Below are positions 1 to 64,000 of a stretch of 64,000 nt of DNA, piece after piece. The notes under the pieces were generated by a model, which had not been told where the DNA came from, searched no databases, and saw nothing but the letters and a program-made list of their open reading frames with translations. The first letter of the stretch is position 1. The number at the start of each line of letters is the position of its first letter. Location of the stretch: IMG/VR virus record IMGVR_UViG_3300031251_000003, positions 94,107 to 158,106 of that record, one strand, 5' to 3'. Made by a program: the position numbers and the translations under genes. Source of the stretch: a virus.

Positions 1-2
1 CC

Positions 3-356
3 TTAGCCAATAGGCGACCAAAACACCCTCATACATCTTCTCATACCCTAACACTACCTAATCACGGTCACTCCGATACAATTTCGGTTAGCGTTGTACC
101 TGATAATTCTGGTTCAGGTTATGAGTTCGTTACACACATCCCTGGTGCTAATAACTATGGGACATTCGGGATGTCAGCTAATTTCAATACAGGTGGTAAT
201 GAAGGTCACGTAGCAAATGCCGTGGCTACTAAAAGTGGATCAGTTGATAACCCTACCTCTAACCCGGCGATTAACGGTTCGGTAACAGTTGGATCCTCAG
301 GAGCAGCAAATGATGCACCTTCGTATATCGTCCTCAATTACATCATCAAAATATAA
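3..356 (+). CDS. C-terminal part of tail fibre/collar-type protein (5' truncated)
   Basis: Frame open from the window start; ends PSYIVLNYIIKI, a terminus typical of tail-collar proteins. Confidence 0.6.
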   Translation, partial: LANRRPKHPHTSSHTLTLPNHGHSDTISVSVVPDNSGSGYEFVTHIPGANNYGTFGMSANFNTGGNEGHVANAVATKSGSVDNPTSNPAINGSVTVGSSGAANDAPSYIVLNYIIKI

Positions 357-820
357 TGTCCAATAATTTCAAAATAGCCAATGGAGATCTAGTCGTACAG
401 AGTCGTTCGTATGATCGAGTCTCCGGTTTACAAAAACTACAACAGGATCTGATCCTCTGGATTCTAGAACATATCGGCACGGATCCATCCACTCCTACCT
501 ATGGAAGTTCATTGGACGGCGGTGTAATAGATGGAAGCCCTGTTCCTTCTTTCATAGGAGAACAGCCTACTCAAGCTCGTATCCAACAAATCGTGTCCGA
601 AGTTAGGAGAGTTCTTGAGCTTTACCAGCAAACCCAAATCAATAAGATGCAGTTAGAAATGTCTATCTTTAGAGGAAAGCACACCTTGAGCGCCGATGAG
701 GTTTTGGCTTCTGTTGATTCCATCAACGCAGTCGTTGAAGGAGATCAGGTGATCGTTCAGGTAGGAATTTCCACAGCTTCTAACCAGTCTCTACTTCTCA
801 CTATCCCGGCACAGGCTTAA
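356..820 (+). CDS. Baseplate wedge protein, gp25/W-like
   Basis: 154 aa; GDL...P.YGS.L motif; directly precedes baseplate J. Confidence 0.7.
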   Translation: MSNNFKIANGDLVVQSRSYDRVSGLQKLQQDLILWILEHIGTDPSTPTYGSSLDGGVIDGSPVPSFIGEQPTQARIQQIVSEVRRVLELYQQTQINKMQLEMSIFRGKHTLSADEVLASVDSINAVVEGDQVIVQVGISTASNQSLLLTIPAQA

Positions 821-2590
821 ATGGCACAGACATCAGCAGATATCTCGAATGCAATTAGAACGAATCTTCGCGTTCTTGATCCTGACATCTCGACCGAACC
901 TCTAACACCTGAACGTAAGATCATCGACACTGTTGCCGATGTCATCGCAGAGGCCGGTGTCGATACCTTTGTTTCTAATTATCAGTTTGATATCGATACC
1001 AAGGTTGGTACTGATCTTGACAAGTTCATAGCTCTCTGGGGATTTGCTCGCCAAGGTGGTAGAGCAGCTTCAGGGGTTGTCACACTTTCTCGTTTCGATA
1101 GCGCAACGGTAGATCTACAGATTCCAGCGGGTACTCAGATTGTCAAGCCTGCTACTAGTGTTTCTCCGGCTATCACGTTCCAGACTACCACGAGTACGAC
1201 AATCTATGTCGGCACGACATCTGCTAATGCTCCGATCCAATGTACGACGATAGGTAATCTCGGTAACGTTGCAGCTAATACCCTCACGGTTCTGTCCAGC
1301 TTAGCGGGTAGTGGTGTTTCGGCCGTTACGAATCCTAACCCTACCTCTGGTGGTACCGATCAAGAAAGTGATGCAGAGCTTCGTGTCCGCTTCAAGAACA
1401 CTGTCTTTAGGAACATCGCTGGTACTCAAGATCAGTTCCTCGCTCTAGCTATCGCCTCTAGGTTCGCTAACAAAGCAAACGTCATTGGGCCTACTAGCCG
1501 TTTCATCGAATATTTGCAGATTGCGGCTGGTGCAGCTACGTCAATTATCCCTTATTCAAAGAACACTTATAGCTTTGATTACTGGTTAACTGATGGGAAT
1601 TATACATCGGAGACTTTCTATACTCCTGCTGGTGCTGATTACACGTTCAATGCTACAACACCACCATCTATCACAGTAAACAACTCTACTCATCTTCCTA
1701 ACGGGAAGATCGTTCTCTTGGAACACACCTATACGTCTAAGAATTCACGTAATGTCCCTGCCAGTGGGATCATGAACTATGTAGATGTCTACGTCTCCGG
1801 TAGGGATGAAACAACGGCAACCGAGGCGTGTGTATTCCCGTCATCGGCCAACAATTTCGTCAGTACTCCTACCACATCTACGTTCTACAATCAGAGCTTC
1901 TTACGAGTCGCTACATCAGTGGCTCCTACTGTGGGGAATAGACTTCAGTTCCTTATGTGGCAACCTGTAGATATTCTACCATCTCAGATTATCATCGGCG
2001 CAAGCACATACAACTTGAACACTCACTACTGGTTCGTACGCGACGTAACGCTTTCTAAGGGATCAAGACGTGCCCTTAATGGTATTGAGTGGTCTACTAC
2101 CGTCACGGGCGCTGTGACGGCTGGTACGGCCTTCCAGGTGGTATATACGTTCAATAGACTTCCACTTACGTTGAATGAGCTTATGGAAGCTCACAAGCAG
2201 ATCGCCACAGACGTACTTGTTCATGCGGCTTTGGAACGATACTATCGAATCGCTTTAACTGTTATGTACTCTCCTGGATTCTCTCAGGCAGCGGTTGATA
2301 CGGCGATCACATCATCCTTGACAGATTTCCTTGAACGTCAGCAATTCGGTGCAGTCATCCAGGTATCAGATATCCTCGAAGTAGCCCATGAGGTTCCGGG
2401 TGTAGATAACGTAAGACTGACTACCAACGTCGAAAATGGAACTGTCTATGGTATCCAGGAAATGGCCATCGACGGTTCAACTGTTCTGAGCACTACTTCC
2501 GGGGACTTTACATTACCTGATTCTGATCTTCCAGTCCTCAACAACATCGTAACACTCGCTAAGAGTCAGAACACATGGAGCACCTTCTAA
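821..2590 (+). CDS. Baseplate J-like protein
   Basis: G.DLD...WG..R, IPAGT, GN.GNV.A and GG.D.ESDAELR.R motifs; VPGVDNV near the C-terminus. Confidence 0.9.
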   Translation: MAQTSADISNAIRTNLRVLDPDISTEPLTPERKIIDTVADVIAEAGVDTFVSNYQFDIDTKVGTDLDKFIALWGFARQGGRAASGVVTLSRFDSATVDLQIPAGTQIVKPATSVSPAITFQTTTSTTIYVGTTSANAPIQCTTIGNLGNVAANTLTVLSSLAGSGVSAVTNPNPTSGGTDQESDAELRVRFKNTVFRNIAGTQDQFLALAIASRFANKANVIGPTSRFIEYLQIAAGAATSIIPYSKNTYSFDYWLTDGNYTSETFYTPAGADYTFNATTPPSITVNNSTHLPNGKIVLLEHTYTSKNSRNVPASGIMNYVDVYVSGRDETTATEACVFPSSANNFVSTPTTSTFYNQSFLRVATSVAPTVGNRLQFLMWQPVDILPSQIIIGASTYNLNTHYWFVRDVTLSKGSRRALNGIEWSTTVTGAVTAGTAFQVVYTFNRLPLTLNELMEAHKQIATDVLVHAALERYYRIALTVMYSPGFSQAAVDTAITSSLTDFLERQQFGAVIQVSDILEVAHEVPGVDNVRLTTNVENGTVYGIQEMAIDGSTVLSTTSGDFTLPDSDLPVLNNIVTLAKSQNTWSTF

Positions 2591-2593
2591 TTC

Positions 2594-5326
2594 ATGACAT
2601 CTGTAGCAGATTTAAGAGTAGTTAGTGATTCACTAACTGCCACGTCCTACCCTATACTTGAACCCCTCAATGCTCCCGAGATCTTTGGGAACAAACTTGC
2701 GCGGTTCGGTGACATCTATAATCTGGGTGGTCAATCTCATCTCTATCGTTACTTAGTCGCCCTTTGTGGAGATGCAGGAGCGGGTCAACTCAAGAAAGAA
2801 ATGCTACTCCCGAGATTAGAGCAGGCATTATCCGGGACGAACTTCGGAAATCTTGACAAGCTCTATGGGAATCCTCTAGCTCTACCTCGTATATCCGCTG
2901 AGCTTTATACCTATGATCCAGAAACTGATATTCTAACTGGTGCTCAGTGGGATGAAGTCTTCATGAAGGATGCCTCATATCGAGCAAGATGCCTCATTTG
3001 GATGAGAGCGCTCATTTATGGCCCTACTCCTGACGGTATAGCTCTGGCAGCCCTGGCCGCTACAGGGATCGAGGCAGACGTATGGGAAAGATACCAGTAT
3101 GTTCAAACCTCTCTAGGTACAGACTTCGGAAAGACTTCGAGCACCAATGAATTTGTGGTTATCCCAAGAACTACCTCATTGACATTAGACCAATCACGAG
3201 GTCTTAGTCGATTGCTGGATATCATCAAGCCAACAAATACAATTGGTACCGTTTACAACGGAGTATCACCCCGAACACAGAAAACAGTTCGCCTAACAGA
3301 CTCTTCTTCGACGTTCTTCAATATCCAGAGATTAGTTACCGGACGTTCTGATATAACCTGGCCGGTACTGGATTCATCAACTGGTTCTTGGATTAGTACA
3401 GCCGAAACAGAAGCTCCTACTCTTGCATTCATGAATCGTCAAGAGTCAGTAACCTACTTGAGTGTGCTTGGAACTACCTCGTCATCGATCCACGTAGGTC
3501 AGTTCAGTCCCGCCCAGCAAAGTCTATTCTCCCATCTCAATCATGACGTGGATGATTTCTTTGCCTTCCTGCCCGATTATTCCTTTGATACTAGCATTGC
3601 TCCGGTCAATATCACAATCGGGTGGAATGGTGGAGGGACAACCGGGGAGAACATCGTTGTCAATAACAACTATCCGGTTTCTTACTTCACTAATGAGCAG
3701 ACACCATTAGTCAACACTCTCGGAAAGTTCTTTTGGGCATCGGTAGAAGCCACAACCGGTAGCGAATGGATTACCTACGATCTCGGTAGACTTCGCCCAC
3801 TCAATTACATTCACTTTGAAATCTGTCAGAAGCCAATCGACTGGACTATCCAATACTACGATGGTTCAAACTGGATCAATATACCGACTAGAAGTGACTA
3901 CCCTGTTACTATGTCGTCCTCCTATCTTCCATCCTTGTCTAACCCTTGGATGGAATTCGATGTTTACTTCAATACCATTCAAGCTTCACAGGTTCGGATC
4001 AATTTCACTAGACGGAGTGATCCATTCCCGGTTAGTTCATCCGATCCTATTCCTTTCAGTATCGACCTTCGTGGTGTTAATCTCATGCATACTATGCCTA
4101 CAGCTAGTGATTTCGTAGCTGATACGGGGGTGGATATCTTGGGTAACAACTTCAGAACCGCAATAGTTTCCTATAGCCCAAGTTACACCAATGACGGCTT
4201 AGACACTCAATGGAAGTCTAAGCCTAATCCTTCTCGATGGGCTATTGAGTCTCTGTACTTTGATCTTAGATTAGGATCTACTGCCGGACTCATGAGTGTC
4301 TTGGACACCAAGTACATGGATGAACTTGACGATCTCGATATGGCAAACATTGAAACATTCCGTGCTGGTGGCCAGTTAGTCGATGAGATATTCATCGATC
4401 CGATTACCTATGGTCAGGATATGCACTTCTATTACAGTGATGATGACAGTACCGGCGTGTGGGATAACAAGCTATGGGTTCCCATTCCTCGTGACTATAT
4501 TCTAAAGAGGGGCTTCCATTCATTACCTCGACCGACGATGATCAAGTACTTCAAGATCGAATTCTCTAATCTATGTCCATTCCCGTACGAACCTGTACAG
4601 ACACCAACAATGCCACCTGTGACATTCAACAGATTCCCACTTTGGGTGAACAACTACTTCTTGAATGTCAATCCTATTACGACCAAGGATGTCATAATCC
4701 AAACGGATACTCTTAGCTTGGATCCACTTCAGTTTGGTTTCGTACTTGAAAACGATAACCTTGTCTCATCTTATGAGCAAGAGCGAACCTTGCAGTTGGC
4801 TGACACAACTCCCGAAGTTACTAGCTTCATCCAGGGTCTTGTCATCGGGCAAACTCCAACCACTGAGCAGACTTCCCTGGAATCTACCATCGAATATCAT
4901 TCTCCTGTAATGTGGCAGTCTGATCTAATCTCTAACTTAGATCCGACTCGTGCTCTTTCTAGAGTAGCACTTCAACCCCACGATAGCAATGTCAACAGTA
5001 CGGGATGGAATGCAGAGTTAGCTTTGCCTCAAACGTCTGCGAATATCCCTGTTCAGGCTTCTACGACTGATCTCTCTAAACCACTAGCCGAGAAGACTTT
5101 CCCAACTATGTTCTTCCCGATTAGATGTCGTCACTACTATCAAGTCTGTCAGGCTCCTTTGACGAACAAGATTGCCTATATGGTAGGTATCAAGGAAGTT
5201 GGCTTTTACCGCCGTGACTATACATCTCCGATTGATGAATCGATCTATGTCGAAACCTTAGACGATACGGCTCACATTTCGTCTAATGACTTTGTACAGA
5301 ACGATTGGAGATATGAGGTAAGCTAA
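2594..5326 (+). CDS. Baseplate/tail protein with possible discoidin-like beta domain
   Basis: 910 aa after baseplate J; EWITYDLG...YYDGSNW motif. Confidence 0.6.
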   Translation: MTSVADLRVVSDSLTATSYPILEPLNAPEIFGNKLARFGDIYNLGGQSHLYRYLVALCGDAGAGQLKKEMLLPRLEQALSGTNFGNLDKLYGNPLALPRISAELYTYDPETDILTGAQWDEVFMKDASYRARCLIWMRALIYGPTPDGIALAALAATGIEADVWERYQYVQTSLGTDFGKTSSTNEFVVIPRTTSLTLDQSRGLSRLLDIIKPTNTIGTVYNGVSPRTQKTVRLTDSSSTFFNIQRLVTGRSDITWPVLDSSTGSWISTAETEAPTLAFMNRQESVTYLSVLGTTSSSIHVGQFSPAQQSLFSHLNHDVDDFFAFLPDYSFDTSIAPVNITIGWNGGGTTGENIVVNNNYPVSYFTNEQTPLVNTLGKFFWASVEATTGSEWITYDLGRLRPLNYIHFEICQKPIDWTIQYYDGSNWINIPTRSDYPVTMSSSYLPSLSNPWMEFDVYFNTIQASQVRINFTRRSDPFPVSSSDPIPFSIDLRGVNLMHTMPTASDFVADTGVDILGNNFRTAIVSYSPSYTNDGLDTQWKSKPNPSRWAIESLYFDLRLGSTAGLMSVLDTKYMDELDDLDMANIETFRAGGQLVDEIFIDPITYGQDMHFYYSDDDSTGVWDNKLWVPIPRDYILKRGFHSLPRPTMIKYFKIEFSNLCPFPYEPVQTPTMPPVTFNRFPLWVNNYFLNVNPITTKDVIIQTDTLSLDPLQFGFVLENDNLVSSYEQERTLQLADTTPEVTSFIQGLVIGQTPTTEQTSLESTIEYHSPVMWQSDLISNLDPTRALSRVALQPHDSNVNSTGWNAELALPQTSANIPVQASTTDLSKPLAEKTFPTMFFPIRCRHYYQVCQAPLTNKIAYMVGIKEVGFYRRDYTSPIDESIYVETLDDTAHISSNDFVQNDWRYEVS

Positions 5327-7296
5327 TGTCAGGAATCTTTGCTAGTAAGCTGAACGAAAATTTTGATGCGCATGATGGGTCTATGACGAACTACCTACAA
5401 AGCGATCACTCGACGGCGCTCACCCCACGATACCACTATGACCTTCGAGCCTTTCATGCTCTGAACCCAACCGTCCCATTCACCCAGAACGATTATGATT
5501 TCTGGCATCTGTACGCATACAATTCCATGAATACCTATTCGGTTGCAGATAACAGACCACTTGGTACAGCATTCGGTACAGAAACATGGTCTAATGGAAC
5601 TGTAGCCAAGAACTCTTCTTATCGGTACTCTAATACTATGACTCTCTCTGTCAGTGCAGCAGGAAGTACAACCTACGGTGTGGGTCACTATGGAACAGAC
5701 ACATATGGTGTATCGAACCCGATCACATACTCGACTTTCGGAGACGACATTCTAACGGACTTCAATGTGGCAGGACATTCATACTTCCTACAGGTCGTCT
5801 TACGAAGTCTACCATCTCAGGCATCATCTCCTAAACTGGATCTCACAAACAGCTTTATCGATATTTCCAGTTCGGCTACATTCGATCCGACCGTGACAGA
5901 TACTCTCGCATTCAGTGCATCACTGAACAGCGTTTCTGGTGGTGGAGATTGTTACCTTAGTTACAATCGTAACTCACTCACCCATGCTGATCTTACAAAT
6001 ATCCAAGGGGTAAGGTTCAGATTGCTAAGCGTTGGAGGAACTGTAACGTTTATCATGCAGGCCATGAGATTAGTACGCGACGATTATTCGTTCCAGGTTA
6101 TTGACGTGGATACCAAGAGAGGCCAACTAGCTAGAAGTGTGCCACAGGCAGGAGGATCCGAATCTGGTTCCGTCTATGGCGACATCTATTTCAAGGGCAG
6201 CAAGCCTAAGGATTCCACTTACGTTGTCTCCTTCAATGCTGGGCACAATCCAACTGGAAATGATAATGTTTATCGACAATACTTCCGTACCCAGGCAAAC
6301 GGTGATCGTATCGAAGTCAATATAGCGGCGAGGGATACACAGTCTAGGCTCACAATTAAGCAGACTGTAAGCGGGGTCACGACGACGATCTATCAGTCAT
6401 CTATCAACACGAACATCCTTACCAACGAATCCTATTACTACCTCGTAATCAAGGTAATCGGAACAGTAGTGAACGCAACAGTGTATGCCAACAACGGGAT
6501 TCTATTGGGTTCGTCGGTCTATACGTCTGGGGATCAGACCACGACTCTTACCTCTCGTGGCCTAGTTGGTTATAGCTTTGAGCCTTACAACTACGATTTT
6601 ACGATTCAATACATTGCTCCACAGACAACAGCCTTCGCTACTTTCCAGACAACATCCTTCGCGTCTCATAGCCTGGTAATCGGTGCAACTCTGTATCCAC
6701 AGAATAGTACACCGTTGAATCTCATCAGCGATCTAACCCCTAAAGCATGGGCCGATGCTACTGTATCCACAGACGCTAATGGGGATCTTGTCGTTACTCG
6801 TGCAAATACTTTACCTCAGGGTGGAGTTAAATGGACGCCATTGACATTCACCGGAGACAGCAATCAGCTAATCATTCATGGATACCTCTGGACATCTCTT
6901 GTTCAGGGATCATATCGAGCGGCCTTACTCGATCAGTTCGATAGCGTGCAGTGGCTACTTACGATCCCCAATGTACTCGCCAACCAGTGGAACGAGTTTA
7001 CTCTCTTGGTCACACCTAATCTCTTACCGGAATCCTCTTATCTTCATATTCAACAACTAGGAACCTATGGTGGCTCTTTCAAGCTGCGTGATGTATCCTT
7101 GGGTTACAAGACTATTGAATGGGATATCTCAGGAGATAACGGAACCACATGGCAATCGTTTGTAAATGCAGTTGGAGCGCCCTATACTGGTGCAATGTTT
7201 GCGACTCCTTCAACAGCCTTTAAACTACGAGCTATAGCCAATACTGACCAAGGATGGATCGGTGGCTACCAGCTTGTACCGAATTACAAATTCTAA
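5326..7296 (+). CDS. Minor tail/virion structural protein
   Basis: 656 aa, Ser/Thr/Tyr-rich, translationally coupled to the tail operon. Confidence 0.55.
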   Translation: MSGIFASKLNENFDAHDGSMTNYLQSDHSTALTPRYHYDLRAFHALNPTVPFTQNDYDFWHLYAYNSMNTYSVADNRPLGTAFGTETWSNGTVAKNSSYRYSNTMTLSVSAAGSTTYGVGHYGTDTYGVSNPITYSTFGDDILTDFNVAGHSYFLQVVLRSLPSQASSPKLDLTNSFIDISSSATFDPTVTDTLAFSASLNSVSGGGDCYLSYNRNSLTHADLTNIQGVRFRLLSVGGTVTFIMQAMRLVRDDYSFQVIDVDTKRGQLARSVPQAGGSESGSVYGDIYFKGSKPKDSTYVVSFNAGHNPTGNDNVYRQYFRTQANGDRIEVNIAARDTQSRLTIKQTVSGVTTTIYQSSINTNILTNESYYYLVIKVIGTVVNATVYANNGILLGSSVYTSGDQTTTLTSRGLVGYSFEPYNYDFTIQYIAPQTTAFATFQTTSFASHSLVIGATLYPQNSTPLNLISDLTPKAWADATVSTDANGDLVVTRANTLPQGGVKWTPLTFTGDSNQLIIHGYLWTSLVQGSYRAALLDQFDSVQWLLTIPNVLANQWNEFTLLVTPNLLPESSYLHIQQLGTYGGSFKLRDVSLGYKTIEWDISGDNGTTWQSFVNAVGAPYTGAMFATPSTAFKLRAIANTDQGWIGGYQLVPNYKF

Positions 7297-7325
7297 TTGA
7301 CACACAATTAATTTTGTGATATAAT
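7297..7325 (+). promoter_or_regulatory. Sigma70-type promoter
   Basis: TTGACA-N17-TATAAT, 9 nt before the helicase ATG. Confidence 0.85.
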
Positions 7326-7334
7326 TAAAGGTAA

Positions 7335-9152
7335 ATGTCACAAGTCATTCGTTGGGATGATTCGCTTAAATCGGACTTCAAGAAATGGGTAGACGATAAA
7401 AGTTCGGTTCTTATCATTGAGAATCATCCCACCTATCTATCATATCTGGTTGTCAATTCCTTTAACCCAGACTTCGAGGAAATCTTCGAGTCGGTTATTG
7501 GCCCATACAAGGCAATCCATAAGCTAGATATTTACAAACTCTTAGAAGCGGCCGAGAAGGAACAGTTCTCTGTCGTCTTCATCAATGATCCCCAAGAAGT
7601 ATTCGACTTCGTAGATTCGTTGAATGATCCTCTGCCGGTTAAGCTCAACGTCAATCTCTTTCCCTTCCAGTTAAGAGGGTTCAACTACCTGAAGGATCTC
7701 GATGCATCCATTTGTAATTGGAGTACAGGCACGGGTAAGTCGGTCTGGGCAGTAACATGGTCTAAGTACCTGCTCGAAACCAACCAGATCGATAAGATTA
7801 TCGTCTTAAGCAAGAGTCATAACAAGTACAACTGGCAACGTCAGTACAAGGGGATTGGCGATTTGGATTCCATTACTGATGAAGATGTCAAAGGCAGTAA
7901 CAAAACGGATGTCAAGAGAGAACGACGTGAAACTCTCTACGCCGACAATCAGATCATCATCCTCAACTACGAGAAGCTACGCTTTAGACCGGAGAACGAG
8001 AAGGAGAGGTTCCTAGCAGGGCGCAAACTTCCTTCAAGCTCAGGAGACGGCGCAGAGCTTCTCAAGGCTCTCAAGGGCAAGCGAGTGGCCTGGATCCTCG
8101 ATGAAGCTCCGTCTAAGCTTAAGTCTATGAACACCGGCTGGTACAAGGGGCTTTCTAAGCTTCAAAGTAAAACAAAATCTAATAAGATTACAGCACTCAC
8201 GGCTACCAAGATAGAGAAGAACCCGGAAGATCTCTACGCCTGGATTAAAGTATTAGATAAACAGATCTGGCCCACCAAGGTTAACTTCAGATATGCCTAC
8301 GCTAGATCGATGATCGGTTATCAGGTTCTCTCGTGGGATGCTTCAAAATTACCCGAGATTGGAATGAAGATCGCCCACTTCACTTCAAAGGCCGACAAAT
8401 ATCTCGACCCCGATATCCGTGACCAGTTCCCTGAATCACACCATGAAGATGTCTACATTCAACTTTATCCTACCGAACGTCGGATCTATGATGCACTAAA
8501 GAAGGAGATCAAAGACCAGGATCTTCTCACCATTTCTTCTCTGGCTCCGTTACAGATCGCCGTCAACAATGTAAGCTACTTGAAGAACTCAACTAGTCCA
8601 CTGGCGCAGAAGATAGCCGATCAGTTCAGGCCATCCGATTCTCATGTGGCGAAGATCGACAAATTACACGATATGTTAGATGAGATCCCCGGTAAGGTTG
8701 TGATTTTCTCAGCCTATACAGAGTTTGGTTCTCTGATGCTGGCCGACTACCTGACAAAATGGGGATACTGGTTTGCTCTCTATGATGGAGATGCCAAGAA
8801 GAAGCAGATGGCTCAGGATGCTTTCAACAACAATCCAAAGATCAAGATCTTCCTCTCGTCAGACCAAGGTTCAGATAGCATCAACCTAGAACAAGCCGCT
8901 AGTGTTATCCATTATGATCTACCATGGAACTCTAGTACATTCATTCAACGAATGAATCGCATCCATAGGATCACGAGCAAACACCTACACGTCTACTCTT
9001 ACTCCCTTATCGCGGATAAAACTCTTGAAGAAGGTAAGCTAGATACGCTCGAAAGGAAGAGAGTAATGGAGCTAGCCGTTGACGAACACTTGACAAATCA
9101 GGAAGATTTGATGCGTTCATTCTCTAGCGACCAGTTACGGGAAATGATTTAG
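7335..9152 (+). CDS. SNF2/SF2 family helicase
   Basis: LFPFQ, GTGKS, ILDEA, LTAT, INL..A..VIHYDLPWN...Q...RIHR motifs. Confidence 0.9.
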   Translation: MSQVIRWDDSLKSDFKKWVDDKSSVLIIENHPTYLSYLVVNSFNPDFEEIFESVIGPYKAIHKLDIYKLLEAAEKEQFSVVFINDPQEVFDFVDSLNDPLPVKLNVNLFPFQLRGFNYLKDLDASICNWSTGTGKSVWAVTWSKYLLETNQIDKIIVLSKSHNKYNWQRQYKGIGDLDSITDEDVKGSNKTDVKRERRETLYADNQIIILNYEKLRFRPENEKERFLAGRKLPSSSGDGAELLKALKGKRVAWILDEAPSKLKSMNTGWYKGLSKLQSKTKSNKITALTATKIEKNPEDLYAWIKVLDKQIWPTKVNFRYAYARSMIGYQVLSWDASKLPEIGMKIAHFTSKADKYLDPDIRDQFPESHHEDVYIQLYPTERRIYDALKKEIKDQDLLTISSLAPLQIAVNNVSYLKNSTSPLAQKIADQFRPSDSHVAKIDKLHDMLDEIPGKVVIFSAYTEFGSLMLADYLTKWGYWFALYDGDAKKKQMAQDAFNNNPKIKIFLSSDQGSDSINLEQAASVIHYDLPWNSSTFIQRMNRIHRITSKHLHVYSYSLIADKTLEEGKLDTLERKRVMELAVDEHLTNQEDLMRSFSSDQLREMI

Positions 9153-9416
9153 GGGACTATTGTTTCGTCGGATTTGGCTCAACGGTGAAGTGGCCGGTGA
9201 CTTAAATTGAAACGCTACTTCATCAGGCCAAAGAGATTCAATCATCTCAGCGAATCGATCCCTACTGATTAGACCTTCGGCCTTTAGTGGACGCTGACCG
9301 CCTCGTGGCCCTTCTTCTCCAAACACTTGGATAAGAACATCTCCTTCTCCGGTATCATGAAGCTTCAATTTCAATCTGCCGGTAGAAGAGACTACTGTTC
9401 TAATCACTGGTATCAT
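9135..9416 (-). CDS. Hypothetical protein
   Basis: Coupled ORF in a minus-strand gene run. Confidence 0.5.
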   Translation of the reverse strand: MIPVIRTVVSSTGRLKLKLHDTGEGDVLIQVFGEEGPRGGQRPLKAEGLISRDRFAEMIESLWPDEVAFQFKSPATSPLSQIRRNNSPLNHFP

Positions 9417-9697
9417 TTAGAGTTAGGTGTAGAGAAGTCTTTAAAGAGGGTGTTCTTAATAGTAATCTCTTCCTCAGTCAACTTATAATCACTCGCCATT
9501 TTCTTTACGCAAACAGCACAAAGCTCCCTATAAATAGTGTACTGCTTCTTAAGAGGACTAGCTAGGTTTTCCCAACTCAATTCATAGGTGCTTCCGGCCC
9601 TAACCGGATAATTAAAGGGAACACGATACATATCGCTCGCGGGAACGTATGACTCACACTTGTCACAGATGTAGATTGTCTGATTAGCCATCAACAC
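9413..9697 (-). CDS. Small zinc-ribbon protein
   Basis: CDKC...LCAVC. Confidence 0.55.
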   Translation of the reverse strand: MLMANQTIYICDKCESYVPASDMYRVPFNYPVRAGSTYELSWENLASPLKKQYTIYRELCAVCVKKMASDYKLTEEEITIKNTLFKDFSTPNSK

Positions 9698-10073
9698 TCC
9701 CGATGTTTCTCACATGACTCCAATCAGACCCAAGTGAATCTCGTAGGGCCTCCCATCGATCTTCTTTGTGAGGCTTATCGAGCCAGTCCATCAGTAGTAC
9801 TACCTGTGCAACCGCAGCATCACGCTCAGCCTTCAGAGCCGCGGCGTCCTCGTAAGCCTCGCGGTACAGATCAGCCCAGAACGACGGCTGCCACTCGGCG
9901 GCGCGCTTCCAGCGGTCGCGTTCCCGTTCGGCTGTCTCTACCAGAGCGCGCAAAGCCGCCAACGACTCCTGAGCCAACGGAACACGAGCATCGCTCGCCA
10001 TGCAAGCCTCGCACACGTCATCGAGCACTTCGCGGATTCTAGCTATATGTTCTGCTACTGTCAGTTCCATCAT
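9684..10073 (-). CDS. Hypothetical coiled-coil protein
   Basis: Overlaps both neighbours; Ala/Glu/Arg-rich. Confidence 0.5.
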   Translation of the reverse strand: MMELTVAEHIARIREVLDDVCEACMASDARVPLAQESLAALRALVETAERERDRWKRAAEWQPSFWADLYREAYEDAAALKAERDAAVAQVVLLMDWLDKPHKEDRWEALRDSLGSDWSHVRNIGSVDG

Positions 10074-10516
10074 CCATCGAGCCTTTCCATCTTCTCATAC
10101 ATCCGGTGGATAACTGTATCGGGGATCTGTCGATCAACAGGACGATCACTCTGCCGGTCAATTGCAACCTGAAGAGGAACCTGGACAGAGACGACCTGAA
10201 CGTCATAGTCGAAAATCTTGGCCATCACCATGTACGGCTCTGCATCCTTGCGAGTGATGTTCGTGTTGTCAATAATAATGTCACCAGAGTCAGGCGCTGC
10301 CATTTCCTTGACGGTGCGCTGCTGATTCCACTGGTGAGCTACACCAAGCTTTCCGGGATCGAAATCGTACTCCGTAGTATTACCATTCTTCTGATACCAG
10401 AAGTCATCAGTAGAGAAGATGGTTCCGCCTACCTTGTCGGCAATGACCTTGGCCAACGTAGACTTACCGCTGCCCGGAATGCCTTGCATAATCCAAAGAG
10501 TCTTGTTTTTAGCCAT
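10070..10516 (-). CDS. P-loop kinase (AAA_33/polynucleotide-kinase-like)
   Basis: GIPGSGKST, STDD, IIIDNTN; likely start MAKNK just after a minus-strand TATACT box. Confidence 0.85.
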   Translation of the reverse strand: MAKNKTLWIMQGIPGSGKSTLAKVIADKVGGTIFSTDDFWYQKNGNTTEYDFDPGKLGVAHQWNQQRTVKEMAAPDSGDIIIDNTNITRKDAEPYMVMAKIFDYDVQVVSVQVPLQVAIDRQSDRPVDRQIPDTVIHRMYEKMERLDG

Positions 10517-10676
10517 TGATATAGTATACCACAGATCTACACGTCTGTAAACTGAAAGGCCAGTTCGGTGTCCTGCCATGAGCGAAGTCGCAATTTCCCC
10601 GCAGGAGATGCAACGATCTTCTCTACGACGATCTTAGCCATCTGGATATAGTATCAGGGATCTAGTTAGATGTCAA

Positions 10677-10979
10677 CTAACGGCCAATACGTTCATGGTG
10701 CCAGAGCATACCAAGAATGATACTACGGAACAGATATCCAGCAACAAGATTGGGATCCAACCCACCACGAGTCTTAACCCGTTCGGTAATTTCGGTCATG
10801 CGATCAGAGATGTAACGCTTAACGTCTTCCTCTTCCCAATCGGCTAAATGTAGATCGTGTGGCCATACATAACTATCTGAGATTTCTTCATCTGTCAAGA
10901 ACCCATCGGCAATAGCCTGGTCTAGTGAATGAGTGTAGATATCCCAGATCTCTGTTAATGGCTGAATAGATTTGTCCAC
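10677..10979 (-). CDS. Hypothetical protein
   Basis: 100-aa ORF in the minus-strand run. Confidence 0.5.
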   Translation of the reverse strand: MDKSIQPLTEIWDIYTHSLDQAIADGFLTDEEISDSYVWPHDLHLADWEEEDVKRYISDRMTEITERVKTRGGLDPNLVAGYLFRSIILGMLWHHERIGR

Positions 10980-11007
10980 TTCATCTATTCAGACGAAGTT
11001 TGCTCTC

Positions 11008-11289
11008 CTAAGTGTGTGCGACCTTGGAGTCGGGATCTTTCTTCTTCCCAATAGGAGATTGTGCAACAGTCTCCTTGATCTCACGACCCTCAGCCAAAAA
11101 CTCAGCCCACTTACGAGACTCCTTGTAATCCTCGGTGATCAAGTTCGACTTGACCATCTTCTGTTCTACGTCATGCTTATGCTTCATGGTACAGTTATCT
11201 GCACAAGCGATCCAACCCTCATCGGGGTAGAAGATCTCATACTTACCGTCAAGTCTCTTGTGGAGAATGAGATAGTCGATCTTAGTCAT
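11008..11289 (-). CDS. Hypothetical protein
   Basis: 93-aa ORF preceded by a -10-like box. Confidence 0.5.
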   Translation of the reverse strand: MTKIDYLILHKRLDGKYEIFYPDEGWIACADNCTMKHKHDVEQKMVKSNLITEDYKESRKWAEFLAEGREIKETVAQSPIGKKKDPDSKVAHT

Positions 11290-11525
11290 GGATATAGTTT
11301 AGCATATCGGTCAAGTTTGTGCCGAAAGTCACCAGCCACTAAGTCCCTATCATCAACGTATTGTTAGAGGAAGGATTTAAAGGTAAGGACTTTCAACTAC
11401 TAACCTATATAAGTAATACATATATAAGTACTATGGGTTGGCAAGTGCCGATTGGTACAAACATTCGGACAGTTATTTCTCACAATGTACGACAGTGAAT
11501 AGATGAAGAAACTTTTAGGAGGAAT

Positions 11526-11966
11526 ATGCAACACTTACTATCAGAGGCCGGTCGTAGCTTTTTGAGAGCTTTCGGTGCCTCACTTATTGTTTTGATCCCT
11601 GGTATTTTGGCCGCGCCGAATATGAGTACGACGCTAGCTTTGAGCGTTGCTGGTCTGGTCGCAGCTTTAGCAGCAGGACTAAAGGCTGTCCAGGTCTTTG
11701 TACCACAGATTTCGTTCAAGTCTATTATGAAGGGAAAGATTGCACCGTACTACACTTGGGCCGACTCGTTTGTTCGAGCAGCAGTATCAGCTTTCATCGT
11801 CGGTATCTTGGGTTGGTTGGCAATGCCGACTCTAGACTTTAGCAAGTCAGTAATCTTCGGTTTACTCGTTGGTGCATTTGCAGCAGGGTTCAGAGCGCTT
11901 CAGGGTACCGGTACTGTAGGAGATGTCCCTCAGCCGGAAAAGGGGTTAGTTACTAAAAGCGGCTAA
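11526..11966 (+). CDS. Holin-like membrane protein with internal duplication
   Basis: AGGAGG RBS; about 4 TM segments; RSFLRAF and DSFVRAA repeat halves. Confidence 0.6.
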   Translation: MQHLLSEAGRSFLRAFGASLIVLIPGILAAPNMSTTLALSVAGLVAALAAGLKAVQVFVPQISFKSIMKGKIAPYYTWADSFVRAAVSAFIVGILGWLAMPTLDFSKSVIFGLLVGAFAAGFRALQGTGTVGDVPQPEKGLVTKSG

Positions 11967-12125
11967 GTGTGCTACACTGCAAAGATCGGTTCAGGGAACC
12001 GGTATGTGTGGCTGGGAGTAGCAAGCTTTCCTCCTTTCCCTTGCTACTCCCAAATTTTTCTGGTATAATCCTTGTGTGGTTGACCCTTATTTTTGGTTCG
12101 TTTGAACAACTAACTTATAGAAGCC

Positions 12126-12154
12126 TTGACACAGGCGAAGAATTTTGGTATACT
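12126..12154 (+). promoter_or_regulatory. Sigma70 promoter opening the RNA island
   Basis: TTGACA-N17-TATACT. Confidence 0.85.
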
Positions 12155-12169
12155 GTAGTAGATGAGTGA

Positions 12170-12241
12170 GTCCCTATAGCTGAGTGGATTTAGCGGCGGT
12201 CTTCTAAACCGCATACGAGGGTTCGAATCCTTCTAGGGATA
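12170..12241 (+). tRNA. tRNA-Arg(TCT)
   Basis: Cloverleaf; gcggt-CT-TCT-AA-accgc. Confidence 0.9.
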
Positions 12242-12287
12242 TAGAATAAGGTGGTTCGACTCCATGAAAGTCCGGCGAAAATTCTTC

Positions 12288-12316
12288 TTGACAGCAAGAT
12301 CGTCAAGTGGTATCAT
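12288..12316 (+). promoter_or_regulatory. Sigma70 promoter
   Basis: TTGACA-N17-TATCAT. Confidence 0.75.
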
Positions 12317-12597
12317 GTAGTTAGCAAGAAAGGGTTCCTCCGGTCGAAAGACTATGAGCCTTGTAGGTGTCGGGTGACCAGCCTGCTTGGTGATTGGATG
12401 CAAAACCGGGAAGTGTCGATCCAGACTCTAATATCCTCCGCGAGAGGGTGGCGAGGAAGGGGAGCTTCGTAGGGGAGTAGAGAGAATCCTTCCGTATTTT
12501 GGAGAATAGACTGTATTGACGTGGGCGCACGGAACGACGACCATTCGTGGTATGCTAACCCTAGCCCCGTCAATAGAGTCTAGGCTCTATTTTATGC

Positions 12598-12663
12598 TGT
12601 CCATCGTCTAATAGGAAGGACTCCGGCCTCTGCCGGGAACGGGAGTTCGATTCTCTCTGGGCC
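12598..12663 (+). ncRNA. tRNA-like element with 4-nt anticodon loop
   Basis: D arm, ccggc-ctct-gccgg, T arm gggag-ttcgatt-ctctc. Confidence 0.6.
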
Positions 12664-12672
12664 TAAGCAGAA

Positions 12673-12757
12673 CTAAGATTGAGGATCCCGGAAACGTCTT
12701 TTAAAACTGCTCCATCGCTAACATCGTTGGGGTGAGCGAAAGCTGGGGGAGTCTTAG
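12673..12757 (+). ncRNA. GAAACGUCU/AGCGAAAGC RNA module, copy 1
   Basis: Conserved boxes flanked by cccg/tggg and ctaagat/gtcttag stems. Confidence 0.7.
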
Positions 12758-12772
12758 TGATGAGCATAACTT

Positions 12773-12844
12773 GGGGGATCAGTGCTAATGGGGAAACGTT
12801 GCGCTTGCACCGCAAAGAAAAGAGTTCGACTCTCTTATCCTCCA
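12773..12844 (+). tRNA. tRNA-Ala(TGC)
   Basis: G3:U70; ttgcg-CT-TGC-AC-cgcaa. Confidence 0.9.
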
Positions 12845-12942
12845 CTGCAAGGAAGAAGAGTAGGTTGAGGGACGACGAATCCCAAAATTACCCGAATCGA
12901 TGAATCCTTTGAGGGTGTACGGGTCGTGCCGTTACCCAATAC

Positions 12943-13014
12943 GGGCGGTTAGTGCTAGTGGGAACACGCCGGTTTTGCATACCGGAGTCAGGAGTTCGAC
13001 TCTCCTACTGTCCA
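12943..13014 (+). tRNA. tRNA-Ala(TGC)
   Basis: G3:U70; ccggt-TT-TGC-AT-accgg. Confidence 0.9.
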
Positions 13015-13180
13015 TATGAAAGCTGATGCGGGATATAAGATGGTGGTAAGAAGGGGTACCGCACCAAATGAGTAGCCACCTTAAGCTTTCAGAATTGCCG
13101 ATGCCATTAGATCAGGTGGCTTAAGCAACAGCGGAACCTGCTAAAGTGGTTCGCGGGCAACCGGCGACAGGTTGCAACAT

Positions 13181-13252
13181 GGGCGAGTAGTTCAGCGGGA
13201 GAATAGCTGCTTTACACGCAGAAGATCGTAGGTTCGATCCCTACCTTGCCCA
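13181..13252 (+). tRNA. tRNA-Val(TAC)
   Basis: Cloverleaf; ctgc-TT-TAC-AC-gcag. Confidence 0.9.
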
Positions 13253-13435
13253 CTACATATTAGATTTGAATTAGCTGGCGAACCCCTTGACCGGGGTTGT
13301 GATGGGTTCGATTCCCAGGTGAGCGTGGTTGCCATGCGAGAGCCGTCAGTGAAGTTGAGTCATTCGGGATAGATCTCACGGTTACACTATTATTCTTAAA
13401 TAATGGTAGTGTGTTGGTTCGAGTCCAACGGTCTA

Positions 13436-13520
13436 GCCCCTATGTACCGCTGGAAGCCGGAAACGTCTCCGATGATACTTTAATCTAGGATATAGCGAAA
13501 GCTGGCTGAGGTATTAGGGC
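13436..13520 (+). ncRNA. GAAACGUCU/AGCGAAAGC RNA module, copy 2 (inside a ~550-nt structured non-coding region)
   Basis: Conserved boxes flanked by gccg/tggc. Confidence 0.7.
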
Positions 13521-13813
13521 GTCTTTGAATGACTTTATCTTAGACCGGAAGCGAATATGTACGGAGTCAAGCGTGACATATGGCTAACTCTAGTTGTCTC
13601 TAGAACTTGACAGAAGGAGACAACGTGGTCTTATACGGCGGTCGAGTCCCATTAAGTTGGGATTCCCGCCACCAATTTGAAACACCCGCTCCGGGGTAGG
13701 AGGCGTGAACTAGCGTAACTAGTTCGGAGGCTACTTGATCCTAATCGTAGCAGGGTTCGCCCTAAACAGCGTAATCAAGCGTGGTTAGCTCTAACGGGTT
13801 AATCACGCTCCAT

Positions 13814-13896
13814 ACCCCGCTGGTGAAATTAGGTAAACACGCAGGTCTTAGAAATCTGTGCCGCGAGGCTTACGAGTTCGATTCTCGTGTGGGGTA
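13814..13896 (+). tRNA. tRNA-Leu(TAG)
   Basis: Long variable arm; caggt-CT-TAG-AA-atctg. Confidence 0.9.
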
Positions 13897-14113
13897 CTTG
13901 GGGTGAGGTAGTCGTTGTCCGGGATAGCTTCCTAAGGAATAGGCTAGCGCTGGCTGATTTGCGTAAATCTGCACACCCTAAAACTTGAGTAAGGGCGAAG
14001 TCTGCTACATGCAGCAGATAGGTTAGCTTGTGCCGTGGTGTAAGGAGCCTGGGGTCATAGAATCCCGACAGACCCTCTGTATTTCTTCCATTACCGTGAT
14101 GGTAATGTGTAGG

Positions 14114-14350
14114 ATGTCTGGATACGAAAGAGAACAACAAAAAGAAACTCAGTACACCGATACGGCGGATTTCCCCCGTTACTCTGACTATGCTGGTTTT
14201 AGTTCTTATTCTTATCCTACCTATCCTGCTCAGAGTCGAACGTACGTCGTTCAAACTAGTAATTGGGATCAGACACAAGACTACACCGCTTCTGGTCTAG
14301 CTGCTACTCAAGCAACCTGGACAAGAACTGAACTGCATAACACTAATTAG
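14114..14350 (+). CDS. Small Tyr/Thr-rich protein
   Basis: ORF from ATG 14114, just upstream of the next gene. Confidence 0.45.
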   Translation: MSGYEREQQKETQYTDTADFPRYSDYAGFSSYSYPTYPAQSRTYVVQTSNWDQTQDYTASGLAATQATWTRTELHNTN

Positions 14351-14358
14351 AGGTTAAC

Positions 14359-14970
14359 ATGGCTAAGAGAAAGTTTGACGATAAGGCTACGTGGCGCACC
14401 GATACTTGGGGTATCGATATGACCCAGCCTGCTCGTGCCGAGCGCGTATTTGACCCTAACGATACCGTTACCGATGATCCCACTAAGGGTGGAATCGCTG
14501 GTTCTGGTGATAATACCAAGGTCACTCATGCTGCTGGTGTTATGTACACAGGATTGAATGATAATCCGGCTGTCGCTGTAGCTCGTGCATACGACGATTT
14601 CCAGAATCTTACTCCTGCTGTAACTGCGACTTTGACAACATCTTTAACGGGCGCGAACAATGACGTGACTTTCAGTGCTCTTCGTTCCGGTGCATCAGGA
14701 AACGCAATATCTGTAACCTATGTCGATCCAGGTGGTGCTACTGCTACTCTTGGGGTAACAGTCTCCGGTACCGATATCACGGTCAACCTAGGTCGAGCAG
14801 CATCAGCTATTAACACCACAGGTACGTTGCTCATCGCAGCAGTACAGGCAGTTCCCGCAGCAGCGGCATTGGTCAATGTGGCCAACGCAGCAGGTAATGA
14901 TGGAACTGGTCTAGTAACTGCTTTGACTAAGACGAACCTTGCTGGTGGTTTGGAAGCTTTCTACTCTTAA
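14359..14970 (+). CDS. Ala/Thr/Gly-rich putative virion protein
   Basis: GAGG RBS; 203 aa with a structural-protein-like composition. Confidence 0.55.
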   Translation: MAKRKFDDKATWRTDTWGIDMTQPARAERVFDPNDTVTDDPTKGGIAGSGDNTKVTHAAGVMYTGLNDNPAVAVARAYDDFQNLTPAVTATLTTSLTGANNDVTFSALRSGASGNAISVTYVDPGGATATLGVTVSGTDITVNLGRAASAINTTGTLLIAAVQAVPAAAALVNVANAAGNDGTGLVTALTKTNLAGGLEAFYS

Positions 14971-14973
14971 CGC

Positions 14974-15002
14974 TTGACAGCCAGTACCCTGTGTGATATA
15001 AT
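14974..15002 (+). promoter_or_regulatory. Sigma70 promoter
   Basis: TTGACA-N17-TATAAT. Confidence 0.85.
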
Positions 15003-15036
15003 ACACAGGTAAGGGAAAACGACAGAAAGGATTCCC

Positions 15037-15393
15037 ATGGCACTTTCAGCAGCAGAGCGCGAGACAGTGATTGTCATCTCGGATGCAGACGACTTCTGGA
15101 CTATCCATACTTGTCAGCGCCGGATGGTGACCCAGCTTCTCAAGAACCCGGTCGCCAAGATCCTTGAGAACACCCTCTTCGAGGGTACTCGGTTCCTCGT
15201 TGCTGAGGTTCCTGCGAATGGTATCACTGTTCGCAAGTCGAACGGTCGCAAGGCCAAGTCTTCGCAGCCGCGTAAGGCGACTCTCCGGACAATGCCGGGT
15301 GAGAAGTGCGGCGGCACCAAGTCTGATGGAAGTAAGTGCGGTGCAATCGCAGTGAGTGGTACGGGGTTCTGCCGCCATCATCAGAGCAAGTGA
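15037..15393 (+). CDS. Hypothetical protein with C-terminal C..C..CxxH zinc finger
   Basis: ERETVI N-terminus; KCGGTKSDGSKC...FCRHH. Confidence 0.7.
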   Translation: MALSAAERETVIVISDADDFWTIHTCQRRMVTQLLKNPVAKILENTLFEGTRFLVAEVPANGITVRKSNGRKAKSSQPRKATLRTMPGEKCGGTKSDGSKCGAIAVSGTGFCRHHQSK

Positions 15394-15539
15394 AGTGCAG
15401 TTGAAGTGAAGTAGTAGTTGAAATTGTAGTTAGTCTTCTTGGGAGGGTCAGGAGTCGGTTGTGTCCTTCGATCTAAGGAGGTATACAAATTACGACTAAG
15501 GTAGTAAGAGGGACTCCTGACCCTCACAGGGGACTTTAC

Positions 15540-15613
15540 GGGTGTGTAGCTAAGCGGTTCAAGGCAGGGGACTCTTAATCCCAAGATCACAGGTTCGAAT
15601 CCTGTCACACTCA
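15540..15613 (+). tRNA. tRNA-Lys(CTT)
   Basis: Cloverleaf; CT-CTT-AA loop. Confidence 0.9.
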
Positions 15614-15955
15614 TCTAAGCACGGTGGATAGGAACTATCCGCAGGAGCGATACGAGGATACAAGACCGATCAGGGGCCACTGTGAGGTCTTCTCTACCTC
15701 TGGCAGGGTCGCGGTGGGTACTAACTCATCTAGTGTATATGCCGGTCTTAGCCCGAATGCAGATGTTTCAGCGTATACATCTAGTAGGGCTTTACTTTGT
15801 AACACCCCTCTCAAGTACACGGAGGAAGGATACGAACGGTACGCAGCCAAAAGGGTCTGCCATATTGAGAACCGAGTAACAATGCTCAATACTTACCTGA
15901 TTTAATCAGGTATTTTACCGTCATCCGTCTGGTCGTACCGGGATGACGTTAGAAA

Positions 15956-16041
15956 CTCCAAGTGGTGGAATTAGGTATACACGTCAGGTTGAGAGCCTGA
16001 TGGCCATCGCGGTCTTGCAGGTTCAAATCCTGTCTTGGAGA
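15956..16041 (+). tRNA. tRNA-Leu(GAG)
   Basis: tcagg-TT-GAG-AG-cctga; long variable arm. Confidence 0.9.
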
Positions 16042-16063
16042 TCTCTTACAGGAGGTAAGAAAT

Positions 16064-16192
16064 ATGAATCCAATCTTTTGGCTTCTCTTGATTCTCTTGA
16101 TTGTCATCCTTTTGGGTGGAGCAGTATTCAGCCATCTAATCTGGGTATTGATCATTGTAGTTGTCATCCTTTTCTTCCTCTTCGGAAGGTAA
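16064..16192 (+). CDS. 42-aa hydrophobic membrane peptide (below the ORF-track cutoff)
   Basis: AGGAGG RBS; MNPIFWLLLILLIVILLGGAVFSHLIWVLIIVVVILFFLFGR. Confidence 0.7.
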   Translation: MNPIFWLLLILLIVILLGGAVFSHLIWVLIIVVVILFFLFGR

Positions 16193-16240
16193 GTCATGGC
16201 CGTTCCCTATTCTTATGCGGTCTGGGGTAACGGCCACCAT

Positions 16241-16313
16241 GGTTCTCTAGCTCCAACGGTAGAGCGGCTGTTTGAAGCACAGCGCGTTGGCGGTTCGAAT
16301 CCGTCGGGAACCA
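16241..16313 (+). tRNA. tRNA-Phe(GAA)
   Basis: gctgt-TT-GAA-GC-acagc. Confidence 0.9.
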
Positions 16314-16485
16314 CTGTAGTCGAAGATCCAAGAGCCTCGCTCCACTAAAGTTGGCTGTCTTATAATACAGCACCGGAAGAGAAACTCAAGGGGAGACGAA
16401 ATTACGGAGACAAATAGATTAAGCTCCGTAAGATTTATGTTCTATCCTGATGCGTGAATGTTGATCACTAACAAAAGGAGAGAAC

Positions 16486-16686
16486 ATGAAGACAGCAGTA
16501 GGTACTGAAGATCTAACAGGCGCAGTAGTGGTTGATGTTGGCTACAATGATGTGACTCTTGAGAAGGATGGAGTCAGGTTTACTCTTGAACTTGAGTATG
16601 AAGCCGACTACAACAGTTTCTGCGAAGGTAGTTGCTCTTGTTGTGGTAGTTCTGGCTCATCGTACTTCCGGGCCTATAAGGAATAA
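16486..16686 (+). CDS. Small Cys-rich hypothetical protein
   Basis: AAGGAG RBS; CEGSCSCC. Confidence 0.6.
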   Translation: MKTAVGTEDLTGAVVVDVGYNDVTLEKDGVRFTLELEYEADYNSFCEGSCSCCGSSGSSYFRAYKE

Positions 16687-16736
16687 AGAATCGTCTGTCA
16701 CGCCGGATCCTGACGTAAAACTTAGTCCGGCCACAT

Positions 16737-16809
16737 GGCTCTATAGACTAGTTGGTTAGGTCGCTACCCTCTCAAGGTAGAAGTCGGAGTTCGAGTCTCC
16801 GTAGAGCTA
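16737..16809 (+). tRNA. tRNA-Glu(CTC)
   Basis: ctacc-CT-CTC-AA-ggtag. Confidence 0.9.
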
Positions 16810-16812
16810 CTA

Positions 16813-16892
16813 TGATCACGCAGCCACAGGGCAGGGCGCGGCGACCCGACACTTTCTCGGGGAACATGGAGGTTCGAATCCTCTCGGGATCA
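16813..16892 (+). ncRNA. Aberrant tRNA-like element
   Basis: Acceptor-like ends and intact T arm; cccga-cactttc-tcggg loop lacks U33; abnormal D region. Confidence 0.55.
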
Positions 16893-17124
16893 CTGTGGGA
16901 TAGAAAGGGCAACAAAGCGATATAACTTGACGCATCAGGGAGAGTTAGTCCCCTACTATCCCCCTATACTTTAAGAACGTGTGTGTGACGCTGTGACGCA
17001 GCAGAGGCACACTTTCGGGCGGGGGCGTCACCCCACGGTACCGGCGCGGTTTGGGACAACCGTTGTAAGACGACCGGAGGCGGCTTAGCGGCTGCTGAGA
17101 GGGTTCTCAAATGTTCTTATACTA

Positions 17125-17195
17125 TGGCGTATCGTTCAACGGCAGGACGGGTGGCTGTTAACCATCTAATTCAGGTTCGAATCCTGGTATGCCAG
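17125..17195 (+). tRNA. tRNA-Asn(GTT)
   Basis: ggtgg-CT-GTT-AA-ccatc. Confidence 0.9.
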
Positions 17196-17266
17196 CTTTA
17201 AATTCGTAGGGCACTACTCGCTGGTCGGACTAGTTTGCTGGCGAGCAACCCTACGGCGCGTTTCAT

Positions 17267-17337
17267 TCCCCGGTCGTCTAACGGTAGGGCAGATGGCTGT
17301 TAACCATCGTATGAGGGTTCGATTCCTTCCTGGGGAG
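17267..17337 (+). tRNA. tRNA-Asn(GTT)
   Basis: gatgg-CT-GTT-AA-ccatc. Confidence 0.9.
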
Positions 17338-17501
17338 CTTCGCAGTACATTGTTCGTCGTCCGGGAGCATCGCGAGGCATAACGGGTAGCTCAGGGTTAA
17401 ATTCCCTGATAGGGCGGCTAGCCCTAGACTGAACGTATTGATCCTTACTTGTTAAAGCGGGTTTGGGGAATGTGGCAATGTATTGCGCCGGTTTTAATCG
17501 T

Positions 17502-17542
17502 CGCGGATTAGAGAAAAGGTCATCTCGTGAGTCTCATAAACT
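17502..17542 (+). pseudogene. Orphan 5' half of tRNA-Met(CAT)
   Basis: cgcggat acceptor strand, D arm and gagtctcataaact; no T arm follows. Confidence 0.7.
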
Positions 17543-17573
17543 TTTCATGAGTTTACGAACACTAATAGTAGAG

Positions 17574-17942
17574 ATGCCATACAAAGATCCCGAAAAACAG
17601 AAAGAAGCACAGGCTAGATTAAGTGCTGCTTATTATCAAAAGAATAAGAAAAAGATGAAAGTTCGTGCAAAGCAGTATACATACGAACATCGAGAACGTC
17701 TTAAGCAGTTTTTGATAGAGATAAAGTCTGCTCCATGTATGGACTGTGGAAATTCGTTTCCATCATGTGTAATGGACTTTGATCACCGTGAGGGTGAAGA
17801 GAAAAACGGTTGTGTGTCTGTAATGGTGAACCGCGCACTAAGCTTAGATAGAATTAAACAAGAAGTATCTAAGTGCGACCTAGTATGTGCGAACTGTCAT
17901 CGGATTCGAACCTCCACGCGGAAACAAGCCCTGGTGGGCTAG
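17574..17942 (+). CDS. HNH homing endonuclease
   Basis: CMDC...DFDHR...KCDLVCANCHRIR. Confidence 0.85.
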   Translation: MPYKDPEKQKEAQARLSAAYYQKNKKKMKVRAKQYTYEHRERLKQFLIEIKSAPCMDCGNSFPSCVMDFDHREGEEKNGCVSVMVNRALSLDRIKQEVSKCDLVCANCHRIRTSTRKQALVG

Positions 17943-17990
17943 GGAGTCTCATAAACTCTCTCATGGTCAGTTCGATTCTGACTTCCGCTA
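17917..17990 (+). tRNA. tRNA-Met(CAT), with an initiator-like 1:72 mismatch
   Basis: ggagt-CT-CAT-AA-actct; 5' half overlaps the 3' end of the HNH gene. Confidence 0.8.
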
Positions 17991-18149
17991 TTTCAAAATG
18001 CAACTAGGCCGACATAGTTGCGCCATATGGTGAAATGATCGGCATACAATTCTGTCTAACCTAGATAGGAGCGCAAATAATCATGAAGTAAGTTATAACC
18101 TTTGCTCGTATTTGAAGGTTAAATGATTATTCCGCATATACGTGAGACG

Positions 18150-18245
18150 AATGCCGCAGAAGCCGGAAACGTCTAGCAGGGTCAAGTCCGCGATAATCAG
18201 CTTGATGCATTCCCTGTGAATACAGCGAAAGCCGCCGCCGAGGTT
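18150..18245 (+). ncRNA. GAAACGUCU/AGCGAAAGC RNA module, copy 3
   Basis: gaagccggaaacgtct...agcgaaagc. Confidence 0.65.
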
Positions 18246-18388
18246 GAGTCTGGATTACAGTGTATGTGATTATATGATATGATTTTAAGTTTGATTCATC
18301 TTGACTGTGGAGCCGAAAGCTGAGAAGCAGATCAAGAAACTAATGTAGATACATCGAGGGGTCGCGCATCTCTAACACGCGAATATTT

Positions 18389-18478
18389 GGATAGGTACTC
18401 AAGAGGCTTAAGAGGATGGTTTGCTAAACCATTAGAGGATGTCAAAGTCCTGCCAGAGTTCGAATCTCTGTCTATCCG
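18389..18478 (+). tRNA. tRNA-Ser(GCT)
   Basis: Long variable arm; TT-GCT-AA loop. Confidence 0.9.
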
Positions 18479-18549
18479 TGTAAGACGATCCGAAGACGAT
18501 GGGAACGTACGCGCATATCATGCGTGGTGACAGTCTATTCGAGGATCAG

Positions 18550-18622
18550 TGAATTGTAGCTCAACGGTTAGAGCGTTCCCTTCATATGGGAAAGGTAGTC
18601 GGTTCGACTCCGATCAATTCCA
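18550..18622 (+). tRNA. tRNA with CAT anticodon (Met)
   Basis: ttccc-TT-CAT-AT-gggaa. Confidence 0.8.
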
Positions 18623-18710
18623 TTAAAGAGGATGGTAGCCGATAGGTTGGCGTGGGTGTGCTGATTCGGTGAGATGGTTCGTCCTGCCTCATAAGACCAC
18701 GCGAGAATTT

Positions 18711-18797
18711 GGATATATGGCTGAGTGGATTAAAGCGCTAGTCTTGAAAACTAGTATGTGTGAAAGCGCATCCGGGGTTCGAATCCCTGTGTATCCG
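18711..18797 (+). tRNA. tRNA-Ser(TGA)
   Basis: ctagt-CT-TGA-AA-actag; long variable arm. Confidence 0.9.
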
Positions 18798-18977
18798 TAG
18801 GATGGTTTACGACGTGGTAGTGTACGTTTGGCGCTTAAGTGCGTTCTGGCCGAGAATCAAAGGCATCCATCCTTGGGGTTAGAGACTTAGGATTCTGAGG
18901 CGAGCAACCTGAAATGGTAAGGAACGAATAACCGTTGCTGCGGCCTGTCGTTCAAACTGGATCAAGTCTCTTCTTTT

Positions 18978-19064
18978 GGAAACGTGGCCGAGAGGATTAA
19001 GGCGCAGACCTGGAAAGTCTGTTGGTATTTACGTGCTACGCAGGTTCGAATCCTGTCGTTTCCG
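18978..19064 (+). tRNA. tRNA-Ser(GGA)
   Basis: cagac-CT-GGA-AA-gtctg. Confidence 0.9.
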
Positions 19065-19067
19065 CTC

Positions 19068-19205
19068 ATGGGGTGAAAATGGAGAGTCGTCTAGTTCGAT
19101 TCTAGACTTGTGGATGGTTCCACGGCGGTTCAATTCCGCGTTATAAACTTGTGGCAGCAAATAGGGTAGCCCCCGCTCAGAGGGTTCAATTCCCTTACAC
19201 TCCAT
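19068..19205 (+). ncRNA. Structured RNA with three T-loop hairpins
   Basis: Closing helix atggggtg/cactccat; three TTCRATT-loop hairpins. Confidence 0.6.
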
Positions 19206-19250
19206 TTATTTACAATTAGGATTACTAATTACTCTTGTATAATAGATAGA

Positions 19251-19679
19251 ATGATTAATTCTAGAGTTTTAAATGAGAAAATAAAGGCCCAAAAGGAGAT
19301 TACGAATCAACGATTCGCTGATTCAGAAAAAGCTGTTGCAGCAGCTTTAGCTGCTCAAGAAAAGGCAACAGCGGCAGCATTTGCGGCTGCAAAGGAAGCT
19401 GTCATCAAGGCAGAAATTTCCCAACAGCGTGTCAATGAAAGTCAGAATGAATTCCGTGGCCAGCTTAAAGATCAAAATGCCGCTACGGAACGTAATATGA
19501 TGCCTCGTGCTGAAACAGAGTTATTGGTTAGAGAAATTCGAAGTAGTATTCAGGATCTTCAGAAGAGCCGAGATACCATCACAGGCAAGTCAATGGGGAT
19601 AGCTAACTTGACTAGCTCTGTCTATGCGTTTATCTTTGCTATTGCAGCTATTGCAGCTATCGCAGGCCACTTTCTCTAA
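19251..19679 (+). CDS. Coiled-coil protein with C-terminal TM anchor
   Basis: AV.AALAAQEKA...AV.KAE; hydrophobic C-terminus. Confidence 0.7.
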   Translation: MINSRVLNEKIKAQKEITNQRFADSEKAVAAALAAQEKATAAAFAAAKEAVIKAEISQQRVNESQNEFRGQLKDQNAATERNMMPRAETELLVREIRSSIQDLQKSRDTITGKSMGIANLTSSVYAFIFAIAAIAAIAGHFL

Positions 19680-19698
19680 TATGCTATAATGTGATCCC

Positions 19699-19851
19699 AT
19701 GAGGATCATTGGTGAACATTTCACTAGGCAGGGTAAGCCTAAGGTTACTTATGCGACCTTCCAGGGCGCTCAGAAGAAAGCACTGAAGCTTCATATGCGG
19801 GCTTATCAGTGTGGGTTTTGTGGCAAGTATTATCTAACGCATAAAGTTTAG
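19699..19851 (+). CDS. 50-aa phage zinc-finger protein
   Basis: TGnTATAAT 8 nt upstream; RAYQCGFCGKYYLT motif. Confidence 0.7.
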   Translation: MRIIGEHFTRQGKPKVTYATFQGAQKKALKLHMRAYQCGFCGKYYLTHKV

Positions 19852-19933
19852 GAAGATATCCGAACGGTTAGGAAGCGCCCTCGAAAAGCGCCGGTGTTCA
19901 TAGCACTTGGGAGTTCGAATCTCCTGTCTTCCG
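19851..19933 (+). tRNA. tRNA-Ser(CGA)
   Basis: CT-CGA-AA loop; long variable arm. Confidence 0.85.
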
Positions 19934-20148
19934 CTTATCGATAATCCGGGGATAGACCTAGGATTGTGACTGGATTAGGATCGCAACCTGATTACGGCAA
20001 TCTCATGATGGTCAGCTAGGGCCAGCACCTAGAATCGATTTCTAAAAGAACGACTCACGAAAGACTAGTGTAGGAAGGTAAGGGACGCAGGGTTGGGATG
20101 ACGATCTCGACGCGCCTATTTCTGTATCTTTCGTGGGAAGGTTTAACA

Positions 20149-20222
20149 CACGCCTTAGCCAATGGATAGGCAGATCGGCTCCAACCCGATCCAAAGGTGG
20201 GTTCGATTCCTACAAGGCGTGC
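20149..20222 (+). tRNA. tRNA-Trp(CCA)
   Basis: atcgg-CT-CCA-AC-ccgat. Confidence 0.85.
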
Positions 20223-20243
20223 TCAGTCTTATAAGGAGGATGT

Positions 20244-20576
20244 ATGCGAGTTCTATTACTGGTCTTGGTATTCTTGGTAATGGCAACGTCCGCGTTAGCA
20301 TCTCCACCCCGCCCTGCGAGGGCTTTCGATACCTTATGGTGTTGGCAATTGAAAGTTCAGTACACGCTCAAGCTGGGATGGCAAGCTAAGCATTGGAAAT
20401 GCAACCTAGGTAGTTGGGATCCGTATGCTAAAGAATGGACATATCGGGTCTGGGTTGATGAAGTAAAAGGTAGTCGTGTTTATCATGACTATGTGATCCT
20501 CTTTACAGACTTTGCTACTAAGAATTGGACACGAGTTCCCCATGGATATCCTGAAACAGGTGGTCTAAAGGGTTAA
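20244..20576 (+). CDS. Putative secreted protein
   Basis: AAGGAGG RBS; signal peptide ending ALA. Confidence 0.7.
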   Translation: MRVLLLVLVFLVMATSALASPPRPARAFDTLWCWQLKVQYTLKLGWQAKHWKCNLGSWDPYAKEWTYRVWVDEVKGSRVYHDYVILFTDFATKNWTRVPHGYPETGGLKG

Positions 20577-20916
20577 AGTGTGTACATCTCTTTCACTGGA
20601 TTCCAATGGTGTTCATGATTACAGTGACTGTGGAGCGAGAGCTTAGCACCAAGCGCACTCCTATTACTTGCACGGTTGGCTGATCGGTGTAAGCGCCACT
20701 CTTATAAGGTGGTTTAAGCTAGGTTCGACTGATATCCTGAAACAGGTGGTCTAAAGGGTTAAAGTGTGTACATCTCTTTCACTGGATTCCAATGGTGTTC
20801 ATGATTACAGTGACTGTGGAGCGAGAGCTTAGCACCAAGCGCACTCCTATTACTTGCACGGTTGGCTGATCGGTGTAAGCGCCACTCTTATAAGGTGGTT
20901 TAAGCTAGGTTCGACT
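20545..20916 (+). repeat. Perfect 186-bp tandem duplication
   Basis: 20545-20730 is identical to 20731-20916; the first copy ends within the tRNA T loop. Confidence 0.9.
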
Positions 20917-20929
20917 CCTAGACCGTGTA
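20856..20929 (+). tRNA. tRNA-Ile(TAT)
   Basis: ccact-CT-TAT-AA-ggtgg; nearly the same anticodon arm as tRNA-Ile(GAT). Confidence 0.85.
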
Positions 20930-20948
20930 CTTGTGCTATAATGTAGTC

Positions 20949-21443
20949 GTGAACGAAGAACGACAACAAGCTTGGAACCATTACTTCCAGACCGGCGATA
21001 GAGAACCAATCATCAAAGCCTACTGGAAGTCGATCAGTTACATTGCTCATGCTCGTTATCCGGCCTACGAAGAAGATATGTTCCAGGTCGGGCTAATGGG
21101 TTTGCTCAAGGCTATCAGTCGTATCGATGTCAATCGAGTCAAGTCTATTGATGCTTGGGTATGGTTGAATGTTCGTGGAGAAATGTTTAACGTAAAGCTT
21201 GCTAAGCCAACTCTTCCGATTGTTATCGAGTCAGAGAGGTTTGCTATCGAGGAAGACAAAGATCCAAAGATCTACATGCAACAGGCATTCGAGGTTCTAA
21301 ACGAGCGCGATAGGTATATTCTTGATAGTATTTACTATAAGAATAAGACACGTCAGGCTCTAGGCAAGGAGTTGGGCATTACCGGCATGAGAGTCGGCCA
21401 ACTAGAACAAAGAGCATTAAAGCAGTTGAGAGAAGTATTGTAA
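20949..21443 (+). CDS. RNA polymerase sigma factor (sigma70 family, regions 2 and 4)
   Basis: EDMFQVGLMGLLKAISR; LNERDRYIL...LGKELGITGMRVGQLEQRALKQLR. Confidence 0.9.
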   Translation: MNEERQQAWNHYFQTGDREPIIKAYWKSISYIAHARYPAYEEDMFQVGLMGLLKAISRIDVNRVKSIDAWVWLNVRGEMFNVKLAKPTLPIVIESERFAIEEDKDPKIYMQQAFEVLNERDRYILDSIYYKNKTRQALGKELGITGMRVGQLEQRALKQLREVL

Positions 21444-21516
21444 GCACAGGTACTCAAGCGGTTAAGAGGCCACTCTGATAAGGTGGTATGCGAAAGTTCG
21501 AATCTTTCTCTGTGCA
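21444..21516 (+). tRNA. tRNA-Ile(GAT)
   Basis: ccact-CT-GAT-AA-ggtgg. Confidence 0.9.
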
Positions 21517-21540
21517 TAGGATCGGATTATTGATCCAAAG

Positions 21541-21742
21541 TAAGGCGACCAATATCGTGGCGCTAGCGAAAATCACAAAAACGACTTTACAGATATTTTC
21601 ATTTGTAGGTTCGAATCCTACTCCCCGCTCTTCACGCGGGGATGGCGAAATTGGCAAACGCGCTGGGCGATCAGCCCGGTTGTGAAATATCAATCAAGCG
21701 AAAGTTGTGTTAGCTAGAATAAGGCGCGTGATGCTAGCCTTT
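21541..21742 (+). ncRNA. Circularly permuted tRNA-like RNA (YrlA/Y-RNA-like)
   Basis: Order is T arm, acceptor stem closed by a loop (tccccgc-tcttcac-gcgggga), then D arm, all on a long closing stem. Confidence 0.75.
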
Positions 21743-21769
21743 TATTTAAGGTTATATGCCTCTTATAGT

Positions 21770-21913
21770 CTAGTGAGGATCAAAGAAACGTCTCATGGTA
21801 TGGGCTTCCAAACCTATACTACGTGTAGCTCAAATGGGAGAGCCGCCGCCTGAAAAGCGGTGGGTTGGGGGTTCGAGTCCCTCCACGAAAGTAGCGAAAG
21901 CTTTGGGAGTTAG
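21770..21913 (+). ncRNA. GAAACGUCU/AGCGAAAGC RNA module, copy 4, enclosing a tRNA-Phe
   Basis: gaggat-caaa-gaaacgtct...agcgaaagc-tttg-ggag. Confidence 0.75.
21819..21894 (+). tRNA. tRNA-Phe(GAA) with bulged acceptor stem
   Basis: ccgc-CT-GAA-AA-gcgg; acceptor ctacgtg/cac-gaaa-gtag. Confidence 0.7.
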
Positions 21914-21945
21914 TCGAGTGAAAAGTGGTTAATTAGCCTTATTCC

Positions 21946-22268
21946 GGGAGCGTCCCGGTTTCGATGTGGAATTACGGTTCTGACTTCAATCCGTGGAAAC
22001 ATGATGGCCACGTAAAAAACATGTAACGTACTAAATGCAAACGCTAATATGAGCGTCCCGGACTTCATCCCTGATTGGGTAATGGATGAGTCCTTAGTTG
22101 CTGCTTAACTAGGAAACCTAATAAGCAGAGACTCTCAGGAAAGACTGAGTGGCGGAGGGGCGACTGCCCTCCATGCTTGACAAGTACGACCGTGATGGGT
22201 ATAATCTATGATTGTAAGCGTTAGTTCAACGATTACCGCAGACGCGAGTTCGACTCTCGCCGCTTCCA
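21946..22268 (+). ncRNA. ssrA: tmRNA
   Basis: GGGAGCG/CGCTTCCA acceptor with G3:U; T arm; resume context taaat-gca; tag ANANMSVPDFIPDWVMDESLVAA*. Confidence 0.93.
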
Positions 22269-22303
22269 TATGTACTATATTTCACTCCCTCCAAAGGAAG
22301 TTA

Positions 22304-22498
22304 ATGCACGATAGATCAGACTACCATATCCACAAGGATGAGCAAGGGAAACTACACAGGTGTTACCACAACTGCCGAAATATCTTACCCAACTGGCAGT
22401 TCTGGGTTGGTATGACGATGGGATTCCCTCTCGAACATCTGATTTGGCAACATCTTTGGCCCTTCTATTTAGTTAGTAATCTTTTGGGCCTTTCGTGA
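22304..22498 (+). CDS. His-rich hypothetical membrane protein
   Basis: AAGGAAG RBS before MHDRSDY. Confidence 0.55.
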   Translation: MHDRSDYHIHKDEQGKLHRCYHNCRNILPNWQFWVGMTMGFPLEHLIWQHLWPFYLVSNLLGLS

Positions 22499-22566
22499 CC
22501 TTGGCCGAGTGGTTTAGGTATGGCTCTGCAAAAGCTATTACATCAGTTCGAATCTGATAGGTCACT
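22495..22566 (+). tRNA. tRNA-Cys(GCA)
   Basis: CT-GCA-AA loop; U73. Confidence 0.9.
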
Positions 22567-22666
22567 TGAAGTACAATGTTTCATACAGGATCTACCTCTG
22601 GCTCATAGCTAGGCGGTTTAGATTTGAATGGTTGGAAAGGCTGGTTCGTAAACCTATAAACCAGAG

Positions 22667-22879
22667 ATGGAGAAGGTAATGGCACAGTTGCAGAAGACAT
22701 TCATTGCACGATTCTACGATAGCTCACGACATCAATTTGCTACCAACAAGGTAGTCGCGGCAAACTTCGTGATGGCAGGAGAAGTTGCCCATGAGTGGGC
22801 AGAAGATCACTACCATGGACGTGCAACGAAGATCAAACTAGAATCCTCCAAAGGTGGAGAAGTTGTGTGTTCCGACTAA
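22667..22879 (+). CDS. Hypothetical protein
   Basis: 70-aa ORF upstream of rpsL. Confidence 0.55.
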   Translation: MEKVMAQLQKTFIARFYDSSRHQFATNKVVAANFVMAGEVAHEWAEDHYHGRATKIKLESSKGGEVVCSD

Positions 22880-22891
22880 AAGGAAGGGTGT

Positions 22892-23293
22892 ATGGCGACA
22901 ATTAATCAGCTTGTAAGAAAGGGCCGAACGGCCAAGAGGAAGAAGGATAAGTCCCGTCATTTAAAGGGTAACCCTCAGGTTGCCGGTACTGTCTTGCGCG
23001 TCATGGTTCTCAACCCTTGTAAGCCGAATTCTGCCGAACGTCATTCGTGCAGGGTTAGACTCTCCAATGGCGGTGAGGTAACCTGTTACGTCCCTGGTCG
23101 TGGTATGAATATCCAGGAGCACAGCAGAGTCCTTGTTCGCGGCGGAATTGCTCCTGATCTCCGTGGAGTCAAGTACAAGGTTGTCCGTGGTAATCGTGAC
23201 TGTGCCGGGGTCAGTGATGAGATGGGTGGAAAGAAGAATTCCACACCAGTTCCTCGTAAGAATTCTCGTTCACTCTACGGAGTGAAGAAGTAG
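22892..23293 (+). CDS. rpsL: 30S ribosomal protein S12 (uS12), divergent
   Basis: [38 protein letters not shown]...DL.GV.Y, RS.YGVK. Confidence 0.96.
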
Positions 23294-23405
23294 TGTTACA
23301 TCACCTTATCGCTCGTTCCGATGCCTGTTGACGCAGGCTTAGGGAGCAAAACTGAAGCGTCAACTTCGTCTCAATATCGGCACAAGCCGAAGCGATAAGG
23401 ATCTT

Positions 23406-23489
23406 GCCCGCCTGGTGGAATGGTATACACGGTTGGCTTAAACCCAACTGCCTATAACGGGCTTGCGAGTTCGAATCTCGCGGTGGGTA
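23406..23489 (+). tRNA. tRNA-Leu(TAA)
   Basis: gttgg-CT-TAA-AC-ccaac. Confidence 0.9.
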
Positions 23490-23511
23490 CTTGGTAAGGA
23501 TGGTAGTTCAT

Positions 23512-23595
23512 ACCGGTGTGCTGGAATTAGGTATACAGGGGCGTCTCAAAAACGTCTGCTCAAAAGGCATGAGAGTTCGATTCTCTCCATCGGTA
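23512..23595 (+). tRNA. tRNA-Leu(CAA)
   Basis: ggcgt-CT-CAA-AA-acgtc. Confidence 0.9.
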
Positions 23596-23894
23596 CTGTC
23601 GGTATCACGCTGGCGCTCTAAGGAGTCGAGGCCGAATATCGGGATGCATCTCGTGAGAGAAGGGGATCTTGACGCCCGGAGTTTTGTCTTTATGTCTGAA
23701 ACTCCTTTATGTTCAATAAACTAACTCATAACGGTACAGCACCTGAGTCAGTGGATGGAGTCGTCTAGTTCTCTAACAGTCAAATTGGCGTCCTTTCTAG
23801 ATAAGGTAATCCTCTAAGATTGAGATTGACTAGCGGCGAACTTGAGGTACGGAAGTACCTTAGCCGACGACATTTATGATAAACTGTAGTATTA

Positions 23895-23967
23895 CCCTCC
23901 ATAGCTTCAACGGTAAAGCACGGGCCTTTTAAGCCATGAGTTCTGGGTTCGAATCCTAGTGGGGGGA
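23895..23967 (+). tRNA. tRNA-Lys(TTT)
   Basis: CT-TTT-AA loop. Confidence 0.85.
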
Positions 23968-24044
23968 CTTGAGATCTAGGGTGTGGGTTATACGTCCACG
24001 TTTCCTTATAGGCGATGCGCTCGGTAGTGTCGTGATCTCTATTA

Positions 24045-24117
24045 GCCCTCTTAATTCAGTGGACAGAATGTTAGCCTTCGAAGCTAAACGTCGGGAGTTC
24101 GAATCTCTCAGAGGGTA
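24045..24117 (+). tRNA. tRNA-Arg(TCG)
   Basis: ttagc-CT-TCG-AA-gctaa. Confidence 0.9.
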
Positions 24118-24131
24118 TCTAGAAAGAAGAC

Positions 24132-24160
24132 TTGACAACCAGACAACAATGAGGTATACT
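24132..24160 (+). promoter_or_regulatory. Sigma70 promoter (likely leaderless transcript)
   Basis: TTGACA-N17-TATACT, 6 nt before GTG. Confidence 0.85.
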
Positions 24161-24166
24161 TAAGCC

Positions 24167-24385
24167 GTGGCTAAGAAACACAAGCCGAAGGAAAAGACTG
24201 AAACGAAGTTTTCGAAGTATCTTCCCGGCGAGAGTACATGGACGGGACGACGCAATAAGACGAGGCAGGATCTAATCCCAATGGGTCAACGTGATCGCGT
24301 TGAAACAGCACAGAAGATCAGATCCTTCTCGATGCAGCATAAGCCATCTTGCACTAAAGATTGGCTGAAGTTGCGAGTACATTGA
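24167..24385 (+). CDS. Small basic protein
   Basis: Lys/Arg-rich, 72 aa, directly after a promoter. Confidence 0.6.
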   Translation: MAKKHKPKEKTETKFSKYLPGESTWTGRRNKTRQDLIPMGQRDRVETAQKIRSFSMQHKPSCTKDWLKLRVH

Positions 24386-24547
24386 TAACTTAGGTGGTGG
24401 TACCGGGAACCCCGATCCGGTGACGCGGAAGCGTATGGTGTAAGGGTTATGCACGCCACATGTACTAAGCCTTGGGATGCGATTCTCAAGGTACCCTTTC
24501 TAGCAGGGGATGTGCCTGGGCACCGCTCCAGAGCCAGCTAGATGTAA

Positions 24548-24621
24548 CTGGATGTAGGAAAGCTTGGTAATCCGTCTGCTTTGGGAGCAGAAGAGCGTGA
24601 GTTCGAATCTCACCGTCCAGA
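24548..24621 (+). tRNA. tRNA-Pro(TGG)
   Basis: tctgc-TT-TGG-GA-gcaga. Confidence 0.9.
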
Positions 24622-24623
24622 CT

Positions 24624-24834
24624 GAAGAGTTAGGAGGTTGGCCTAAAGGCAGCCACCCTTTAAAGAGTAGACTTACGTGAGCCGACCACGCTGAGCGAAA
24701 GCCTATTTGAGAGTCATGATCGCGCAAAGGTGACAATGATCCCGCGCCCGGAATGGCAACATGACGAAGACCAAGGAAACGACTTGGAAGAATAAACGGG
24801 TTAGTCTTTTGGCGTAACAGCACACTATCTCTTT
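24624..24834 (+). ncRNA. 23S rRNA GTPase-associated-centre (H43/H44) mimic with ~143-nt insertion
   Basis: aggaggttggcctaaaggcagccaccctttaaagagt ... gcgtaacagcacact matches 23S nt ~1054-1105. Confidence 0.85.
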
Positions 24835-24843
24835 TAGAATTGA

Positions 24844-24918
24844 CTGGATATAGCTCAGCCTGGTTAGAGTACGCCCTTGGGGAGGGTGAGGCCGCAAGTT
24901 CGAATCTTGCTATCCAGA
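24844..24918 (+). tRNA. tRNA-Pro(GGG)
   Basis: cgccc-TT-GGG-GA-gggtg. Confidence 0.9.
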
Positions 24919-24921
24919 TAA

Positions 24922-24992
24922 CAGGATGTTGTATAGTGGTAATATACTTGCTTCGGGAGCATGAGTCAGAGGTTCGAGTCCTCTCATCCTGA
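24922..24992 (+). tRNA. tRNA-Pro(CGG)
   Basis: TT-CGG-GA loop. Confidence 0.85.
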
Positions 24993-25048
24993 TATGTACT
25001 AGCTTTCTTATGGTGATCTCGCCCTACTAATGGGTAGGTGATAAATAA

Positions 25049-25216
25049 ATGAGACAACATATAGAAGGTGGATTACTTTCATTCTTAGGATTATGTGCTG
25101 CTGCTCTCTTCTTTGGTCTTCTCGTATTTGGAGGATCCATTAGCGATTGGCCATTAGAGGTAGCAGGCTTCTTTGCTCTAGCTATTGCGTTCGTTCTGGA
25201 ACGCTTAGGGTTGTAA
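25049..25216 (+). CDS. 55-aa two-TM membrane peptide
   Basis: MRQHIEGGLLSFLGLCAAALFFGLLVF... Confidence 0.6.
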   Translation: MRQHIEGGLLSFLGLCAAALFFGLLVFGGSISDWPLEVAGFFALAIAFVLERLGL

Positions 25217-25451
25217 GACTCCGCTGGAATGCGGCGCATAGGGAGGTTCTTCGAGCCGTTGATCTATGTGATGGTGGAAACCGTGCCCGTTGAGCCGGGT
25301 AAAGGTACGACTAGCCATCGTATCGAAAGCGTAGGGCAGCGCGGTTGTAGCTGGTGGTGAGGGCGCAGCTATGGTATGGCTAAACGCCGAATCGTTCGAA
25401 GCGACAAGGCTTACGGGGTTGGTAATTCTCACGACTTGCCGATCCCGCCAA

Positions 25452-25523
25452 TGCGGTGTAGTCTAATGGTAGTGACTTCCGGCTCTGAACCGGACAGTGT
25501 TGGTTCGAATCCAGCCTCCGCAG
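25452..25523 (+). tRNA. tRNA-Gln(CTG)
   Basis: tccgg-CT-CTG-AA-ccgga. Confidence 0.9.
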
Positions 25524-25813
25524 CTAACTCTAACGAGTAACAAGTGATTACAGCCGCTGATTGCCACGAGCGGTAAAGGATGGTCTTTTATGCCGGACGC
25601 TAGAATATGGCAGGTATAAAACTAAGTGTGTGGGTACCCGTAGCAATCACAGCCGCCGTTTTGTAATCCAGGATGTGGATTGTCGAGGTATGGTATAGAC
25701 ACCACTTCTAGAAATCCACCATACATGCGCTACCTTGGAAAGGTGTAACGGTTCATAACCTGCCTTTCCTCCAATCCCCACTTAGGCTGAAATATACCTA
25801 GGTGGGGAACCAA

Positions 25814-25894
25814 GCATATGTTGAGCAAAGGCTAGCTCCGCTGTCTGTAAAACAGCCGTCTCCGACTATGTAGGTTCGAATCCTACCATATGCA
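25814..25894 (+). tRNA. tRNA-Tyr(GTA)
   Basis: gctgt-CT-GTA-AA-acagc; long variable arm. Confidence 0.9.
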
Positions 25895-25898
25895 CTGA

Positions 25899-25970
25899 TG
25901 GGAAATCGGTTAATGGTTAAACCAAGAGCCTTTGAAGCTCTGACTTTGGGTTCGAGTCCCAATTTCCCTA
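25899..25970 (+). tRNA. tRNA-Gln(TTG)
   Basis: agagc-CT-TTG-AA-gctct. Confidence 0.9.
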
Positions 25971-26007
25971 TAGGTCAAGCTGGTGGGCCTGAAGCACTAG
26001 CATTTAC

Positions 26008-26081
26008 GGAAGCGTAGCTCAGTTGGTTAGAGCACCGGCCTGTCACGTCGGTAGTCGCGGGTTCGAGTCCCGTCGTTTCCG
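26008..26081 (+). tRNA. tRNA-Asp(GTC)
   Basis: ccggc-CT-GTC-AC-gtcgg. Confidence 0.9.
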
Positions 26082-26490
26082 CTCTTTGGACGATGACCTG
26101 TGGAAGGATTTATGCCAAACTTCCTAAAGGGTAAAAAGCTAGCGAGTAAGGCGAAGCTGGGGCACCACAAAATGCGTCAGTGGATGAAAGCTAGCGAATC
26201 AAGCTGCTGTAGGCATAACGGTAGTGTAATGAGCGAGTCTAACTCAAGTATTTTCGCTCCACCGTCCAAGGTTTTAAGTTGACCAATCATAATTTGTATG
26301 ATATACTAAGTCATGGTTACTAAAACGGACATAAAAACTCTTGAATTCGATGTAGATGGGAAGACAATCGAGCTTCAAGTTAAATGTGAGTTGGTTAGTA
26401 AAACTTGGAAACTTACGATTAATTGTAAGGATCCCGGTCGTGTTGAGTTTGAAACCATCATGAGTAAGATGGGTGTTATAAGATAAATAA

Positions 26491-26566
26491 CGGGGTGTGG
26501 TGTAGTCCGGTCTAACACGCTTGCCTGTCACGCAAGAGAACGAGGGTTCAAATCCCTTCATCCTGA
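26491..26566 (+). tRNA. tRNA-Asp(GTC)
   Basis: cttgc-CT-GTC-AC-gcaag. Confidence 0.9.
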
Positions 26567-26636
26567 TTGAAGATCGTCTAAAGTAGGACGCCTGGTTTAA
26601 CGGGAGATTCTAGAGGTTAACGTCTCTGGCTTCAAA
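26567..26636 (+). pseudogene. Degenerate tRNA-like element
   Basis: ttgaag/cttcaa ends and D arm present; decayed anticodon and T loops. Confidence 0.4.
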
Positions 26637-26642
26637 ATACTT

Positions 26643-26717
26643 GCCTCGTTGGTCTAGCGGTCTAGGATACCGGGTTTTCACCCCGCGTGAACAAGGGTTC
26701 GAATCCCTTACGAGGTA
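26643..26717 (+). tRNA. tRNA-Glu(TTC)
   Basis: TT-TTC-AC loop. Confidence 0.85.
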
Positions 26718-27101
26718 CCTTAATAAAAATTAGACACCAGGGTTTCAGAGCAAAGCGGTAGCTCCGAGCGCTCTTATGAGATCTTGGGTGTTGTGACGGA
26801 AAAGTGCCTATCTTGCTTCCGCAAAGCGGTGAGCTAGGTATTGAACGTATAAGCGGCGAAAGCTCTGGGCAACCGGAGCCGGTAGCAGCCGAAGTAAAGG
26901 AATCGAAACCAGCGGCTTAGCGGCTGAGGGACTAGGTTCTGGGCGGGGGTTGTACCTCGTACAGTGGTGGCTCGACAGGGCAGCGGAAGTAGAAGAGAAA
27001 CCATATGACAAGGTAGCTTGCCTCTTCTTGCGGGATACCAAGACCCGCCAACACAGTCTAAATCTTGGGGATGTTTGGGTAAAACTGAGCATCCCCACCA
27101 A

Positions 27102-27177
27102 CCTTCAGTAGCTCAACGGTAGAGCGGTACGCTGTATGGAAGCGTTCGGGTTGCGAGTTCAATTCTCGTCTGAGGGT
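27102..27177 (+). tRNA. Atypical tRNA with extended anticodon stem (ATG in loop)
   Basis: Canonical acceptor, D and T arms; gtacgct-gtatgga-agcgttc. Confidence 0.55.
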
Positions 27178-27242
27178 CTTCTCGCTCGACACTCCCCTCC
27201 TAGGCCAATGATCTAGCCCGTGGGAAAGTGCGGCGAGTTCTA

Positions 27243-27315
27243 GCCAGCCTCGTATAACGGCATATTACACCGCACTTGTAATGCGGGTATTTCGGTTCAA
27301 TTCCGAAGGTTGGCT
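27243..27315 (+). tRNA. tRNA-Thr(TGT)
   Basis: ccgca-CT-TGT-AA-tgcgg. Confidence 0.9.
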
Positions 27316-27420
27316 CTCGTGTGTGGAAATGAAACTATGTGACGAGCGCGTTCCGGCATAGAAGTAGTGGCCTTTCTGGGTTCGAGTCCCAGCACCGATT
27401 TATCAAAACAAGGAGGCACT

Positions 27421-27774
27421 TTGCTGAAATGGCTAAAGTTGCCGATACTAACTGTACTAATCCTAAGTAGTTTGGGAAATCTCAGGACAAACGGCGCTAA
27501 AGCTGTCTCAGTTCGTAGTCTCACTGTTTTAGAGACTGCCTATTGTCTTAGGGGAACTATGGCCAACGGCCACTATGTTCACCCTGGGGCAATAGCGGTT
27601 GATCCAAGAGTTATTCCTATGGGATCTCGTATCTTTGTCCCCGGCTATGGTTGGGGAACAGCAGAGGATACGGGTGGTGCAATTATCGGCTATCATATCG
27701 ATGTATGGATGAGCGATTGCTCACAAGCTATGAGATCTACCCGATGGAATGTACGGATCAAAATTTCACGTTGA
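27421..27774 (+). CDS. Secreted 3D-domain (MltA-like) cell-wall protein
   Basis: TAY, IAVDPRVIPMGS, AEDTGGAI.G..IDVW; AAGGAGG RBS before TTG. Confidence 0.9.
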   Translation: MLKWLKLPILTVLILSSLGNLRTNGAKAVSVRSLTVLETAYCLRGTMANGHYVHPGAIAVDPRVIPMGSRIFVPGYGWGTAEDTGGAIIGYHIDVWMSDCSQAMRSTRWNVRIKISR

Positions 27775-27818
27775 GTGGGAAGGTAACAAATATAGGTGGC
27801 ATTTGGGGCCAAATGGCT

Positions 27819-27911
27819 ATGCCGAAATTACTAGAAGAGTTAGCTAAATGTGATGTTGTTTGTGCTAACTGCCATCTTCGTAGACATCATTCCGCGTTGT
27901 TCGTAGACTAA
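27819..27911 (+). pseudogene. HNH endonuclease C-terminal remnant
   Basis: EELAKCDVVCANCHLRRH, paralogous to the HNH at 17574; stop codon lies inside tRNA-His. Confidence 0.75.
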
Positions 27912-27970
27912 TTGGTTAAGTCCCTACCCTGTGAAGGTAGCCTATACGGGTTCGAATCCCGCCGAACAAC
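27896..27970 (+). tRNA. tRNA-His(GTG)
   Basis: G-1:C73; ctacc-CT-GTG-AA-ggtag. Confidence 0.9.
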
Positions 27971-28037
27971 TCAAGGGGATCTCCTTGATATGCCGTGGTT
28001 CGTCGGTTACGAATTCTTGGAGCAAGATCCCCTCCAT

Positions 28038-28151
28038 GCAGCAGTCGCTTAAGTGGGAAAGCACCTACTGATAAAGAAGTCTCCATGGTTATAGACCGGT
28101 CAAACGGTGGAGATTTGTAGGAGATCATTGGTTCGAATCCAGTCTGTTGTT
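28038..28151 (+). ncRNA. tRNA scaffold with a 48-nt structured insert in place of the anticodon loop
   Basis: Acceptor gcagcag/ctgttgt, D arm, cctac/gtagg stem and T arm are all intact. Confidence 0.75.
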
Positions 28152-28155
28152 CTTT

Positions 28156-28230
28156 GAGAGATTAGCATAATTGGACTAATGTTCCAGGTTGTGATCCTGG
28201 CTAATTTCGGTTCGAATCCGAAATCTCTCT
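28156..28230 (+). tRNA. tRNA-His(GTG)
   Basis: ccagg-TT-GTG-AT-cctgg. Confidence 0.8.
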
Positions 28231-28323
28231 TGCCTTGATAACCCCAGTCGCTTCGGCGGCTCCGAGATAGGCACGGAATGAAACAGACCATTGGGAGCAG
28301 ATGGCTTTAGCCGATCTGTTTTC

Positions 28324-28396
28324 GCCTGAGTAGTGATAACGGTCAGCACACATCCTTGGTAAGGATGGAGTTTGGGTTCGATTCCCAGCTTGGGCT
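28324..28396 (+). tRNA. tRNA-Thr(GGT)
   Basis: catcc-TT-GGT-AA-ggatg. Confidence 0.9.
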
Positions 28397-28397
28397 T

Positions 28398-28529
28398 ATG
28401 AGTAACTTCAAACGCAAGAAATCAAGACGTTCGGTAAAGTGTACCATGTGTACACCATTTAGATGGTTAGGAAATACCAAAGAACGGCGACCCTTTAAAG
28501 ACCGTCGCCAACTTCAGAAGGAGGAATAG
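28398..28529 (+). CDS. 43-aa basic CxxC peptide
   Basis: MSNFKRKKSRRSVKCTMCTPFRWLGN... Confidence 0.55.
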   Translation: MSNFKRKKSRRSVKCTMCTPFRWLGNTKERRPFKDRRQLQKEE

Positions 28530-28531
28530 CA

Positions 28532-29260
28532 TTGGCAGCAGTTGATCAGGCAATCTATGTTATCATCGATGGCAGTGGCTCGATGAGTAGCGTGAAGCAT
28601 GATGTAGTCAAGGGCATTAACGATTTCATTACGGAACAGCAGGACGACATCAAGGGCACACAGGATGTTGTGTTGTTTTCTCTGACATCCTTTGACACGA
28701 ATGTCCAGGAAATCTACGTGAGAGAGAATCTAGAGCTAGTCAATCCTGTCTCTTTGAAGGATACTTACTTGGGCGGTGGTACATCTCTTCTAGATGCTAT
28801 TGGCCGTACACTGACTAAGGCTGAGGATGAACAGGCTGATCGTAACATCGTCGTGATCTATACCGATGGTGGCGAGAATTCAAGTCATGAGTTCACTAAG
28901 ACTCAGGTTGGTGATTTGATCGACAAGCTGACTGGTACAGGAGATTGGCAGATCATCTATCTCGGTGCTGAGTTTGCCGACTTCGCAGAAGATCGTCAGG
29001 GCTTTGGTGCTATTGCTGGTGCCGCAGCGGGTGGTACCTTTACTGGTATGAACACGTCGAAGAATGATGTTGGTGCCACGTTCTCTAACCTGTCCCAGAC
29101 ATCCATCTATTACAGAGGGATGCACACCAATTCTGCTAAGAATCTTGTTGCTCGCGGTGGAGTCGTGGCCGCAGCAGCGGAGGATATTGGCCTTACCTGG
29201 AACGAGGATGACACAACGGTTATTCCGGCCGATGTAGTGGAACCTAAGAAGAAAGCCTAG
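28532..29260 (+). CDS. von Willebrand factor A domain protein
   Basis: MIDAS DGSGSM, GGTSLLDAI, TDGGENSS. Confidence 0.9.
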   Translation: MAAVDQAIYVIIDGSGSMSSVKHDVVKGINDFITEQQDDIKGTQDVVLFSLTSFDTNVQEIYVRENLELVNPVSLKDTYLGGGTSLLDAIGRTLTKAEDEQADRNIVVIYTDGGENSSHEFTKTQVGDLIDKLTGTGDWQIIYLGAEFADFAEDRQGFGAIAGAAAGGTFTGMNTSKNDVGATFSNLSQTSIYYRGMHTNSAKNLVARGGVVAAAAEDIGLTWNEDDTTVIPADVVEPKKKA

Positions 29261-29301
29261 GGGAGAGGACGCCATCTGCTCTCTAAAAAATGATGGCACT
29301 A

Positions 29302-29372
29302 GCCAGTTTAGTATAGTGGGAATACTCGCCTTTCGTAAGGGCGAAACTAGGGTTCGATTCCCTAATCTGGCT
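29302..29372 (+). tRNA. tRNA-Thr(CGT)
   Basis: cgcct-TT-CGT-AA-gggcg. Confidence 0.9.
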
Positions 29373-29408
29373 CTGCTTATCAGGCGCGTCCCGGTAGCTC
29401 CGGGTTAA

Positions 29409-29480
29409 GAGCGTGTAGTTCAGCGGGAGAACGTCTGGGTGACAACCAGAAGATCGTAGGTTCGATTCCTACCATGCTCA
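29409..29480 (+). tRNA. tRNA-Val(GAC)
   Basis: tctgg-GT-GAC-AA-ccaga. Confidence 0.9.
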
Positions 29481-29548
29481 TACGGCCCTTGTGGGGTCCA
29501 AAACAATACAAATTCTATTTAGATCTGAAAGGGATAAGGTGAATAGAT

Positions 29549-29737
29549 ATGAAGACTCGTTGGATGATTATTCCGACCGTGGTGGCCCTTTTAGGTATGA
29601 TTGTTGTGTTCGTAGTCGGGTATCTTACTTACGGTATTTGGGCCGGTTTCTTTGTTTCTATTCTTTTCGGAGTTATTAGCTTGATTCTTCTCATCTGGGC
29701 TGCTATAATGGATGGAGAAGATAATACGCATGTATAG
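29549..29737 (+). CDS. Small two-TM membrane protein
   Basis: Hydrophobic 62-aa ORF with RBS. Confidence 0.6.
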   Translation: MKTRWMIIPTVVALLGMIVVFVVGYLTYGIWAGFFVSILFGVISLILLIWAAIMDGEDNTHV

Positions 29738-29800
29738 CAAAGTTGGTATTGCGCTTCCTTGCCATGGAAGAGGCCACGAGTTCGAGTCTCGTTACATGCT
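29728..29800 (+). tRNA. tRNA-Gly(GCC)
   Basis: cttcc-TT-GCC-AT-ggaag. Confidence 0.9.
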
Positions 29801-29804
29801 TTAC

Positions 29805-29876
29805 GCACCAGTAATGTAGTGGTTAACATGACAGTCTTCCAAACTGTATACCAGAGTTCGAATCTCTGTTGGTGCA
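29805..29876 (+). tRNA. tRNA-Gly(TCC)
   Basis: acagt-CT-TCC-AA-actgt. Confidence 0.9.
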
Positions 29877-29880
29877 TCGT

Positions 29881-29953
29881 TGCTCCGTAGATTAGAGGAC
29901 AAATCACTTCCCTGCGAAGGAAGAAATCACGAGTTCGAATCTCGTCGGGGCTA
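29881..29953 (+). tRNA. tRNA-Arg(GCG)
   Basis: cttcc-CT-GCG-AA-ggaag. Confidence 0.85.
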
Positions 29954-29990
29954 TAGTTCAGCTAACACCGATTTATGATATAATAGGTAT

Positions 29991-30317
29991 CTCAGTAGAT
30001 GGACATACGCTGCATCGTGTATCTATCGGTGTAGAGGAAGTTCGGGACATCCTTCTAGGGGAGCCAAGGAACCTAGAGAAAAACGTGCGGCAGTAGTGGG
30101 AGTCAGGTGCATTGGGTAAACCTTCGGGCATAATGCGGTGCTATCACCCTCCTGACGCCTTACCACGAGAATCGGCGGGATGCGATCACAAGCAGATACA
30201 TCAGCTACGATGATATCGGGTAGTGAGCAGCCCTTCGGGGCCAGGGATTGAACAGACCCTGAGATAGATGTATGTCGCCCTTGACAGGGTACAAAATTCC
30301 GGCTATAATCTACTGAA
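29991..30317 (+). ncRNA. rnpB: RNase P RNA (catalytic subunit)
   Basis: P1 tcagtagat/atctactga, P2 gacatac/gtatgtc, CR-I GAGGAAGTTCGGGAC, P5 catcc/ggatg, AGATAGATG, CR-V ACAAAATTCCGGCTAT. Confidence 0.9.
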
Positions 30318-30326
30318 GCAATGTAC

Positions 30327-30398
30327 GGCGATAAGCCTGCGGTGGGCAACTTCTCTCATAAGGAAGTCTGAGGTAAGGTTCGATTCCTACTATCGCTA
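30327..30398 (+). tRNA. tRNA with CAT anticodon (Met or Ile2)
   Basis: cttct-CT-CAT-AA-ggaag. Confidence 0.8.
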
Positions 30399-30400
30399 CT

Positions 30401-30661
30401 ATGAGCAAACACAACAAAACCAAGATCGAAAAGGTACTAAGGAACGAAGTCAACGTACTACGTTTCAAGCCGAAGACAGATCCTAAGGACTCTAAGCCAG
30501 AGAAGAAGATCGGCAAGTTCGCTAACTGGTGTCGTCTTCAGGGTCATCCTGCAACGTGCGGGTGTGCCTATAGCAAGATCGAAATCTCGGCTAAGAACCA
30601 TCCAGTTAGTAATGGAGACTGTGTTAACGGCAGAGACTGCCCTAACCACCCGAGAAGGTAG
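30401..30661 (+). CDS. Basic Cys/His hypothetical protein
   Basis: 86-aa ORF filling the gap between two tRNAs. Confidence 0.55.
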   Translation: MSKHNKTKIEKVLRNEVNVLRFKPKTDPKDSKPEKKIGKFANWCRLQGHPATCGCAYSKIEISAKNHPVSNGDCVNGRDCPNHPRR

Positions 30662-30675
30662 TGTACCCAATCTAA

Positions 30676-30747
30676 TCCCTTGTAGGTTAGAGGATAAACC
30701 AGTGGTTTCCTAAACCACAATCCCGAGTTCGAGTCTCGGCAGGGGGA
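30676..30747 (+). tRNA. tRNA-Arg(CCT)
   Basis: gtggt-TT-CCT-AA-accac. Confidence 0.9.
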
Positions 30748-30749
30748 CT

Positions 30750-30950
30750 ATGAAAAGAAAACTAAAGTGCAGCACTTGTGGCACCACGACAAATACAGCT
30801 ACAGGGAAGCCTTTGTATCTGTTAGGTTCCAGTGATGCGTCTCTAATGCTTCTTCCCGCTGAGATAGAATGTTGGGAATGTGGGGAGAAGAGACGCGATG
30901 CCGATCAGAAGAGAAAGACCTTAGATCGGTACGCTAAGGCAAAATCTTAG
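30750..30950 (+). CDS. Small zinc-ribbon protein
   Basis: CSTC...CWEC. Confidence 0.55.
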   Translation: MKRKLKCSTCGTTTNTATGKPLYLLGSSDASLMLLPAEIECWECGEKRRDADQKRKTLDRYAKAKS

Positions 30951-30964
30951 AATACGGTAAATCC

Positions 30965-31003
30965 AGCCCGGATGAGAGAAAATCTCATCCGGGCTTTCCT
31001 TTT
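30965..31003 (+). terminator. Rho-independent terminator closing the RNA island
   Basis: agcccggatgaga-gaaaa-tctcatccgggct followed by a T-rich tail. Confidence 0.85.
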
Positions 31004-31209
31004 GTGGAAAATGGAAAATACGAGTGCGTAATTAAGGAGAGTACCTTTTGTTTAGTTAAAGTGAGGTCGGGATATGTTAGGTGTGTTAGCTTATGATTGT
31101 GTACAGTGGGCTTGGGTACTGCTTCTTCCTTTCTGGTTAAGTGGGTATGGTGTGGGGTACTGGTTGGGTAGTAAAAAGCGCAAAGAGCGAAAGAGGACGA
31201 GAAACAATA

Positions 31210-31407
31210 ATGTCAAAGGCAGATAGATTTATTCGCAATTCGTTGTTAATTGTTATGCTCGTTCTATGGCTTGCTTCGGCGGTAGATGCTTTCCTAACCC
31301 AGAACTTTACAGGACTAGCATTAATAACGACAGCCGTAACAACCTTAGGAGGAATTTATCTAGGGTTCCAAGGCGGCAAGAAGGATGACAACAAAAATGA
31401 CAAATAA
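31210..31407 (+). CDS. Small membrane protein
   Basis: Two TM helices. Confidence 0.55.
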   Translation: MSKADRFIRNSLLIVMLVLWLASAVDAFLTQNFTGLALITTAVTTLGGIYLGFQGGKKDDNKNDK

Positions 31408-31801
31408 AGCAAAGAGATGGTATAGGGGTGTTGATAAGATTGCGCTTCTCATCATGATCGTGGCCGCTGCTGGTTTCTTGATTTTGTATTTCAGGACTAC
31501 TAACCTGAATTCAGATATTAAGAATACACAGAAGAATCAAACGGCTTTGGTCAAGAAGCAGGCCACTTTAACAAGGTGTATAACCTCGTGGGCTAATGAG
31601 TTTGGTGATCGATCTATCATTCTAAGTGATCTTAGTGTCGATAGACAACAGAAGTTGGATGCATTGATCAGATCCGTAGCGACTGGCAAGGCTGATATCT
31701 TCAAGGCAAAGCTTGCTGATTACATTCACTCTTCGAATGTATACAACACGGCAGCTAAGAAGCATCCGATCCCTTCACCACCGAAGATAGCGTGTAAGTA
31801 A
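31385..31801 (+). CDS. Membrane-anchored hypothetical protein
   Basis: N-terminal TM segment followed by coiled coil. Confidence 0.6.
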   Translation: MTTKMTNKAKRWYRGVDKIALLIMIVAAAGFLILYFRTTNLNSDIKNTQKNQTALVKKQATLTRCITSWANEFGDRSIILSDLSVDRQQKLDALIRSVATGKADIFKAKLADYIHSSNVYNTAAKKHPIPSPPKIACK

Positions 31802-31809
31802 TAGATGTA

Positions 31810-32169
31810 ATGATCAATATTAGTCTTCATACCCTAGACCTGTTAAGGTTCGCGGGCCTGTTTGAGATTTTCTTCTCGATAGGGTTTGTCTTGGCTTCTG
31901 TTAACAAGGTTGCAGATACTTACAAATTCCCGGTGTATATTTGGGGAATGACTTTTTCTTATGTGCTGTTCGCTCTTGGTGGAGCTTCAGAAATACTCGT
32001 AGGATTGGGTCATTCCTTTGATATGATCACCATTTTTGCCATAGTAGGTGCGACGATTTCTATGGCGACTCAGTTGTATACCTTATTCCTCTTGGAGTCA
32101 GAACCTAGGCGGATCACTTCTTTAACCAGTTTCAGAAAGTATAGACCTGAGAGAGTAAGAATAAGATAG
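31810..32169 (+). CDS. Three-TM membrane protein
   Basis: Hydrophobic 119 aa. Confidence 0.55.
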   Translation: MINISLHTLDLLRFAGLFEIFFSIGFVLASVNKVADTYKFPVYIWGMTFSYVLFALGGASEILVGLGHSFDMITIFAIVGATISMATQLYTLFLLESEPRRITSLTSFRKYRPERVRIR

Positions 32170-32209
32170 CCCTTGCACTGATGCCCTATTTGTGGTATCA
32201 TTGTGGTAG

Positions 32210-32515
32210 ATGATCAGCAGGGTTGAGAAAGTAAAAAAGACATCGGCTAATGCGGTTCCACGCTTAGAGGTATATGTCTCCAACTTAACACCTTCTCCCC
32301 TGCCGATCATCGAGCATTTTTCAATGCTTGATGACTCTGAGGCGGCTGAAGAGGATCTAGTGGCCTCGCTCTTGGCCGTTATTGGTTATTCGGCTCAATC
32401 TTTGGAGCTTGGTCGGAACAAAGAACAGATCATCAAACACTTAAGATCAGAGCAGCAGCGGATTCAAATTAAGTATAAGTGTGCGTACATGCGGCTGGGT
32501 TTTGGCGGCTCCTAA
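32210..32515 (+). CDS. Hypothetical protein
   Basis: Follows a TTGCAC-N17-TATCAT promoter. Confidence 0.55.
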   Translation: MISRVEKVKKTSANAVPRLEVYVSNLTPSPLPIIEHFSMLDDSEAAEEDLVASLLAVIGYSAQSLELGRNKEQIIKHLRSEQQRIQIKYKCAYMRLGFGGS

Positions 32516-32549
32516 TAAGAGATAACTGAAGATACGGAGTAAAATTTGA

Positions 32550-34355
32550 ATGGATGAAACTTTCTTTCCCTCAGGATTGGGGGATATTATTTTTAGGGAC
32601 AGATACGCACGAAGTCCTGAAGAGACGTGGGAAGAGGCGTGTCATAGAGTCGCTAGTCATGTTGCCCAAGCCGAAGAAAACGGCAGGGTAAAGAAGTACA
32701 CCGAGAGGTTTTACCAGCAGCTTGTTTCCGGGCATTTTAGCCCTGGTGGACGTATTTGGTATGGCGCTGGAAGACCTAAGGCACAGCTTTGTAATTGTTT
32801 TGTTATACCATCCGGTGACTCCCGAGAAGCATGGGGTAAAACTGCATCAGATACCATCGTTGTCAGTGGCCTTATGGGTGGAGTGGGTATTAACCTTTCT
32901 CCGATTCGTGGTCGTGGCTTCGCTATTAAGGGAACGGGCGGTGTAGCTACTGGTGCTGTTTCGTATGGTCAGTTGATCAACGGTATTGGTGACATCATCG
33001 TTGGTGGTGGTGGTCGCAGAATGGCCCTCATGCTTGCGTTGGCTTTGAACCATCCAGATATCGAAGAGTTTCTTGAAGTGAAGCTCGACAAAGAAGAGCT
33101 TAACAACGCTAATATTTCGCTCATCATCCCCGATAATCTACCGACCGATAAGTTTGTAGAGATGGTAAGAGGTAATGAAGAGATTGAGCTTGAGTTCAAC
33201 GGTGTTCCCACCGGTAAGACTATCAGAGCTAAGTGGCTATGGGACAAGCTGGTCGAAAATGCCTACAAGTCGGGTGAACCGGGTGTTCTTAACGGGTACC
33301 TGGCCAATAGGCAGAACAATATTTGGTATTACAAGGCTCTTGAATGCACTAACCCATGTGGAGAGATCTGGCTAGAGCCGTACGGAGTTTGTGACCTTGG
33401 TGCCTTGGTGCTCCCTAGGTTCGTGGAAGAGGGCCAGTTCAATTGGGATCGATTGGAGGAATCTATTCGTCTTGGTGTTCGATTCCTTGATGATGTTCTC
33501 ACCGTGAACCATTATCCTCTCCCCGAGATCAAGGAGAACAGTGATAACGTTCGACGCCTTGGTATGGGAGTCATGGGTCTTCACACAATGCTTTTAGAAA
33601 TGGGTCTAACCTATGATTCAGAGGCTTCTTTTGCGTTTGTGGATCACTTATTTGACGTGATCAAGAACACCGCTTATGATACCTCTATCAATCTTGCTAT
33701 TGAACGTGGCCCCTTCCCGGCCTACGATCCTAAGTTTCTTGAAGGTCAGTTCGTCAAGGGACTGAAGCGGGGTATCCGTAACAAGATTAAGGAGTACGGT
33801 ATCAGGAACTGTGCTTTAATGACTATTGCTCCTACGGGAACGACATCATTAGTAGCCGGTGTATCCTCTGGCATCGAGCCAATTCCTTCTCCCGTTTATT
33901 GGAGGAATTACTACAAGCCGACCAAGGATGGTAGCCGAGTACTGGATCGGGAGCTAGTCGTAGAAGATGCATTTCATTTGTACCACGATATCGTTCAGTC
34001 TGCTATCGACATCCCCGTAGAGCACCACTTCCAGATGCAGAAGATCGTTCAGAAGCACATTGATAACGCTGTATCGAAGACCATTAACATGGCAGAGGAT
34101 GCCGACATTGAAGCATTTTCTGAGGCATGGTTGAATGCACTTCCTTATCTCAAGGGAACAACGGTTTACCGATTCGGATCTCGTGAGAATGAGCCAATCA
34201 ATCCGGTACCCAGAGAAGAGTGGGATAGTGTAGTTGAGAGTTCAACCACGACTGCGGAAATGACTGTTGATGAGTTTATGCTACAGGATTGTACTAATGG
34301 GAGTTGCGAGGTTGCCTTCAAGAAGTTCGATGAGGGTAAAGTCGCCACAGTTTAA
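32550..34355 (+). CDS. nrdJ: Ribonucleotide reductase, class II (B12-dependent) type
   Basis: FSPGGR, CNCFV, TNPCGE, RRLGMG, IAPTGT, SSGIEP, SKTIN; no NrdB/F gene nearby. Confidence 0.85.
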   Translation: MDETFFPSGLGDIIFRDRYARSPEETWEEACHRVASHVAQAEENGRVKKYTERFYQQLVSGHFSPGGRIWYGAGRPKAQLCNCFVIPSGDSREAWGKTASDTIVVSGLMGGVGINLSPIRGRGFAIKGTGGVATGAVSYGQLINGIGDIIVGGGGRRMALMLALALNHPDIEEFLEVKLDKEELNNANISLIIPDNLPTDKFVEMVRGNEEIELEFNGVPTGKTIRAKWLWDKLVENAYKSGEPGVLNGYLANRQNNIWYYKALECTNPCGEIWLEPYGVCDLGALVLPRFVEEGQFNWDRLEESIRLGVRFLDDVLTVNHYPLPEIKENSDNVRRLGMGVMGLHTMLLEMGLTYDSEASFAFVDHLFDVIKNTAYDTSINLAIERGPFPAYDPKFLEGQFVKGLKRGIRNKIKEYGIRNCALMTIAPTGTTSLVAGVSSGIEPIPSPVYWRNYYKPTKDGSRVLDRELVVEDAFHLYHDIVQSAIDIPVEHHFQMQKIVQKHIDNAVSKTINMAEDADIEAFSEAWLNALPYLKGTTVYRFGSRENEPINPVPREEWDSVVESSTTTAEMTVDEFMLQDCTNGSCEVAFKKFDEGKVATV

Positions 34356-34657
34356 TGGCTAAAGTAGTAGTTTGTGAGACTCTAGTTCGCCCCCGTGAGA
34401 TTCCCATCCCTAGCAGCATCGGGGATGGGACTTACTACATTGTTATAGCAAAAACGATCTTCAATGACTCCGTTTGTGACTGCAAGGGGTTCCAGTTTAG
34501 AGGTACTTGCAAACACGTCACGATGGTTGATGAGGCGATCTGTCAATTTCATAGGCTGCCCTCTGAAATCGAGCTAGAGACGGGAGCAGCCCGTGGTCTA
34601 TGCCCCGATTGTGGAGAAGAACTTCTACTCTACGAATTAGAGCCAGAATTCGATTAA
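34355..34657 (+). CDS. SWIM zinc-finger protein
   Basis: CDCKGFQFRGTCKH. Confidence 0.75.
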   Translation: MAKVVVCETLVRPREIPIPSSIGDGTYYIVIAKTIFNDSVCDCKGFQFRGTCKHVTMVDEAICQFHRLPSEIELETGAARGLCPDCGEELLLYELEPEFD

Positions 34658-34658
34658 G

Positions 34659-34868
34659 ATGTTAAGTGAACGAGAAGTTATTTTTTTAAAAAGCAAAGCA
34701 TTTAATGAACGTAATGATTCTGATGGGGAGGCGGACTGGTTTTATTGGTGTGGATATCTCCATGGGTTAGAAGGACGTTCACCGCATACTATTCCTGGTG
34801 CTAATTATAGGTGGTATGATATGGGATTTTTGGATGCTATAGGAGACAAGGATGCAGAGACAGGATAG
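34659..34868 (+). CDS. Small Rmf/CrpP-like protein
   Basis: GY..G..GRS...W..G..DA..D pattern. Confidence 0.45.
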   Translation: MLSEREVIFLKSKAFNERNDSDGEADWFYWCGYLHGLEGRSPHTIPGANYRWYDMGFLDAIGDKDAETG

Positions 34869-35454
34869 GCTCAGAGAAATAGGTCGGCAGTTTTACGCCG
34901 CCAAGGAGAAGGAGAAGATCTCTTCAACCGAAGTGAAAGAACTTCGGGAGGAATTCTTTCGTCTCTACAATGAAGAGTTCAAGCACAAGGATCATCTCCT
35001 ACCCGTTAAGACCGTCGAAGTCCCTGATGAGTTCTGGACATCTACGGGGATGAACAAGGATGAGTTTGTTGAGTCTAGGTTTCCTGGCTGGCTGGTTGAG
35101 CACGTCGAACGGAATGTTTCGACTAACAATACTACCTTTGTGCTCCGAAAGGATCCCAAATATATAGCAGGAACTATCGATATCGATGACACCGATAAGA
35201 CTATTCGGATCTCTAAAGAAGTTTCCGAGTATACTCCCGAAATCGATTGGAAGACTCTTAAGGAAGAGCGGCCTGATCTTTTTGATAAGCTAGCCCAACC
35301 AATAACCTCTTACGAGATCGATGAAGGGGCTTGGGATAGTATGGTATCTGAGACTCCCGAGGAACTAGCTACCATCCAACGACATATGAACGTGCGCTCT
35401 CCTGTGTTGAGAGCCACGGCTAAGAGGATCAAAGATGCCCGAAAAGATCAGTAA
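34852..35454 (+). CDS. Hypothetical protein
   Basis: 200 aa with RBS, coupled to neighbours. Confidence 0.65.
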   Translation: MQRQDRLREIGRQFYAAKEKEKISSTEVKELREEFFRLYNEEFKHKDHLLPVKTVEVPDEFWTSTGMNKDEFVESRFPGWLVEHVERNVSTNNTTFVLRKDPKYIAGTIDIDDTDKTIRISKEVSEYTPEIDWKTLKEERPDLFDKLAQPITSYEIDEGAWDSMVSETPEELATIQRHMNVRSPVLRATAKRIKDARKDQ

Positions 35455-35737
35455 AGATTCAATCTCGGAAGGGATGTTTGACTGTCCATATAGTCAGCTA
35501 TCCTCCTGGGGTCAGCGGCAAGTAGATACAGCTTGGCATAAGTTCACCAAGGTTCATTCCCCTATTACGGCGCATTTGCCAACCGGACTAGATTCTGCTA
35601 CACTTAGACGAGACAACGAGCGGCTAGCTAGAGAGCTAGAGTCGGCTCGTTTGGAGGTACTAGAATTATGGGACGAAGTAACAGACCTAAAGAACGAACT
35701 AAGCACACTACAAGCGGAATTCAACCCACCTTCATAA
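35435..35737 (+). CDS. Hypothetical coiled-coil protein
   Basis: Heptad-like C-terminus. Confidence 0.55.
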   Translation: MPEKISKDSISEGMFDCPYSQLSSWGQRQVDTAWHKFTKVHSPITAHLPTGLDSATLRRDNERLARELESARLEVLELWDEVTDLKNELSTLQAEFNPPS

Positions 35738-36261
35738 TTGTAGGTGCTCCTGGCACCCGTAAAAGTCAGATCGCAGAGGATCTATTATCCTTATTTCCTG
35801 AGCAGCTTTTGTTTCCTACTGATCCAGTGACGAACAGTGGGACTTTCGCGCTAGGATCGCTGGCTGACTATAGAATTGAGTTGAAGCTTGCTCTGGGCAG
35901 GATCTTGGAAACTCCTACCTCGGATCTTCCTACATTGAGGATTCATAGCCTCATCGATAACCTTGCGTACATCACTTTTGCTCTATCAAGATATCAAATG
36001 GGCACTGTTAGTCAGAAGACAGCCGAGCGAGCAGTACTGATCTTCACGGTCATCGGTAACTTACTGGTTGATTCATTCGAGGCCGATCATGTGTTCTTCT
36101 TAATGGGAGACTTTGATCCAGTCGATGACTATGAACAGTACGAGTTGCAATCTATCTTGCAGATGATTCTGGATGAGTACTCGATCCCCTATTCCCTTAT
36201 CGAATCGAACGAGGATGCAACAGAAAAGATCGCCGTCACAATAGGTGCCTATCTTGGATAG
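35668..36261 (+). CDS. P-loop NTPase/nucleotide-kinase-like protein (start uncertain)
   Basis: IVGAPGTRKS; SLID..AY. Confidence 0.6.
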   Translation: MGRSNRPKERTKHTTSGIQPTFIIVGAPGTRKSQIAEDLLSLFPEQLLFPTDPVTNSGTFALGSLADYRIELKLALGRILETPTSDLPTLRIHSLIDNLAYITFALSRYQMGTVSQKTAERAVLIFTVIGNLLVDSFEADHVFFLMGDFDPVDDYEQYELQSILQMILDEYSIPYSLIESNEDATEKIAVTIGAYLG

Positions 36262-37045
36262 AGACGTACTGCTCTCCAACCTAAGAAAGCCTCTTGACGA
36301 CACGACCTATGATAGGATCACGTCCATGTACCCCGTTGCAAGCGTCTGTCCGACCTGTGGAGGGGCAAAGAAGTACAACTTGGACTTCGTTACCCATGAG
36401 TGTGATTGTGAGATACAGAAGCTCCTACAGCGTCACTACTTCGCGGCCAATATCGGTCGAGAGTATCACGATATCTGTCTAAAGGATTTTGATGGCCCAG
36501 ACAGTGATCAAGTTGTATCTCAGACTCAGGCGTATATTGATAATTTTCAGGATAATTTCCATTATGGGCTAGGACTGACCTTCAGTGGGAAGGTAGGAAC
36601 GGGAAAGACTTTTGCGGCTACATGCGTAGGTAAGGAACTGATCAAGTTAGGTCAGGATATCTACTTTGTCGGGTTTGAAGATCTAATCAATATTTGGGGT
36701 CGAAGTTGGCACGATGATGATGCTAAGAAGATTCTTGAGAAGCGACTCAAGACCTCTTCTGTTCTAATCCTCGATGAATTGCGTACAGATCAACGTAACC
36801 TGAAGGGTTTTCTAGCTCAAGGGCTAGAGTCAGTCATCCGACATCGTACCGCAAACCTGTTGCCTACATTGGTTACCACAAATATGGACGCCGAGGAAGA
36901 ACTTGACCAGTTTGGTAAGACTTATTCACTACTCTCAGCTAAGAACACTCGTATCATTACGACCGGTTATGACCGTCGTATGAGAGAAGTGAGGAACCGC
37001 AACTTTGAGCTATCGAAGCGGAAAGAACGCCGACCGATATGCTAG
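36245..37045 (+). CDS. DnaC/IstB-like helicase loader
   Basis: CPTC..CDC; GKVGTGKT; LILDEL; TTN. Confidence 0.85.
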   Translation: MPILDRDVLLSNLRKPLDDTTYDRITSMYPVASVCPTCGGAKKYNLDFVTHECDCEIQKLLQRHYFAANIGREYHDICLKDFDGPDSDQVVSQTQAYIDNFQDNFHYGLGLTFSGKVGTGKTFAATCVGKELIKLGQDIYFVGFEDLINIWGRSWHDDDAKKILEKRLKTSSVLILDELRTDQRNLKGFLAQGLESVIRHRTANLLPTLVTTNMDAEEELDQFGKTYSLLSAKNTRIITTGYDRRMREVRNRNFELSKRKERRPIC

Positions 37046-37055
37046 GGAATCGTAG

Positions 37056-38315
37056 ATGACAACTTTAGTTAGTTCGGCAATTGACATAGAGCAAGATTTT
37101 GTAAACCATCTTCAGGATCAGACATCCTTGGAGTTTGTCATGCACGAGGGTATCTCTTCGGAGTTACTCCTAAGCCCCCTCTCTAAGAGTATCTTCCAGT
37201 TCGTACAGCATCAGCACAATGCGACTGGTAAGGTGCCTACCCTTCGTGTTCTACAGACAGAGTTCCCTGCTTTCACATTCGATACTCCTGAGACGACGGT
37301 GCAATACATCATCGAGAAACTACGTATCCGTTATCAGCGTAATCAGGTGGGTGCTACTCTGGAAGAGGTAGCAATGGTAGCCAACAGTGACCCACAGTTG
37401 GCTCTATCTAAGCTCCGTGATAAGGTATTTGAGATCGAGCGTACAAGTCTCTCACAGAGGCAGGTTTTCAAGCCGGGAGATCATAAGCTCTTCATTCATG
37501 ACCTTCAACAGAAGGTTATTGCTGGACTCTATAAGGGTGTCTCTATGGGCTTTGCTGATATCGATGCATTTACTGGTGGAATCAAGCACGGTAACCTTGC
37601 CTATATTCTCGCCCGACCTAAGAGGAAGAAGACCTTCTTCACCTTACAAGCCTTTATCCAACAGGTTTACAACGACGAATTTCCGTACCTGTTTACCCTT
37701 GAGAACACCGATGAAGAAATCAAGCTCAGGATTTCTTGTATGCTCTCTGGTGTTTCCTGGGATACAGCTATCAAGGGTGGTTTGACCAAGAAAGATTGGA
37801 AGGACATTGAAGTAGCTTGGGATAACTTCTCACAGCATGAATTCAGAATCGAAATGCCTCCGTTGGATGAGCGTACCGTTAATCACTTTACGTTGCGAGC
37901 CGATAAGGTAGGCGCAGGCCCGATCCTAATCTCTCAGTTCAAGTACATTAAAGGAACCAAGGATTGGTATCGTACTGAGACAGAAGAGAAAGCAGAGGTT
38001 GCGGTGGAGTTGAAGCAGGCTGCTACACGTCCAGGTCACGAGCGCCCTATCATTGTAGAGGCTCAGTTCAACCGTGGTGGAGACAGCATGGAAGAGCTTG
38101 AAGACTTCGATGCAAGTAAGGTAGGTCTTACCGATATGATCCCGCAGTCAGCAGATATTCTCTTCGGGATCTTCGAGAACAAGGATATGCGATTGAATCA
38201 GATCTCAGAATATGGTATACTAGAGAGCAGGAATACCAATAAGGCTGCTTGGTTTATCGAAACCGAGCTTATCACCAGGACTGATATCAGTATGCAGGCT
38301 GGAAGCCAGCACTAG
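37056..38315 (+). CDS. dnaB: DnaB-like replicative helicase
   Basis: GF..ID...GG...G.L..ILARPKRKKT; AQFNR; Q.AD. Confidence 0.85.
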   Translation: MTTLVSSAIDIEQDFVNHLQDQTSLEFVMHEGISSELLLSPLSKSIFQFVQHQHNATGKVPTLRVLQTEFPAFTFDTPETTVQYIIEKLRIRYQRNQVGATLEEVAMVANSDPQLALSKLRDKVFEIERTSLSQRQVFKPGDHKLFIHDLQQKVIAGLYKGVSMGFADIDAFTGGIKHGNLAYILARPKRKKTFFTLQAFIQQVYNDEFPYLFTLENTDEEIKLRISCMLSGVSWDTAIKGGLTKKDWKDIEVAWDNFSQHEFRIEMPPLDERTVNHFTLRADKVGAGPILISQFKYIKGTKDWYRTETEEKAEVAVELKQAATRPGHERPIIVEAQFNRGGDSMEELEDFDASKVGLTDMIPQSADILFGIFENKDMRLNQISEYGILESRNTNKAAWFIETELITRTDISMQAGSQH

Positions 38316-38326
38316 AAAGGTGGAAG

Positions 38327-38623
38327 ATGGCAAACAGAGATATTCGTTGGGATGACTATAAGGACACCGCCGCCTTGGTAGTAGATATCGAGCAGATGGT
38401 CAAAGATATGCAGAGAGAGGTAGAAGAAGTATCTAAGGTGCCCAAGAGTGAAGTTAAGGTACCATTGTTCGCTGATGCAAGAACCATCTTGGCTGCTCTA
38501 AGCAAACAGCTTGAAATTCTTGAAAGTCTTGAAGAGGATCTGGAAGGCGAAGCTGCTGATCAAGTAAGAGATGCAATCTTCTATCTGAAAGAAACATTGG
38601 ACGCGCTAAAAAAGATCAAGTGA
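38327..38623 (+). CDS. Hypothetical helical protein
   Basis: 98 aa with RBS. Confidence 0.55.
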   Translation: MANRDIRWDDYKDTAALVVDIEQMVKDMQREVEEVSKVPKSEVKVPLFADARTILAALSKQLEILESLEEDLEGEAADQVRDAIFYLKETLDALKKIK

Positions 38624-39762
38624 AAAAAGAATTCAGACGAGGGATAACAGTAGATTCGGTCGAGTACGGTCACCTACGGGGCCGACTCGATACCGAGTCT
38701 GTGCTCGAAGACCTGGGAATTGATGTAGCCTACAAGCTAAGAGAGAATCAATGGATGGCGCACTGCCCAGACCTCCAAGGATATCACAGTAACGGTGATT
38801 CCAACCCATCTTTCGGGTTCAATGATGAGAAACTAGCTTTCAACTGTTTCAAGTGTGGTGGCGGTAACATCGTTGAACTAGTACAGATGATGAAGCCCGA
38901 GTTTGCCCGCCGATTCAAGAATGACATCGAGAAAGATCAAGAGGCGATCAGATATCTAGAACAGTTTGCAGACTTCAACAAGAGTGATGGACTAGAGGCC
39001 AGAATCCAGGCTATTCTTCATCCCCAGAAAGAGGAAGTATTACCGATGCCCGACTACCCCTTAGAAAACCTTTTCCAATACCATAAGATCCATCCCTATC
39101 TCTACGAGAGGGGGTTGGTTAAGGATGTCATCGTGGATATGCAGGTAGGATTCGATATGGATCATCTCTCCATCGTAATCCCGCATATCTTTATGAACAA
39201 ACTGGTTGGTATCCAGCGTCGGCACATCGTTCAGGATGAGACTGGCAAGTTCTTGTGCCCAAAGTGCGAGCTTCTAAACAAGCCCGTCCCGAAGTACAAG
39301 AATACCCCTAACTTCCCGAAGGTCAACACTCTTTATGGGTACGATTACATGAAGAACAGGATGAGGGTCGAGGGTGGTAACTCTGTCATTGTCGTTGAGT
39401 CACCCATGACGATGCTCAAGTTGGCTTCTCTGGGATTCCATCGTACTGTGGCCACGTTCGGGCAGTTCAGTAAGGAACAAGGGATGCTGCTCTTGGCTGT
39501 TCCTCTCCTTTACTATTGGCCCGATAATGATGCGGCTGGGTATGAGAATACTCAGCGTTTCATCGAGACAATGAGCCGTTACACGAATGTCAAGATTGTT
39601 CCTGCGCTACCCTCGCTGAAGGGTGATGCAGCGGAACTCAATACCGCAGAAGAAGTATCCAAATACCTACAACATTCCTATAGTTCATCCCTGTTTGGAC
39701 TCTACTCGAAGGACAAGAAGCTCCCTGTACTAGACGGTATTTTGACCTTCAGCGACGGCTAA
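38620..39762 (+). CDS. dnaG: DNA primase
   Basis: Zn finger HCP..H...FNCFKC; KYKN; TOPRIM VVES...DNDAAG. Confidence 0.9.
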   Translation: MKKEFRRGITVDSVEYGHLRGRLDTESVLEDLGIDVAYKLRENQWMAHCPDLQGYHSNGDSNPSFGFNDEKLAFNCFKCGGGNIVELVQMMKPEFARRFKNDIEKDQEAIRYLEQFADFNKSDGLEARIQAILHPQKEEVLPMPDYPLENLFQYHKIHPYLYERGLVKDVIVDMQVGFDMDHLSIVIPHIFMNKLVGIQRRHIVQDETGKFLCPKCELLNKPVPKYKNTPNFPKVNTLYGYDYMKNRMRVEGGNSVIVVESPMTMLKLASLGFHRTVATFGQFSKEQGMLLLAVPLLYYWPDNDAAGYENTQRFIETMSRYTNVKIVPALPSLKGDAAELNTAEEVSKYLQHSYSSSLFGLYSKDKKLPVLDGILTFSDG

Positions 39763-39786
39763 TTAATAGGAATATCGGAGGTAGAT

Positions 39787-39975
39787 ATGCAAAAGTATGG
39801 TGATGTAGAAAAGTTAGATGTCCTAGTTGGCGAAGAGGCTCAGGTACTTAACGAGCATATGGAACGCACCGGCAGATACAAGGTAAGCGACTTCACTAAG
39901 GCTCAGAAGGAAGAGCTTCAGCGTGACCTAGAATCTATCAAGCAAGACGAAGCAGTAGAAGAAGAGACTGCGTAG
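39787..39975 (+). CDS. Small acidic protein
   Basis: GGAGG RBS. Confidence 0.55.
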   Translation: MQKYGDVEKLDVLVGEEAQVLNEHMERTGRYKVSDFTKAQKEELQRDLESIKQDEAVEEETA

Positions 39976-40004
39976 TATAGCAGAAGATAAGTATATCTTA
40001 TTGC

Positions 40005-40033
40005 TTGACATAGACCTCATAATGAGGTACAAT
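40005..40033 (+). promoter_or_regulatory. Sigma70 promoter
   Basis: TTGACA-N17-TACAAT. Confidence 0.8.
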
Positions 40034-40070
40034 ATAAACAGTAAACTCACAAGGAGATACACATAAACTT

Positions 40071-40883
40071 ATGGCAACTAGAAAGTTTCAGCGCGGTACA
40101 GAATTAATCAAGCAAGCAGCAGAAAGCAAGGGTGGGGGACGAAGGTTCACACCGAACATCTTTTGGAAGCCCGGAGATGTCAAGACAATTGCCTTTGCAA
40201 CAGAGGCAGAACAGATCCCTAAGGTTCTCGTCCATCAGGTAGTTAGAATCCCTGATGACAGATTTGATTCTGGTTTTAGGATCGAGAACATCATCTGTAA
40301 GAAGGATCCCTCGATGATCGAGGAATTCGGTGGGTCGTGCGAGTTGTGTGATGAAGTAAAGCACGATGCAACCGAAAGGTTCGTCGCTCTAGCAGTTGAA
40401 CTAGAACCCATCAAGGATGGGAAGAAGGTTACTGGCTTAAAGGTCAAGACGAACCGAGCAAAGAACAAGGATGGCGTCGAGACTGATTATCCTCAGTGGG
40501 GATTGGTCATGCAGGCATCGTCTAACTTCTTCTCATACTTCGCAGCCTATTCGGATGCCGGTAACGACATTCGTGAGGTAGGTTGGGAGATTCAGCGTGA
40601 GGGTGGATCACGGGATACCAAGTATCACCCGTTCATTGTCATGAATGGCCCGAATGCTGTCGCTCTTCCTGATCTCAGTGAAGTATTGGAGAACGTTCCT
40701 AGCTTGGACGAACTTCTTGAGGGAATGGCTTCAGAAGAGAAGTATGCCGAGGTAGCTGGTCTTGATCCAGGTACACAGATCTCATTCGGTGGCAAGAACA
40801 AGACCGCCGAGAGTGGAACTGTACCGTCTGGTGATCGTCAGACCGAGTTCGAAAGAATTCGAGAAGAACTAAACGCATACTAA
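40071..40883 (+). CDS. Single-stranded DNA-binding protein (gp32-like)
   Basis: C...CELC; I.R.GG..DTKY; position in the replication module. Confidence 0.65.
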   Translation: MATRKFQRGTELIKQAAESKGGGRRFTPNIFWKPGDVKTIAFATEAEQIPKVLVHQVVRIPDDRFDSGFRIENIICKKDPSMIEEFGGSCELCDEVKHDATERFVALAVELEPIKDGKKVTGLKVKTNRAKNKDGVETDYPQWGLVMQASSNFFSYFAAYSDAGNDIREVGWEIQREGGSRDTKYHPFIVMNGPNAVALPDLSEVLENVPSLDELLEGMASEEKYAEVAGLDPGTQISFGGKNKTAESGTVPSGDRQTEFERIREELNAY

Positions 40884-40889
40884 GCGGTA

Positions 40890-41462
40890 ATGGCTGTAAC
40901 TATCATCACTGATGGTTCAGCATGTAATAGCACCGGCAAGGGTGGTTGGGCTTGCGTTGTACGTAACTCCATCACCCTTGCCGAGCTAACAGGCTGGGCA
41001 GAAGACACAACTTCTAATCGAATGGAGCTAACAGCAGCCGTTGAGGGGCTGAAGTTTGTTAGTATCCCTTCGGAGATTACGGTTGTAACCGATTCGGCTT
41101 ATCTTCTCAATACAATGCGGCATCACTGGTATGAAAGGTGGTTCGCGGAAGAGGGTAAGACGAAGCCCAGACCCAACTTGGACCTCTGGTATGAGTTAGT
41201 TGGTTTGTCCAGCTATCACGATATCTCCTGGATCAAGGTAAAGGGGCATTCAGGTGACTACTGGAATGATCGAGTCGATAAGCTAGCTGACTATGCTCGC
41301 CGGGAGAAAGTAACAATTAACACAGAGTTTAAGTTCGAAGGAATCCAGTGTAATGGGATGAGCTATGGCAAGCAGTGTTACCTCTATGAGACTCATAGTG
41401 GAGACTGTAAGTTTGGTAATCTTGCAAGGTTCACCAACGGATTGATTGATCTCAAGACATAA
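40890..41462 (+). CDS. rnhA: Ribonuclease HI
   Basis: TDGSAC, TTSNRMEL, TDSAY, WIKVKGHSG..WN.RVD. Confidence 0.92.
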   Translation: MAVTIITDGSACNSTGKGGWACVVRNSITLAELTGWAEDTTSNRMELTAAVEGLKFVSIPSEITVVTDSAYLLNTMRHHWYERWFAEEGKTKPRPNLDLWYELVGLSSYHDISWIKVKGHSGDYWNDRVDKLADYARREKVTINTEFKFEGIQCNGMSYGKQCYLYETHSGDCKFGNLARFTNGLIDLKT

Positions 41463-41510
41463 TGGCCACACCAATACTACAAGTTTAGGGATAACCAAAT
41501 CGTAATATGT

Positions 41511-41972
41511 ATGAGAGAATGTAGACGGTGTAAGATAGAAAAATCATTAGATCAATTTTACACAAGAAATGATGGAAAGTATCTACGATATATATGTAAG
41601 GCGTGTACTAATAAGGTAAAGTATGCAAGTCGTAAGGCGAATGGCAAAGATAATGGAGAATCAAAGGGATCTAGAATGGATCGTCATGAACGTTTGAAAC
41701 GAGAAGTGTTTCAGGCTTATGGCAATAAATGTGTATGCTGCGGAGAGAAAGAATTGCACTTTTTAACTATCGATCATATCAATGGACTCCCAGACCGACA
41801 CCGACAGTTGGATGGTAGGCGCGTTTCGGGTACTCGATTGTTATATTTGCTTAGACAAGAGGGATATCCTAAGGATTGTCGCATTCTTTGTTGGAACTGT
41901 AATTGCTCGTATGCCTACTATGGGTTTTGTCCACATCAACCTCATGATATTTCTGAGAGGCGATACCAATAG
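41511..41972 (+). CDS. HNH homing endonuclease
   Basis: CRRC..CKAC; YGNKCVCCGE...LTIDHING...LCWNCN. Confidence 0.88.
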   Translation: MRECRRCKIEKSLDQFYTRNDGKYLRYICKACTNKVKYASRKANGKDNGESKGSRMDRHERLKREVFQAYGNKCVCCGEKELHFLTIDHINGLPDRHRQLDGRRVSGTRLLYLLRQEGYPKDCRILCWNCNCSYAYYGFCPHQPHDISERRYQ

Positions 41973-44900
41973 CTACTCCGATCCATAACCATACATACGC
42001 TTCTGCCCTCGATGGTTTGTCTAAGCCGGAAGAGATAGTACAACGCTGCAAGGAATGCGATTTTGCCTCAGTAGGAATCACGGATCATGATGTTGTAGCT
42101 GGTCACGTAGACTTCTTCAAAGAGGTAACTGAAGCTGGTATCAAGCCTCTCCTGGGGATCGAAACGTATCAGACCATCGGGACGAGGTTTCAGAACTATG
42201 GTGGTCTAAGCAAGCGCGACGATCAGGGCGTCAAGAATCGTATCGATAACTTTCATCTGATCTTGGTGGCCATGAATAACACTGGCCTCAAGAATCTATG
42301 GGCTATGAATAGTAGTGCTCACTTGGATGGGTTCTACTACAATGGGCGTGTGGATTGGGAGCTTCTAGAGAAGTACAACGAGGGGATTATCTGTACCTCC
42401 GCGTGCAACCTCGGTATGCTCTCTCAGTCATTACAGAATAACCCTTATCTGCCCGACACAGAGACTTTGCTATCCAAGTATCAATCGATCTTCGGTGATC
42501 GATTCTATATAGAACTTTCAACATATTCAGAGGCATGGCAGCGCGATAAGAACTACCAGCTATCGCAGTTAGCGAACGAGCATGGCGTCCCCATGGTCTA
42601 TGCTAACGATGCACACTATGCCTTCAAGGGTCAGTACGAATTGCATGAGCTTGTGCTCTGTATGCAATACCAGGAGAAGTACGCTAAGTTAGAGGAACCC
42701 CATCACACTCCTGATCTCTATATCATGAGTGAACAGGAGGTCAACGATTCTTTCTTTTATCTCCCTCAAAGCATCGTTGACGATATCCTCGACAACACTG
42801 ATGAACTGGCCTCTCGGTGTGACGTTACTCTTCCAGGGCACAAGATGCACGTCCCGGTTTTTATCCCCGAAAGCAAGTGGGCTACAAGCCGGGATATGCT
42901 CTTTGATCTAGCAGTACAGGGGTACGAGAAGAAGATCGCCGCTCGTGGTCTTCCCGATGATGTCTACATGGAACGTTTCAAGATGGAGATGGGCGTCATC
43001 AGTCAGGCAAACCTAACTGATTACCTACTGACGGTTAGAGATTTCATCATCTGGGCTAAAGAGGAAGAGGGAATCCTAGTAGGCCCAGGTCGTGGGTCTA
43101 TTGGTGGTTCTCTGGTGGCTTATCTCATTGGTATCCACGAGATCGATCCGATCAGATATGGTCTGATCTTCGAACGATTCTATAACATCGGCCGTGAGGC
43201 ATCCCTACCTGATATTGACGTAGACTTTCCTACATGGGCACGAGAACTAGTGAAAGAATATCTCACTAAGAAATACGGCACTGAACTGTGCGCCGATGTG
43301 GGTAACGTAGGTTCATTCCAGGGTCGTAATGCAATCCAGAAGCTTGGTACAGCATTGGAGATTCCGTTCCCCGATGTACGAGCCATCTCTAAGATCATCG
43401 AAGGGTGTATCGAGTCTGGTCAGCAGCCTAAGTGGGAAGGGGAGAAAGGAATCTGGGCCAAGGCTGGTACAGAACTTGAACCCTATAAGCGTAAGCATCC
43501 TAAGCTATTCGAGTATGCTGAAACTCTTTATGGTAGGACTCAGAACTACGGTGTCCACGCATCGGGATTCATTGTCTCTGACGTACCGCTGAAGGATAAC
43601 TTCCCTCTCCGTTGGAACACGAAAGAGAAGAAGCCCGTTACTCAGTGGGATATGACAGTTGCTGAAAAGCTTGGGTTCATGAAACATGATATCCTGGGTG
43701 TTCGTAACCTCGACACACTGATGGAATACAACAAGATCCTCAAGGGTCGTGGGAAGCCCACAGTTGACTTCTATGACGTTCGCAGGATGGACGAGGACGG
43801 AGAGCTTCCCGAAGAGATGTGGCAGCTTCTAGACACGGGTAAGACGGTCGGTATCTTTCAGATCGAAGACACTGTGTTTGTCAAGAACCTAGCCAAGAAC
43901 ATTCGTCCACGTAATCTGGAAGAGCTTTCGCTCGTTACCGCTCTCAATAGACCTGGCCCTATCAAGTCAGGTGCTTGGAGTCGTTATGTCGATGCTCGTA
44001 ATGGGAACCAACATGAGACTATCCACCCCATTTTCCTCGACGTAGCTAAGGAATCCTATGGGGAGATCGTATACCAGGAGCAATTCATTGGGTTCTTCGA
44101 GGCTCTGGGATACGATCTAAAAGAGGCCGATAGTATCCGTGCTATTGTAGGTAAGAAGAAGAGGGATAAGATGGCCGAAGTAAAGCCTGATTTCATTAAG
44201 CGTTTCCGAAAGATCAATGAGGCTACTATCACTGATGAGCTATCACAACAACTTGTGGATAGTCTTGGTGAACAGATCTGGAAGAACCTAGAGCAGTTTG
44301 CCGACTACGCCTTTAACAAGGCTCACTCAGTCGAGTACGGATTGATTACCCTCTGGACTCTCTATGCTAAGTGGCTCAACCCAATCGAATTTTATCTAGC
44401 TTCAATCAAGTCTCTTGTGTCTGAAGGGATGAAGGGTGAGGTTCCGCGTTACATCCGTGAAGCACGGGCAGCGGATATCCCTGTCCTGCCCGTAGATATG
44501 AACCGCTCCTTGGCTCAGACTTCTATCGAGGATGATTCAATTCGGTATGGTTTCCAAGATATAAAGGGCATAGGTGCTAACGTTGCTAGATGGATAATCG
44601 AGCATAGACCTTACAGGGATTTCGATGAGATAATTGAAAAGGCTGAAGACCCCAACAACAAGATTCGTCTCAAGAATGGCGTCATGACCATGGCGGTCAA
44701 TCGTGGCCACGTAGAGAAGATGCGTCGGCTTACAGATACGGAAGGAGAGGAACTACTTGAAGCTGAGGAAGAGCTATTAGGATATGCGCTGTCCGATAAG
44801 TCTGCTAACATACTAGATGAGTATGCAGACGACATTGAACAGCTTTGTGTTCCATTCTCAGCCGCCGATTCCCCCGGTCGTTACACAATTGCGGGCGTTA

Positions 44901-45121
44901 TCACAGAGATCAAAGAGACTACGACGAAGAAGGGTAGTCCAATGGCCTGGGTAACATTAGAGAACAGCGGTGAGACTCTTCAGTGTACTGTGTGGGATTC
45001 AGAACTAACTAGATTGTCGTTCATTTGGAGACGAAGACAGGCACTCATAGCAAATATCCAAGTAAATGATCGAGGTATCAATATCAAAGGAGCTAAGCCC
45101 CTTTACGCAAAGAAACAATAA
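41969..45121 (+). CDS. dnaE: DNA polymerase III alpha subunit (start probably the non-canonical ATA)
   Basis: PHP HNHT...LDG, ITDH, GPGRGS, PDIDVDF, HASG, YAFNKAHS. Confidence 0.93.
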   Translation: MATPIHNHTYASALDGLSKPEEIVQRCKECDFASVGITDHDVVAGHVDFFKEVTEAGIKPLLGIETYQTIGTRFQNYGGLSKRDDQGVKNRIDNFHLILVAMNNTGLKNLWAMNSSAHLDGFYYNGRVDWELLEKYNEGIICTSACNLGMLSQSLQNNPYLPDTETLLSKYQSIFGDRFYIELSTYSEAWQRDKNYQLSQLANEHGVPMVYANDAHYAFKGQYELHELVLCMQYQEKYAKLEEPHHTPDLYIMSEQEVNDSFFYLPQSIVDDILDNTDELASRCDVTLPGHKMHVPVFIPESKWATSRDMLFDLAVQGYEKKIAARGLPDDVYMERFKMEMGVISQANLTDYLLTVRDFIIWAKEEEGILVGPGRGSIGGSLVAYLIGIHEIDPIRYGLIFERFYNIGREASLPDIDVDFPTWARELVKEYLTKKYGTELCADVGNVGSFQGRNAIQKLGTALEIPFPDVRAISKIIEGCIESGQQPKWEGEKGIWAKAGTELEPYKRKHPKLFEYAETLYGRTQNYGVHASGFIVSDVPLKDNFPLRWNTKEKKPVTQWDMTVAEKLGFMKHDILGVRNLDTLMEYNKILKGRGKPTVDFYDVRRMDEDGELPEEMWQLLDTGKTVGIFQIEDTVFVKNLAKNIRPRNLEELSLVTALNRPGPIKSGAWSRYVDARNGNQHETIHPIFLDVAKESYGEIVYQEQFIGFFEALGYDLKEADSIRAIVGKKKRDKMAEVKPDFIKRFRKINEATITDELSQQLVDSLGEQIWKNLEQFADYAFNKAHSVEYGLITLWTLYAKWLNPIEFYLASIKSLVSEGMKGEVPRYIREARAADIPVLPVDMNRSLAQTSIEDDSIRYGFQDIKGIGANVARWIIEHRPYRDFDEIIEKAEDPNNKIRLKNGVMTMAVNRGHVEKMRRLTDTEGEELLEAEEELLGYALSDKSANILDEYADDIEQLCVPFSAADSPGRYTIAGVITEIKETTTKKGSPMAWVTLENSGETLQCTVWDSELTRLSFIWRRRQALIANIQVNDRGINIKGAKPLYAKKQ

Positions 45122-45139
45122 ACGGACGAGGTATAATGA

Positions 45140-46213
45140 ATGAGTATAGACAATCTTTTGAAAGAACTACAGAAGGATCTAGGCGACAGAGCTTTCTTAG
45201 CTAGTGAGGCACCATCCGTGAGAGTAATTTCAACAGGTATAACAAGTTTAGATGTAGCCACCGGTATTGGTGGGTTCCCTCGCGGTACTTTGGTCGAGGT
45301 TTTTGGTCGTGAGTCAAGTGGTAAAACGGCATTAGCTGTTTATGCTATGGCAGAAGTCCATCGAAATAAGGGCTACACTGGTTTAGTCAACTTGGAGTCT
45401 AACATTACTGAGGAAGGATGGAAACAATGGGCTGTTAGTATTGCTCCACCATGGTTTGATCCTGCCAGAGTACTTGTAACAAATCCAGATCCAGGTACAG
45501 AATCTCTTATCACATTTAGTAAGATGATCGCCAGTGGCAGTATGGATCTAGTAGTTTATGACTCTATCGGAGCTATGTCTACCGATAAAGAACTTCAGAT
45601 AGGAGAGTCTAAACAGGCATTCGGTCAGTCAGCTATGGTAACACAGTTGATCAAGCAGGCTGCTCACTTCGCTTATGAGGCTCAGTGTGTCCCTATATTT
45701 TTGAACCAGATCCGCGATGATTCAGCAGGTAGATTCGTTATCGAAAAGGCTCCGGGTGGCCATGCTAAAGATCACTTTGCAACACTGCGTATCCATCTCA
45801 AGACTACTACTCAGAACTGGAAGAAGATCAAGATTGATGATGAAGATGAATTCCCTGGTTTCCGAGTAACCGCTAGAATTGTCAAGAACAAGGTAGGTTC
45901 ACCAAGGCGTCGTGCGGGTTGGAACTATTGGAACTATCTATCACCTGATGGAGTCATCGGGATTGATACATTCCAGGATACCATTGATGTAGCTTTGCGG
46001 CAGGATGTATTCAAGTCTAGTGGGTCATGGTATTACCACGAAGCATTCCCAGATGGGAAACTACAGGGTGGTCAGAAGGTCATTGACTTTCTTCGTAATG
46101 ATCCAGATCTAACCAAGAAGGTACGACAACAGCTTGTGCTCAATGCCTACAACGATGGGAACATCATGGCAGAAGAAGAATCTAGAGAGGTATTAACCGA
46201 TGGGGTTATTTAA
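45140..46213 (+). CDS. recA: RecA recombinase
   Basis: ISTG..SLDVATGIGGFPRG..VEVFGRESSGKT; FLNQIR; VKNKVG. Confidence 0.95.
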   Translation: MSIDNLLKELQKDLGDRAFLASEAPSVRVISTGITSLDVATGIGGFPRGTLVEVFGRESSGKTALAVYAMAEVHRNKGYTGLVNLESNITEEGWKQWAVSIAPPWFDPARVLVTNPDPGTESLITFSKMIASGSMDLVVYDSIGAMSTDKELQIGESKQAFGQSAMVTQLIKQAAHFAYEAQCVPIFLNQIRDDSAGRFVIEKAPGGHAKDHFATLRIHLKTTTQNWKKIKIDDEDEFPGFRVTARIVKNKVGSPRRRAGWNYWNYLSPDGVIGIDTFQDTIDVALRQDVFKSSGSWYYHEAFPDGKLQGGQKVIDFLRNDPDLTKKVRQQLVLNAYNDGNIMAEEESREVLTDGVI

Positions 46214-46520
46214 TCTTCATAAGAAACTTGATTCGGGTGAAATGAGATCTTGGATAGAATCTTCACCAATAGCAGTAGTACCACCTTCTACCAGTAATAC
46301 CGGTAGTGCAGTCTCAACTGTAACAGGGGTTAATTCTGGGCCGGTTTCTCAACAGTATTTTACCACTACTAATGTGAGTAGTCCGGATCCAACCGATGTA
46401 GCTATCCAAGAGTTGAAGGCAGGACAAGCTGCAATAGTGGAACTGCTTAATGGCATGGTGGATAAACTTGATTCACTTCAGGAACGGATTGAGTTACTCG
46501 AAGACGACATAATGGAATAA
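46200..46520 (+). CDS. Hypothetical protein
   Basis: Coupled ORF. Confidence 0.55.
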   Translation: MGLFNLHKKLDSGEMRSWIESSPIAVVPPSTSNTGSAVSTVTGVNSGPVSQQYFTTTNVSSPDPTDVAIQELKAGQAAIVELLNGMVDKLDSLQERIELLEDDIME

Positions 46521-46522
46521 TA

Positions 46523-46918
46523 TTGCGAAGTAAATCAACCACAGGAATGGGTAAGGAGCATGAAGAGGCAGTAGTCTCTTCGTTTTCATGGGCTAATGCT
46601 CATCGAAGTAGGAGTTCGGGTGCATCTTTCCATGATCCAGTAGACGTAACGACAGAGGTATCTGTTATAGAATGCGAGGCTACGGAGAATAAGTCCTATA
46701 GTCTCAAAGAAAGTTTCTGGGAAGAGGTAAAGGAGAAACAGCACTCTGGTAAGATGCCCATGTTAGCGATTAGGTTCCGTCATCCTACCGATGGAAAGCA
46801 CACAGATTTAGGTATCATCGATCTAGATAATCTATCTGCACTACTAGAAGAATTGGAGGTATATAGAAATGAATCCCTTGTCCCTGAGCAAAGAAAAGAC
46901 CATAGCCATCATCACTAA
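46523..46918 (+). CDS. PD-(D/E)XK nuclease / resolvase-like protein
   Basis: G..HE, SGA...D.VD...IECE. Confidence 0.6.
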   Translation: MRSKSTTGMGKEHEEAVVSSFSWANAHRSRSSGASFHDPVDVTTEVSVIECEATENKSYSLKESFWEEVKEKQHSGKMPMLAIRFRHPTDGKHTDLGIIDLDNLSALLEELEVYRNESLVPEQRKDHSHHH

Positions 46919-47051
46919 TGCTATCGCATGGGAAATGATTCCCCATGAAAAGAATGATGATGGGGAGATTACTCTTAGTAAGGATGAGGTTGCTCTATGT
47001 AAACGAGCAGCCGAACGTGTCTATCGACAAGCAATAGAAGGACGCGATTAA
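46869..47051 (+). CDS. Hypothetical protein
   Basis: GGAGG RBS, coupled. Confidence 0.55.
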   Translation: MNPLSLSKEKTIAIITNAIAWEMIPHEKNDDGEITLSKDEVALCKRAAERVYRQAIEGRD

Positions 47052-47824
47052 TGGACTCACGTAAATTACGTAAGACTATGACCGCTGGACAGGGAGCGAT
47101 TTTAGTTCCTCTCATTGAGAAGTACCAGCAAAAGGCTAGGTTCCCAGAGAAATGGGACATCGAGATTCAGAACGTGAAGAAGAATGATGGGCATTTCCAT
47201 CCGTCTTCCCATTGTTTCACAGATCCTTATGATCTATGGCTCTACAAGCAAGGTAGACTAGCTCCTAGTCCTATCTCTCCTGCGTTGAGGCGAACCTTCG
47301 ACGTGGGCCATATGGTTCACGGGTATCTTGAGAGTATCGTGATCCACATGGGTCTAGTAAAGAAGACCAACGTGGAACGTCACGTTACTCATGAGATCAC
47401 AACCCAATACGGAATCGTAATAGGATCAGGTACCGGAGATATGATCGATGTCCAGATCCCCGGCTACGGTTCTTGGTTAGTCGATATTAAGACAATGAAT
47501 AAGACCGAGTTTGAACAGGGAGGTAGAGCAGAGACACTCAAGAAGTGGAATGCTCAAGTCTCTTGTTACATGGATTGGTTCGGTGCAGATAAGGCTATGA
47601 TCTTAGCGTTCTGCAAGGATTCTCCGCATCAGATGAGAGAGTTTCAGATCGTCAAGGATCAGAGTTTGCTCAATGAGATCTATGATCGTTGGGGTTATGT
47701 ACAGCACTGTATAGATACTAACAAGGAACCGGATATGGAGTATGCAGTAGATCCTTTGCTTCTAAATCCTGGTGATAGTGTATTGGACGTGGAGTTAGCA
47801 AATAGTTTAGCCCAAGAAAAGTAG
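47051..47824 (+). CDS. PD-(D/E)XK (Cas4-like) exonuclease
   Basis: HPSS, G..VH, G.GD...VDIKT, Q...YM. Confidence 0.8.
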   Translation: MDSRKLRKTMTAGQGAILVPLIEKYQQKARFPEKWDIEIQNVKKNDGHFHPSSHCFTDPYDLWLYKQGRLAPSPISPALRRTFDVGHMVHGYLESIVIHMGLVKKTNVERHVTHEITTQYGIVIGSGTGDMIDVQIPGYGSWLVDIKTMNKTEFEQGGRAETLKKWNAQVSCYMDWFGADKAMILAFCKDSPHQMREFQIVKDQSLLNEIYDRWGYVQHCIDTNKEPDMEYAVDPLLLNPGDSVLDVELANSLAQEK

Positions 47825-47871
47825 CACCAACAATCACATAATTATTGCGAAGGGATAAATAGGCAGATTAT

Positions 47872-47900
47872 TTGACATCTGCCTATTTGTATGTTACAAT
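47872..47900 (+). promoter_or_regulatory. Sigma70 promoter
   Basis: TTGACA-N17-TACAAT. Confidence 0.75.
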
Positions 47901-47917
47901 ACGTTTCATAAACAATA

Positions 47918-48478
47918 ATGGTTATCGTAGGAATTGATGGTGGGTTCGTTCGACTTGGACTTTCAGCCATCTCACTAACAGATGAGGGGATTAGACTCCT
48001 GAATTTTGGATTGATTAGAAACCAAAGAGGGGAAGAAACCTTCAACGAATTTCTCACGGCTGGTATCGAACAGATCACCATGGATTTCCCTAGGTTTTTG
48101 GCACTGAATCAGCCGAACCTTATTGTGTCAGAGACTATCCCGGTCGGTAAATTGGGATCAAGTAATAGTCAGGTAGTAGCAGCCGTCACTACTTGTCACG
48201 TTATAGCAATCCAGCAAGGTATTCCATGGCAAAATCTGGGTGCCAATACTGTGAAGAAAGCTGTTACCGGAGATGGTAAGGCTAGCAAGACCTTGATCCG
48301 TAATACGATACTGGATAGGTTCCCCTCTATAGCACAGAAACATGCAGAGTTGAAGCGAGAACAGAAAGAAGCTGGCGACAAGACACGCCCTGGGTTACCT
48401 CAAGATGTCTTCGATAGTGTGGCCGTCGCTTTGACGGGGGCCATGAAAACGGAGTTAGATGAAAAGGAAACGATGTAA
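47918..48478 (+). CDS. ruvC: Holliday junction resolvase RuvC
   Basis: IVGIDGG, VKKAVTGDGKASK, D..DSVAVA. Confidence 0.88.
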   Translation: MVIVGIDGGFVRLGLSAISLTDEGIRLLNFGLIRNQRGEETFNEFLTAGIEQITMDFPRFLALNQPNLIVSETIPVGKLGSSNSQVVAAVTTCHVIAIQQGIPWQNLGANTVKKAVTGDGKASKTLIRNTILDRFPSIAQKHAELKREQKEAGDKTRPGLPQDVFDSVAVALTGAMKTELDEKETM

Positions 48479-48974
48479 GGGATGCAAGCAACTTAAAAGA
48501 GAAAGTCTATTCTCACTAGGCAAGAATGGCCGCAATGAAGTTTGTCGTGCTTGTAACTACGATGGCTTAACGGCCAATGAGAAGCACAAGATTCTACGCG
48601 AAGCGTACAGGAATTACCTTACCTGGAAGGATCTTCTTACTTATGGTGGTGGAAGTGAACACCCCGTATCGAATAGAGAAGAGCTAGAGGTATTGACATA
48701 TAGCATACCGGTAGAGAAAGGATCAGATGAATATGTTCCTATCTCTATTTCTTTTTATGATCTTGAACGTGCATTGAAAACCTTCAATGGTGAGATGCAA
48801 CGTGACGGAACTATCCTCTCCAAACGCAAGGAAGAAGCATTCTATTTGAATGTTATTCGGGATATGCTACAGCGTGACGTGGCTGAGAAGATGGGCATAA
48901 CAACTGTCTCGGTGGGTCAGTATGTCGAGCAATCTATGAGACAAATAGAGAAGTATTTCTTTGAAGAAGTATAA
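48459..48974 (+). CDS. Sigma-region-4-like HTH regulator with N-terminal Zn finger
   Basis: CKGC..CRAC; LQRDVAEKMGITTVSV. Confidence 0.7.
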   Translation: MKRKRCKGCKQLKRESLFSLGKNGRNEVCRACNYDGLTANEKHKILREAYRNYLTWKDLLTYGGGSEHPVSNREELEVLTYSIPVEKGSDEYVPISISFYDLERALKTFNGEMQRDGTILSKRKEEAFYLNVIRDMLQRDVAEKMGITTVSVGQYVEQSMRQIEKYFFEEV

Positions 48975-49005
48975 AATCTCCTATCCCGGACAGTAAATAA
49001 ATAGA

Positions 49006-49350
49006 ATGGCACAACGTACACCGTATTCCACTCGTAAGGAAGCTCTGTTAGAATTACCAGAGTTCGATCCTACTCGTACTGATTATACCGAGTATGAATT
49101 ATCGCTGTATACAGATCAGATGCTGAGAAACGCTGGTGCAGCCGACGACGCACGTTTCCTCTTCCAAGAGCACATCGAACCTAGGTGGCGCAAAGAGGTA
49201 CGTGTTGAGTCAGGCACACCAGACGCAACTATCACTCATTCACTCTCCCCGGACGGTGTTACCATGTACAACAGGCAGCATAAGAATGGGCGAAAGGTGA
49301 ATAGTGATAAGCAGAGAAAAGATAGCGGCGCTTCCTATTATCGGACGTAA
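49006..49350 (+). CDS. Hypothetical protein
   Basis: 114 aa, first gene of the packaging operon. Confidence 0.6.
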   Translation: MAQRTPYSTRKEALLELPEFDPTRTDYTEYELSLYTDQMLRNAGAADDARFLFQEHIEPRWRKEVRVESGTPDATITHSLSPDGVTMYNRQHKNGRKVNSDKQRKDSGASYYRT

Positions 49351-49374
49351 GGGTGGGGAATAGGAGGAATACCT

Positions 49375-49977
49375 ATGGCCTCTAAAGGGAACATAGATAC
49401 GCTTACAAATAAGATGCCGCTCAAGACTGAGAAGCGGTGTAATGTCTGTACCTCATCCAGTAGGATGAAGGTTGATCGTCTTCTTGCAGCACAGTTTTCC
49501 AACACAGCTATCGCAGAAGAATTGATTATGTCTGACCCTGATTTCCAGGGCAAGCAAGTAGACACAGTTCGTAGAAATGTAGAACGTCACGGCAAGAACC
49601 ACGTTGATATTCGTAACCGATCTATCCGACGTATGGTTGAGAAGCGTGCTCAAGAACAGGGCATGTTGTTGGATGTGGCTGAAGGTAGGATTACTTCAGG
49701 CCGCGCTCTGCTCGATACCCTGATCGCTCAGGCTCAGGAGCAGCTAGCTAACCCCGATAGTCGTGTGCGTTATGCAGATGCTATCGAGGCTGTCAAGCTT
49801 CTTGAGGATGTTCAGAAAGCAGAGTTCCAATCACAGCTTGAAGTCTTACAGCGCCAGGTCTATTGTATTTCGACAGCCGTTAAAGAGATTGTACCTGAAG
49901 CTCTACTACCAAAGTTGGTAGAGCGGGCTGATCAACTATTCAAGGGTACAGAGATCAAGGAGTTAAGTGCCAAGTAA
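49375..49977 (+). CDS. Putative terminase small subunit
   Basis: CNVC..H, helical; upstream of the large terminase. Confidence 0.5.
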   Translation: MASKGNIDTLTNKMPLKTEKRCNVCTSSSRMKVDRLLAAQFSNTAIAEELIMSDPDFQGKQVDTVRRNVERHGKNHVDIRNRSIRRMVEKRAQEQGMLLDVAEGRITSGRALLDTLIAQAQEQLANPDSRVRYADAIEAVKLLEDVQKAEFQSQLEVLQRQVYCISTAVKEIVPEALLPKLVERADQLFKGTEIKELSAK

Positions 49978-50285
49978 TGATTGACCTTTATGAGAATGAA
50001 GTAGAACTAGTCTACGATACTGTGCAGTACGTGCAGCGTAAGTTCAGTGGGAAGATGGCTTCAGGTGAGAACCTAACCTTGCTTCAGAAAGAACTGGTTG
50101 GTAGACTAGAAGACTTAGGATTTGGTTGCACCGTCGATGTTACCCCTATCGCACAGGGGTTGCCGATCTCTTTACGGATCGATTCCCGTCTAGAGAATAG
50201 ACTCTTTGACGCTGAGCGAAAGAGATGGGAGGTTCAGCGACGAGATGATGACACGCCGGTCAGTGAGATCGAGGGTCTTGTTTAA
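49977..50285 (+). CDS. Hypothetical protein
   Basis: Coupled ORF. Confidence 0.6.
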   Translation: MIDLYENEVELVYDTVQYVQRKFSGKMASGENLTLLQKELVGRLEDLGFGCTVDVTPIAQGLPISLRIDSRLENRLFDAERKRWEVQRRDDDTPVSEIEGLV

Positions 50286-52246
50286 TGTCATCAATGCCCG
50301 ATCTAATCGAGCAGTTTGGCAACGCGATCATCAAAGATCGCGTTGACATTATTGAGTTTGTTGAGTCTCCGAAGTTCTTAGGTCGTCAACTATACCCTAG
50401 GCAGAAAACTCTTCTTAAGATCATCTATCTTCTAGACCTAGATGAGTATGATAAGGCCGTCATCGCTGAGTGGGAAGATCCAGAAGGGGAATGCACAGTC
50501 TGTACCAAACTCTATGATCGTATCGAGTTCCTTAAGAAGGAAGGTTACCCACATTTCAAGACTATTCAGTTGGTCGGTGGACGACGATCCTCCAAGGGTT
50601 TCATCACCGGGATTTGCATCGCGTATGAGATCTATTGTCTCACGTTACATGATGATCTTCATCAGCAGTTTAACCTACCTTCAGGTAAGGAAATCTACTT
50701 CAACATCGTAGCCGACTCATTGGATCAAGCCAAGGCTCACCAGTTCTCCGACGCTGCTGATGCTGTCATGGATACCAAGCCATTCCAGAAGCAACGTCTT
50801 TTCGGTAAGGGCTTAGCTGAATCTCTGAGTATCAATACTCCCGGCGATCTTAGACGCCTTGCCGACCTTCGAGCGGGTGGGTTGAAGGTAGATCGAGATA
50901 TGGGATCGCTAATTGTCAAGGCCAACGGGACTAACTCCAAGACGATCCGAGGATCCGCTAGCTTGATGTTCGTCTTTGACGAGATGGCCCACCTTGTAGC
51001 GGGTGAATCTCGTATGTCCGATGAAGAGCTATGGAAGGCAGCTATCCCTTCAGTTCAGCAGTTCCGTGAGGAAGGAATGATCTTTGCTAACTCATCGCCA
51101 TACCAGAAGCTTGGGAAATTCTACGAACTATATGAACAGTCATTAAAACTAGATCCCCCAGAAGAAGGTAAGCCAGAGTTCCCGGATCAGTTCATGTTGC
51201 AATTTCCTTCTTGGGAATTGTATAAGGATTATGAAAAGTTTGGGATGCCGATCCCCGCTGCTCTCCCTCCCGAAGTAGATCCGATGATGCGTTACGAAGA
51301 GATGCGTGATCCTGTATCCTTCAAGGTCGAGAACCGTGCTCAGTTCGCTGAAGTCGAGGACTCATTCCTCAGACCTGAGCTTGTGGATCGTATGTTCGAT
51401 CCGATCTTCACCGAAGAGAGCATCGGTAGAACGATCCACCCGATGGCTGGCGCTGTGGGCTTCATGAAGTACAAGGGTCACGGCGACCCTGCATCCGTGG
51501 GTGCTAACTTCGGTATAGCTATCGGCCATGTAGAAGAGGTAGAGAATCTCAACACAGGGATCCTTGAACCTCATGTTGTCTTTGATTTCATCGATGCTTT
51601 CTACCCTGATGACTTCAAGGATCCTCAGTTCCCTGACCATCCGGGAACCATTGACTGGTTGGAAGTTATCCCCACCATTACATCTTTGATCAACAACTTC
51701 CGCCCATTCGAATTTACATTCGACCAGTTCAACTCAGTCATGGCCATCCAGCAGTTGCAAGAGAACCTGCGAAAGATGAGTATCCAGGACTCACTAGTTT
51801 ATGAGAAGTTCGCAACCCCTAAACTCAACCAGAGGCGAGCATATAACTTCCGAGAAGCACTAAACCTAGGCCGCGTTCATGCGCCACACCCTGAGACATT
51901 CAATCCAATTGCTACCAAGAATCCTATTGAGCTAGCTAGAAATGAGCTTAAGTTCCTCAAGGAAAAACTAGGTAAGGTAGACAAGCAAACCATCGGCCCT
52001 GTAAGGACTAAGGATATTGCAGACTGTTTGATGGAAGTTACCGACGCCTTAATTGGTGATACATTGGGATCAATTTATGATGGATTAGGAGGAACACCAG
52101 CATTAGGTGCTCAAATGACACCCGCTGGTTTCCTTCATGGAAATACAATGCAATTCTCAGAACTAAGAGATTGGGCTAATCATCATAATACAATGAAGGA
52201 TGTGAGAATACCGGGTCGAGGAATAAATCGATCCAGAAAGCATTAG
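50285..52246 (+). CDS. Terminase large subunit
   Basis: LYPRQ, GGRRSSK, FDEMAH, SSP; nuclease H.DPA, FDQFNS, KDIAD. Confidence 0.9.
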   Translation: MSSMPDLIEQFGNAIIKDRVDIIEFVESPKFLGRQLYPRQKTLLKIIYLLDLDEYDKAVIAEWEDPEGECTVCTKLYDRIEFLKKEGYPHFKTIQLVGGRRSSKGFITGICIAYEIYCLTLHDDLHQQFNLPSGKEIYFNIVADSLDQAKAHQFSDAADAVMDTKPFQKQRLFGKGLAESLSINTPGDLRRLADLRAGGLKVDRDMGSLIVKANGTNSKTIRGSASLMFVFDEMAHLVAGESRMSDEELWKAAIPSVQQFREEGMIFANSSPYQKLGKFYELYEQSLKLDPPEEGKPEFPDQFMLQFPSWELYKDYEKFGMPIPAALPPEVDPMMRYEEMRDPVSFKVENRAQFAEVEDSFLRPELVDRMFDPIFTEESIGRTIHPMAGAVGFMKYKGHGDPASVGANFGIAIGHVEEVENLNTGILEPHVVFDFIDAFYPDDFKDPQFPDHPGTIDWLEVIPTITSLINNFRPFEFTFDQFNSVMAIQQLQENLRKMSIQDSLVYEKFATPKLNQRRAYNFREALNLGRVHAPHPETFNPIATKNPIELARNELKFLKEKLGKVDKQTIGPVRTKDIADCLMEVTDALIGDTLGSIYDGLGGTPALGAQMTPAGFLHGNTMQFSELRDWANHHNTMKDVRIPGRGINRSRKH

Positions 52247-52286
52247 ATACTTCTAAAACTATATCGAACGGGGAGAAATAGATAGA

Positions 52287-53189
52287 ATGGTCATTGAGGA
52301 AGCGGGTAAAGTATACCATATAGATGATGAAACTGGCCTTGTAACTGAGGCGAGTCTAATCGAGGACGCTGAAGCATTGAGCGATGAGTTCAGAATTGGT
52401 GATCGCGTTGTAGTTTCTGGGCAATTCGGTGAGGTCGTCAGTGTTATCCCAAGTTACTATGGCGCAGCCTTTGGCGTCCAGTTTGATAACGGTGACGTTG
52501 ATGAATTTGGTGAGTCTCAGATGGCTCGTACCGCAGCAGAGAAGAAGGCTTCTTATGAGTCTCCGATCTTGGAGATCTTTGCTCGTTATGCAGCCTATCA
52601 GGAGATGGAAATCTATACTCCTGAAGAGCAGGAAGCTAAGAGAGCAGAGGCACGTTGGCTTAGTCTTAGTGCTAGCTCCTTGCGTGCTCACACCGGAGCT
52701 TACGGTGAAGCAGATCCTAAGTTGGATGAGATAGTTCTCACCACAAGATCTGATCTAAAGGATCTTGACGAGCTTAGATTGCTCGTGGACACTGAGGCAA
52801 ACCAGAAGTACCTAACTAGTCTCAATCGTTACAAGATCTCAGATGAGATCCATGGTTATGGTGCTAGCATGGGCGGTAAGGATGATGCATCGTGGCTCTC
52901 TCTTGAAGAGGACAACCTTGAAGTAATAGTTACCACTGATGCTGATCTAGCAGCCCGAGCAACTGAAGTCGTTGCTTTCCTTTCACGAGAGCAGCTTCTA
53001 GATGATGACTTTATGCGGGTAGCAGGCACTTACCAGTACGAGTATCTACAAATGGATCCCACCCAGAAGAAGACCTTTGATCGTCTTCTTTCTAAGGCTC
53101 GTGTTGAGAAGATTAAGGAGCTTCCTGTTGAAACCAAGACAGCTTCTACTACTTTCGATTTAGAAGACACTACAGATATCTTCATTTAG
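52287..53189 (+). CDS. Head-associated hypothetical protein
   Basis: Acidic 300 aa between terminase and portal. Confidence 0.55.
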   Translation: MVIEEAGKVYHIDDETGLVTEASLIEDAEALSDEFRIGDRVVVSGQFGEVVSVIPSYYGAAFGVQFDNGDVDEFGESQMARTAAEKKASYESPILEIFARYAAYQEMEIYTPEEQEAKRAEARWLSLSASSLRAHTGAYGEADPKLDEIVLTTRSDLKDLDELRLLVDTEANQKYLTSLNRYKISDEIHGYGASMGGKDDASWLSLEEDNLEVIVTTDADLAARATEVVAFLSREQLLDDDFMRVAGTYQYEYLQMDPTQKKTFDRLLSKARVEKIKELPVETKTASTTFDLEDTTDIFI

Positions 53190-53197
53190 GAGAAGAG

Positions 53198-54790
53198 ATG
53201 TTATACGATCTAACTGTTAGTGAACGAGCAAACAAATCTGCACTACTCCTGGTCAATGAGAGATATTCTACACAACTCGCCCCGTTCGTAAAGAATTCTA
53301 AGGCTAGGTTGACGTATGTACAGGCAGATCTTCAGCGTATTATCGAGGCTGTTTGTGAAGAGACTGGTGCTGACCCCGAGTGGGTAACGGAGAGGTTCTC
53401 CGTGATCGCTCCTGTTCTAGAGAAGTCTCCTGCTAAGCACGAAGATCTCACTAATCCAGATCCTAACTCTCCTTACGCAACAAATTTAGATCCTGATTCA
53501 CAGGTCGGTCGAGAGGGTATCCTTGAGGCCGACGTTACTGATCGTGGTGAGGTTCCCGGTGCAGGTTTAGCCGAGTCTATGACCCCTGGTGCTCGTGTAG
53601 ATCTCAATGATGAGACAGCCGATCCCAAGGGTGAGACTGAGGTAGACTACAAGACTACGAATCTCAAGGAAGCTATGACGGCTCGTGACTTTGTAGCCAT
53701 CGCTGGTATTCTAGCACAGAATAATGCTGATGAGAATCTGATAAATTCATTCGCAGATATGTTACAGGGAACTAATCCTCTCTTTGATCGAGATCGATTT
53801 ATTGCAGCCGCACAGGGTTCTCCCCTTTCGGGTCGAGATGCCCCACGCATGATGTCTTGCTTTCGATGCGGGACAGATCTAGCAAAGACCTCTTCCTCTA
53901 CCGTCTGTGAGACGTGTACTCAGGAGCTAACCAAGCTTGCAGTTCCAGCACCGCCTGGAACAGATGGAAGCAATGGTATCGGTGCTGGCGCACCGGCACC
54001 TGGACTTCAGGAAGAATTCGCTCCACCCGCAAACCCTAATGTGCCATACGTCTGCCAATTGTGCGGACGCGAAGGGAACAGGGAAGAGATTCTTACCCAT
54101 ATTAACCGTGAGCACGCTGATGTTCTAAACAAGCAGCAGCAGGATATGTCCACGGAGAACATGGGTCAGGATGATCTTGGTGTAACTGGTGGTAAGACAG
54201 CCGATGTCCCTCGTAATGAGGACGCCGCTGAGGTACAACCATTGCCCGAGAACCCTGGTGACAAGTTCGATGACTACGTACAGAAGCTAGCTGAGACAGC
54301 AGCAGCCCGTAAGTTTTCACAGTTGACTGATGAGGATATTCATTCGATTGCTAGCCAGGTAGGTCAGAGTCCTGATGATGTAAAGAACTCTGTCAAGTGT
54401 GTAGCTGTCTTTGGTGATCAGGTTGCTGTCAATGGTCAACTTGGTGGTGATCCTGCACCACCAGAGGGTTACGAAGAGATCTCTGTTCAGGGTCTTAGTG
54501 GTCAGCAGCCTAGTCATGACGCCTTGGTTCCGACAGATCTAATCCTCACGGCAGTAGCTGATCAGATGAATATGTCCAAGGATCTTGCGTACAACATGGT
54601 CAAGGATAAGTATGGCGCTGACCTACCTGATAAGTACCACGCCTCTGTAGGCGGTCAGGTTCACTACTACTTGCCTACGGATATGGCAGGTAATCAGCAA
54701 CAGCAACAGCAGAACCCTCAGGTAGGGCCGACAGCACCACCGGCACCGGTAGCTCAGCCGCAACAGCAGCCACAGCAGCCTATGCAATAG
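53198..54790 (+). CDS. Acidic head/scaffold-like protein with zinc fingers
   Basis: CFRC..CETC, CQLC..H...H; Gln/Pro-rich tail. Confidence 0.55.
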   Translation: MLYDLTVSERANKSALLLVNERYSTQLAPFVKNSKARLTYVQADLQRIIEAVCEETGADPEWVTERFSVIAPVLEKSPAKHEDLTNPDPNSPYATNLDPDSQVGREGILEADVTDRGEVPGAGLAESMTPGARVDLNDETADPKGETEVDYKTTNLKEAMTARDFVAIAGILAQNNADENLINSFADMLQGTNPLFDRDRFIAAAQGSPLSGRDAPRMMSCFRCGTDLAKTSSSTVCETCTQELTKLAVPAPPGTDGSNGIGAGAPAPGLQEEFAPPANPNVPYVCQLCGREGNREEILTHINREHADVLNKQQQDMSTENMGQDDLGVTGGKTADVPRNEDAAEVQPLPENPGDKFDDYVQKLAETAAARKFSQLTDEDIHSIASQVGQSPDDVKNSVKCVAVFGDQVAVNGQLGGDPAPPEGYEEISVQGLSGQQPSHDALVPTDLILTAVADQMNMSKDLAYNMVKDKYGADLPDKYHASVGGQVHYYLPTDMAGNQQQQQQNPQVGPTAPPAPVAQPQQQPQQPMQ

Positions 54791-54796
54791 AGAGTA

Positions 54797-55069
54797 ATGA
54801 AAGGCAAGGAGTGGAAAAGAAAGAGAAAGCAGGTATTAGATCGAGATGAATACCAGTGCAAGCAAGTCGAGAATGAAGTTAGGTGTTCCAGTATCACAGA
54901 TTTAACCGTCGATCATATACTACCAAGATCACAGGGCGGGACGAATGATCTCAGTAACTTACAAACTTTATGCTTAGAACATCACAGAATAAAGAGTCGC
55001 TGGGAACAAGAATACTACAAACAAGTTGGGGATACAGATAATGGATGTCTTGCGTTCGACGGAACTTAA
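54797..55069 (+). CDS. HNH endonuclease
   Basis: RD.YQC, TVDHILPRSQGG..NLQTLC..HH..K. Confidence 0.9.
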   Translation: MKGKEWKRKRKQVLDRDEYQCKQVENEVRCSSITDLTVDHILPRSQGGTNDLSNLQTLCLEHHRIKSRWEQEYYKQVGDTDNGCLAFDGT

Positions 55070-57113
55070 CAATTATGAAAGGTTAGCATTACATAAGTCC
55101 AAGGGTACACCAAGACCAGTTCTAGTAGACAGAAATGGTAGAGGGAATCTCTTCAGAGACGCTAACCAACAAGATCTTATAAGTGATTTCGCTAATCGTC
55201 GTGCATTGTCACGACGAACTGCATCTATGGGTGGTGATGATGTCTTCGCCGCAATGCCTAGGATGTATAGCCCGATGGAATACTTCCAAGCTCAGAAGAT
55301 TCCGTATCGGATCGATCAGGATCAGGAAAGATTCAAGCTGTATCAGTGGCTGGATCTGTTCTATAGAACTCACTACTTGATTCCGATTCTGGTTGACATC
55401 TTCACTCGATTCCCCCTAGTTGGAATCGAACTAGAGTCACCCGATCCAGAACTCAAGACCTTCTATGAAGATCTCTTCTTCGAGCGCATGGACTACGAAC
55501 ATTTCCTAGTCGATCTCGGAAGAGAATACTGGACGTTAGGGCAGGCATTCCCATTAGGTCACTTCAATGAGACGCTTGGTATCTGGGAAGAGGAAGAGCT
55601 TATCGATCCCACGATGGTCAAGGTACGTAAGTATCCGATCATTGGTGGTGAACAGTTCTTCTTTGCCTCTGAGGGTATGGAAACTCTACGTAACATCGTA
55701 GAGAAGCAGCAGCCTCGTGAGATATTTTACCTATTGGAGAGAGACTATCCAGAATGGATCCCGTTCTTGAAGAATAAGAAGGACATCCCCGTTAGCAACG
55801 TACTGCTCAAGCAGGTAGCTTTCAAGTCTAACCCCCGTGATCTTCACGGTACACCTATCTTGCTCCGTGCATTACGTACATTGCTGCACGAAGAGAAGCT
55901 TATCGCATCACAGGATGCTGTAGCTGAACGACTTTACAACCCGGCCATCCTCGTTAAACTAGGTATTCAGGATATGGGTCAGAACCGTGGCCCTTGGATC
56001 CCGACCCCTGCTGAAGTGCAGGATGTCCGAGATCAGTTTGACCTGATGCTTGCAAGCGACTTCCGTTTGATGGTTCACCACTTCGGAATCGAGGTACAAC
56101 AGGTCTTCGGTAGGGATCAGATGCCTAGATTGGATCAGGACTTTGATCGTATCGAGACACGACTTATGATGACCTTCGGTGTCAATCCGTCCCTTCTTCA
56201 AGCTGGTAGTGCTAGTCAGCCGTATGCTTCTAGTGCTTTGCAGGCAGAATTCCTTAACCAGATTCTTCGCACGTACCAGAAGTTCCTCATCAACCACTAC
56301 AAGACTCGTGCTAGAATAGTAGCTGAAGCACAAGAGCATTTTGCCTACGAGAAGCGTGGAGATACAAGAATCCCAATCATGGAAGAAGTTCTTACCATCG
56401 ATGAAGATGGAAACGAGGTAATCGAGGAACGAAACAAGCTCATGATTCCTGAGATGAGGATGAAGGTGCTTGACCTTAGAGATGAGGCAACGCAGCGCCA
56501 GTTCTATCAGGCACTCAAGCAGCAGGGCGTACCTCTACCGGATCAGGATCTCGCAATGGGTATGCACTACGACTTCGTTGAGTCTCTTGCTAAGACGGAA
56601 GAGGAAATGATTCAGAAGACTGTCAGCCAGCAGGAAGCTAAGGTTAAGACTTATGATATCCTTACCGCTAAGGGTCTTCCGATCCCGCCAGATCTAAAGC
56701 AAGAGGTAGAAGGTATGGCTGGGTTCCAGCCGCCACAACCTGGCGAGGGTACTGACATTGGTGTCACACCCCCGATGCCTGGTGAAGATATTGCGATGCC
56801 TCCACCGCCTGGTGGTGGAACAGGGCCGATTGGCCCGTATGATGCTGAACGTGGCGGAAGACCGGAGCAATCTGATGAAGGTAATCCGATCCCACCGCCT
56901 GGTCAAGTGCCGACACAGCCTCAGATTCCTGGGGTACCGGGACAGCCTGGTCTATTGGGAATCCCTGGCGCACCTAAGCCAGCGATCAGTAGCAGCACTA
57001 AGTTACCAAGAAAGAAAGCTAAGAATTTCACCGTACCTGACTTGACAAAGGTGGATGGGACTGCTACACTTAGCCAAGATGAAGATTCGATTACAGAATC
57101 TCCCGCAGAATAA
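55041..57113 (+). CDS. Portal protein
   Basis: About 690 aa near the terminase; HGTPILLRALR, FGV...LL; Pro/Gly-rich tail. Confidence 0.75.
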   Translation: MDVLRSTELNNYERLALHKSKGTPRPVLVDRNGRGNLFRDANQQDLISDFANRRALSRRTASMGGDDVFAAMPRMYSPMEYFQAQKIPYRIDQDQERFKLYQWLDLFYRTHYLIPILVDIFTRFPLVGIELESPDPELKTFYEDLFFERMDYEHFLVDLGREYWTLGQAFPLGHFNETLGIWEEEELIDPTMVKVRKYPIIGGEQFFFASEGMETLRNIVEKQQPREIFYLLERDYPEWIPFLKNKKDIPVSNVLLKQVAFKSNPRDLHGTPILLRALRTLLHEEKLIASQDAVAERLYNPAILVKLGIQDMGQNRGPWIPTPAEVQDVRDQFDLMLASDFRLMVHHFGIEVQQVFGRDQMPRLDQDFDRIETRLMMTFGVNPSLLQAGSASQPYASSALQAEFLNQILRTYQKFLINHYKTRARIVAEAQEHFAYEKRGDTRIPIMEEVLTIDEDGNEVIEERNKLMIPEMRMKVLDLRDEATQRQFYQALKQQGVPLPDQDLAMGMHYDFVESLAKTEEEMIQKTVSQQEAKVKTYDILTAKGLPIPPDLKQEVEGMAGFQPPQPGEGTDIGVTPPMPGEDIAMPPPPGGGTGPIGPYDAERGGRPEQSDEGNPIPPPGQVPTQPQIPGVPGQPGLLGIPGAPKPAISSSTKLPRKKAKNFTVPDLTKVDGTATLSQDEDSITESPAE

Positions 57114-57126
57114 CGCGGCTGAAGAT

Positions 57127-57438
57127 ATGAGTAGACCCGTTTGTAAATGTCATGGGTTTCCCATGCGTAAGCACGGGTTCAGGCAGAATGGCAAGCAGAC
57201 GTGGAGTTGTTCGTTGAAACGACGGGGCATAGTCCAGAAGTACCGTGATACTGCGGTGGCGATGGGACTATGCCCCTCTTGTTGTATCCGAAAACGACCA
57301 TTGGGTCAAAGTAAATGTAATTACTGTGCAACATATCAAGTCAACAAGACAATAGATAAATACACATATTTGTTATCGCTGGATCGAAATGATCCAGAGT
57401 ACATAGCAATAGTTCAAGGAGGTAGTGTTAATGGCTAA
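57127..57438 (+). CDS. Cys-rich hypothetical protein
   Basis: CKCH, CPSC, CNYC. Confidence 0.5.
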   Translation: MSRPVCKCHGFPMRKHGFRQNGKQTWSCSLKRRGIVQKYRDTAVAMGLCPSCCIRKRPLGQSKCNYCATYQVNKTIDKYTYLLSLDRNDPEYIAIVQGGSVNG

Positions 57439-57652
57439 ACCAAATAGGCCCAAGGTAACCGACGAGGTTAGAAGGGCTAAGCTAAAGACGAGCGCCGTTC
57501 TTCGTGCTCAATTTAATTTGAAGACAGCATTAGATCGTGTGGACTTCGCCTTTGATGTGGTTAAACCAGCACTTGCAGAGGTTGAGCTAGGTGCAACCAA
57601 GGGTGAACTACCCCAATTCGTGATTGAAGATGATAGTAAGAAAGACAACTAA
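57431..57652 (+). CDS. Hypothetical protein
   Basis: AAGGAGG RBS. Confidence 0.6.
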   Translation: MAKPNRPKVTDEVRRAKLKTSAVLRAQFNLKTALDRVDFAFDVVKPALAEVELGATKGELPQFVIEDDSKKDN

Positions 57653-58229
57653 GAAACTACGCATCCTCGATTTCGATATCGAGAACAGGCCATTGTCCTA
57701 CTGGTTTGATGGACGATGTACCGCAGAGATCACCGCTATCGCTTGTTCGTGGAGCGATAGTGACAAGGTAAACGTGTGGTTGCTGGGTGAAGATGACCCC
57801 GAAGCTATCCTTGAAAACTTTGTCGAGCAGTACGACCAAGCTGACATCGTTACTGGCCACTACATTCGTAAGCACGACTTGCCGATCATCAATGCTCATT
57901 TGTTTGAGTATGGGATGAACCCGTTACAGTCAAAGCTTACGTCAGATACCAAGCTAGACCTGATGAAGATGGGTAGCTTTTCAATGTCACAGGAAGCTCT
58001 AGCGGCTTACTATGACCTGCCCGAACCCAAGCATCACATGGATCAGGCAGCTTGGAGATCAGCTAATAGGCTTACTGCCGCTGGTATTACCAAGACTCGT
58101 AAGCGAGTCGTAGATGATGTCATCCAGCACAAGGCTCTTCGAGAAAGACTAGTTGCCGATGGCGTCCTAGGTGAACCTGTTTGGTGGGAGTCTAAGGGAA
58201 CACCTGTAATAGGTTCGTATACACCGTAA
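57630..58229 (+). CDS. RNase H-fold 3'-5' exonuclease (DnaQ/PolB-exo-like)
   Basis: ILDFDIE, IVTGHY...HDLP, DDV. Confidence 0.8.
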   Translation: MIVRKTTKKLRILDFDIENRPLSYWFDGRCTAEITAIACSWSDSDKVNVWLLGEDDPEAILENFVEQYDQADIVTGHYIRKHDLPIINAHLFEYGMNPLQSKLTSDTKLDLMKMGSFSMSQEALAAYYDLPEPKHHMDQAAWRSANRLTAAGITKTRKRVVDDVIQHKALRERLVADGVLGEPVWWESKGTPVIGSYTP

Positions 58230-58549
58230 TGGAAAGAGCGTACGCACCACACTGCGATTCATCTATCTTGCACAAGCCCGGTGAGTGTAAGTATTGTGAT
58301 GAGTATGCAGACTGGCAGGAGATGAGAACGACCCAGCGGATCAATTTCACTGGTCACTTCGATAAAGATAAGGCTCCATGCCCGTCCCATTACTTCAGAG
58401 ATCCAGAGATCGCTGAGTTGTGGGGCGGGAACATGCCTACCAGTATGGTGGATGAAGCACAGAGAGAAGTAATGTTAAAGACTTACAATATTTTAACCGC
58501 TCGTGGATTAGCAGTACCACCAGATTTGAGAAAGGAGATAGAAGGGTAG
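58229..58549 (+). CDS. Hypothetical protein ending in a portal-like peptide
   Basis: PHCD..ILH.PGECKYCD; C-terminus matches a portal segment. Confidence 0.65.
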   Translation: MERAYAPHCDSSILHKPGECKYCDEYADWQEMRTTQRINFTGHFDKDKAPCPSHYFRDPEIAELWGGNMPTSMVDEAQREVMLKTYNILTARGLAVPPDLRKEIEG

Positions 58550-58601
58550 GGTCGTTTCTGGCGGCGCGAGCATAGTCAATGGTTGTCAGAATAGTAAACA
58601 G
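58550..58601 (+). repeat. Conserved intergenic element, copy 1
   Basis: 26-nt exact match to 62894-62919, plus a similar upstream box. Confidence 0.75.
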
Positions 58602-58613
58602 TTGGGAGGGAAA

Positions 58614-59096
58614 ATGAGTGACGGTTCTAATTTAGGAGTAACAGCAAGGCGAGCATTAGACACGATTCTGGGTGGAGATCCGTCTCCTACTGAGGATGAG
58701 ATCCAGACTCCCGAGCAGGTATCGGCTCGTATCATGAATGCTCCTAGTCCATTAGAGGGCGGGCATGTATTCGAAACTTACGGTGAAGATGGTTATGCTG
58801 TCGCCGCAGATGCAATCGCCAAGGCGTTCTTGCTGGTTGCTCTGGACGATCCTGACATTCTTGACCGGCCTGTATATTGGGGGCCAGAGAACACGGAGAT
58901 TGAAGATCTCTGGGGTAAGCAGGCTTCTAGTCCCGAGACAGCAGTGTGGGATAAGGTTTGTGCCCAATGGCCTGGGTTCGATGAGTGGCTGGGCGGTGCG
59001 TCTGGGTTCATGGTTAGTTTCGCCTACAACACAGTCAAGTACATCATCGGCCAGGAAGTTACAGGTAATTCAGCAATCGTGGAGATCAATGTCTAA
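58614..59096 (+). CDS. Hypothetical protein
   Basis: GGAGG RBS. Confidence 0.65.
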   Translation: MSDGSNLGVTARRALDTILGGDPSPTEDEIQTPEQVSARIMNAPSPLEGGHVFETYGEDGYAVAADAIAKAFLLVALDDPDILDRPVYWGPENTEIEDLWGKQASSPETAVWDKVCAQWPGFDEWLGGASGFMVSFAYNTVKYIIGQEVTGNSAIVEINV

Positions 59097-59262
59097 GAAA
59101 CCAACAGGAATGCAGGTTACTGTCTATGATCTAGGCAGTAATCCCTTGCCCACAGAAGCAATCGAAGAGGTAGAAAAGGCTGTCGTCAATGTTCTTAAGC
59201 GACTTAAGAATCAGGATAGCTCGAAGTATTCTACCCTTGCTCATCTAGTGGTAACTGAATGA
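59089..59262 (+). CDS. Hypothetical protein
   Basis: GGAG RBS before MSKKPT. Confidence 0.5.
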   Translation: MSKKPTGMQVTVYDLGSNPLPTEAIEEVEKAVVNVLKRLKNQDSSKYSTLAHLVVTE

Positions 59263-59404
59263 GGCTAGTACCAGTTCACCACATGGCTCCGTGCCATGAG
59301 CAACCGGGTAAACAGGAGTGGTTTCATTGGCAGTGTATCGCACTGCATCCTATCAGATATATTCGATCACGAGGGCCAGTGCGCTTTCGTTATGGAGGAA
59401 AGGT

Positions 59405-60028
59405 ATGATTATTGGGTTAAACGGTAGGCTTAGATCAGGTAAGGATACAACATTTCATCTTATCAATGAGATGTATGGTGATGAGTTCAAGATTCAGCAG
59501 GTTAGTTTCGCTGCTAAGCTAAAGGACTCAGCAGCGGCTTCTATTGGTGTAACTCGTGCGGTTCTTGAAGAACTTAAGAACGATGAGGATCTTTACTTCA
59601 TCCTCTATCGTCGTAAGAAATTACAGACTTCCAATGTTCAAGAAGACAGGGCTGTAAGATTCAATGTACGTGAGTATCTTCAGTGGTACGGTACGGAAGG
59701 ACACAGGGAGATCTTCGGTGATGATTTCTGGGTAGATCAAGCTCTACCTTTAGACAAGGACTACAGTGATGGTCTTTATGTCGTCACCGATATGAGATTT
59801 CCAAATGAGGTTCAGCGTGTGAAGGATCTCAATGGTTTGTGCGTCAAGGTAGAGCGGGAATCTGCTACTGCCCATGGAGAACATGCTTCAGAGCAAAACC
59901 TCGATCATATGATCGATTATGTACTGGACAATACGGGATCATTAGATGATCTTCGTAACCATATAGCCGAGATGTTCGATCTGACCATCGCAACGAATGG
60001 AAGGGTGCTAAATGCTATTACAGGTTGA
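59405..60028 (+). CDS. Deoxynucleoside monophosphate kinase
   Basis: IIGLNGRLRSGKDT, FAAKLK, RE.LQ..GTE, TDMRFPNE, H.SE. Confidence 0.9.
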   Translation: MIIGLNGRLRSGKDTTFHLINEMYGDEFKIQQVSFAAKLKDSAAASIGVTRAVLEELKNDEDLYFILYRRKKLQTSNVQEDRAVRFNVREYLQWYGTEGHREIFGDDFWVDQALPLDKDYSDGLYVVTDMRFPNEVQRVKDLNGLCVKVERESATAHGEHASEQNLDHMIDYVLDNTGSLDDLRNHIAEMFDLTIATNGRVLNAITG

Positions 60029-60650
60029 TATAGATTCAACTCTCTACGACGCCGATAAGCTGTTCGGTGATCTAGCTGAAGAGGCAGGGATCAAGTGGCC
60101 TCGTAGAGACAATGGATGGAAGTCTCCTAGTGAGGTCTTCAAGGAAGATGGTACAGCTTGTAGCGTTGATGATCTCAAGAAGTTGTTCCGTAAGGCACAC
60201 TCACGAGAGTACGTGATGCTCAACAAGCCGTACCCAAATTCGGTCAAGGTTCTTGGGGATCTTGTCCAAGATCACCCCGACTTAGAGATTGCCTATGTAT
60301 CTGACCGTAACGAGCAGCAGACTTCTGCTCTTCGGGAGTGGTTGGATGATTGTGGGTTCCTCTTCAGTGAGGATACTCATGTAGCAGCAACCAAGGACAA
60401 GCGACACTGGATGCGCGAGCGCCGTCCCGAGATTGTCATCGATGACCGTGTTCGTACGATGCTGATGGCAAGGTACGAGCTAGGATCTTATGTTGTGTCG
60501 CTTCAGCACAACCATAACGTTAATCTCAAGGGCGAGTGTGAAAATATCCATATCGTCAAGGACTGGAAAGAGATTGATAAGGTATTACGGGAGAATATCC
60601 TCCCGCATGTTCAGCACAAAGCAGTAAGCAGAGAACGGGAGTTGGTATAA
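60012..60650 (+). CDS. HAD-family nucleotidase-like protein
   Basis: VDIDSTL, IDDR. Confidence 0.75.
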   Translation: MLLQVDIDSTLYDADKLFGDLAEEAGIKWPRRDNGWKSPSEVFKEDGTACSVDDLKKLFRKAHSREYVMLNKPYPNSVKVLGDLVQDHPDLEIAYVSDRNEQQTSALREWLDDCGFLFSEDTHVAATKDKRHWMRERRPEIVIDDRVRTMLMARYELGSYVVSLQHNHNVNLKGECENIHIVKDWKEIDKVLRENILPHVQHKAVSRERELV

Positions 60651-60890
60651 ATGGATGATGAAGTAAGAGAAGAACAACAGAACGAACCCCGAGTACAGAT
60701 CGGGCCGCATCCTCTTGGAGGTATTGCGGTCACGGCTCGTGGCCCTTCAGGGGATGTTGTAACCTCACGGATTGATTTGCCAGAGGCTACAATTCTGATG
60801 GCTCATTTGCAGTCATTGATTACGATGATGTTCCAGAGTATGTACGCTCAGGCAGCGCAGCAGTCTAATCTGGTGCAGGGGATCAAGTAA
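60651..60890 (+). CDS. Hypothetical protein
   Basis: ORF in operon. Confidence 0.55.
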   Translation: MDDEVREEQQNEPRVQIGPHPLGGIAVTARGPSGDVVTSRIDLPEATILMAHLQSLITMMFQSMYAQAAQQSNLVQGIK

Positions 60891-60891
60891 G

Positions 60892-61194
60892 ATGGGCCAG
60901 ATAGGGCCAGCAGAGAAGAAGACAACTGGTGGGGGAGACTTTCCCCCACCACAAGCACCACCTGAATTGGCGATTACCCCTGCGTTCATGTATGATCTTT
61001 ATCAGGCTGGGGTCGTGGGTACCAAGGAGTTTCGTAACTTCCTGGCCAAGATCGATCCTCGGTTCGCTGAGATCAGAGATCCAGATGTCGATAATCAGAT
61101 CGATGAAGAGGCTCGCCGCCGCTATCAGTTGTTCACACCGGCAGATGATGGAGTTGTCATTGACCGTGATGGGCAACTGAAGGGTGACGAATAG
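60892..61194 (+). CDS. Hypothetical protein
   Basis: ORF in operon. Confidence 0.55.
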   Translation: MGQIGPAEKKTTGGGDFPPPQAPPELAITPAFMYDLYQAGVVGTKEFRNFLAKIDPRFAEIRDPDVDNQIDEEARRRYQLFTPADDGVVIDRDGQLKGDE

Positions 61195-61229
61195 TTGCAT
61201 TTCCGTGGCTCTTATGATATTATAGGTGC

Positions 61230-61473
61230 CATGGAAACTTCTACAGCAATACTTGAGCGGTTACTTGAGATGGAGCAAGAGATTCAATCTCTCCGTGGTC
61301 AAGTTCACACTCTGGATAGCACTTTAACTGGTATCAAGCACTTCCTCAAGGTTGGTGCTGACTACAAGAACGAGAACCCAGAGCAGATCATCGCAGCTAT
61401 TCAGGCCGCATTGGGTAAGGCTGCTGAGTATCACAAGCCTGGTAAGGCTAAGAGACAAAGGAGAAATAGATAA
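61230..61473 (+). CDS. Coiled-coil hypothetical protein
   Basis: ATG just after a TTGCAT-N17-TATTAT promoter. Confidence 0.55.
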
Positions 61474-61637
61474 CATGCCGTTACTGTTACTAGTTGTTGC
61501 TGGACTGGTGTTGATCCTTGCCACCAGCTATACAATGCTGGGATGGGCACTGTTAGGATTGGGTGTCGGGCTATTCCTTTTGTGGCTCGCCTTCGTCTTC
61601 GGTGTCATCGCATACTTCTGGAACCAGGAGTTATAAG

Positions 61638-62351
61638 TTGGGATTGTTTGGGTCAAAGTCGCAGGGCAGCACTGTGAATGAAGAGTTAGTTACCCTCTAC
61701 AGGGGCGAATCTATTCATCCTCAGTTAGCTAAGGCATTTGACTGGTTTGATGAGGATGTCAAGCCATTTATGAACCAGGATGATATCATCATCGCCGGTG
61801 GAGCGATGCGTTCTCATTTCACGGGCACACCAGTTAGAGACTATGATCTTTATGTCCCGAAGAAGTATCTTGGCCAATTAGGGGGCGCTACCACCGATCT
61901 ATTCAAGAATCTTAGTGGTGGGTACTGGAAGAAATCGGTCGAGTCAGATATGTCATGGGTTTATAGATGTATAGAGTACGATCCTTTCAATCAACGGATG
62001 ACCGATAGGGCATTCAATGTATGTAAGAAGCCCTTTGAGTCTCCGCAGGATGTAATCGATACATACGATTTCACCGTATGTATGTGTGCAATGACGCAAG
62101 ACTCAATCACTCACCACCCTGATTACTTTACCGACCTAGCTACAAAGACCATTAGGATCCACGACTTGCATGATCCCATGGCTCTACTCTGGCGGTTGCA
62201 GAAGTACAATCGTTATGGATTCCAGATTGATAAGACTGAACTGTGGAGAGTAGTCGAAGCCGTCCATGAATTAGACGCACTACCTAAATTGAATACAGAG
62301 AACACAGAAACCAAGATCGTGAGCCTCAATGAGATCTTCCGGTCGTCGTAG
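61638..62351 (+). CDS. tRNA nucleotidyltransferase/poly(A) polymerase-like protein
   Basis: IAGGAMRS....RDYDLY, YDFTVC, R..KY..YGF. Confidence 0.75.
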   Translation: MGLFGSKSQGSTVNEELVTLYRGESIHPQLAKAFDWFDEDVKPFMNQDDIIIAGGAMRSHFTGTPVRDYDLYVPKKYLGQLGGATTDLFKNLSGGYWKKSVESDMSWVYRCIEYDPFNQRMTDRAFNVCKKPFESPQDVIDTYDFTVCMCAMTQDSITHHPDYFTDLATKTIRIHDLHDPMALLWRLQKYNRYGFQIDKTELWRVVEAVHELDALPKLNTENTETKIVSLNEIFRSS

Positions 62352-62358
62352 GTGAAAC

Positions 62359-62655
62359 ATGAGTGATGAAAAGACAATAGAAGGAATGAGATATGAGTTA
62401 GGCCGTGAGTCTGCTCAGAAGGGTGACCCTTTACATGAGGGGGCTTCTGAAGAGTTCTATCACGGCTATACGGACGCTAGACCGACTGCTTGGGCAGGAT
62501 CGTCAAATGTCATGCCTCGCCTCTTTGGTAAGGGAAGAGTTGTTCGAGAAGATCCTTGGGATTGCGTGTGCGGTGAACGAAACCGTCACTACTATCCAAG
62601 GTGCCAGATGTGTGGTATCTCGTACTCCCTAGCTAAGGAAGCTCTTAGTGAATGA
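62359..62655 (+). CDS. Hypothetical protein with C-terminal RanBP-like Zn finger
   Basis: WDCVCGERN....RCQMCG. Confidence 0.6.
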   Translation: MSDEKTIEGMRYELGRESAQKGDPLHEGASEEFYHGYTDARPTAWAGSSNVMPRLFGKGRVVREDPWDCVCGERNRHYYPRCQMCGISYSLAKEALSE

Positions 62656-62890
62656 AGAAATTAATATCGATTGGGAGTTCGTAACTCTGTACAGTGACAA
62701 GGATTGTCGTGTGATAGGCGATGTCTATTACAAGGCAGGGTACAATCATGGCCTAAATAGAACTGATTGTACTTTAGCCACTGAACATCCCGATCTAATC
62801 AAAGCGTATAGGATGGGATGGACTGATGGTGAAGGGGATCGTCTTGAACGATCTCTACAAACCCTATGGTCGTCTTCTGGCGGCGAGTAG
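62648..62890 (+). CDS. Small Rmf/CrpP-like protein
   Basis: YKAGYNHG...AYRMGWTDG. Confidence 0.45.
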   Translation: MNEEINIDWEFVTLYSDKDCRVIGDVYYKAGYNHGLNRTDCTLATEHPDLIKAYRMGWTDGEGDRLERSLQTLWSSSGGE

Positions 62891-62919
62891 GGTTCAATGG
62901 TTGTCAGAATAGTAAACAG
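62868..62919 (+). repeat. Conserved intergenic element, copy 2
   Basis: Matches 58550-58601. Confidence 0.75.
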
Positions 62920-62937
62920 AAAGGAGTTGAAAACCGC

Positions 62938-63924
62938 ATGAGAGTTAGAGAAGACGTAGGACTCAGTTACGACGATGTGCTACTTTTGCCCAAATTAGGT
63001 GTTCTGCGAAAACGAGCAGATGCCGATATTTCCGCAGAAGTGGTCAAAGGGGCAAGAATCGGTGTCCCGATCATTTCGGCCCCAATGGATTCCGTTACAG
63101 AATGGGAAATGGCGGCAGCTATGACTCAATGCGGTGGATTCAGCTTTATTCATCGAAATCTAACTCCGAAGGAACAGAAAGAGCAATTTCTCAAGTCTAC
63201 TCTGGGTAAAGAGCAGTATATTGGCTTTGCGGGCGTTTCTATTGGGATCGATGAAGGTTATGAGCGATGGAATCTATTGCGAGAGGCCGGATGTGAGATT
63301 TTCGTCCTAGATGTTGCTCATGGTCACCATAAGTCAGTAGGTGAATTCATTGAGAAGACTCCGGTGGATCTTTTTGAGTCATCTAGCCTAATTGTCGGTA
63401 ATATCGCTACAGCGGAAGCTGCACACTACTTTGCTGATCTGGGTGTTGCTGGTGTGAAGGTTGGTGTAGGCCCAGGAGCCGCCTGTTCGACCCGTGCAGT
63501 AACGGGTCACGGCGTACCGATGCTCACAGCTATTAATGATGTCTATTGGGCTATCTTCGACTATGGAATTACCCTAATCGCTGATGGTGGTATCAAGACC
63601 AGTGGGGATATCGTTAAGGCTTTGGCGGCTGGTGCAGATACAGTGATGATTGGTCGGCTTCTAGCTGGTGCTGATGAATCGCCTCATCCTGGTCTTTATT
63701 GGGGTATGGCGTCCCAGCGGGTCAATGGTCATCGTGCTCCTGAGGGTGTTGAGGGCGTAGTGGATCGCACTGGCCCTGTTGAAAACACTATTAAGCCATT
63801 AGCTTGGGGTATCAGAAGTGGCCTCTCATATGCGGGTGTTACCAACTTACAGGATCTTAGAGATATAGCGGAATTTATTCGTGTAACCCCTCAATCTACT
63901 CTTGAGTCGGGAGTAAGAATCTGA
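62938..63924 (+). CDS. IMP dehydrogenase/GMP reductase family protein
   Basis: [50 protein letters not shown]. Confidence 0.92.
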
Positions 63925-64000
63925 TGGGTCATGTTCCTATGAGAGGGCTATATGAATCGGCATTCACTAAAGTAAGCATGGCTCGTGGCCCAATCCCTCC

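What the first reader, a model, noticed from the sequence alone, without database searches (positions are those of the whole stretch)
12126..31003. 19-kb phage RNA island: a translation take-over or decoy system
Seen: between a promoter and a terminator lie about 46 tRNAs (all 20 amino acids), tmRNA, RNase P RNA, uS12, a 23S GTPase-centre copy, a permuted tRNA-like RNA and tRNA mimics. Most gaps between tRNAs hold a non-coding 80-550-nt domain closed by its own helix. Established: RNase P and 3' processing of flanking tRNAs releases the RNA between them, and host anti-phage toxins cut tRNA and rRNA. Inference: the tRNAs act as punctuation that excises a library of structured RNAs mimicking, protecting or remodelling the host translation machinery. 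This goes beyond the usual phage tRNA cluster.
Basis: partly seen in the sequence, partly recalled or inferred. Interest (0 to 1): 0.92.

Follow-up and report, generated by a model that had tools for sequence, protein, structure and literature searches.

The report
Phage tRNA island with embedded RNAs
An uncultured 158-kb phage carries a 19-kb block holding a near-complete tRNA set, a tmRNA, a stripped-down RNase P-like RNA, a copy of a 23S rRNA protein-binding domain, ribosomal protein uS12 and at least two large new structured RNAs, laid out so that tRNA-processing enzymes could cut the extra RNAs free; about half of the gaps between tRNAs are ordinary small protein genes.

Summary
- The island has 46 tRNAs covering all 20 amino acids, a tmRNA and uS12.
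- It has a copy of 23S helices H43/H44, split by an insert of about 140 nt.
- It has an RNase P-like RNA (Rfam class A, 41.7 bits against a threshold of 100, E 7.7e-12). The S-domain is non-standard. Helices P1, P2 and P4 are kept in two related phages.

The general claim about the gaps fails.
- Of 34 gaps of 80 nt or more, 15 hold likely protein genes: a sigma factor, HNH, VWA, 3D, uS12 and small ORFs.
- "Closing helices" are no more common than in shuffled sequence.
- Most non-coding spacers cannot be aligned between relatives.
- The island has at least six strong internal promoters, so it is not one operon.

A subset is real and new.
- Two RNAs, 25217-25451 and 26720-27101, covary as strongly as the tmRNA control.
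- A "clamp" module recurs four times.
- Five 11-13-bp hairpins ending in NCCA sit exactly 1 nt before the next tRNA. No tRNA gene encodes CCA.

tRNA punctuation is therefore plausible for these RNAs but is not shown. Decoy or take-over functions are conjecture. This scan has noted CCA minihelices and a phage RNase P RNA on other phage DNA. I found no published description.

The parts
12126..12154 (+). sigma70-type promoter (TTGACA-17-TATACT, TG-extended) ahead of the first tRNA
   Evidence: conserved block 12100-12319 in both relatives
12170..30748 (+). array of 46 tRNA genes (20 amino acids, about 40 anticodons). None encodes CCA. 40 of the 47 tRNA and tmRNA genes are followed by T.
   Evidence: the same gene order in L009 and L011/L012
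12686..12750 (+). clamp module copy A: CCGGAAACGUCU-[hairpin]-AGCGAAAGCUGGGG
   Evidence: P1 covaries between copies
13455..13512 (+). clamp module copy B
   Evidence: the MFE fold forms the clamp
13779..13812 (+). 13-bp hairpin + UCCA, 1 nt before tRNA-Leu(tag)
   Evidence: the same site in L009 keeps a hairpin + CCCA with a different stem
14030..15393 (+). three conserved small protein genes (14030-14350, 14359-14970, 15037-15393), with a perfect promoter at 14974
16198..16239 (+). hairpin + ACCA, 1 nt before tRNA-Phe
   Evidence: L009 has a hairpin + ACCA at the same site
17463..17942 (+). HNH endonuclease gene. Its 3' end overlaps tRNA-Met. An orphan tRNA-Met 5' half lies at about 17502-17542.
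18115..18262 (+). conserved non-coding core containing clamp copy C (18161-18245)
   Evidence: present in all three phages, with 1-2-nt indels and three compensatory pairs (CAGGG/CCCUG to CGAGA/UCUCG). The alifold z is only -1.5.
20925..21443 (+). sigma-70 family factor gene filling the Ile-Ile gap
21786..21906 (+). clamp module copy D (CAAAGAAACGUCU ... AGCGAAAGCUUUGG) enclosing tRNA-Phe 21819-21891
   Evidence: sequence reading. The MFE fold does not form it on its own.
21946..22271 (+). tmRNA (tag ANANMSVPDFIPDWVMDESLVAA), with a perfect promoter at 22177-22205 inside its 3' part
   Evidence: alifold z -10.9
22892..23293 (+). ribosomal protein uS12 gene, with K42C, R85I, K87P and P90R relative to bacterial S12
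   Evidence: L009 has a 65-69% identical copy that shares only K87P; absent from L011/L012
24625..24833 (+). mimic of the 23S rRNA GTPase-associated centre (H43/H44). It has a closing stem AAGAGUUAG/CUAUCUCUU and an insert of about 140 nt at 24669-24808.
   Evidence: Compensatory changes against L009 lie in H43 (U-A to G-C) and in the closing stem (two pairs), read from alignment A1.
25049..25216 (+). small 55-aa ORF shared with L011
   Evidence: weak codon score
25217..25451 (+). novel structured RNA of about 235 nt, present in all three phages. It ends in hairpin + GCCA (25415-25450), 1 nt before tRNA-Gln.
   Evidence: z -9.5; 18 compensatory pairs against 5.5+-2.3 in shuffles; the codon score of the overlapping 43-aa ORF is not coding-like
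25775..25812 (+). 12-bp hairpin + ACCA, 1 nt before tRNA-Tyr. A second hairpin + UCCA lies at 25737-25773.
   Evidence: L009 has a hairpin + GCCA before its tRNA-Tyr
26720..27101 (+). novel structured RNA of about 380 nt, between tRNA-Glu and the next tRNA. It ends in a 12-bp hairpin + ACCA (27067-27100).
   Evidence: z -7.3; 20 compensatory pairs against 8.8+-2.5; no Rfam family; present in L011, absent from L009
28038..28151 (+). tRNA-shaped RNA with a hairpin of about 41 nt inserted at the anticodon loop
   Evidence: not found in the relatives
28532..29260 (+). VWA-domain protein gene (phrog_7371)
29991..30321 (+). RNase P-like RNA. It has a class A catalytic core (P1-P4, CR-I, CR-IV, CR-V, GGU), a non-standard S-domain and its own extended -10 box at 29975-29983. 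A perfect promoter at 30281-30309 lies in its 3' part.
30965..30995 (+). strong intrinsic terminator (13-bp stem, T tail) closing the island

Best explanation
This is the RNA-gene island of a large uncultured tailed phage. It is transcribed from several strong sigma70-type promoters and ends at one strong terminator.

It supplies a near-complete tRNA set and a tmRNA. It also carries a reduced RNase P-like RNA, which would need the host RnpA protein.

Interleaved with these are about 20 small protein genes, including uS12 and a sigma factor, and a limited set of conserved structured RNAs:
- a copy of the uL11-binding domain of 23S rRNA;
- two large new RNAs;
- a recurring clamp module.

Inferred steps:
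1. RNase P cuts at tRNA 5' ends.
2. An RNase Z-type enzyme cuts after the discriminator base. The genes lack CCA and are followed by U.
3. A CCA-adding enzyme, for which the phage encodes its own candidate, completes the tRNAs.
4. The same cuts release the RNAs lying between tRNAs.
5. Several of these RNAs end in an 11-13-bp hairpin plus NCCA, one base before the next cut. This gives them a tRNA-like 3' end that should resist exonucleases, resist RNase Z and be repairable.

The net purpose is probably to keep phage translation running independently of the host's tRNA supply and maturation. The 23S copy and uS12 may additionally tune or shield the ribosome.
For: Shown:
- The gene content.
- The same tRNA order in two relatives whose uS12 and ORFs are 50-69% identical.
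- Three perfect and three 11/12 sigma70 promoters (the first, at 12126, heads the island), and no strong internal + strand terminator.
- No encoded CCA, and T after 40 of 47 genes.
- CCA at positions -4 to -2 before 6/47, 6/45 and 3/41 tRNAs in the three phages, against about 0.7 expected in each. Hairpins are kept at orthologous sites with different stem sequences.
- Alifold z of -9.5 and -7.3 for two spacer RNAs, against -10.9 for tmRNA and about 0 for three CDS controls.
- RNase P-like RNA: full-model hit, E 7.7e-12. P1 has three different but complementary sequences. P2 is conserved. P4 has two compensatory pairs.
- 23S copy: with compensatory pairs against L009.
- PolyA_pol/CCA-adding head domain in the same genome.
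- A polynucleotide-kinase-like ATPase next to the island, and RtcB next to the island in a relative.

From established knowledge (mine, not checked here):
- CCA is an anti-determinant for RNase Z.
- Bacterial RNase P accepts hairpin-NCCA substrates.
- The T4 tRNA cluster yields two stable non-tRNA RNAs.
- Mitochondrial transcripts are punctuated by tRNAs.
Against: - No RNA data. Co-transcription, cleavage sites and stability are all inferred.
- The RNase P-like RNA scores far below Rfam's threshold and lacks the usual specificity domain. The two relatives' versions get no Rfam hit, and no rnpA is in the genome. It could be inactive or do something else.
- Only three independent phage sequences exist, so covariation rests on few events.
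- Most non-coding spacers are not conserved, and single-sequence fold z-scores are modest.
- Several tRNA-like pieces occur only in this phage, near a homing endonuclease. That fits gene decay.
- Internal promoters mean that some RNAs need no punctuation at their 5' end.
- The hairpin-NCCA units could themselves be cut off by RNase P rather than serve as 3' caps.
Confidence: 0.6

Rival explanations
1. This is an ordinary large-phage tRNA cluster. The material between tRNAs is small genes, promoters, homing-endonuclease debris and decaying tRNA copies. The conserved pieces are cis-acting processing, stability or UTR elements, not free functional RNAs.
For: - 35% of the island is likely CDS, and 15 of 34 large gaps are coding.
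- An HNH gene sits beside a duplicated tRNA-Met half.
- Six orphan T-arms and several tRNA-like pieces are absent from the relatives.
- Only 15% of non-coding bases are alignable.
- Closing helices are at chance level.
- RNA 25217-25451 lies directly 3' of a small ORF, and clamp copy D flanks a tRNA.
Against: - The covariation in two RNAs of 235 and 380 nt is as strong as in tmRNA. That is hard to explain for a simple UTR.
- The 26720 RNA has no adjacent ORF.
- An RNase P-type core and a 23S-domain copy are types of RNA that act in trans.
- The precise hairpin-NCCA-N-tRNA geometry recurs in three phages.
Confidence: 0.25
2. This is an anti-defence decoy set. The tRNA-shaped RNAs without a normal anticodon, the NCCA hairpins and the 23S copy soak up host toxins that attack tRNA ends, anticodon loops or the ribosome, or soak up uL11. 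The full tRNA set replaces damaged host tRNAs.
For: - tRNA-like RNAs with an altered anticodon region.
- NCCA hairpins.
- RNA-repair-type genes at the island borders: a PNK-like ATPase and RtcB in a relative.
- The 23S copy keeps the H43 and H44 loops that form the uL11 site.
- The 23S copy and uS12 are both present in two phages and both absent from the third. With n=3 this is weak.
Against: - No toxin, target or binding was tested.
- Most odd tRNA-likes are not conserved.
- The host is unknown.
- No uL11 gene or partner protein is encoded.
- A full tRNA set is equally explained by codon supply.
Confidence: 0.15

Closest known systems
Large-phage tRNA clusters with tmRNA and translation genes (huge phages, PMC7162821; viral ribosomal proteins, bioRxiv 10.1101/174177)
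   Same: Dozens of co-oriented tRNA genes, a tmRNA, and a phage copy of a ribosomal protein. The proposed role is redirecting or sustaining translation.
   Different: The genome here is only 158 kb yet decodes nearly all codons. The ribosomal protein is uS12, which the huge-phage paper does not list (it names S4, S1, S21 and L7/L12). An RNase P-like RNA, a 23S-domain copy and covarying spacer RNAs sit inside the array. PMC7162821 never mentions RNase P (0 occurrences).
tRNA punctuation (animal mitochondrial transcripts) and the two stable non-tRNA RNAs of the phage T4 tRNA cluster (my knowledge, not checked here)
   Same: RNAs lying between tRNAs can be released by RNase P and 3' tRNA processing.
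   Different: Here there are several internal promoters. The released RNAs would carry an encoded hairpin-NCCA end. Nothing has been shown experimentally.
Bacterial RNase P RNA class A (Rfam RF00010), and reduced forms such as the archaeal type T RNA that lacks the specificity domain (my knowledge)
   Same: P1-P4 core, CR-I, CR-IV and CR-V sequences, and a GGU in the P15 region. P1 and P4 covary.
   Different: It scores 41.7 bits against a threshold of 100. The specificity domain is not alignable. It is 270-450 nt long in the three phages. It is phage-encoded, has a promoter embedded in its 3' part, and no rnpA is present.
23S rRNA GTPase-associated centre (H43/H44, the uL11 and thiopeptide site), and rRNA-mimicking ribosomal-protein leader RNAs
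   Same: 44 of 50 consensus positions match. The H43 and H44 loops and the closing helix are kept.
   Different: It is free-standing between two tRNA-Pro genes and split by an insert of about 140 nt. It is not upstream of any ribosomal protein gene, and the phage has no uL11 gene.
ROOL and GOLLD large ornate RNAs (PMC5737381; bioRxiv 10.1101/2024.12.08.627333)
   Same: Large structured RNAs of unknown function, often in phages or prophages and next to tRNA genes, possibly co-transcribed with them.
   Different: No Rfam match to either. The RNAs here are smaller (235 and 380 nt) and unrelated in sequence.
Bacterial and phage Y RNAs (YrlA) with a tRNA-like domain (PMC4201824)
   Same: tRNA-mimicking non-coding RNAs in phages. 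YrlA is cleaved by RNase P and CCA-tailed. A GCGAAAG-type motif is loosely reminiscent of YrlA's GNCGAAN0-1G.
   Different: The YrlA model scores at most 16.7 bits. There is no Ro60/TROVE gene. The motif differs at a conserved position.

Membership tests
Phage tRNA gene cluster with tmRNA | many co-oriented tRNA genes with standard cloverleaves | tested here: met
   46 by ARAGORN; 43 at or above the Rfam threshold
Phage tRNA gene cluster with tmRNA | tmRNA with a tRNA-like domain and a tag reading frame | tested here: met
   RF00023 96 bits; tag peptide found; alifold z -10.9 across three phages
Bacterial RNase P RNA class A (RF00010) | score at or above Rfam's gathering threshold (100 bits) | tested here: not met
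   41.7 bits, E 7.7e-12 in a 376-nt scan. No hit in the relatives' orthologous spacers, nor by the genome search.
Bacterial RNase P RNA class A (RF00010) | catalytic core: P1-P4 helices and CR-I, CR-IV, CR-V | tested here: met
   the alignment spans model positions 1-367. P1, P2 and P4 strands were located in all three phages. P1 covaries fully and P4 has two compensatory pairs.
Bacterial RNase P RNA class A (RF00010) | specificity domain (P7-P14 with CR-II/III) | tested here: not met
   model positions of about 75-230 are replaced by unaligned inserts
Bacterial RNase P RNA class A (RF00010) | pre-tRNA 5' cleavage activity, with an RnpA protein partner | not testable with these tools
   no PF00825 gene in the phage genome; a host protein would be needed
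23S rRNA GTPase-associated-centre mimic | sequence and helices of 23S H43/H44 | tested here: met
   LSU model 1091-1152, 21 bits; 44/50 consensus positions after joining the halves; 31/35 to a real 23S; compensatory pairs against L009
23S rRNA GTPase-associated-centre mimic | binds uL11 or another ligand of that domain | not testable with these tools
tRNA-punctuated transcript | non-tRNA RNAs directly abut tRNA processing sites | tested here: met
   26720-27101 touches tRNA-Glu at its 5' end and ends 1 nt before the next tRNA; five NCCA ends lie 1 nt before a tRNA
tRNA-punctuated transcript | one continuous precursor transcript | tested here: inconclusive
   no strong internal + strand terminator, but at least six strong promoter matches, five of them inside the island
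tRNA-punctuated transcript | discrete processed RNAs accumulate | not testable with these tools
tRNA acceptor minihelix | a stem of about 12 bp, a discriminator base and a 3' CCA | tested here: met
   13779-13812, 16198-16239, 25415-25450, 25775-25812, 27067-27100
tRNA acceptor minihelix | T-loop sequence (UUCRA) in the hairpin loop | tested here: not met
   the loop sequences printed lack it
ROOL / GOLLD | match to the Rfam models | tested here: not met
   no hit at E<=1 or E<=10. The filters did miss RNase P, so a weak match elsewhere cannot be excluded.
YrlA Y RNA with Ro60 | YrlA model match and a neighbouring TROVE (Ro60) gene | tested here: not met
   best 16.7 bits against a threshold of 69; no TROVE gene
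Ribosomal protein uS12 (PF00164) | full-length match above the threshold | tested here: met
   88.7 bits against 22.3; aligns over residues 1-110 to solved S12 chains

The most novel reading that the evidence does not exclude
The phage makes its own set of free, trans-acting translation-directed RNAs.
- A minimal RNase P ribozyme whose 3' end is cut by RNase P at the adjoining tRNA.
- A stand-alone copy of the uL11/GTPase-centre domain of 23S rRNA that titrates uL11 or a factor or toxin aimed at that site. It would act together with a variant uS12.
- Two large new RNAs.

All would be released by tRNA-processing enzymes. All would carry an encoded hairpin-NCCA tag that makes them stable and repairable by the phage CCA-adding enzyme.
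Probability: 0.3. Interest if true: 0.9.

Novelty: new variant of a known kind. Interest (0 to 1): 0.8.

Why it matters
Phage tRNA clusters are usually read as codon-supply devices, and the DNA between the tRNAs is ignored. Here that DNA holds several things:
- RNAs under clear structural selection;
- an RNase P-type core, for which I found no published phage example;
- a free-standing copy of a ribosomal RNA domain;
- a precise end signal (hairpin-NCCA, one base before the next tRNA).

If these RNAs are made, tRNA processing doubles as a release system for phage non-coding RNAs. Phages would then reach further into the translation and RNA-maturation machinery than ribosomal proteins and tRNAs alone. 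The finding also gives testable objects: a very small RNase P candidate of 270-330 nt, and two compact new RNA folds.

Tried and rejected
**Leads that failed**
- The wide Rfam scan and the genome search found no RNase P. This was a filter loss, overturned by the narrow scan.
- No Rfam family matches 26715-27105 or 13254-14358.
- The YrlA model scores at most 16.7 bits.
- TROVE, RtcB, RnpA, uL11 and SmpB genes are all absent from the phage genome.
A real PolyA_pol head domain lies elsewhere in the genome.

**Claims that failed a control**
- "Closing helix" of spacers: not above shuffles.
- Positional-homologue spacers are mostly unalignable.
- The MAFFT/alifold test of the RNase P-like RNA is uninformative (z +0.9). 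I located the helices by hand instead.

**Searches for more relatives**
- Exact-motif scans of viral, metagenome and species-genome collections gave only the same phage group (L009's contig; L013, which is identical to L009) or chance hits in GC-rich coding DNA.
- megablast against the phage collection found nothing related. The DNA polymerase is only about 30% identical to cultured phages, so the host stays unknown.
- blastn of the island against two real 23S genes found no second rRNA-like piece.

**Other**
- The clamp motif does not fit a kink-turn, a bulge-helix-bulge motif or the Y RNA GNCGAA motif, judged by reading the sequence.

Full report
**What is there**

The window is the last 64 kb of a 158,106-bp IMG/VR virus record that CheckV rates complete. 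Around the island lie these genes:
- baseplate and tail genes;
- a helicase;
- a polynucleotide-kinase-like ATPase on the minus strand;
- ribonucleotide reductase;
- a DnaB-like helicase;
- a DnaE-type polymerase;
- terminase.

The polymerase is only about 30% identical to any cultured phage, so the host is unknown.

ARAGORN finds 46 tRNA genes and one tmRNA between 12170 and 30748, all on the + strand. They cover all 20 amino acids and about 40 anticodons. Rfam confirms the tmRNA (96 bits) and 43 tRNAs, plus weaker tRNA-like hits at 12597, 12774 and 28038.

**Relatives**

Two independent relatives carry a syntenic island with the same tRNA order:
- L009, a 72-kb IMG/VR contig;
- L011 and L012, two overlapping loci from one 105-kb contig of an NCBI metagenome assembly.

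L013 is identical to L009. Shared proteins are 40-69% identical. That distance is useful for telling coding, structured and unconstrained sequence apart.

**The gaps are not mostly non-coding domains**

- Family searches identify an HNH endonuclease (17463-17942), a sigma-70 factor (20925-21443), uS12 (22892-23293), a 3D-domain protein (27367-27774) and a VWA protein (28532-29260).
- tblastn shows further small ORFs conserved at the protein level.
- A codon-usage score trained on the phage's long genes supports about 20 CDSs in all.
- The island is 22% tRNA-type RNA, 35% likely CDS and 44% other sequence.
- Of 34 gaps of 80 nt or more, 15 carry a CDS and 19 do not.
- Only 15% of the non-coding bases align to a relative. 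Most positional-homologue spacers are unalignable.
- Single-sequence MFE z-scores average about -1.5. Several lie near -3.5.
- Helices closing the whole spacer are no more frequent than in dinucleotide shuffles.

**Transcription**

- The promoter at 12126 and the terminator at 30965-30995 are real matches.
- The island also contains three perfect TTGACA-17-TATAAT sites, at 14974, 22177 and 30281.
- There are three 11/12 sites, at 12126, 12288 and 24132.
- Three perfect matches in 20 kb cannot be chance, so this is a multi-promoter region. No strong + strand terminator lies inside it.

**RNase P-like RNA**

- The 19.6-kb Rfam scan missed it.
A 376-nt scan then returned RF00010 at 29991-30321: 41.7 bits against a threshold of 100, E 7.7e-12, covering model positions 1-367.
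- P1-P4, CR-I (GAGGAAGUUCGGGAC), a GGGUAG, CR-IV and CR-V all align. The specificity domain does not.
- The orthologous Arg(gcg)-Met spacers of L009 and L012 give no Rfam hit, but they contain the same CR-I, CR-IV and CR-V strings.
- P4 shows two compensatory changes.
- P1 is CUCAGUAGAU, GGUGGUAG or AGAACAG in the three phages. Each has a perfect partner just after CR-V. Each is followed by the conserved P2 strand GGACAUAY, which pairs with GUAUGUC.
- I therefore accept a conserved RNase P-type core of 270-450 nt. I do not file it as a standard class A member.
- The genome has no rnpA.
- An extended -10 box (TGATATAAT) sits 8 nt upstream.
- The RNA ends about 5 nt before tRNA-Met, so an RNase P cut would make its own 3' end.
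- The perfect promoter for that tRNA lies inside CR-V/P1.

**23S copy**

- Rfam's LSU model matches 24628-24685 at positions 1091-1152.
- The second half lies at about 24808-24830, after an insert of about 140 nt closed by AGACU/AGUCU.
- Joined, the two halves match 44 of 50 consensus positions.
- The H43 half is 31/35 identical to a real 23S gene.
- L009 has the element in a shifted position within the same neighbourhood. Compared with the window it shows a U-A to G-C exchange in H43 and two exchanges in the closing stem.
- L011/L012 lack it, and they also lack uS12.
- No other rRNA-like piece is in the island.

**New structured RNAs**

- RNA 26720-27101 aligns to L011 with 91 predicted pairs, 20 of them compensatory.
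- RNA 25217-25451 aligns in all three phages with many compensatory pairs.
- I compared each alignment with column-shuffled versions of itself:

| Alignment | Consensus-energy z | Compensatory pairs (observed vs shuffled) |
|---|---|---|
| RNA 26720-27101 | -7.3 | 20 vs 8.8+-2.5 |
| RNA 25217-25451 | -9.5 | 18 vs 5.5+-2.3 |
| tmRNA (positive control) | -10.9 | 25 vs 9.3+-3.2 |
| three CDS alignments (negative controls) | -1.1 to +0.8 | at shuffle level |

- No Rfam family fits 26720-27101 in a narrow scan. The wide scan reported nothing at 25217-25451.
- A shorter core at 18115-18262 is conserved in all three phages. It has 1-2-nt indels and three compensatory pairs, but it is not significant in the shuffle test.
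- That core belongs to a recurring clamp module, CCGGAAACGUCU-[cargo]-AGCGAAAGCYGG.
  - Copies lie at 12686, 13455 and 18161.
  - A covarying version (CAAAG.../...CUUUG) lies around tRNA-Phe 21819-21891.
  - Permuted halves lie inside the 23S-copy insert.
- Its nature is unexplained.

**End signals**

- No tRNA gene encodes CCA, and 40 of the 47 tRNA and tmRNA genes are followed by T.
- Five 11-13-bp hairpins followed by NCCA end exactly 1 nt before the next tRNA: 13812, 16239, 25450, 25812 and 27100.
- CCA at positions -4 to -2 occurs before 6/47, 6/45 and 3/41 tRNAs in the three phages, against about 0.7 expected in each.
- The sites before Leu(tag), Phe and Tyr are shared with L009, with different stem sequences.
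- The two strongly covarying RNAs both end in such a unit.
- The genome encodes a PolyA_pol/CCA-adding head domain.
- From established knowledge, CCA blocks RNase Z, and RNase P accepts hairpin-NCCA substrates. The units could therefore be protective 3' caps. Alternatively they could be separately released minihelices.

**tRNA-like oddities**

- Six canonical T-arm hairpins lie outside annotated tRNAs. They include a three-T-arm RNA with a G3:U70 acceptor (19070-19204) and a T-arm / loop-closed acceptor / D-arm arrangement (21592-21691).
- 28038-28151 is a tRNA body with an inserted hairpin.
- None of these is found in the relatives.
- An HNH gene sits beside a duplicated tRNA-Met half.
- Decay and rearrangement is therefore at least as likely as function.

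**uS12**

- The window's copy has K42C, R85I, K87P and P90R at the classical accuracy and streptomycin positions.
- L009 shares only K87P.

**Verdict**

- The island is a real and unusual RNA-gene block.
- The generalisation about the gaps is wrong.
- The punctuation idea is well motivated for 6-8 elements but untested.
- Decoy or take-over functions remain conjecture.
- Other notes of this scan report CCA minihelices, and one phage RNase P RNA, in other phages.
- My literature searches found no description. Such searches cannot prove absence.

Noticed in passing
window 17495-17992: The HNH endonuclease gene ends inside tRNA-Met. An orphan copy of that tRNA's 5' half, up to the anticodon loop, lies at about 17502-17542. 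A 14-nt string, GAGTCTCATAAACT, occurs at both 17529 and 17944. This looks like the footprint of a homing-endonuclease insertion.
   Followed up: partly
window 27102-27178; L009 14389-14464; L011 18552-18627: This is a conserved odd tRNA. ARAGORN reads a four-base anticodon (taag) in an enlarged loop in both relatives. In the window the loop is one base shorter and is read as His(atg). The acceptor stem starts C1-G72.
   Followed up: partly
window 19070-19204: A 135-nt RNA-like element holds three T-arm hairpins in series. Its ends, GGGGUG/CACUCC-A, give a G3:U70 pair and A73, which are alanine identity marks. It is not found in the relatives.
   Followed up: partly
window 21592-21691: A T-arm is followed by a loop-closed 7-bp acceptor-like stem, a D-arm-like hairpin and another hairpin. 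The arm order is a permuted tRNA-like arrangement. It is not found in the relatives, and it gets no significant YrlA match.
   Followed up: partly
window 22177-22205 and 30281-30309: Perfect TTGACA-17-TATAAT promoters are embedded in the 3' parts of the tmRNA gene and of the RNase P-like RNA gene. The second is 87% conserved in L012.
   Followed up: partly
window 10070-10579 (-); L012 13939-15276: RNA-repair-type genes lie at the island borders. The window has a polynucleotide-kinase-like P-loop ATPase. The relative L012 has an RtcB ligase right after its island, while the window's genome has no RtcB.
   Followed up: partly
G000:C1:38869-39249 (outside the window): A 618-aa open frame carries a PolyA_pol (CCA-adding enzyme family) head domain at 90 bits.
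   Followed up: partly
window 22892-23293 and 24625-24833; L009; L011/L012: uS12 and the 23S H43/H44 copy are both present in the window and in L009, and both are absent from the third phage. RNA 26720-27101 shows the opposite pattern: it is present in L011 and absent from L009.
   Followed up: no
window 13254-13813: This 560-nt ORF-free spacer has an MFE z of -3.6. It is a patchwork of a T-arm fragment (about 13290-13325), a pseudo-tRNA (13368-13437, 17.6 bits), clamp copy B, an acceptor/T-arm-like piece (13636-13680) and a terminal hairpin-UCCA.
   Followed up: partly
window 25049-25216: A 55-aa ORF shared with L011 sits between tRNA-Pro and the 25217-25451 RNA. It is absent from L009.
   Followed up: no

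Follow-up and report, generated by a model that had tools for sequence, protein, structure and literature searches.

Paired boxes in a phage tRNA island

Usually a phage tRNA array is regarded simply as a list of tRNA genes. In the array described here a considerable share of the RNA in the spacers is structured by a single module used repeatedly, which raises the question of what this module is and what it does for the RNAs it carries. The window, by which we mean the whole 64,000-nt stretch of DNA analysed, comes from a rare, uncultured phage lineage from soil, whose untranslated tRNA island of ~19 kb contains several consensus promoters and ends in one strong terminator. An earlier note on this DNA had described two 9-mer boxes recurring as four ordered pairs, and both boxes lie where it placed them: exact matches to GAAACGTCT are found at 12691, 13460, 18166 and 21785, and the paired exact matches to AGCGAAAGC at 12735, 13494, 18224 and 21893, all on the + strand. 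Chance alone would give each 9-mer ~0.24 exact occurrences per strand, and the Poisson probability of four or more is ~1e-4 for each, a figure calculated per 9-mer that leaves out the ordered pairing of the boxes. The second box occurs additionally at 24694 (+), as part of a seventh copy, and at 43924 (-), where it has no partner box. The interiors of the four pairs measure 35, 25, 49 and 99 nt, in keeping with the variable interior of 25 to about 100 nt described before. While all four copies are real, the count of four was too low: three more are present at 21563-21717, 16315-16439 and 24694-24784, giving seven in the island, every one in tRNA orientation.

Each copy spans 70-155 nt around a core of ~45 nt. 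Between copies lie tRNA genes and ORFs; two of the copies are only 50 nt apart. From outside to inside the module consists of a C-stem, a 3-4-nt bulge, tandem G.A/A.G, a stem of 5-6 bp and free sequence (P1), an asymmetric A-rich internal loop and a short helix (P2) with the sequence CGNCU:AGCG, in which N is bulged. The copies and their principal parts are as follows.

12672-12758, + strand: copy 1, 68 bits with the covariance model; 35-nt hairpin cargo; C-stem 12672-79/12751-58, P1 plus closing pair 12687-91/12743-47, P2 12695-99/12735-38; bulge TGAG, G.A/A.G at 12684-85 with 12749-50, A-rich loop AAA/AAAG
13444-13514, + strand: copy 2, 63 bits; 25-nt cargo; C-stem gtacc/ggtat, bulge GCTG, tandem GA, P1 gccg/tggc
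16315-16439, + strand: diverged (E-type) copy, 44.4 bits and E 7e-12 with model R2
18153-18244, + strand: copy 3, 61.7 bits; 49-nt two-helix cargo; C-stem gcc/ggt, bulge GCA, tandem GA, P1 with a 2-nt bulge
21563-21717, + strand: copy 5 (new), AAAACGACT...AGCGAAAGT, 16.8 bits, E 0.012, outside the training set; closing pair A-U rather than G-C, P1 caca/tgtg, C-stem ctagc/gctag
21605-21679, + strand: cargo of copy 5, a circularly permuted tRNA-like cloverleaf called by ARAGORN after in-silico rotation
21770-21913, + strand: copy 4, 25 bits, E 6e-5, outside the training set; C-stem ctagt/gttag, bulge GAG, tandem GA, P1 caaa/tttg
24694-24784, + strand: copy 7, with reversed connectivity, folded by RNAalifold together with its ortholog in the relative L028

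The covariance model, a check that the earlier note had proposed, was trained on three window copies and three copies from relatives, and it recovers the untrained copy 4 as well as the new copy 5. Within the 158-kb genome, matches to model R1 fall on island copies only. The descriptor search for the module has a chance rate of ~0.7 per genome.

Secondary structure and covariation

The secondary structure of the module and its conservation follow from comparison of its instances. Three syntenic relatives carry compensatory changes in every helix, so the covariation that the earlier note expected of homologues is present. The comparison is shallow, covering three to four related genomes. Over eleven core instances, P1 is paired in 54 of 55 cells, against 3.1 of 5 with mismatched partners, with 2-4 pair types per position and strands specific to each instance, bearing out the proposed covariation of the flanking stem. 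G.U pairs fill 6 of the 55 cells and are workable only on the + strand, which fixes the RNA strand. The stem of copy 3 is indeed imperfect, containing a 2-3-nt bulge that differs in sequence and length among orthologs (cc, ta, caa); this copy also has an additional outer stem reaching out to about 18144-18256. C-stem lengths in the core instances are 8, 5, 3, 5, 5, 2, 3, 8, 4, 3 and 7 bp, compared with a null mean of 2.1. Unguided RNAalifold returns the identical 10 pairs of the module, gives the full fold for the three copy-3 orthologs (6 pairs with compensatory changes) and also yields the fold of the E-type copies. Folding of single sequences was uninformative, with z-scores of -1.2 to +0.3.

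Judged by this pairing, the boxes form opposite strands of a single short helix, P2, together with the adjoining A-rich internal loop, and are not separate GAAA elements; the idea that two GAAA boxes form a tertiary or tRNA-elbow platform is not upheld. Folding of the second box into a GC-GAAA-GC tetraloop hairpin was rejected, as the E-type copies cannot form the hairpin and RNAalifold pairs the second box with the first. P2 changes from U-A to C-G in one relative's copy (L034_D), and its bulged N is T or A; the closing pair is G-C, A-U or G.U in core copies and U-A in the E-type copy of L035. Core copies all have the 5' AA of the A-rich loop, always equally far from the G.A-containing signature below P1; in E-type copies it sits one to two pairs further away. 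Gene conversion rather than selection could account for part of the box identity among paralogs. Informal inspection by eye found no evident T-loop-type motif in the module.

A kink-turn signature below P1

The C-stem, the 3-4-nt bulge and the tandem G.A/A.G below P1 make up a kink-turn signature, and the gaggat...ggag common to copies 1 and 4 is this part of the module. Tandem GA/GA is present in 8/11 core instances, in both permuted copies (copy 7 and its L028 ortholog), in four relatives' E-type copies and, as read from the alignment, in the E-type copy of the window; two core copies have GA/UA with U at 2n, a tolerated variant of kink-turns. Copy 5 deviates, having A.A at 1b.1n and A-U at 2b.2n in place of tandem G.A. 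The G at -1n is invariant in 11/11 core instances, paired with C or U, and the -1b.-1n pair is U-A in the permuted copy of L028. Loop asymmetry lies wholly on the 5' strand, the 3' strand having no extra nucleotides, and RNAalifold folds leave 5-6 nt unpaired on one strand vs 2-3 nt on the other. Bulges could be read in eight of the eleven core copies (GAG, TGAG, GCTG, GCA, GAA three times, GTTG); in L028_3 and L034_3 the bulge is ambiguous, being either 1 nt, as the automatic search has it, or GCUA, while in L028_1 neither a C stem nor a bulge is clear. The asymmetric loop, tandem G.A/A.G and closing -1b.-1n pair of the kink-turn motif are thus all found, and from these features we infer that the RNA would kink at this point.

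Kink-turns are known from Kt-7 of 23S rRNA, the U4 snRNA 5' stem-loop, box C/D RNAs and the SAM-I and T-box leaders. Like these, the module places a 3-nt bulge in one strand next to a canonical stem, followed by tandem sheared-type G.A/A.G, a variable 3b.3n and a second stem. Its orientation is that of box C/D, with the outer (terminal) stem as C stem and the bulge on the 5' strand; where a C box would have UGAUGA, copies 1 and 4 have UGAGGAU, and the CUGA of copy 2 is that of a D box. Unlike known kink-turns, the module has an A-rich asymmetric loop and a 4-bp bulged helix of fixed sequence placed at a constant distance from the signature; seven paralogs of it share one phage RNA island, and both connectivities are used. 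Some copies have a 4-nt bulge, one lacks G at 1b, and the phage has no L7Ae-family gene. A likeness to H42/Kt-42 was rejected because the orientation is opposite, and a match of model R1 to E. coli 23S (2058-2127) is spurious, its stems being unpaired. Loose descriptors of the kink-turn stems or the A-rich loop performed no better than on shuffled sequences.

tRNA-like cargos and a permuted copy

As cargo the module carries small hairpins, complete tRNAs, a tRNA look-alike of permuted order and a GTPase-centre mimic, to which the relatives add an RNA of 180-250 nt. Copy 4 holds a 7-bp hairpin and a tRNA-Phe(gaa)-like gene (21819-21891; Rfam tRNA RF00005, 51.6 bits, threshold 29), and the irregular acceptor ascribed to this tRNA earlier corresponds to mismatches at 1-72 and 3-70. 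Two further copies adjoin tRNA sequence from outside: copy 2 comes directly after a tRNA-like element, and the E-type copy lies directly 3' of tRNA-Phe (16241-16314) and is followed by a conserved hairpin. The E-type copy keeps the overall architecture, with CUC/GAG as P2 and two A.A mismatches in P1.

The cargo of copy 5 is arranged as T arm and 3' acceptor strand (21605-29), a 6-nt linker, and 5' acceptor strand with D and anticodon arms (21636-79), so that the module joins the cloverleaf at the variable-arm position. Rotated, it is called by ARAGORN as a 77-nt cloverleaf, as expected of a permuted gene; inspection finds the T loop TTCGAAT, U8, A14 and G18G19. U33 is replaced by G33, which makes decoding by this molecule doubtful. 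The permuted tRNA genes of Cyanidioschyzon merolae reportedly (Soma et al., in 2007) mature via a bulge-helix-bulge motif and a circular intermediate. The phage gene resembles them in that the 3' half precedes the 5' half, a short linker joins the acceptor strands and a helix holds the outer ends, but differs in that its break falls within the variable arm, its host is a bacterium and the helix that closes it is not of the bulge-helix-bulge type, which has two 3-nt bulges on opposite strands 4 bp apart, whereas both module loops carry nucleotides on both strands. Neither the splicing endonuclease (PF01974) nor RtcB is found in the phage. The locus documents a permuted tRNA-shaped gene in a bacteriophage; if it matures as proposed below it would be, to our knowledge, the first permuted tRNA gene beyond certain algae and archaea.

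Copy 7 lies within the insert of a mimic of the 23S GTPase centre, and its connectivity is reversed: the 3' half (24694-24712) comes first, followed by a C-stem (24713-18/24760-65) closing a 41-nt apical part (24719-24759), and then by the 5' half (24766-24784; bulge GAA, GA, C, caag, G, AAA, CGACU). This arrangement is kept in L028, and RNAalifold on the pair gives three compensatory pairs in a fully covarying C-stem. The module therefore appears to be autonomous, able to work with its opposite end open inside another RNA, and would represent a natural connector with a kink-turn signature that serves in either connectivity.

Relatives and known RNA families

In the relatives, E-type orthologs occur at four loci, one module copy of L028 brackets a tRNA gene as one window copy does, and copy number varies, L028 having a tRNA-Cys-plus-module insertion that L034 lacks. 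The short cargos of positional orthologs are not conserved (copy 1 of the window vs L028_1). The exact two-box pattern gave 27 matches in IMG/VR, about the chance number, none with a flanking stem, and a stricter version returned only the one relative; the E-type pattern returned the same single relative from IMG/VR and, from GTDB genomes, three chance matches without tRNAs. No DNA match was found among GenBank phages, a protein-anchored scan of a metagenome collection yielded one 1-kb contig, and more distant homologs of a 203-aa island protein belong to unrelated phages without tRNA arrays.

The module matches no family in Rfam 15, in agreement with the claim that it is new. The suggested link to GOLLD, ROOL or T-box RNAs is not supported, since none of these was matched by the modules or their relatives at the gathering threshold or at E<=5-10, and within the same limits no known self-cleaving ribozyme model matched any module. 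By eye, hammerhead, hairpin-ribozyme and bulge-helix-bulge structures do not fit either. The likeness to GOLLD (RF01998) and ROOL (RF03087) is that these too are non-coding RNAs near phage tRNA genes, and GOLLD can contain a tRNA; the module, however, is a rod of 70-155 nt, not a multi-junction fold of 500-800 nt.

Proposed function and alternatives

The occurrence of one module on very different RNAs points to a shared partner and a coordinated function of the non-tRNA RNAs of the island. We tentatively favour, at a little short of an even chance, the reading that the module is an autonomous kink-turn handle for a trans-acting recognition factor. It would be a self-contained structured RNA, made on the tRNA strand and able to carry other RNA at either end, in which the kink, together with the loop and helix of fixed sequence, creates one recognition surface for a single partner. 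Through the shared handle this partner would act on every non-standard RNA of the island, whether by binding, stabilising, sorting or processing it; a protein of host or phage is the likeliest candidate, and a further RNA is possible. Kink, partner and outcome are all conjectural in this model. A protein search of the phage found no homolog of L7Ae (PF01248), L10, RNase III, EndA or RtcB, and ten island ORFs contain no recognised RNA-binding domain. The module itself is a concrete bait for seeking the putative partner. It would be a long shot to go further and regard the handle as an address label, by which one protein or RNA-RNA assembly gathers the tRNA look-alikes, permuted tRNA and GTPase-centre mimic into a particle acting on host translation, with cut-and-join maturation of the permuted tRNA by a phage RNA ligase.

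Two alternatives seem unlikely yet deserve weight. In the first, the module is a leader-trailer processing stem from which an endonuclease that is specific for double strands or for a site excises the cargo, as at RNase III sites flanking rRNAs or at T7 R sites, with ligation possibly following for the permuted tRNA. Six of the seven window copies bracket a cargo by leader-trailer pairing, in two cases, a window copy and an L028 copy, what is bracketed is a tRNA gene, and the total helical length is ~20 bp; a permuted tRNA would require cut-and-join maturation, and the phage encodes an RNA_ligase-family gene and a CCA-adding-like gene. RNase III stems, such as the 16S/23S leader-trailer stems, likewise pair flanks around a stable RNA, and in T7 early RNA the R sites repeat internal loops with a conserved sequence at several points along a single transcript of the phage. 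Copy 7 and its L028 ortholog argue against this, as their cargo end is open and their flank end loop-closed, so that excision there would only remove an arm. RNase III stems also lack the kink-turn signature, which breaks the coaxial duplex that the enzyme prefers, and the short helices of the module. The short cargos differ between positional orthologs, no nuclease candidate was found in the phage, and the permuted tRNA has G33 for U33. In the second, improbable to our minds, the module is purely architectural and has no dedicated partner, its kink allowing the A-rich loop to dock on the outer stem and form a rigid, nuclease-resistant cap that insulates adjacent folding units within a very long transcript that is not translated. 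Use as a connector in both topologies, the invariant 5' AA at a fixed distance from the kink and the freely covarying outer and middle stems would all agree with such a role, for which a fixed Watson-Crick helix sequence (CGNCU:AGCG) across old paralogs would be unusual.

The remaining readings fare worse than the handle that we favour. It is very unlikely that the module is an anti-termination or RNA-polymerase-modifying element sustaining transcription against Rho along the island: the scatter of copies over 19 untranslated kb with several promoters and a single end terminator would suit one, but the module is unlike put, nut or boxA, two copies lie so close together, one sits inside another RNA, and copy positions are inconsistent relative to the promoters. 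That it cleaves itself as a ribozyme, or belongs as a domain to a giant RNA of the GOLLD/ROOL type, is scarcely credible, for although it has GAAAC and GUC-like letters and the phage tRNA neighbourhood typical of such RNAs, it matches no such model even at permissive E-values, lacks a CUGAUGA core and is a simple junction-free rod, with tRNA genes and ORFs between copies. Least probable is a repeat that acts as DNA rather than as RNA, be it a miniature mobile element or a site of recombination. Copy number does vary among relatives, and the tRNA-Cys-plus-module insertion is present in only one of two, but terminal repeats and target duplications are absent, the shared orientation speaks against it, and the stems vary in sequence yet stay complementary, with G.U pairs that fit the + strand only.

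The RNA fold and its covariation

The virus record is a single contig of 158,106 bp, complete by CheckV, of which the window is the terminal 64 kb. All 46 tRNA genes of its island (~12.1-30.8 kb of the window) and the tmRNA lie on the + strand, which also bears several perfect sigma-70-type promoters; the island ends in one strong terminator:

14974-15002, +, perfect TTGACA-17-TATAAT promoter
22177-22205, +, perfect TTGACA-17-TATAAT promoter
30281-30309, +, perfect TTGACA-17-TATAAT promoter
30965-30995, strong terminator at the island end

The module is a conserved, covarying, strand-specific RNA fold that is confined to this island and carries other RNA at either end. The two 9-mers noticed first, box 1 and box 2, each have four exact occurrences, where the earlier note had placed them, and in every case they come paired, in order and on the + strand; chance would give ~0.24 copies per strand (P ~1e-4 for either box alone). 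A structural descriptor that requires both boxes, the closing pair and four or more flanking pairs matches a shuffled genome ~0.7 times. Box 1 pairs with box 2 as helix P2 (CGNCU:AGCG, N bulged), the leftover AAA faces AAAG in an internal loop, and a G-C pair closes this loop before the covarying 4-bp stem P1. Exactly these ten pairs are returned by unguided RNAalifold from the six copies with short cargo (the RNA in the variable slot), and in the six-copy alignment 96.7% of cells pair, compared with 21-37% when the partners are slid by 1-3 columns.

The covariation reported for the flanking stem holds at a comparative depth of three to four genomes: P1 and the closing pair are paired in 54 of 55 cells (11 instances, three genomes), with 2-4 pair types per position, and non-cognate P1 strand combinations pair fully in only 14%. 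Core copies, the main type, have G-C, A-U or G.U as closing pair, and one copy of the diverged E-type has U-A. P2 has one U-A to C-G exchange (in L034_D, a copy from a related locus) and its bulged N is T or A. Six G.U pairs identify the + strand as the strand that folds.

Outside P1 the module fits the sequence definition of a kink-turn. G-A-N precedes P1 on the 5' strand and N-G-A-G comes after it on the 3' strand; an outer stem of 2-8 bp (null mean 2.1 bp) opens at the G behind the 3' GA, with its 5' partner 3-4 nt upstream of the 5' GA, so that 5-6 nt of the loop face 2-3 nt. RNAalifold gives the same asymmetry on two independent ortholog sets. The resulting arrangement is C stem, three-nucleotide bulge, tandem G.A/A.G and NC stem, the tandem positions being GA/GA in 8/11 core copies, GA/UA in two and AA/UA in copy 5. 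Judged from its sequence, the outer loop is probably kinked.

Further copies and relatives

A covariance search, a check of the kind proposed in the earlier note, used model R1, trained on three copies from the window and three from relatives and run with filters off; model E-values are rough, the calibration being short. It recovers copy 4, the tRNA-Phe copy (25 bits, E 6e-5), and detects a new copy, copy 5, with closing pair A-U and P1 caca/tgtg; nothing else in the window falls below E 0.5, and the remaining genome has no other significant match. Counting a diverged and a reversed copy, the window holds seven copies, three of them beyond the four first noticed:

21568-21713, copy 5 (R1, 16.8 bits, E 0.012)
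16315-16439, diverged E-type copy directly 3' of tRNA-Phe (model R2, 44 bits, E 7e-12)
24694-24784, seventh copy, reversed connectivity, inside the insert of a 23S H43-H44 look-alike

In the E-type copy the C stem, bulge GAA, GA, a 7-bp P1 and an A-rich loop are retained and P2 differs (CUC/GAG); the copy is found in all relatives examined, duplicated in one. Searches of GenBank phages gave no DNA match to the virus genome and one partial protein match, in an unrelated virus, with no related genome found; island proteins used as anchors recovered three syntenic arrays and two to three more distant fragments:

L028/L032, IMG/VR contig, 72 kb, syntenic array
L034, NCBI metagenome contig, 105 kb, syntenic array
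L035, 10 kb, syntenic array

L035 has an E-type copy; neither it nor the distant fragments has a core-type one. L028 and L034 both have copy 3, with the cargo stem changing from CAGGG/CCCUG to CGAGA/UCUCG and a varying P1 bulge (cc, ta, caa). At L028 ~8510-8730, a tRNA-Cys and a module copy are inserted relative to L034, and around the inserted block a 10-bp stem forms with flanking sequence (by eye).

Cargos

The positional orthologs win1 (window copy 1) and L028_1 share the same core and have unrelated cargos. Copies 1-3 carry hairpins. Copy 4, first read as holding tRNA-Phe with a bulged acceptor, carries a hairpin and, beside it, a tRNA-Phe(gaa)-like gene with a good body and two acceptor mismatches. 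The cargo of copy 5 runs T arm and 3' acceptor strand, 6-nt linker, then 5' acceptor strand, D arm and anticodon arm; swapping the halves in silico yields an ARAGORN cloverleaf with a perfect 7-bp acceptor, so the module enters a permuted tRNA-shaped RNA at the variable-arm position. G33 in place of U33 in its anticodon loop makes ordinary decoding doubtful. One L028 copy encloses tRNA-Ser(gga), and one common to L028 and L034 encloses a 179/249-nt RNA just upstream of the tmRNA gene, an RNA absent from Rfam and without a homolog in the window genome:

L028 15985-16200, conserved 180-250-nt RNA in a module copy
L034 15244-15530, the same RNA

Two elements are shaped like tRNAs but cannot be standard ones, each just upstream of a module copy: 12597-12665 (6-nt anticodon loop, acceptor mismatches) and 13365-13440 (anticodon-like stem of ~10 bp, no clear D arm).

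The seventh copy sits in a different kind of RNA. Window 24628-24685 and 24806-24830 form an insert-split look-alike of 23S rRNA H43-H44, the GTPase-associated centre (Rfam LSU model positions 1091-1152, 21 bits), whose insert carries the permuted copy; L028 is arranged likewise, and in L034 the look-alike seems reduced to its 3' part. In this copy the 3' half precedes the C stem (24713-18/24760-65), which a 41-nt apical part closes, and the 5' half follows, leaving P2 open on the side of the host RNA. The L028 ortholog keeps every element, its C stem differing at three pairs, all compensated.

Novelty and possible function

In the Rfam comparison that had been suggested, no family matches any copy, whether at the gathering score or with E relaxed to 5; membership of GOLLD, ROOL or T-box, the families then named, or of ribozyme families was tested and is not supported. 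We found no Rfam family or published description matching the composite module, and the collections searched yield the family from this small uncultured lineage alone.

The main rival reading is a simple leader-trailer excision stem, for which the copies enclosing tRNAs and the permuted tRNA speak, as do phage genes outside the window:

C1:38869-39249, +, CCA-adding/poly(A)-polymerase-family protein (618-aa frame)
C1:70404-70853, -, RNA_ligase-family (PF09414) protein (334-aa frame)

The reversed copy inside an rRNA mimic, however, argues against such a stem. Across old paralogs the sequences of P1 and C stem are free to vary, while the AA, the purines of the loop and the sequence of P2 are fixed, so the kink, loop 2 and P2 may together form a recognition surface for one common partner, which is the preferred reading. 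No candidate for this partner emerged: the phage has no L7Ae, L10, RNase III, EndA or RtcB family member, and no RNA-binding domain shows in ten island ORFs.

Elsewhere in the island, a perfect 186-bp tandem duplication (20545-20916, 2.0 copies, 100% identity) takes in the tail of ORF 20244-20576 together with most of tRNA-Ile(tat), which leaves the first copy of that tRNA truncated. By ARAGORN, window 27102-27178 is a tRNA-His whose anticodon is atg, and L034 19230-19305 is a tRNA whose anticodon has four bases (taag).

Follow-up and report, generated by a model that had tools for sequence, protein, structure and literature searches.

A phage genome rich in tRNA genes carries a full-length gene for ribosomal protein uS12 that belongs to a phage lineage, and the encoded protein is changed at the residues that govern translational accuracy and the response to streptomycin while its decoding loop is kept. 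uS12 is a classical genetic handle on translational accuracy, and, to our knowledge, no other protein extends as far as the codon-anticodon helix. Phage-encoded ribosomal proteins are themselves known; what is new is a conserved phage lineage of a decoding-centre protein that has changes at accuracy residues and a dedicated partner. We give about an even chance to the reading that this uS12 would be incorporated into ribosomes as an accuracy variant that shifts tRNA selection.

A uS12 gene in the tRNA island of a complete phage genome

The source record, IMGVR_UViG_3300031251_000003, comprises 158,106 bp and is 100% complete according to CheckV, and the window analysed here (64,000 nt) is its last 64 kb. 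Encoded in the window are a baseplate wedge protein, virion proteins, helicases including DnaB, a ribonucleotide reductase, a DnaE-like polymerase, the large terminase and the portal. The record is a genuine complete phage, not cellular contamination, and uS12 is a phage gene, as an earlier note made on this DNA had taken it to be; the completeness estimate and the portal, terminase, baseplate and polymerase genes bear this out. Gordonia phage Pupper, Rhodococcus phage E3 and Bxz1-like Mycobacterium myoviruses have portals with 39% identity to that of the window, and the DnaE-like polymerase shares 29-34% identity with the polymerases of Rhodococcus phage E3, an Eggerthella phage and others, relatives that make an actinobacterial host plausible.

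The S12 cassette is housed in a tRNA island, directly beside the phage tmRNA gene (Table 1), and a promoter-like site inside the tmRNA gene lies upstream of a tRNA-Cys gene, a small ORF and S12 in turn. Rfam at its gathering thresholds reported tRNAs and the tmRNA only between positions 11500 and 32000 of the window, and neither RNase P RNA nor a mimic of the 23S GTPase centre was recovered there as a known family; genes for SmpB, bS21, RimO/MiaB-type proteins and EF-Tu-family proteins were not found in the phage genome. Outside the window, a 618-aa ORF of the CCA-adding type has a PolyA_pol / CCA-adding nucleotidyltransferase domain (90 bits; G000:C1:38869-39249).

Further features of these islands were observed in passing. 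Unusual anticodons occur in the window in a tRNA-His(ATG), beside two tRNA-His(GTG), and in a tRNA-Ile(TAT), at positions 27102-27178 and 20856-20930, respectively; tRNA-His(ATG) is also present in the related contig L003. Protein genes within the island encode a 172-aa sigma-70-like factor with regions 2 and 4 (20925-21443, between two tRNA-Ile genes), a 3D-domain protein that may be a cell-wall hydrolase (27367-27774) and a VWA-domain protein (28532-29260), and the related contig L002 has a 172-aa ORF of the same length and place as the sigma-like factor (4415-4933). The syntenic island of L002 also contains an ARAGORN-called tRNA with a four-base anticodon (taag; 10389-10464), which may be frameshift-suppressor-like. 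A 71-nt tRNA with anticodon TCA, labelled 'SeC' by ARAGORN, is found in the S12-bearing tRNA island of L006 (3701-3771) and L007 (219-289), and since a genuine tRNA-Sec would be much longer than 71 nt, it is a candidate UGA suppressor.

Table 1. Features of the S12 cassette and its surroundings (window positions unless a contig is named)
Feature	Position	Strand	Basis or remark
tRNA island, 46 tRNA genes and tmRNA, housing the S12 cassette	12170..30748	all +	syntenic in related phage contigs
Phage tmRNA gene	21946..22271	+	adjoins the S12 cassette here, in L002 and in L006/L007
Promoter-like site, TTGACA-17-TATAAT, 12/12, within 3' part of tmRNA gene	22177..22205	+	consensus match only
tRNA-Cys(GCA), between tmRNA and small ORF	22495..22566	+	
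Conserved 70-aa ORF (66 aa from conserved Met), directly 5' of S12	22667..22879	+	homologues in related loci, AF2 model
Phage-type uS12 gene, 133 aa	22892..23293	+	PF00164 / TIGR00981 profiles, alignment, structure model
tRNA-Leu(TAA), first tRNA 3' of S12	23406..23490	+	
Homologues of the small ORF	L002 5814-6014; L003 4424-4624; L006 6850-7047; L103 1030-1251		

The uS12 ORF is intact, with an ATG start and 133 codons, and a Shine-Dalgarno sequence (AAGGAAGGG) stands 5-13 nt 5' of the ATG. Its product matched NCBIfam TIGR00981 (rpsL_bact) with 141.8 bits (cut-off 112.95) over residues 1-133 and Pfam PF00164 with 88.7 bits (cut-off 22.3), thus exceeding the curated family cut-offs across its full length, and the ORF is a full-length phage-lineage uS12, in agreement with the intact uS12 that had been described from the letters alone. 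The AF2 model (pLDDT 74) has an OB core with five core strands, and all of the 50 Foldseek matches listed against the PDB were S12 chains (E from 2e-11 upward, TM about 0.6); the fold agrees with that of bacterial uS12, an OB-fold core from which a tail extends at either terminus. The net charge of +22 is the same as that of cellular S12, and a C-terminal insert occupies approximately residues 107-121. Neither S7 nor EF-G is among the neighbours of the gene in the window, and the str-operon context (rpsL-rpsG-fusA) is absent.

Substitutions at accuracy and streptomycin residues

Phage uS12 was aligned with the 124-aa S12 chains of solved ribosomes, and since the alignment has no gaps over residues 1-113, gene position n corresponds to E. 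coli mature position n-1. Residues C43, E49, H51, I86, P88 and R91 of the gene are accordingly K42C, L48E, K50H, R85I, K87P and P90R in E. coli numbering, the altered loop reading GGIAPDLRG, and P45-N46-S47-A48 (gene numbering), QEH, GG and D89 (=D88) are kept, so that the decoding loop PNSA, the QEH motif and D88 of bacterial uS12 are all present. The earlier note had named all six substitutions and the retained PNSA and D88 correctly, and it had overlooked two further changes, R30A (PQVAG) and V86A.

In 89 cellular S12 sequences these columns are nearly invariant, with K at position 42 in 87, L at 48 in 88, K at 50 in all 89, R at 85 in 87, K or R at 87 in 88, P at 90 in all 89 and R at 30 in 87, which places the substitutions of the window copy far beyond chance variation. 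In place of the conserved K42, R85, K/R87 and P90, which face h18/h27/h44 of the 16S rRNA, the window copy has C, I, P and R, and conserved rRNA-facing basic residues are removed by R30A, K42C and R85I. Each codon change amounts to one to three base substitutions, which argues against single sequencing errors; for three of the four residues specific to the window (R30A, K42C, R85I, P90R), two or more bases of the codon had to change, and the window-specific changes are grouped in two decoding-face loops rather than scattered. A separate observation was made in the cellular Actinomycetota/Thermoleophilia rpsL genes L054 and L085, which read PRKPNSA and GGSTKDLPGY (K42R, R85S, V86T), indicating that free-living bacteria tolerate some changes at such 'invariant' positions.

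Restrictive and streptomycin-related rpsL alleles are known at K42, K87, P90 and G91, and the window copy is substituted at the first three of these by K42C, K87P and P90R. The changed positions are the classical streptomycin and accuracy positions, as had been proposed. P90R by itself confers streptomycin dependence on K. pneumoniae (Tsai et al. 2014, PMC4182516) and, as Carr 2005 is cited in PMC3884664, on T. thermophilus. P90G, P90A and P90C confer plain streptomycin resistance (PMC4182516, PMC3884664), the small-side-chain class (P90G, P90A) being streptomycin-resistant in Thermus (PMC3884664), and substitutions at K42 are known to act as internal suppressors of the P90 alleles that cause dependence (Demirci et al. 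2013, PMC3884664). K87P, K42C and R85I were not found among the rpsL alleles in this literature (PMC3884664, PMC4182516). The phage changes thus share their positions with the rpsL alleles, P90R being a known dependence allele, and unlike those drug-selected single mutations they arose in nature, occur several together and have become fixed in a lineage of viruses.

A phage-type uS12 clade and its relatives

A search of 5.8 billion proteins returned about 17 metagenomic relatives at 59-73% identity (E 1e-51 to 1e-35), followed by the bulk of ordinary bacterial S12 at 56-59% identity, the first ordinary match examined (P0024) lying in a cellular rpsL-rpsG-fusA-S10 operon. K87P (GGRxPDLPG), the loss of L48 (to E, K or N) and the C-terminal insert are common to all 17 clade members, and most of them also have K50H or K50T, V33T/C34V, T39V/T41N and H72M/L74I. 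Invariant throughout the clade are P-N-S, E76-H77, G84-G85, D88 (gene D89) and, in the N-terminal tail, T3/Q6/R9/K10/R12; one member (P0020) has G at position 47 instead of A, and one (P0010) has S at position 75 instead of Q. Within the clade, K42C, R85I, P90R and R30A occur in the window copy only, and P0003, its closest relative at 73% identity, carries K42, R85, P90 and R30.

The clade loci placed in their genomic context were the window, L002 (a 72-kb IMG/VR contig), L003 (a 54-kb Logan contig), L006/L007, L008 and L103. S7 and EF-G are absent beside S12 in all six, and in five of them S12 is set in a syntenic tRNA island or preceded by the same small ORF, the exception being L008, which has no tRNA genes. 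The syntenic islands of L002, L003 and L006/L007 contain 35-42 tRNAs, with a tmRNA also present in L002 and L006/L007, and L003 and L007 continue into a ribonucleotide reductase gene, as the window does. Compared with bacterial uS12 (RpsL; TIGR00981, PF00164; the first gene of the str operon), phage uS12 has the same fold, length class, N-terminal tail, PNSA, QEH, GG-x-x-x-D loop and D88, but it stands alone in a tRNA island without rpsG or fusA, has a clade-specific C-terminal insert and is changed at V33/C34, T39/T41, L48, K50, H72/L74 and K87 in all or most of the clade, to which the window adds R30A, K42C, R85I and P90R.

A scan of IMG/VR yielded eight more stand-alone S12 genes on viral contigs (seven contigs measure 83-442 kb, the other is an 11-kb fragment, and five of the eight have terminase matches), all with C-terminal inserts except L092, and also four cellular str-operon contaminants. 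The loops of other viral S12 read GGSVPDLGG (L092), GGNRPDLGG (L095), GGAVPDLAG (P0022) and GGRVPDLPG (L096); P90G or P90A, both known resistance alleles, is found in other stand-alone viral S12 together with K87P and R85S/N/A. The L094 protein resembles that of the window in standing alone, in its C-terminal insert, in a small ORF that overlaps its start and in its terminase-bearing viral record, but its lineage keeps K42, R85, K87 and P90, lies outside a tRNA island and has a helical partner family.

No phage-type S12 was found by tblastn in 50,697 GenBank phage records; three of the 16 matches were examined (H2, H9 and H11), and these were rejected as phage S12 because each is a cellular S12-S7-EF-G operon on a record that is contaminated or unverified. 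A pattern scan of GTDB (one genome per species, 185,579 genomes) showed no clade member among the matches listed, the best cellular S12 among them not exceeding 57% identity and Actinomycetota accounting for many of the highest-ranking ones. Judged from these sequences, uS12 is not a recent host capture.

Selection and phylogeny

Across the six loci with DNA, pN of 0.21-0.32 stood against a saturated pS of 0.65-0.87, and dN/dS where dS was computable came to about 0.09-0.19, a range that is only rough because synonymous sites are saturated. This dN/dS comparison among phage homologues, which the earlier note had proposed, points to long-term purifying selection on phage uS12 in the viral lineage. 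The window copy keeps 48 of the 62 columns that are conserved to at least 97% in cellular S12, its 14 departures compare with 10-17 across the clade, just two of its departures from the clade 90% consensus are unique, and its terminal branch (0.37) is ordinary within the clade. Together with pN against the saturated pS, the departures within the clade range and the ordinary branch argue against decay, and the look of relaxed selection that would have spoken against a functional protein was not seen, divergence being no higher than in the relatives.

The S12 phylogeny was built on 112-124 columns and is poorly resolved. With all columns, a branch with 98% SH-aLRT support parted all 89 cellular sequences from 30 phage-type and insert-bearing ones; when the trait columns were taken out, the tRNA-island clade was still one side of a branch, with a support of only 67%. 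L092 and P0022 nested among Actinomycetota in the first tree, and a convergent origin of K87P is not claimed, since a single K87P clade with one origin was not rejected by the AU test (P = 0.60). A donor lineage of the clade is likewise not claimed, given that the closest cellular S12, many of them from Actinomycetota, are just 50-57% identical and given the poor resolution of the tree.

A small conserved ORF upstream of uS12

The small ORF directly 5' of S12 belongs to a family of 65-73 aa with 45-48% identity among loci, which is under purifying selection. In the window it ends 12 nt before the S12 start, and in L002, L003, L006 and L103 it overlaps or abuts that start. Its AF2 model is confident (pLDDT 84) and has a beta-beta-alpha-beta arrangement; Pfam gave no family for it, Foldseek gave nothing against the PDB at E <= 0.001, a word-based search returned the ORF itself only, and the Atlas gave sub-threshold leads only. 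A complex prediction of uS12 with the small upstream protein scored 0.27 and 0.22 (mark 0.32), which weighs neither way on binding. The 289-aa protein upstream of P0020 in L008 was considered as a homologue and proved to be unrelated. In the jumbo-phage lineage a small ORF also overlaps the S12 start (L091 5729-6022, L093 5766-6038, L094 5679-6035), and it belongs to a helical family that is unrelated to that of the window (hhalign probability 0.2). The small ORF is an obvious candidate for a loading factor of uS12.

Comparison with known virus-encoded ribosomal proteins

The viral ribosomal proteins described to date include bS21, bL12, bL9, bL31, bL33, bS6, uS9, uS15 and HPF (Mizuno et al. 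2019, PMC6375957) and, in huge phages, S1, S4, S21 and L7/L12 (Al-Shayeb et al. 2020, PMC7162821), and uS12 is absent from both lists. PF00164 was among the profiles with which Mizuno et al. searched, and S12 is not among their 14 viral ribosomal proteins (PMC6375957); a full-text search of the literature found no description of a phage uS12. The earlier statement that phage ribosomal proteins are not core proteins agrees with these lists as regards uS12 and was too strong in general, uS4, uS9 and uS15 having been reported. Phage uS12 is like the known viral ribosomal proteins in being fixed in a phage genome, in being under purifying selection and in its occurrence in a large phage rich in tRNAs and translation genes. 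Unlike them, it is a buried decoding-centre protein and not one of the dynamic, exchangeable proteins favoured by viruses, a set given as bS21, bL12, bL9, bL31 and bL33 with uS12 omitted (PMC6375957), and it has accuracy-residue substitutions and a dedicated small partner ORF.

Possible roles of phage uS12

As an accuracy variant, uS12 would be made during infection, co-translated with the small conserved partner protein, and would most likely take the place of host uS12 in 30S subunits, changing the tRNA-selection set-point at the decoding centre. By analogy with the rpsL alleles at K42, K87 and P90, the shift may be toward a restrictive (hyper-accurate), streptomycin-insensitive state. uS12 would then form one part of a translation take-over module together with a near-complete phage tRNA set, the tmRNA and the CCA-adding enzyme. 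Given the dependence caused by P90R and the suppressors known at K42, the window-specific K42C and P90R look like a compensated pair, in which K42C would compensate P90R atop the clade-wide K87P. Residues that matter at the A site only are strictly kept along with the N-terminal tail that anchors the protein in the 30S subunit, which favours a ribosome-incorporated variant. Because uS12 is not among the exchangeable proteins (PMC6375957), incorporation would need new 30S assembly, a loading factor or an as yet unknown exchange mechanism.

A bolder form of this proposal, which we regard as a long shot, is that uS12, its partner, the phage tRNAs and the tmRNA make up a semi-orthogonal decoding system. 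The partner would put uS12 on the 30S subunits of the host by loading or exchange, the altered decoding face (K42C, R85I and P90R here, on top of K87P throughout the clade) would raise the threshold for GTPase activation and thereby favour phage tRNAs and codon usage, and relatives with a UGA-reading or four-base-anticodon tRNA would use the same switch for recoding.

An extraribosomal role is also conceivable, though unlikely, in which uS12 would act on the long and highly structured transcript of the tRNA/tmRNA island, either as its RNA chaperone or as a cofactor of its processing, or would be a decoy that titrates a host factor. E. coli S12 reportedly helps splicing of a phage T4 group I intron in vitro, a precedent attributed to Coetzee, Herschlag and Belfort in 1994. 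Such a role would suit a protein that is not readily exchangeable on the ribosome, that lies within an RNA island in the window, L002, L003 and L006/L007, and that keeps its overall positive charge while losing several rRNA-facing basic residues. It fits poorly with the retention of P-N-S, QEH, D88 and the N-terminal tail over saturating divergence, for which a generic chaperone would have no need, and the link between S12 and the island is not universal, since P0020 (L008) and the other viral S12 (L091-L099) stand outside tRNA islands.

It is improbable that the variant acts as a dominant-negative agent of host shut-off, entering nascent host 30S subunits and crippling them or blocking 30S assembly. 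P90R-type proteins do hold up ternary complexes ahead of GTPase activation, in two bacteria P90R-class alleles fail to function unless streptomycin is present, and the basic contacts to rRNA lost through R30A, K42C and R85I could be read in the same sense; but the phage, too, depends on translation and maintains 46 tRNAs, P90 dependence is suppressed by K42 changes, and since most clade members keep K42, R85 and P90, poisoning cannot be the ancestral function. More improbable still is protection from aminoglycosides, by which a streptomycin-insensitive S12 would sustain phage translation in drug-exposed hosts, possibly Actinomycetota, the group infected by the nearest cultured relatives. K42, K87 and P90 are indeed classical resistance positions, yet where sensitive and resistant ribosomes are mixed, sensitivity to streptomycin is the dominant trait, the principle on which rpsL counter-selection rests (PMC4182516), and the host ribosomes present before infection would stay sensitive, so that the altered antibiotic sensitivity suggested earlier is a weak reading. 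Least probable of all is a passenger gene under relaxed selection, with the four window-specific changes as the start of decay: R30, K42, R85 and P90 are lost in this copy alone and are near-invariant elsewhere, but the intact ORF, its strong Shine-Dalgarno sequence, the conserved upstream partner, the ordinary number of departures and branch length, and the clustering of changes in two decoding-face loops, mostly by multiple base changes per codon, all tell against it.

Implications

Virus-encoded ribosomal proteins have hitherto been mostly peripheral and exchangeable, and a phage uS12 leads one to ask by what route a protein buried in the ribosome might be swapped during infection. The natural set of multiply substituted S12 proteins (K87P; K42C with P90R; R85S/N/A with P90G/A) could be used to test domain closure, streptomycin dependence and its suppression. 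If the ribosome-incorporated accuracy variant is real, phages would reprogramme the proofreading core of the ribosome, beyond initiation or the stalk.

Follow-up and report, generated by a model that had tools for sequence, protein, structure and literature searches.

The GTPase-associated centre (GAC) of bacterial 23S rRNA (positions 1051–1108 in Escherichia coli) is the 58-nt fragment to which ribosomal protein uL11 and thiostrepton bind. The C-terminal domain of uL11 binds exactly this 58-nt fold, and the lower part of helix H42, below position 1051, is the site of uL10. RNAs that imitate the rRNA site of an r-protein away from the ribosome are known from the r-protein leaders, including the L10 leader (RF00557) and the L1 leader, which are cis-acting 5' leaders with a loose resemblance to rRNA. 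Other described systems with a bearing on the present one are 6S RNA and CsrB, and the tmRNA, ROOL and GOLLD RNAs of phage tRNA clusters.

The RNA described here, which will be called the mimic, lies in the window, i.e. the whole stretch of 64,000 nucleotides that was analysed, which makes up the final 64 kb of a 158,106-bp IMG/VR virus record estimated to be complete. It matches the bacterial GAC position for position in sequence and secondary structure, and shares with it the U.Y mismatch at 1060:1078, the 1082:1086 pair, A1084 and A1085, the triple partners G1071 and C1072, and the GUAAYA loop containing A1095. Unlike the ribosomal domain, the mimic has its own separate gene, located in the tRNA arrays of phages; it has a closing helix of arbitrary sequence in place of H42, and A1101 (which pairs with U1090) in place of U1101; its H44 is interrupted by an insert and a UUUR linker; and its 1065–1070 loop is less conserved. 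In contrast to the r-protein leaders it is a near-exact copy; tRNA genes and no r-protein gene are located downstream of it, and no Rfam leader model matches it. With 6S RNA and CsrB it would share, by analogy, the proposed logic of an abundant stable RNA that titrates a protein by imitating its nucleic-acid ligand, but their ligand, fold and origin differ from those of the mimic and neither copies an rRNA domain. The tmRNA, ROOL and GOLLD RNAs occupy the same genomic niche and presumably use the same route of expression and processing, but are unrelated to it in sequence and structure.

The mimic belongs to a large undescribed family of phage RNAs. Rfam 15 holds no family for it, either in the window or in eight canonical members, and no published description was found in the full-text literature, subscription journals lying outside the scope of that search. 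The first-pass annotation, made from the letters of the sequence, had stated that no described phage RNA of this kind was known; this still stands for Rfam 15 and the full-text literature, and the records of the cultured phages which carry the RNA leave it unannotated.

The phage, its tRNA island and the mimic

The source is a large myovirus-type phage, and its host is probably actinobacterial, since the portal protein shares 39% identity with its counterparts in Gordonia phage Pupper, Rhodococcus phage E3 and the cluster C mycobacteriophages, and baseplate, terminase and DNA polymerase genes are present. The tRNA island comprises 46 tRNA genes and a tmRNA gene at window positions 12170–30748, every one of them on the + strand (ARAGORN, Rfam). 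An ORF with sigma-70 regions 2 and 4 (20925–21443) is located inside the island adjoining tRNA-Ile genes, and an AAA_33/zeta-toxin-like P-loop kinase ORF (10070–10579, - strand), possibly an RNA or nucleotide kinase, lies directly upstream of it. Three perfect TTGACA-17-TATAAT sequences occur on the tRNA strand (14974–15002, 22177–22205 and 30281–30309), and a strong terminator-like hairpin (30965–30995) closes the island. Promoter-match totals in the island are not above those in shuffled sequences. The three perfect matches suggest several transcription units which would be read by a host-type sigma-70. The coordinates of the mimic and its surroundings are collected in Table 1.

Table 1. Mimic and neighbouring features, in window coordinates; numbers of the type 1051 refer to E. 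coli 23S rRNA
Feature	Position	Strand	Basis or remark
sigma-70-like promoter match, nearest upstream	24132–24160	+	TTGACA-17-TATACT, 11/12; consensus match only
tmRNA in island	21946–22271	+	
tRNA-Pro(UGG), upstream neighbour	24548–24622	+	ARAGORN; Rfam tRNA 63.6 bits
predicted whole RNA	24623–24843	+	3' end of tRNA-Pro(UGG) to RNase P site of tRNA-Pro(GGG)
closing helix, 5' strand	24624–24633	+	pairs with 24825–24834; 24629–24633 = 1051–1055 (top of H42)
H43 equivalent (1057–1081)	24635–24659	+	loop 24643–24651; G1058-C1080 pair; ungapped alignment to E. coli 23S
junction and H44 5' strand	24660–24668	+	U1082–A1086 = 24660–24664; G1087–U1090 = 24665–24668; 23S alignment
lineage-specific 139-nt insert	24669–24807	+	closed by AGACU (24669–24673) / AGUCU (24803–24807)
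UUUG linker, insert helix to G1091	24808–24811	+	
H44 hairpin and 3' strand (1091–1103)	24812–24824	+	A1101 at 24822 faces U1090 (24668)
closing helix, 3' strand	24825–24834	+	1104–1108 plus 5 more nt
tRNA-Pro(GGG), downstream neighbour	24844–24918	+	tRNA prediction, Rfam tRNA

When aligned with E. coli rrlH, window positions 24629–24668 correspond without gaps to 1051–1090 of 23S rRNA, and 24812–24829 to 1091–1108, with the equivalents of A1067 and A1095 at 24645 and 24816, respectively. The 5' half alone matched a fragment of 23S with 89.7% identity in 39 nt (blastn, E 3e-5), and the Rfam model of bacterial LSU rRNA (RF02541) aligned 24628–24685 with its positions 1091–1152 (21.3 bits, E 1.2e-5). 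The mimic does not qualify under RF02541 as a 23S gene or gene fragment: the match covers 58 nt only, scores 21.3 bits against a cut-off of 50, and has no neighbouring LSU helices, and the model found no further LSU match in the whole 158-kb phage genome. In the H43 loop C1065, A1068 and G1070 are the sole differences of the 5' half from the bacterial consensus. The tertiary-core nucleotides U1060, G1071, C1072, A1084, A1085 (the last two in the junction), A1088, G1091-C1100 and C1092-G1099 are all present. The closing helix consists of 10 bp with a single U.U mismatch and caps the RNA ends where rRNA has H42. The first-pass annotation had described two halves that reproduce the GAC, including the A1067 and A1095 equivalents, between two tRNA-Pro genes (both of which are real), with a new helix capping the ends and no other rRNA nearby; every detail of it that can be read from the sequence is confirmed.

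The Rfam 15 search of the window gave no family matching the mimic; a permissive threshold produced only DUF805b, which at E 6 was rejected as a chance match. Comparison of the region with GenBank phages by blastn returned tRNA matches only. When viral contigs were scanned for exact 33-mers and 18-mers containing the window's own H43 loop, nothing was retrieved, nor was anything by a 28-mer scan of metagenome contigs, and this loop variant is therefore without a near-identical copy in the scanned viral and metagenome collections. The minimum free energy fold of the whole element (z -1.31) is uninformative because the GAC fold relies on tertiary contacts.

The closing helix begins 2 nt past the upstream tRNA, which has no encoded CCA, and stops 9 nt before the downstream one. 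Because the helix abuts both tRNAs and the upstream tRNA lacks CCA, the mimic is likely to be released by tRNA processing. We envisage a stable non-coding RNA, co-transcribed with the phage tRNA array, of which the 5' end would be generated by 3' maturation of tRNA-Pro(UGG) and the 3' end by RNase P cleavage at tRNA-Pro(GGG). With its ends taken from these putative processing sites the RNA would measure about 215–221 nt. The earlier proposal of a tRNA-excised RNA thus fits the setting.

A family in tRNA arrays of large phages

IMG/VR was scanned with two patterns, a core 18-mer (GCAGCCANCNTTTAAAGA) and a 3'-half pattern lacking in real rRNA (TTTRGCGTAANAGCACAC), each of which gave at least 119 matches. 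By simple anchoring, both halves plus the closing helix were recognized at no fewer than 147 loci in addition to the window, corresponding to at least 124 distinct elements; the covariance model added 52 matches in the 58 remaining loci. Together, anchoring and the model give at least about 190 viral loci, of 205 listed, with a common architecture: a variable closing helix, an rRNA-like 1055–1090 segment, an insert with its own closing helix, a UUUR linker, the sequence GCGUAAYAGCACAC and the second strand of the closing helix. The insertion site is fixed between U1090 and G1091 in all the insert-bearing members listed. A covariance model (R1) was built from an alignment (A1) of 42 short-insert members, from which the window was left out and to which the GAC secondary structure had been assigned; it gives the window 90.4 bits (E 2.7e-28 on a rough calibration) over 24623–24835 and all 165 model positions, with no second match in the window or the phage genome.

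Of the 124 elements, 52 have a tRNA at a distance of 60 nt or less, and the 481 tRNAs found up to 3 kb away all share the strand of the element (both counts among the matches listed). Unannotated copies were located in the Pseudomonas phages pf16, Astolliot, Milchi and UNO-G1W1, in Cronobacter phage GAP32, Pectobacterium phage CBB, Serratia phage BF, Yersinia phage fHe-Yen9-04 and several Erwinia phages, in the Xanthomonas phages XacN1, XbC2 and XaC1, and in Aeromonas phage 4_4572, Paenibacillus phage Pd_22F and one Vibrio phage. In pf16 the copy occupies an unannotated stretch that separates tRNA-Asn from tRNA-Pro, and in GAP32 a gap between two hypothetical genes. The element is absent from the five cultured actinophages examined, among them the portal-level relatives Pupper, E3 and TinyTim, and is therefore dispensable for such phages.

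Across 185,579 prokaryote species, represented by one genome each, the rRNA-excluding pattern occurred 67 times, mostly on MAG contigs, with at least 35 strong model matches. This rarity indicates that the family is mainly one of phages and mobile elements. A Candidatus Limenecus MAG contig (L236:3993-5389) has three R1 matches (102, 42 and 23 bits) in one tRNA array, so that more than one copy, or divergent paralogues, may be present in some genomes. A 1.9-kb circular 23S fragment deposited as 'plasmid' pLR-72_5 of an E. coli assembly (L003, NZ_AP027617.1) has a GAC unlike that of E. coli and is probably an assembly artefact or contaminant.

Selection acts on the rRNA fold

In alignment A1 87% of the cells at paired positions are paired, whereas shuffled versions reach 65%; both sides are changed in 21 of the 28 pairs. 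An alignment of 98 distinct sequences made to R1, which takes in the window and its closest relative, gave 88.0% paired cells versus 66.7% in shuffles, none of the 500 shuffles being as high; register-shift controls gave 36–57%. Double compensatory changes were present here at 22 of the 28 pairs. The closing helix, the sequence of which is free, covaries at all eleven of its family pairs, and the insert-closing helix at five out of five. Within the rRNA-like core of these 98 sequences the 1058:1080 pair covaries (GC 39, UA 37, AU 16, CG 3, GU 2, UG 1), as does 1082:1086 (UA 80, CG 13, AU 3). The pair 1090:1101 is U-A in members with an insert but C-G in L109 and L027, which have none; A1101 is found in 73 of 76 members among the matches listed, compared with U1101 in the Rfam LSU consensus. 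Homologues with compensatory changes and variable inserts, which the first-pass annotation had proposed to look for, thus exist (22 of 28 pairs doubly changed in the 98 sequences), and selection is shown to act on the rRNA fold of the mimic.

The closest relative in an IMG/VR search with the DNA polymerase was IMGVR_UViG_3300004463_000262 (L286), the polymerase of which is 75% identical to that of our phage; a search with the neighbouring VWA-domain protein found none. Its mimic (1501–1734; R1 match of 75.2 bits) is located in an array with the same tRNA order, one slot earlier, after tRNA-Arg(UCG) and before tRNA-Pro(UGG). In the window that slot is a 430-nt non-coding gap (24118–24547) with no Rfam match, in which the near-consensus promoter sequence at 24132–24160 is located. 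Alignment of the two phages is possible for the core halves and for some 30 nt of the insert only, and fails for the surrounding spacers. Where the window has G-C at 1058:1080 the relative has U-A; its closing helix is of different sequence but still paired, and the base of its insert is GGGC/GUCC as against AGACU/AGUCU. The core has therefore been kept through compensatory changes while the spacers and the greater part of the insert diverged, as expected of selection on fold rather than sequence. The relative also has U1072 and U1092 where the window has C and C, these being partners in the C1072.(C1092-G1099) triple, which may represent tertiary covariation.

The (near-)invariant positions of the family are G1055, U1060, G1071, C1072, A1073, A1077, A1084, A1085, A1088, G1091-C1100, C1092-G1099 and A1098. 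In E. coli A1085 forms an A-minor triple with G1055=C1104, and both A1084 and A1085 make A-minor contacts to the top of H42 (PMC1919483). The nucleotides of the H44 loop (G1093, U1094, A1095 and A1098) are highly conserved across the family, A1095 being kept in 70 of 76 members among the matches listed. For the remaining nucleotides (U1060, G1071, C1072 etc.) we take the tertiary roles to be those of the L11-RNA crystal structures. The 1065–1070 loop is looser: in base frequencies from pattern-anchored samples, in which positions within the anchor are biased so that each half was read from the sample anchored in the other, U1065 is found in 78, A1067 in 69, G1068 in 65 and A1070 in 74 of the 86 matches listed. 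By comparison this loop is wholly upper-case, i.e. highly conserved, in the Rfam LSU consensus, from which conservation on the rRNA side was judged. The C1065, A1068 and G1070 of the window are minority states (8/86, 20/86 and 12/86 among the matches listed).

These data bear on the proposal that the element is a functionless captured fragment of host rRNA, or part of an rRNA gene that is split or contains an intron, which we consider extremely improbable. The sequence is clearly derived from 23S rRNA, but no other LSU sequence is found in the complete 158-kb genome, A1101, UUUR and the fixed insertion site are family-wide signatures foreign to rRNA, and the compensatory changes are strong; moreover, the window gave no match to group I or group II introns, and the inserts end in G or A and can be as short as 23 nt. 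The covariation and the family-specific signatures exclude a functionless fragment, and the objection, raised with the first description, that this is a decaying one fails because the H43/H44 tertiary nucleotides are near-invariant among the homologues. Nor is the resemblance to 23S rRNA due to chance. Host rRNA contamination of the family alignment was also considered and is excluded by the genomic contexts.

The insert evolves differently. That of the window has no sequence relative among the 121 other inserts in the matches listed, folds no better than shuffled sequence (z -0.46), and can be aligned over only about 30 nt with that of the closest relative; for these reasons it resembles an expansion segment that evolves rapidly at a permissive site and not a conserved domain. 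Of the 'inserted RNA domain' in the first-pass annotation there remains, accordingly, an insert closed by agact/agtct that splits the two halves; its standing as a conserved domain does not. Family inserts range from 23 to 369 nt with a median of about 130 and an interior without common sequence (matches listed). By contrast the linker is nearly invariant, its first three positions being U in 73–75 of 76 members and the fourth G in 61 and A in 15 (again among the matches listed). Pairing of its UUU with A1084–A1086 was rejected since the linker is unchanged when 1086 becomes G or U. Group I and group II intron families gave no Rfam match in the window at E up to 10, and an intron reading of the insert was likewise rejected, there being no intron core, a last inserted base of G (61) or A (15), and inserts of such small size. 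One family member, on a 160-kb contig of a Propionibacterium MAG (L274:3180-5085), has its halves 1.85 kb apart, and the gap holds an opposite-strand 512-amino acid DDE transposase; an IS element has therefore inserted into the insert of this mimic.

Should the insert be the working part of the RNA, the GAC fold, perhaps protected by uL11, would serve as a scaffold that stabilizes or presents it. Nearly all members do carry inserts, and 34 of 122 in the matches listed contain a CACCCC…GGUAAGG module, but insert-free members of 54–68 nt exist (L109:1589-1656 and L027:3159-3212) and the inserts, of such different lengths, have no sequence in common, that of the window being without relatives or excess stability. 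We regard a scaffold as very unlikely. The module itself (e.g. in L007, L009 and L101, among the matches listed) has the form CACCCC-N-(GNRA or UAAC tetraloop)-N-GGUAAGG, lies precisely 11 nt upstream of the insert's 3' end, and shows covariation of its N:N pair; it is absent from the insert of the window.

Possible function in the infected cell

The ends of the RNA are predicted to fold into a self-closed replica of the GAC, comprising the top of H42, H43 and H44, from which the 139-nt insert and the UUUG linker would protrude between 1090 and 1091. Such an RNA would imitate the GAC away from the ribosome. The phage genome encodes no L11 or L12 domain, and any protein partner would therefore be that of the host. 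The best explanation overall, which we hold with moderate confidence, is that the mimic is a GAC-like RNA of tRNA arrays whose likeliest ligand off the ribosome would be host uL11. A decoy for uL11 is the most economical reading because the minimal uL11-binding fold has been copied, the uL10 site dropped and the A1067 loop relaxed. Three qualifications apply: the minority substitutions C1065, A1068 and G1070 are found beside A1067 in the predicted fold of the window; uL11 sits stably in ribosomes, so that a sponge may reach only the free pool; and a plain uL11 decoy does not account for the conserved UUUR linker or for the obligatory insertion site.

Other ligands of the GAC have to be considered. 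The mimic might be a sponge or platform for EF-G, IF2, the EF-Tu ternary complex or the C-terminal domain (CTD) of RelA, alone or together with uL11. The GAC is the docking site of translation GTPases and of RelA, the CTD of which binds L11 and nucleotides 1051–1108 (reviewed in PMC8801413), and the retention of A1095 in 70 of 76 listed members is in keeping with this. But on the ribosome these factors depend for their binding on the sarcin-ricin loop and the L12 stalk as well, both missing from the mimic, and within the core it is the 1067 loop that is conserved least; we rate such a sponge as quite unlikely. Selection for the uL11-binding fold is favoured over selection for factor contact since the nucleotides of the fold are near-invariant and the A1067 loop is relaxed.

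The RNA could also divert agents that attack the GAC, sparing the ribosomes that the phage needs; the candidates are toxins of the host or of competitors, defence enzymes and antibiotics with specificity for H43/H44, e.g. Tre23-type ADP-ribosyltransferases, thiopeptides and 1067 methyltransferases. GAC-directed toxins and drugs do exist: Tre23 ADP-ribosylates H44 at 1095–1098, and thiopeptides bind H43/H44 (PMC8661411). The high conservation of G1093, U1094, A1095 and A1098 across the family accords with such a role, as does the overlap of the probable actinobacterial host range with thiopeptide producers. Against it, the family is widespread among phages with Gram-negative hosts, into which thiopeptides hardly penetrate; at position 1067 the A that is the key contact for thiopeptides is replaced in 17 of the 86 matches listed; a stoichiometric decoy would be weak against a catalytic toxin; and we know of no phage-defence system aimed at the GAC. 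This function is unlikely in our opinion, and the retention of A1067 in only 69 of 86 members weakens both the thiopeptide and the factor readings relative to uL11.

If host uL11 is indeed the ligand, titration of its free or exchangeable pool would give rise to uL11-poor ribosomes, still translating yet unable to activate RelA/Rel. RelA needs uL11 to make (p)ppGpp on the ribosome (PMC8801413). The result would be a blunted (p)ppGpp alarm, whether raised by starvation or by the flood of uncharged phage tRNAs, and we may speculate that a phage with dozens of extra tRNAs has reason to silence it. That the mimic is a dedicated anti-stringent-response RNA of large tRNA-rich phages, capturing uL11 to stop activation of RelA/Rel, is put forward tentatively, as a possibility on the unlikely side.

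An off-ribosome role would mean that phages have refashioned a ribosomal domain as an RNA tool that works in trans. The family would then represent a novel class of non-coding RNAs of viruses, spanning hundreds of large phages and many host phyla, and a direct link between phage tRNA islands and the control of the host's translation or stress machinery would become testable. Were the anti-stringent reading true, the mimic would stand for a novel class of RNAs for host takeover, derived from a part of the ribosome. The cultured carriers (pf16, GAP32, XacN1 and others) open the mimic to ordinary genetics and biochemistry, and the variation within the family provides a mutational map, drawn by nature, of the GAC fold, with one site in H44 at which inserts of any size are tolerated.
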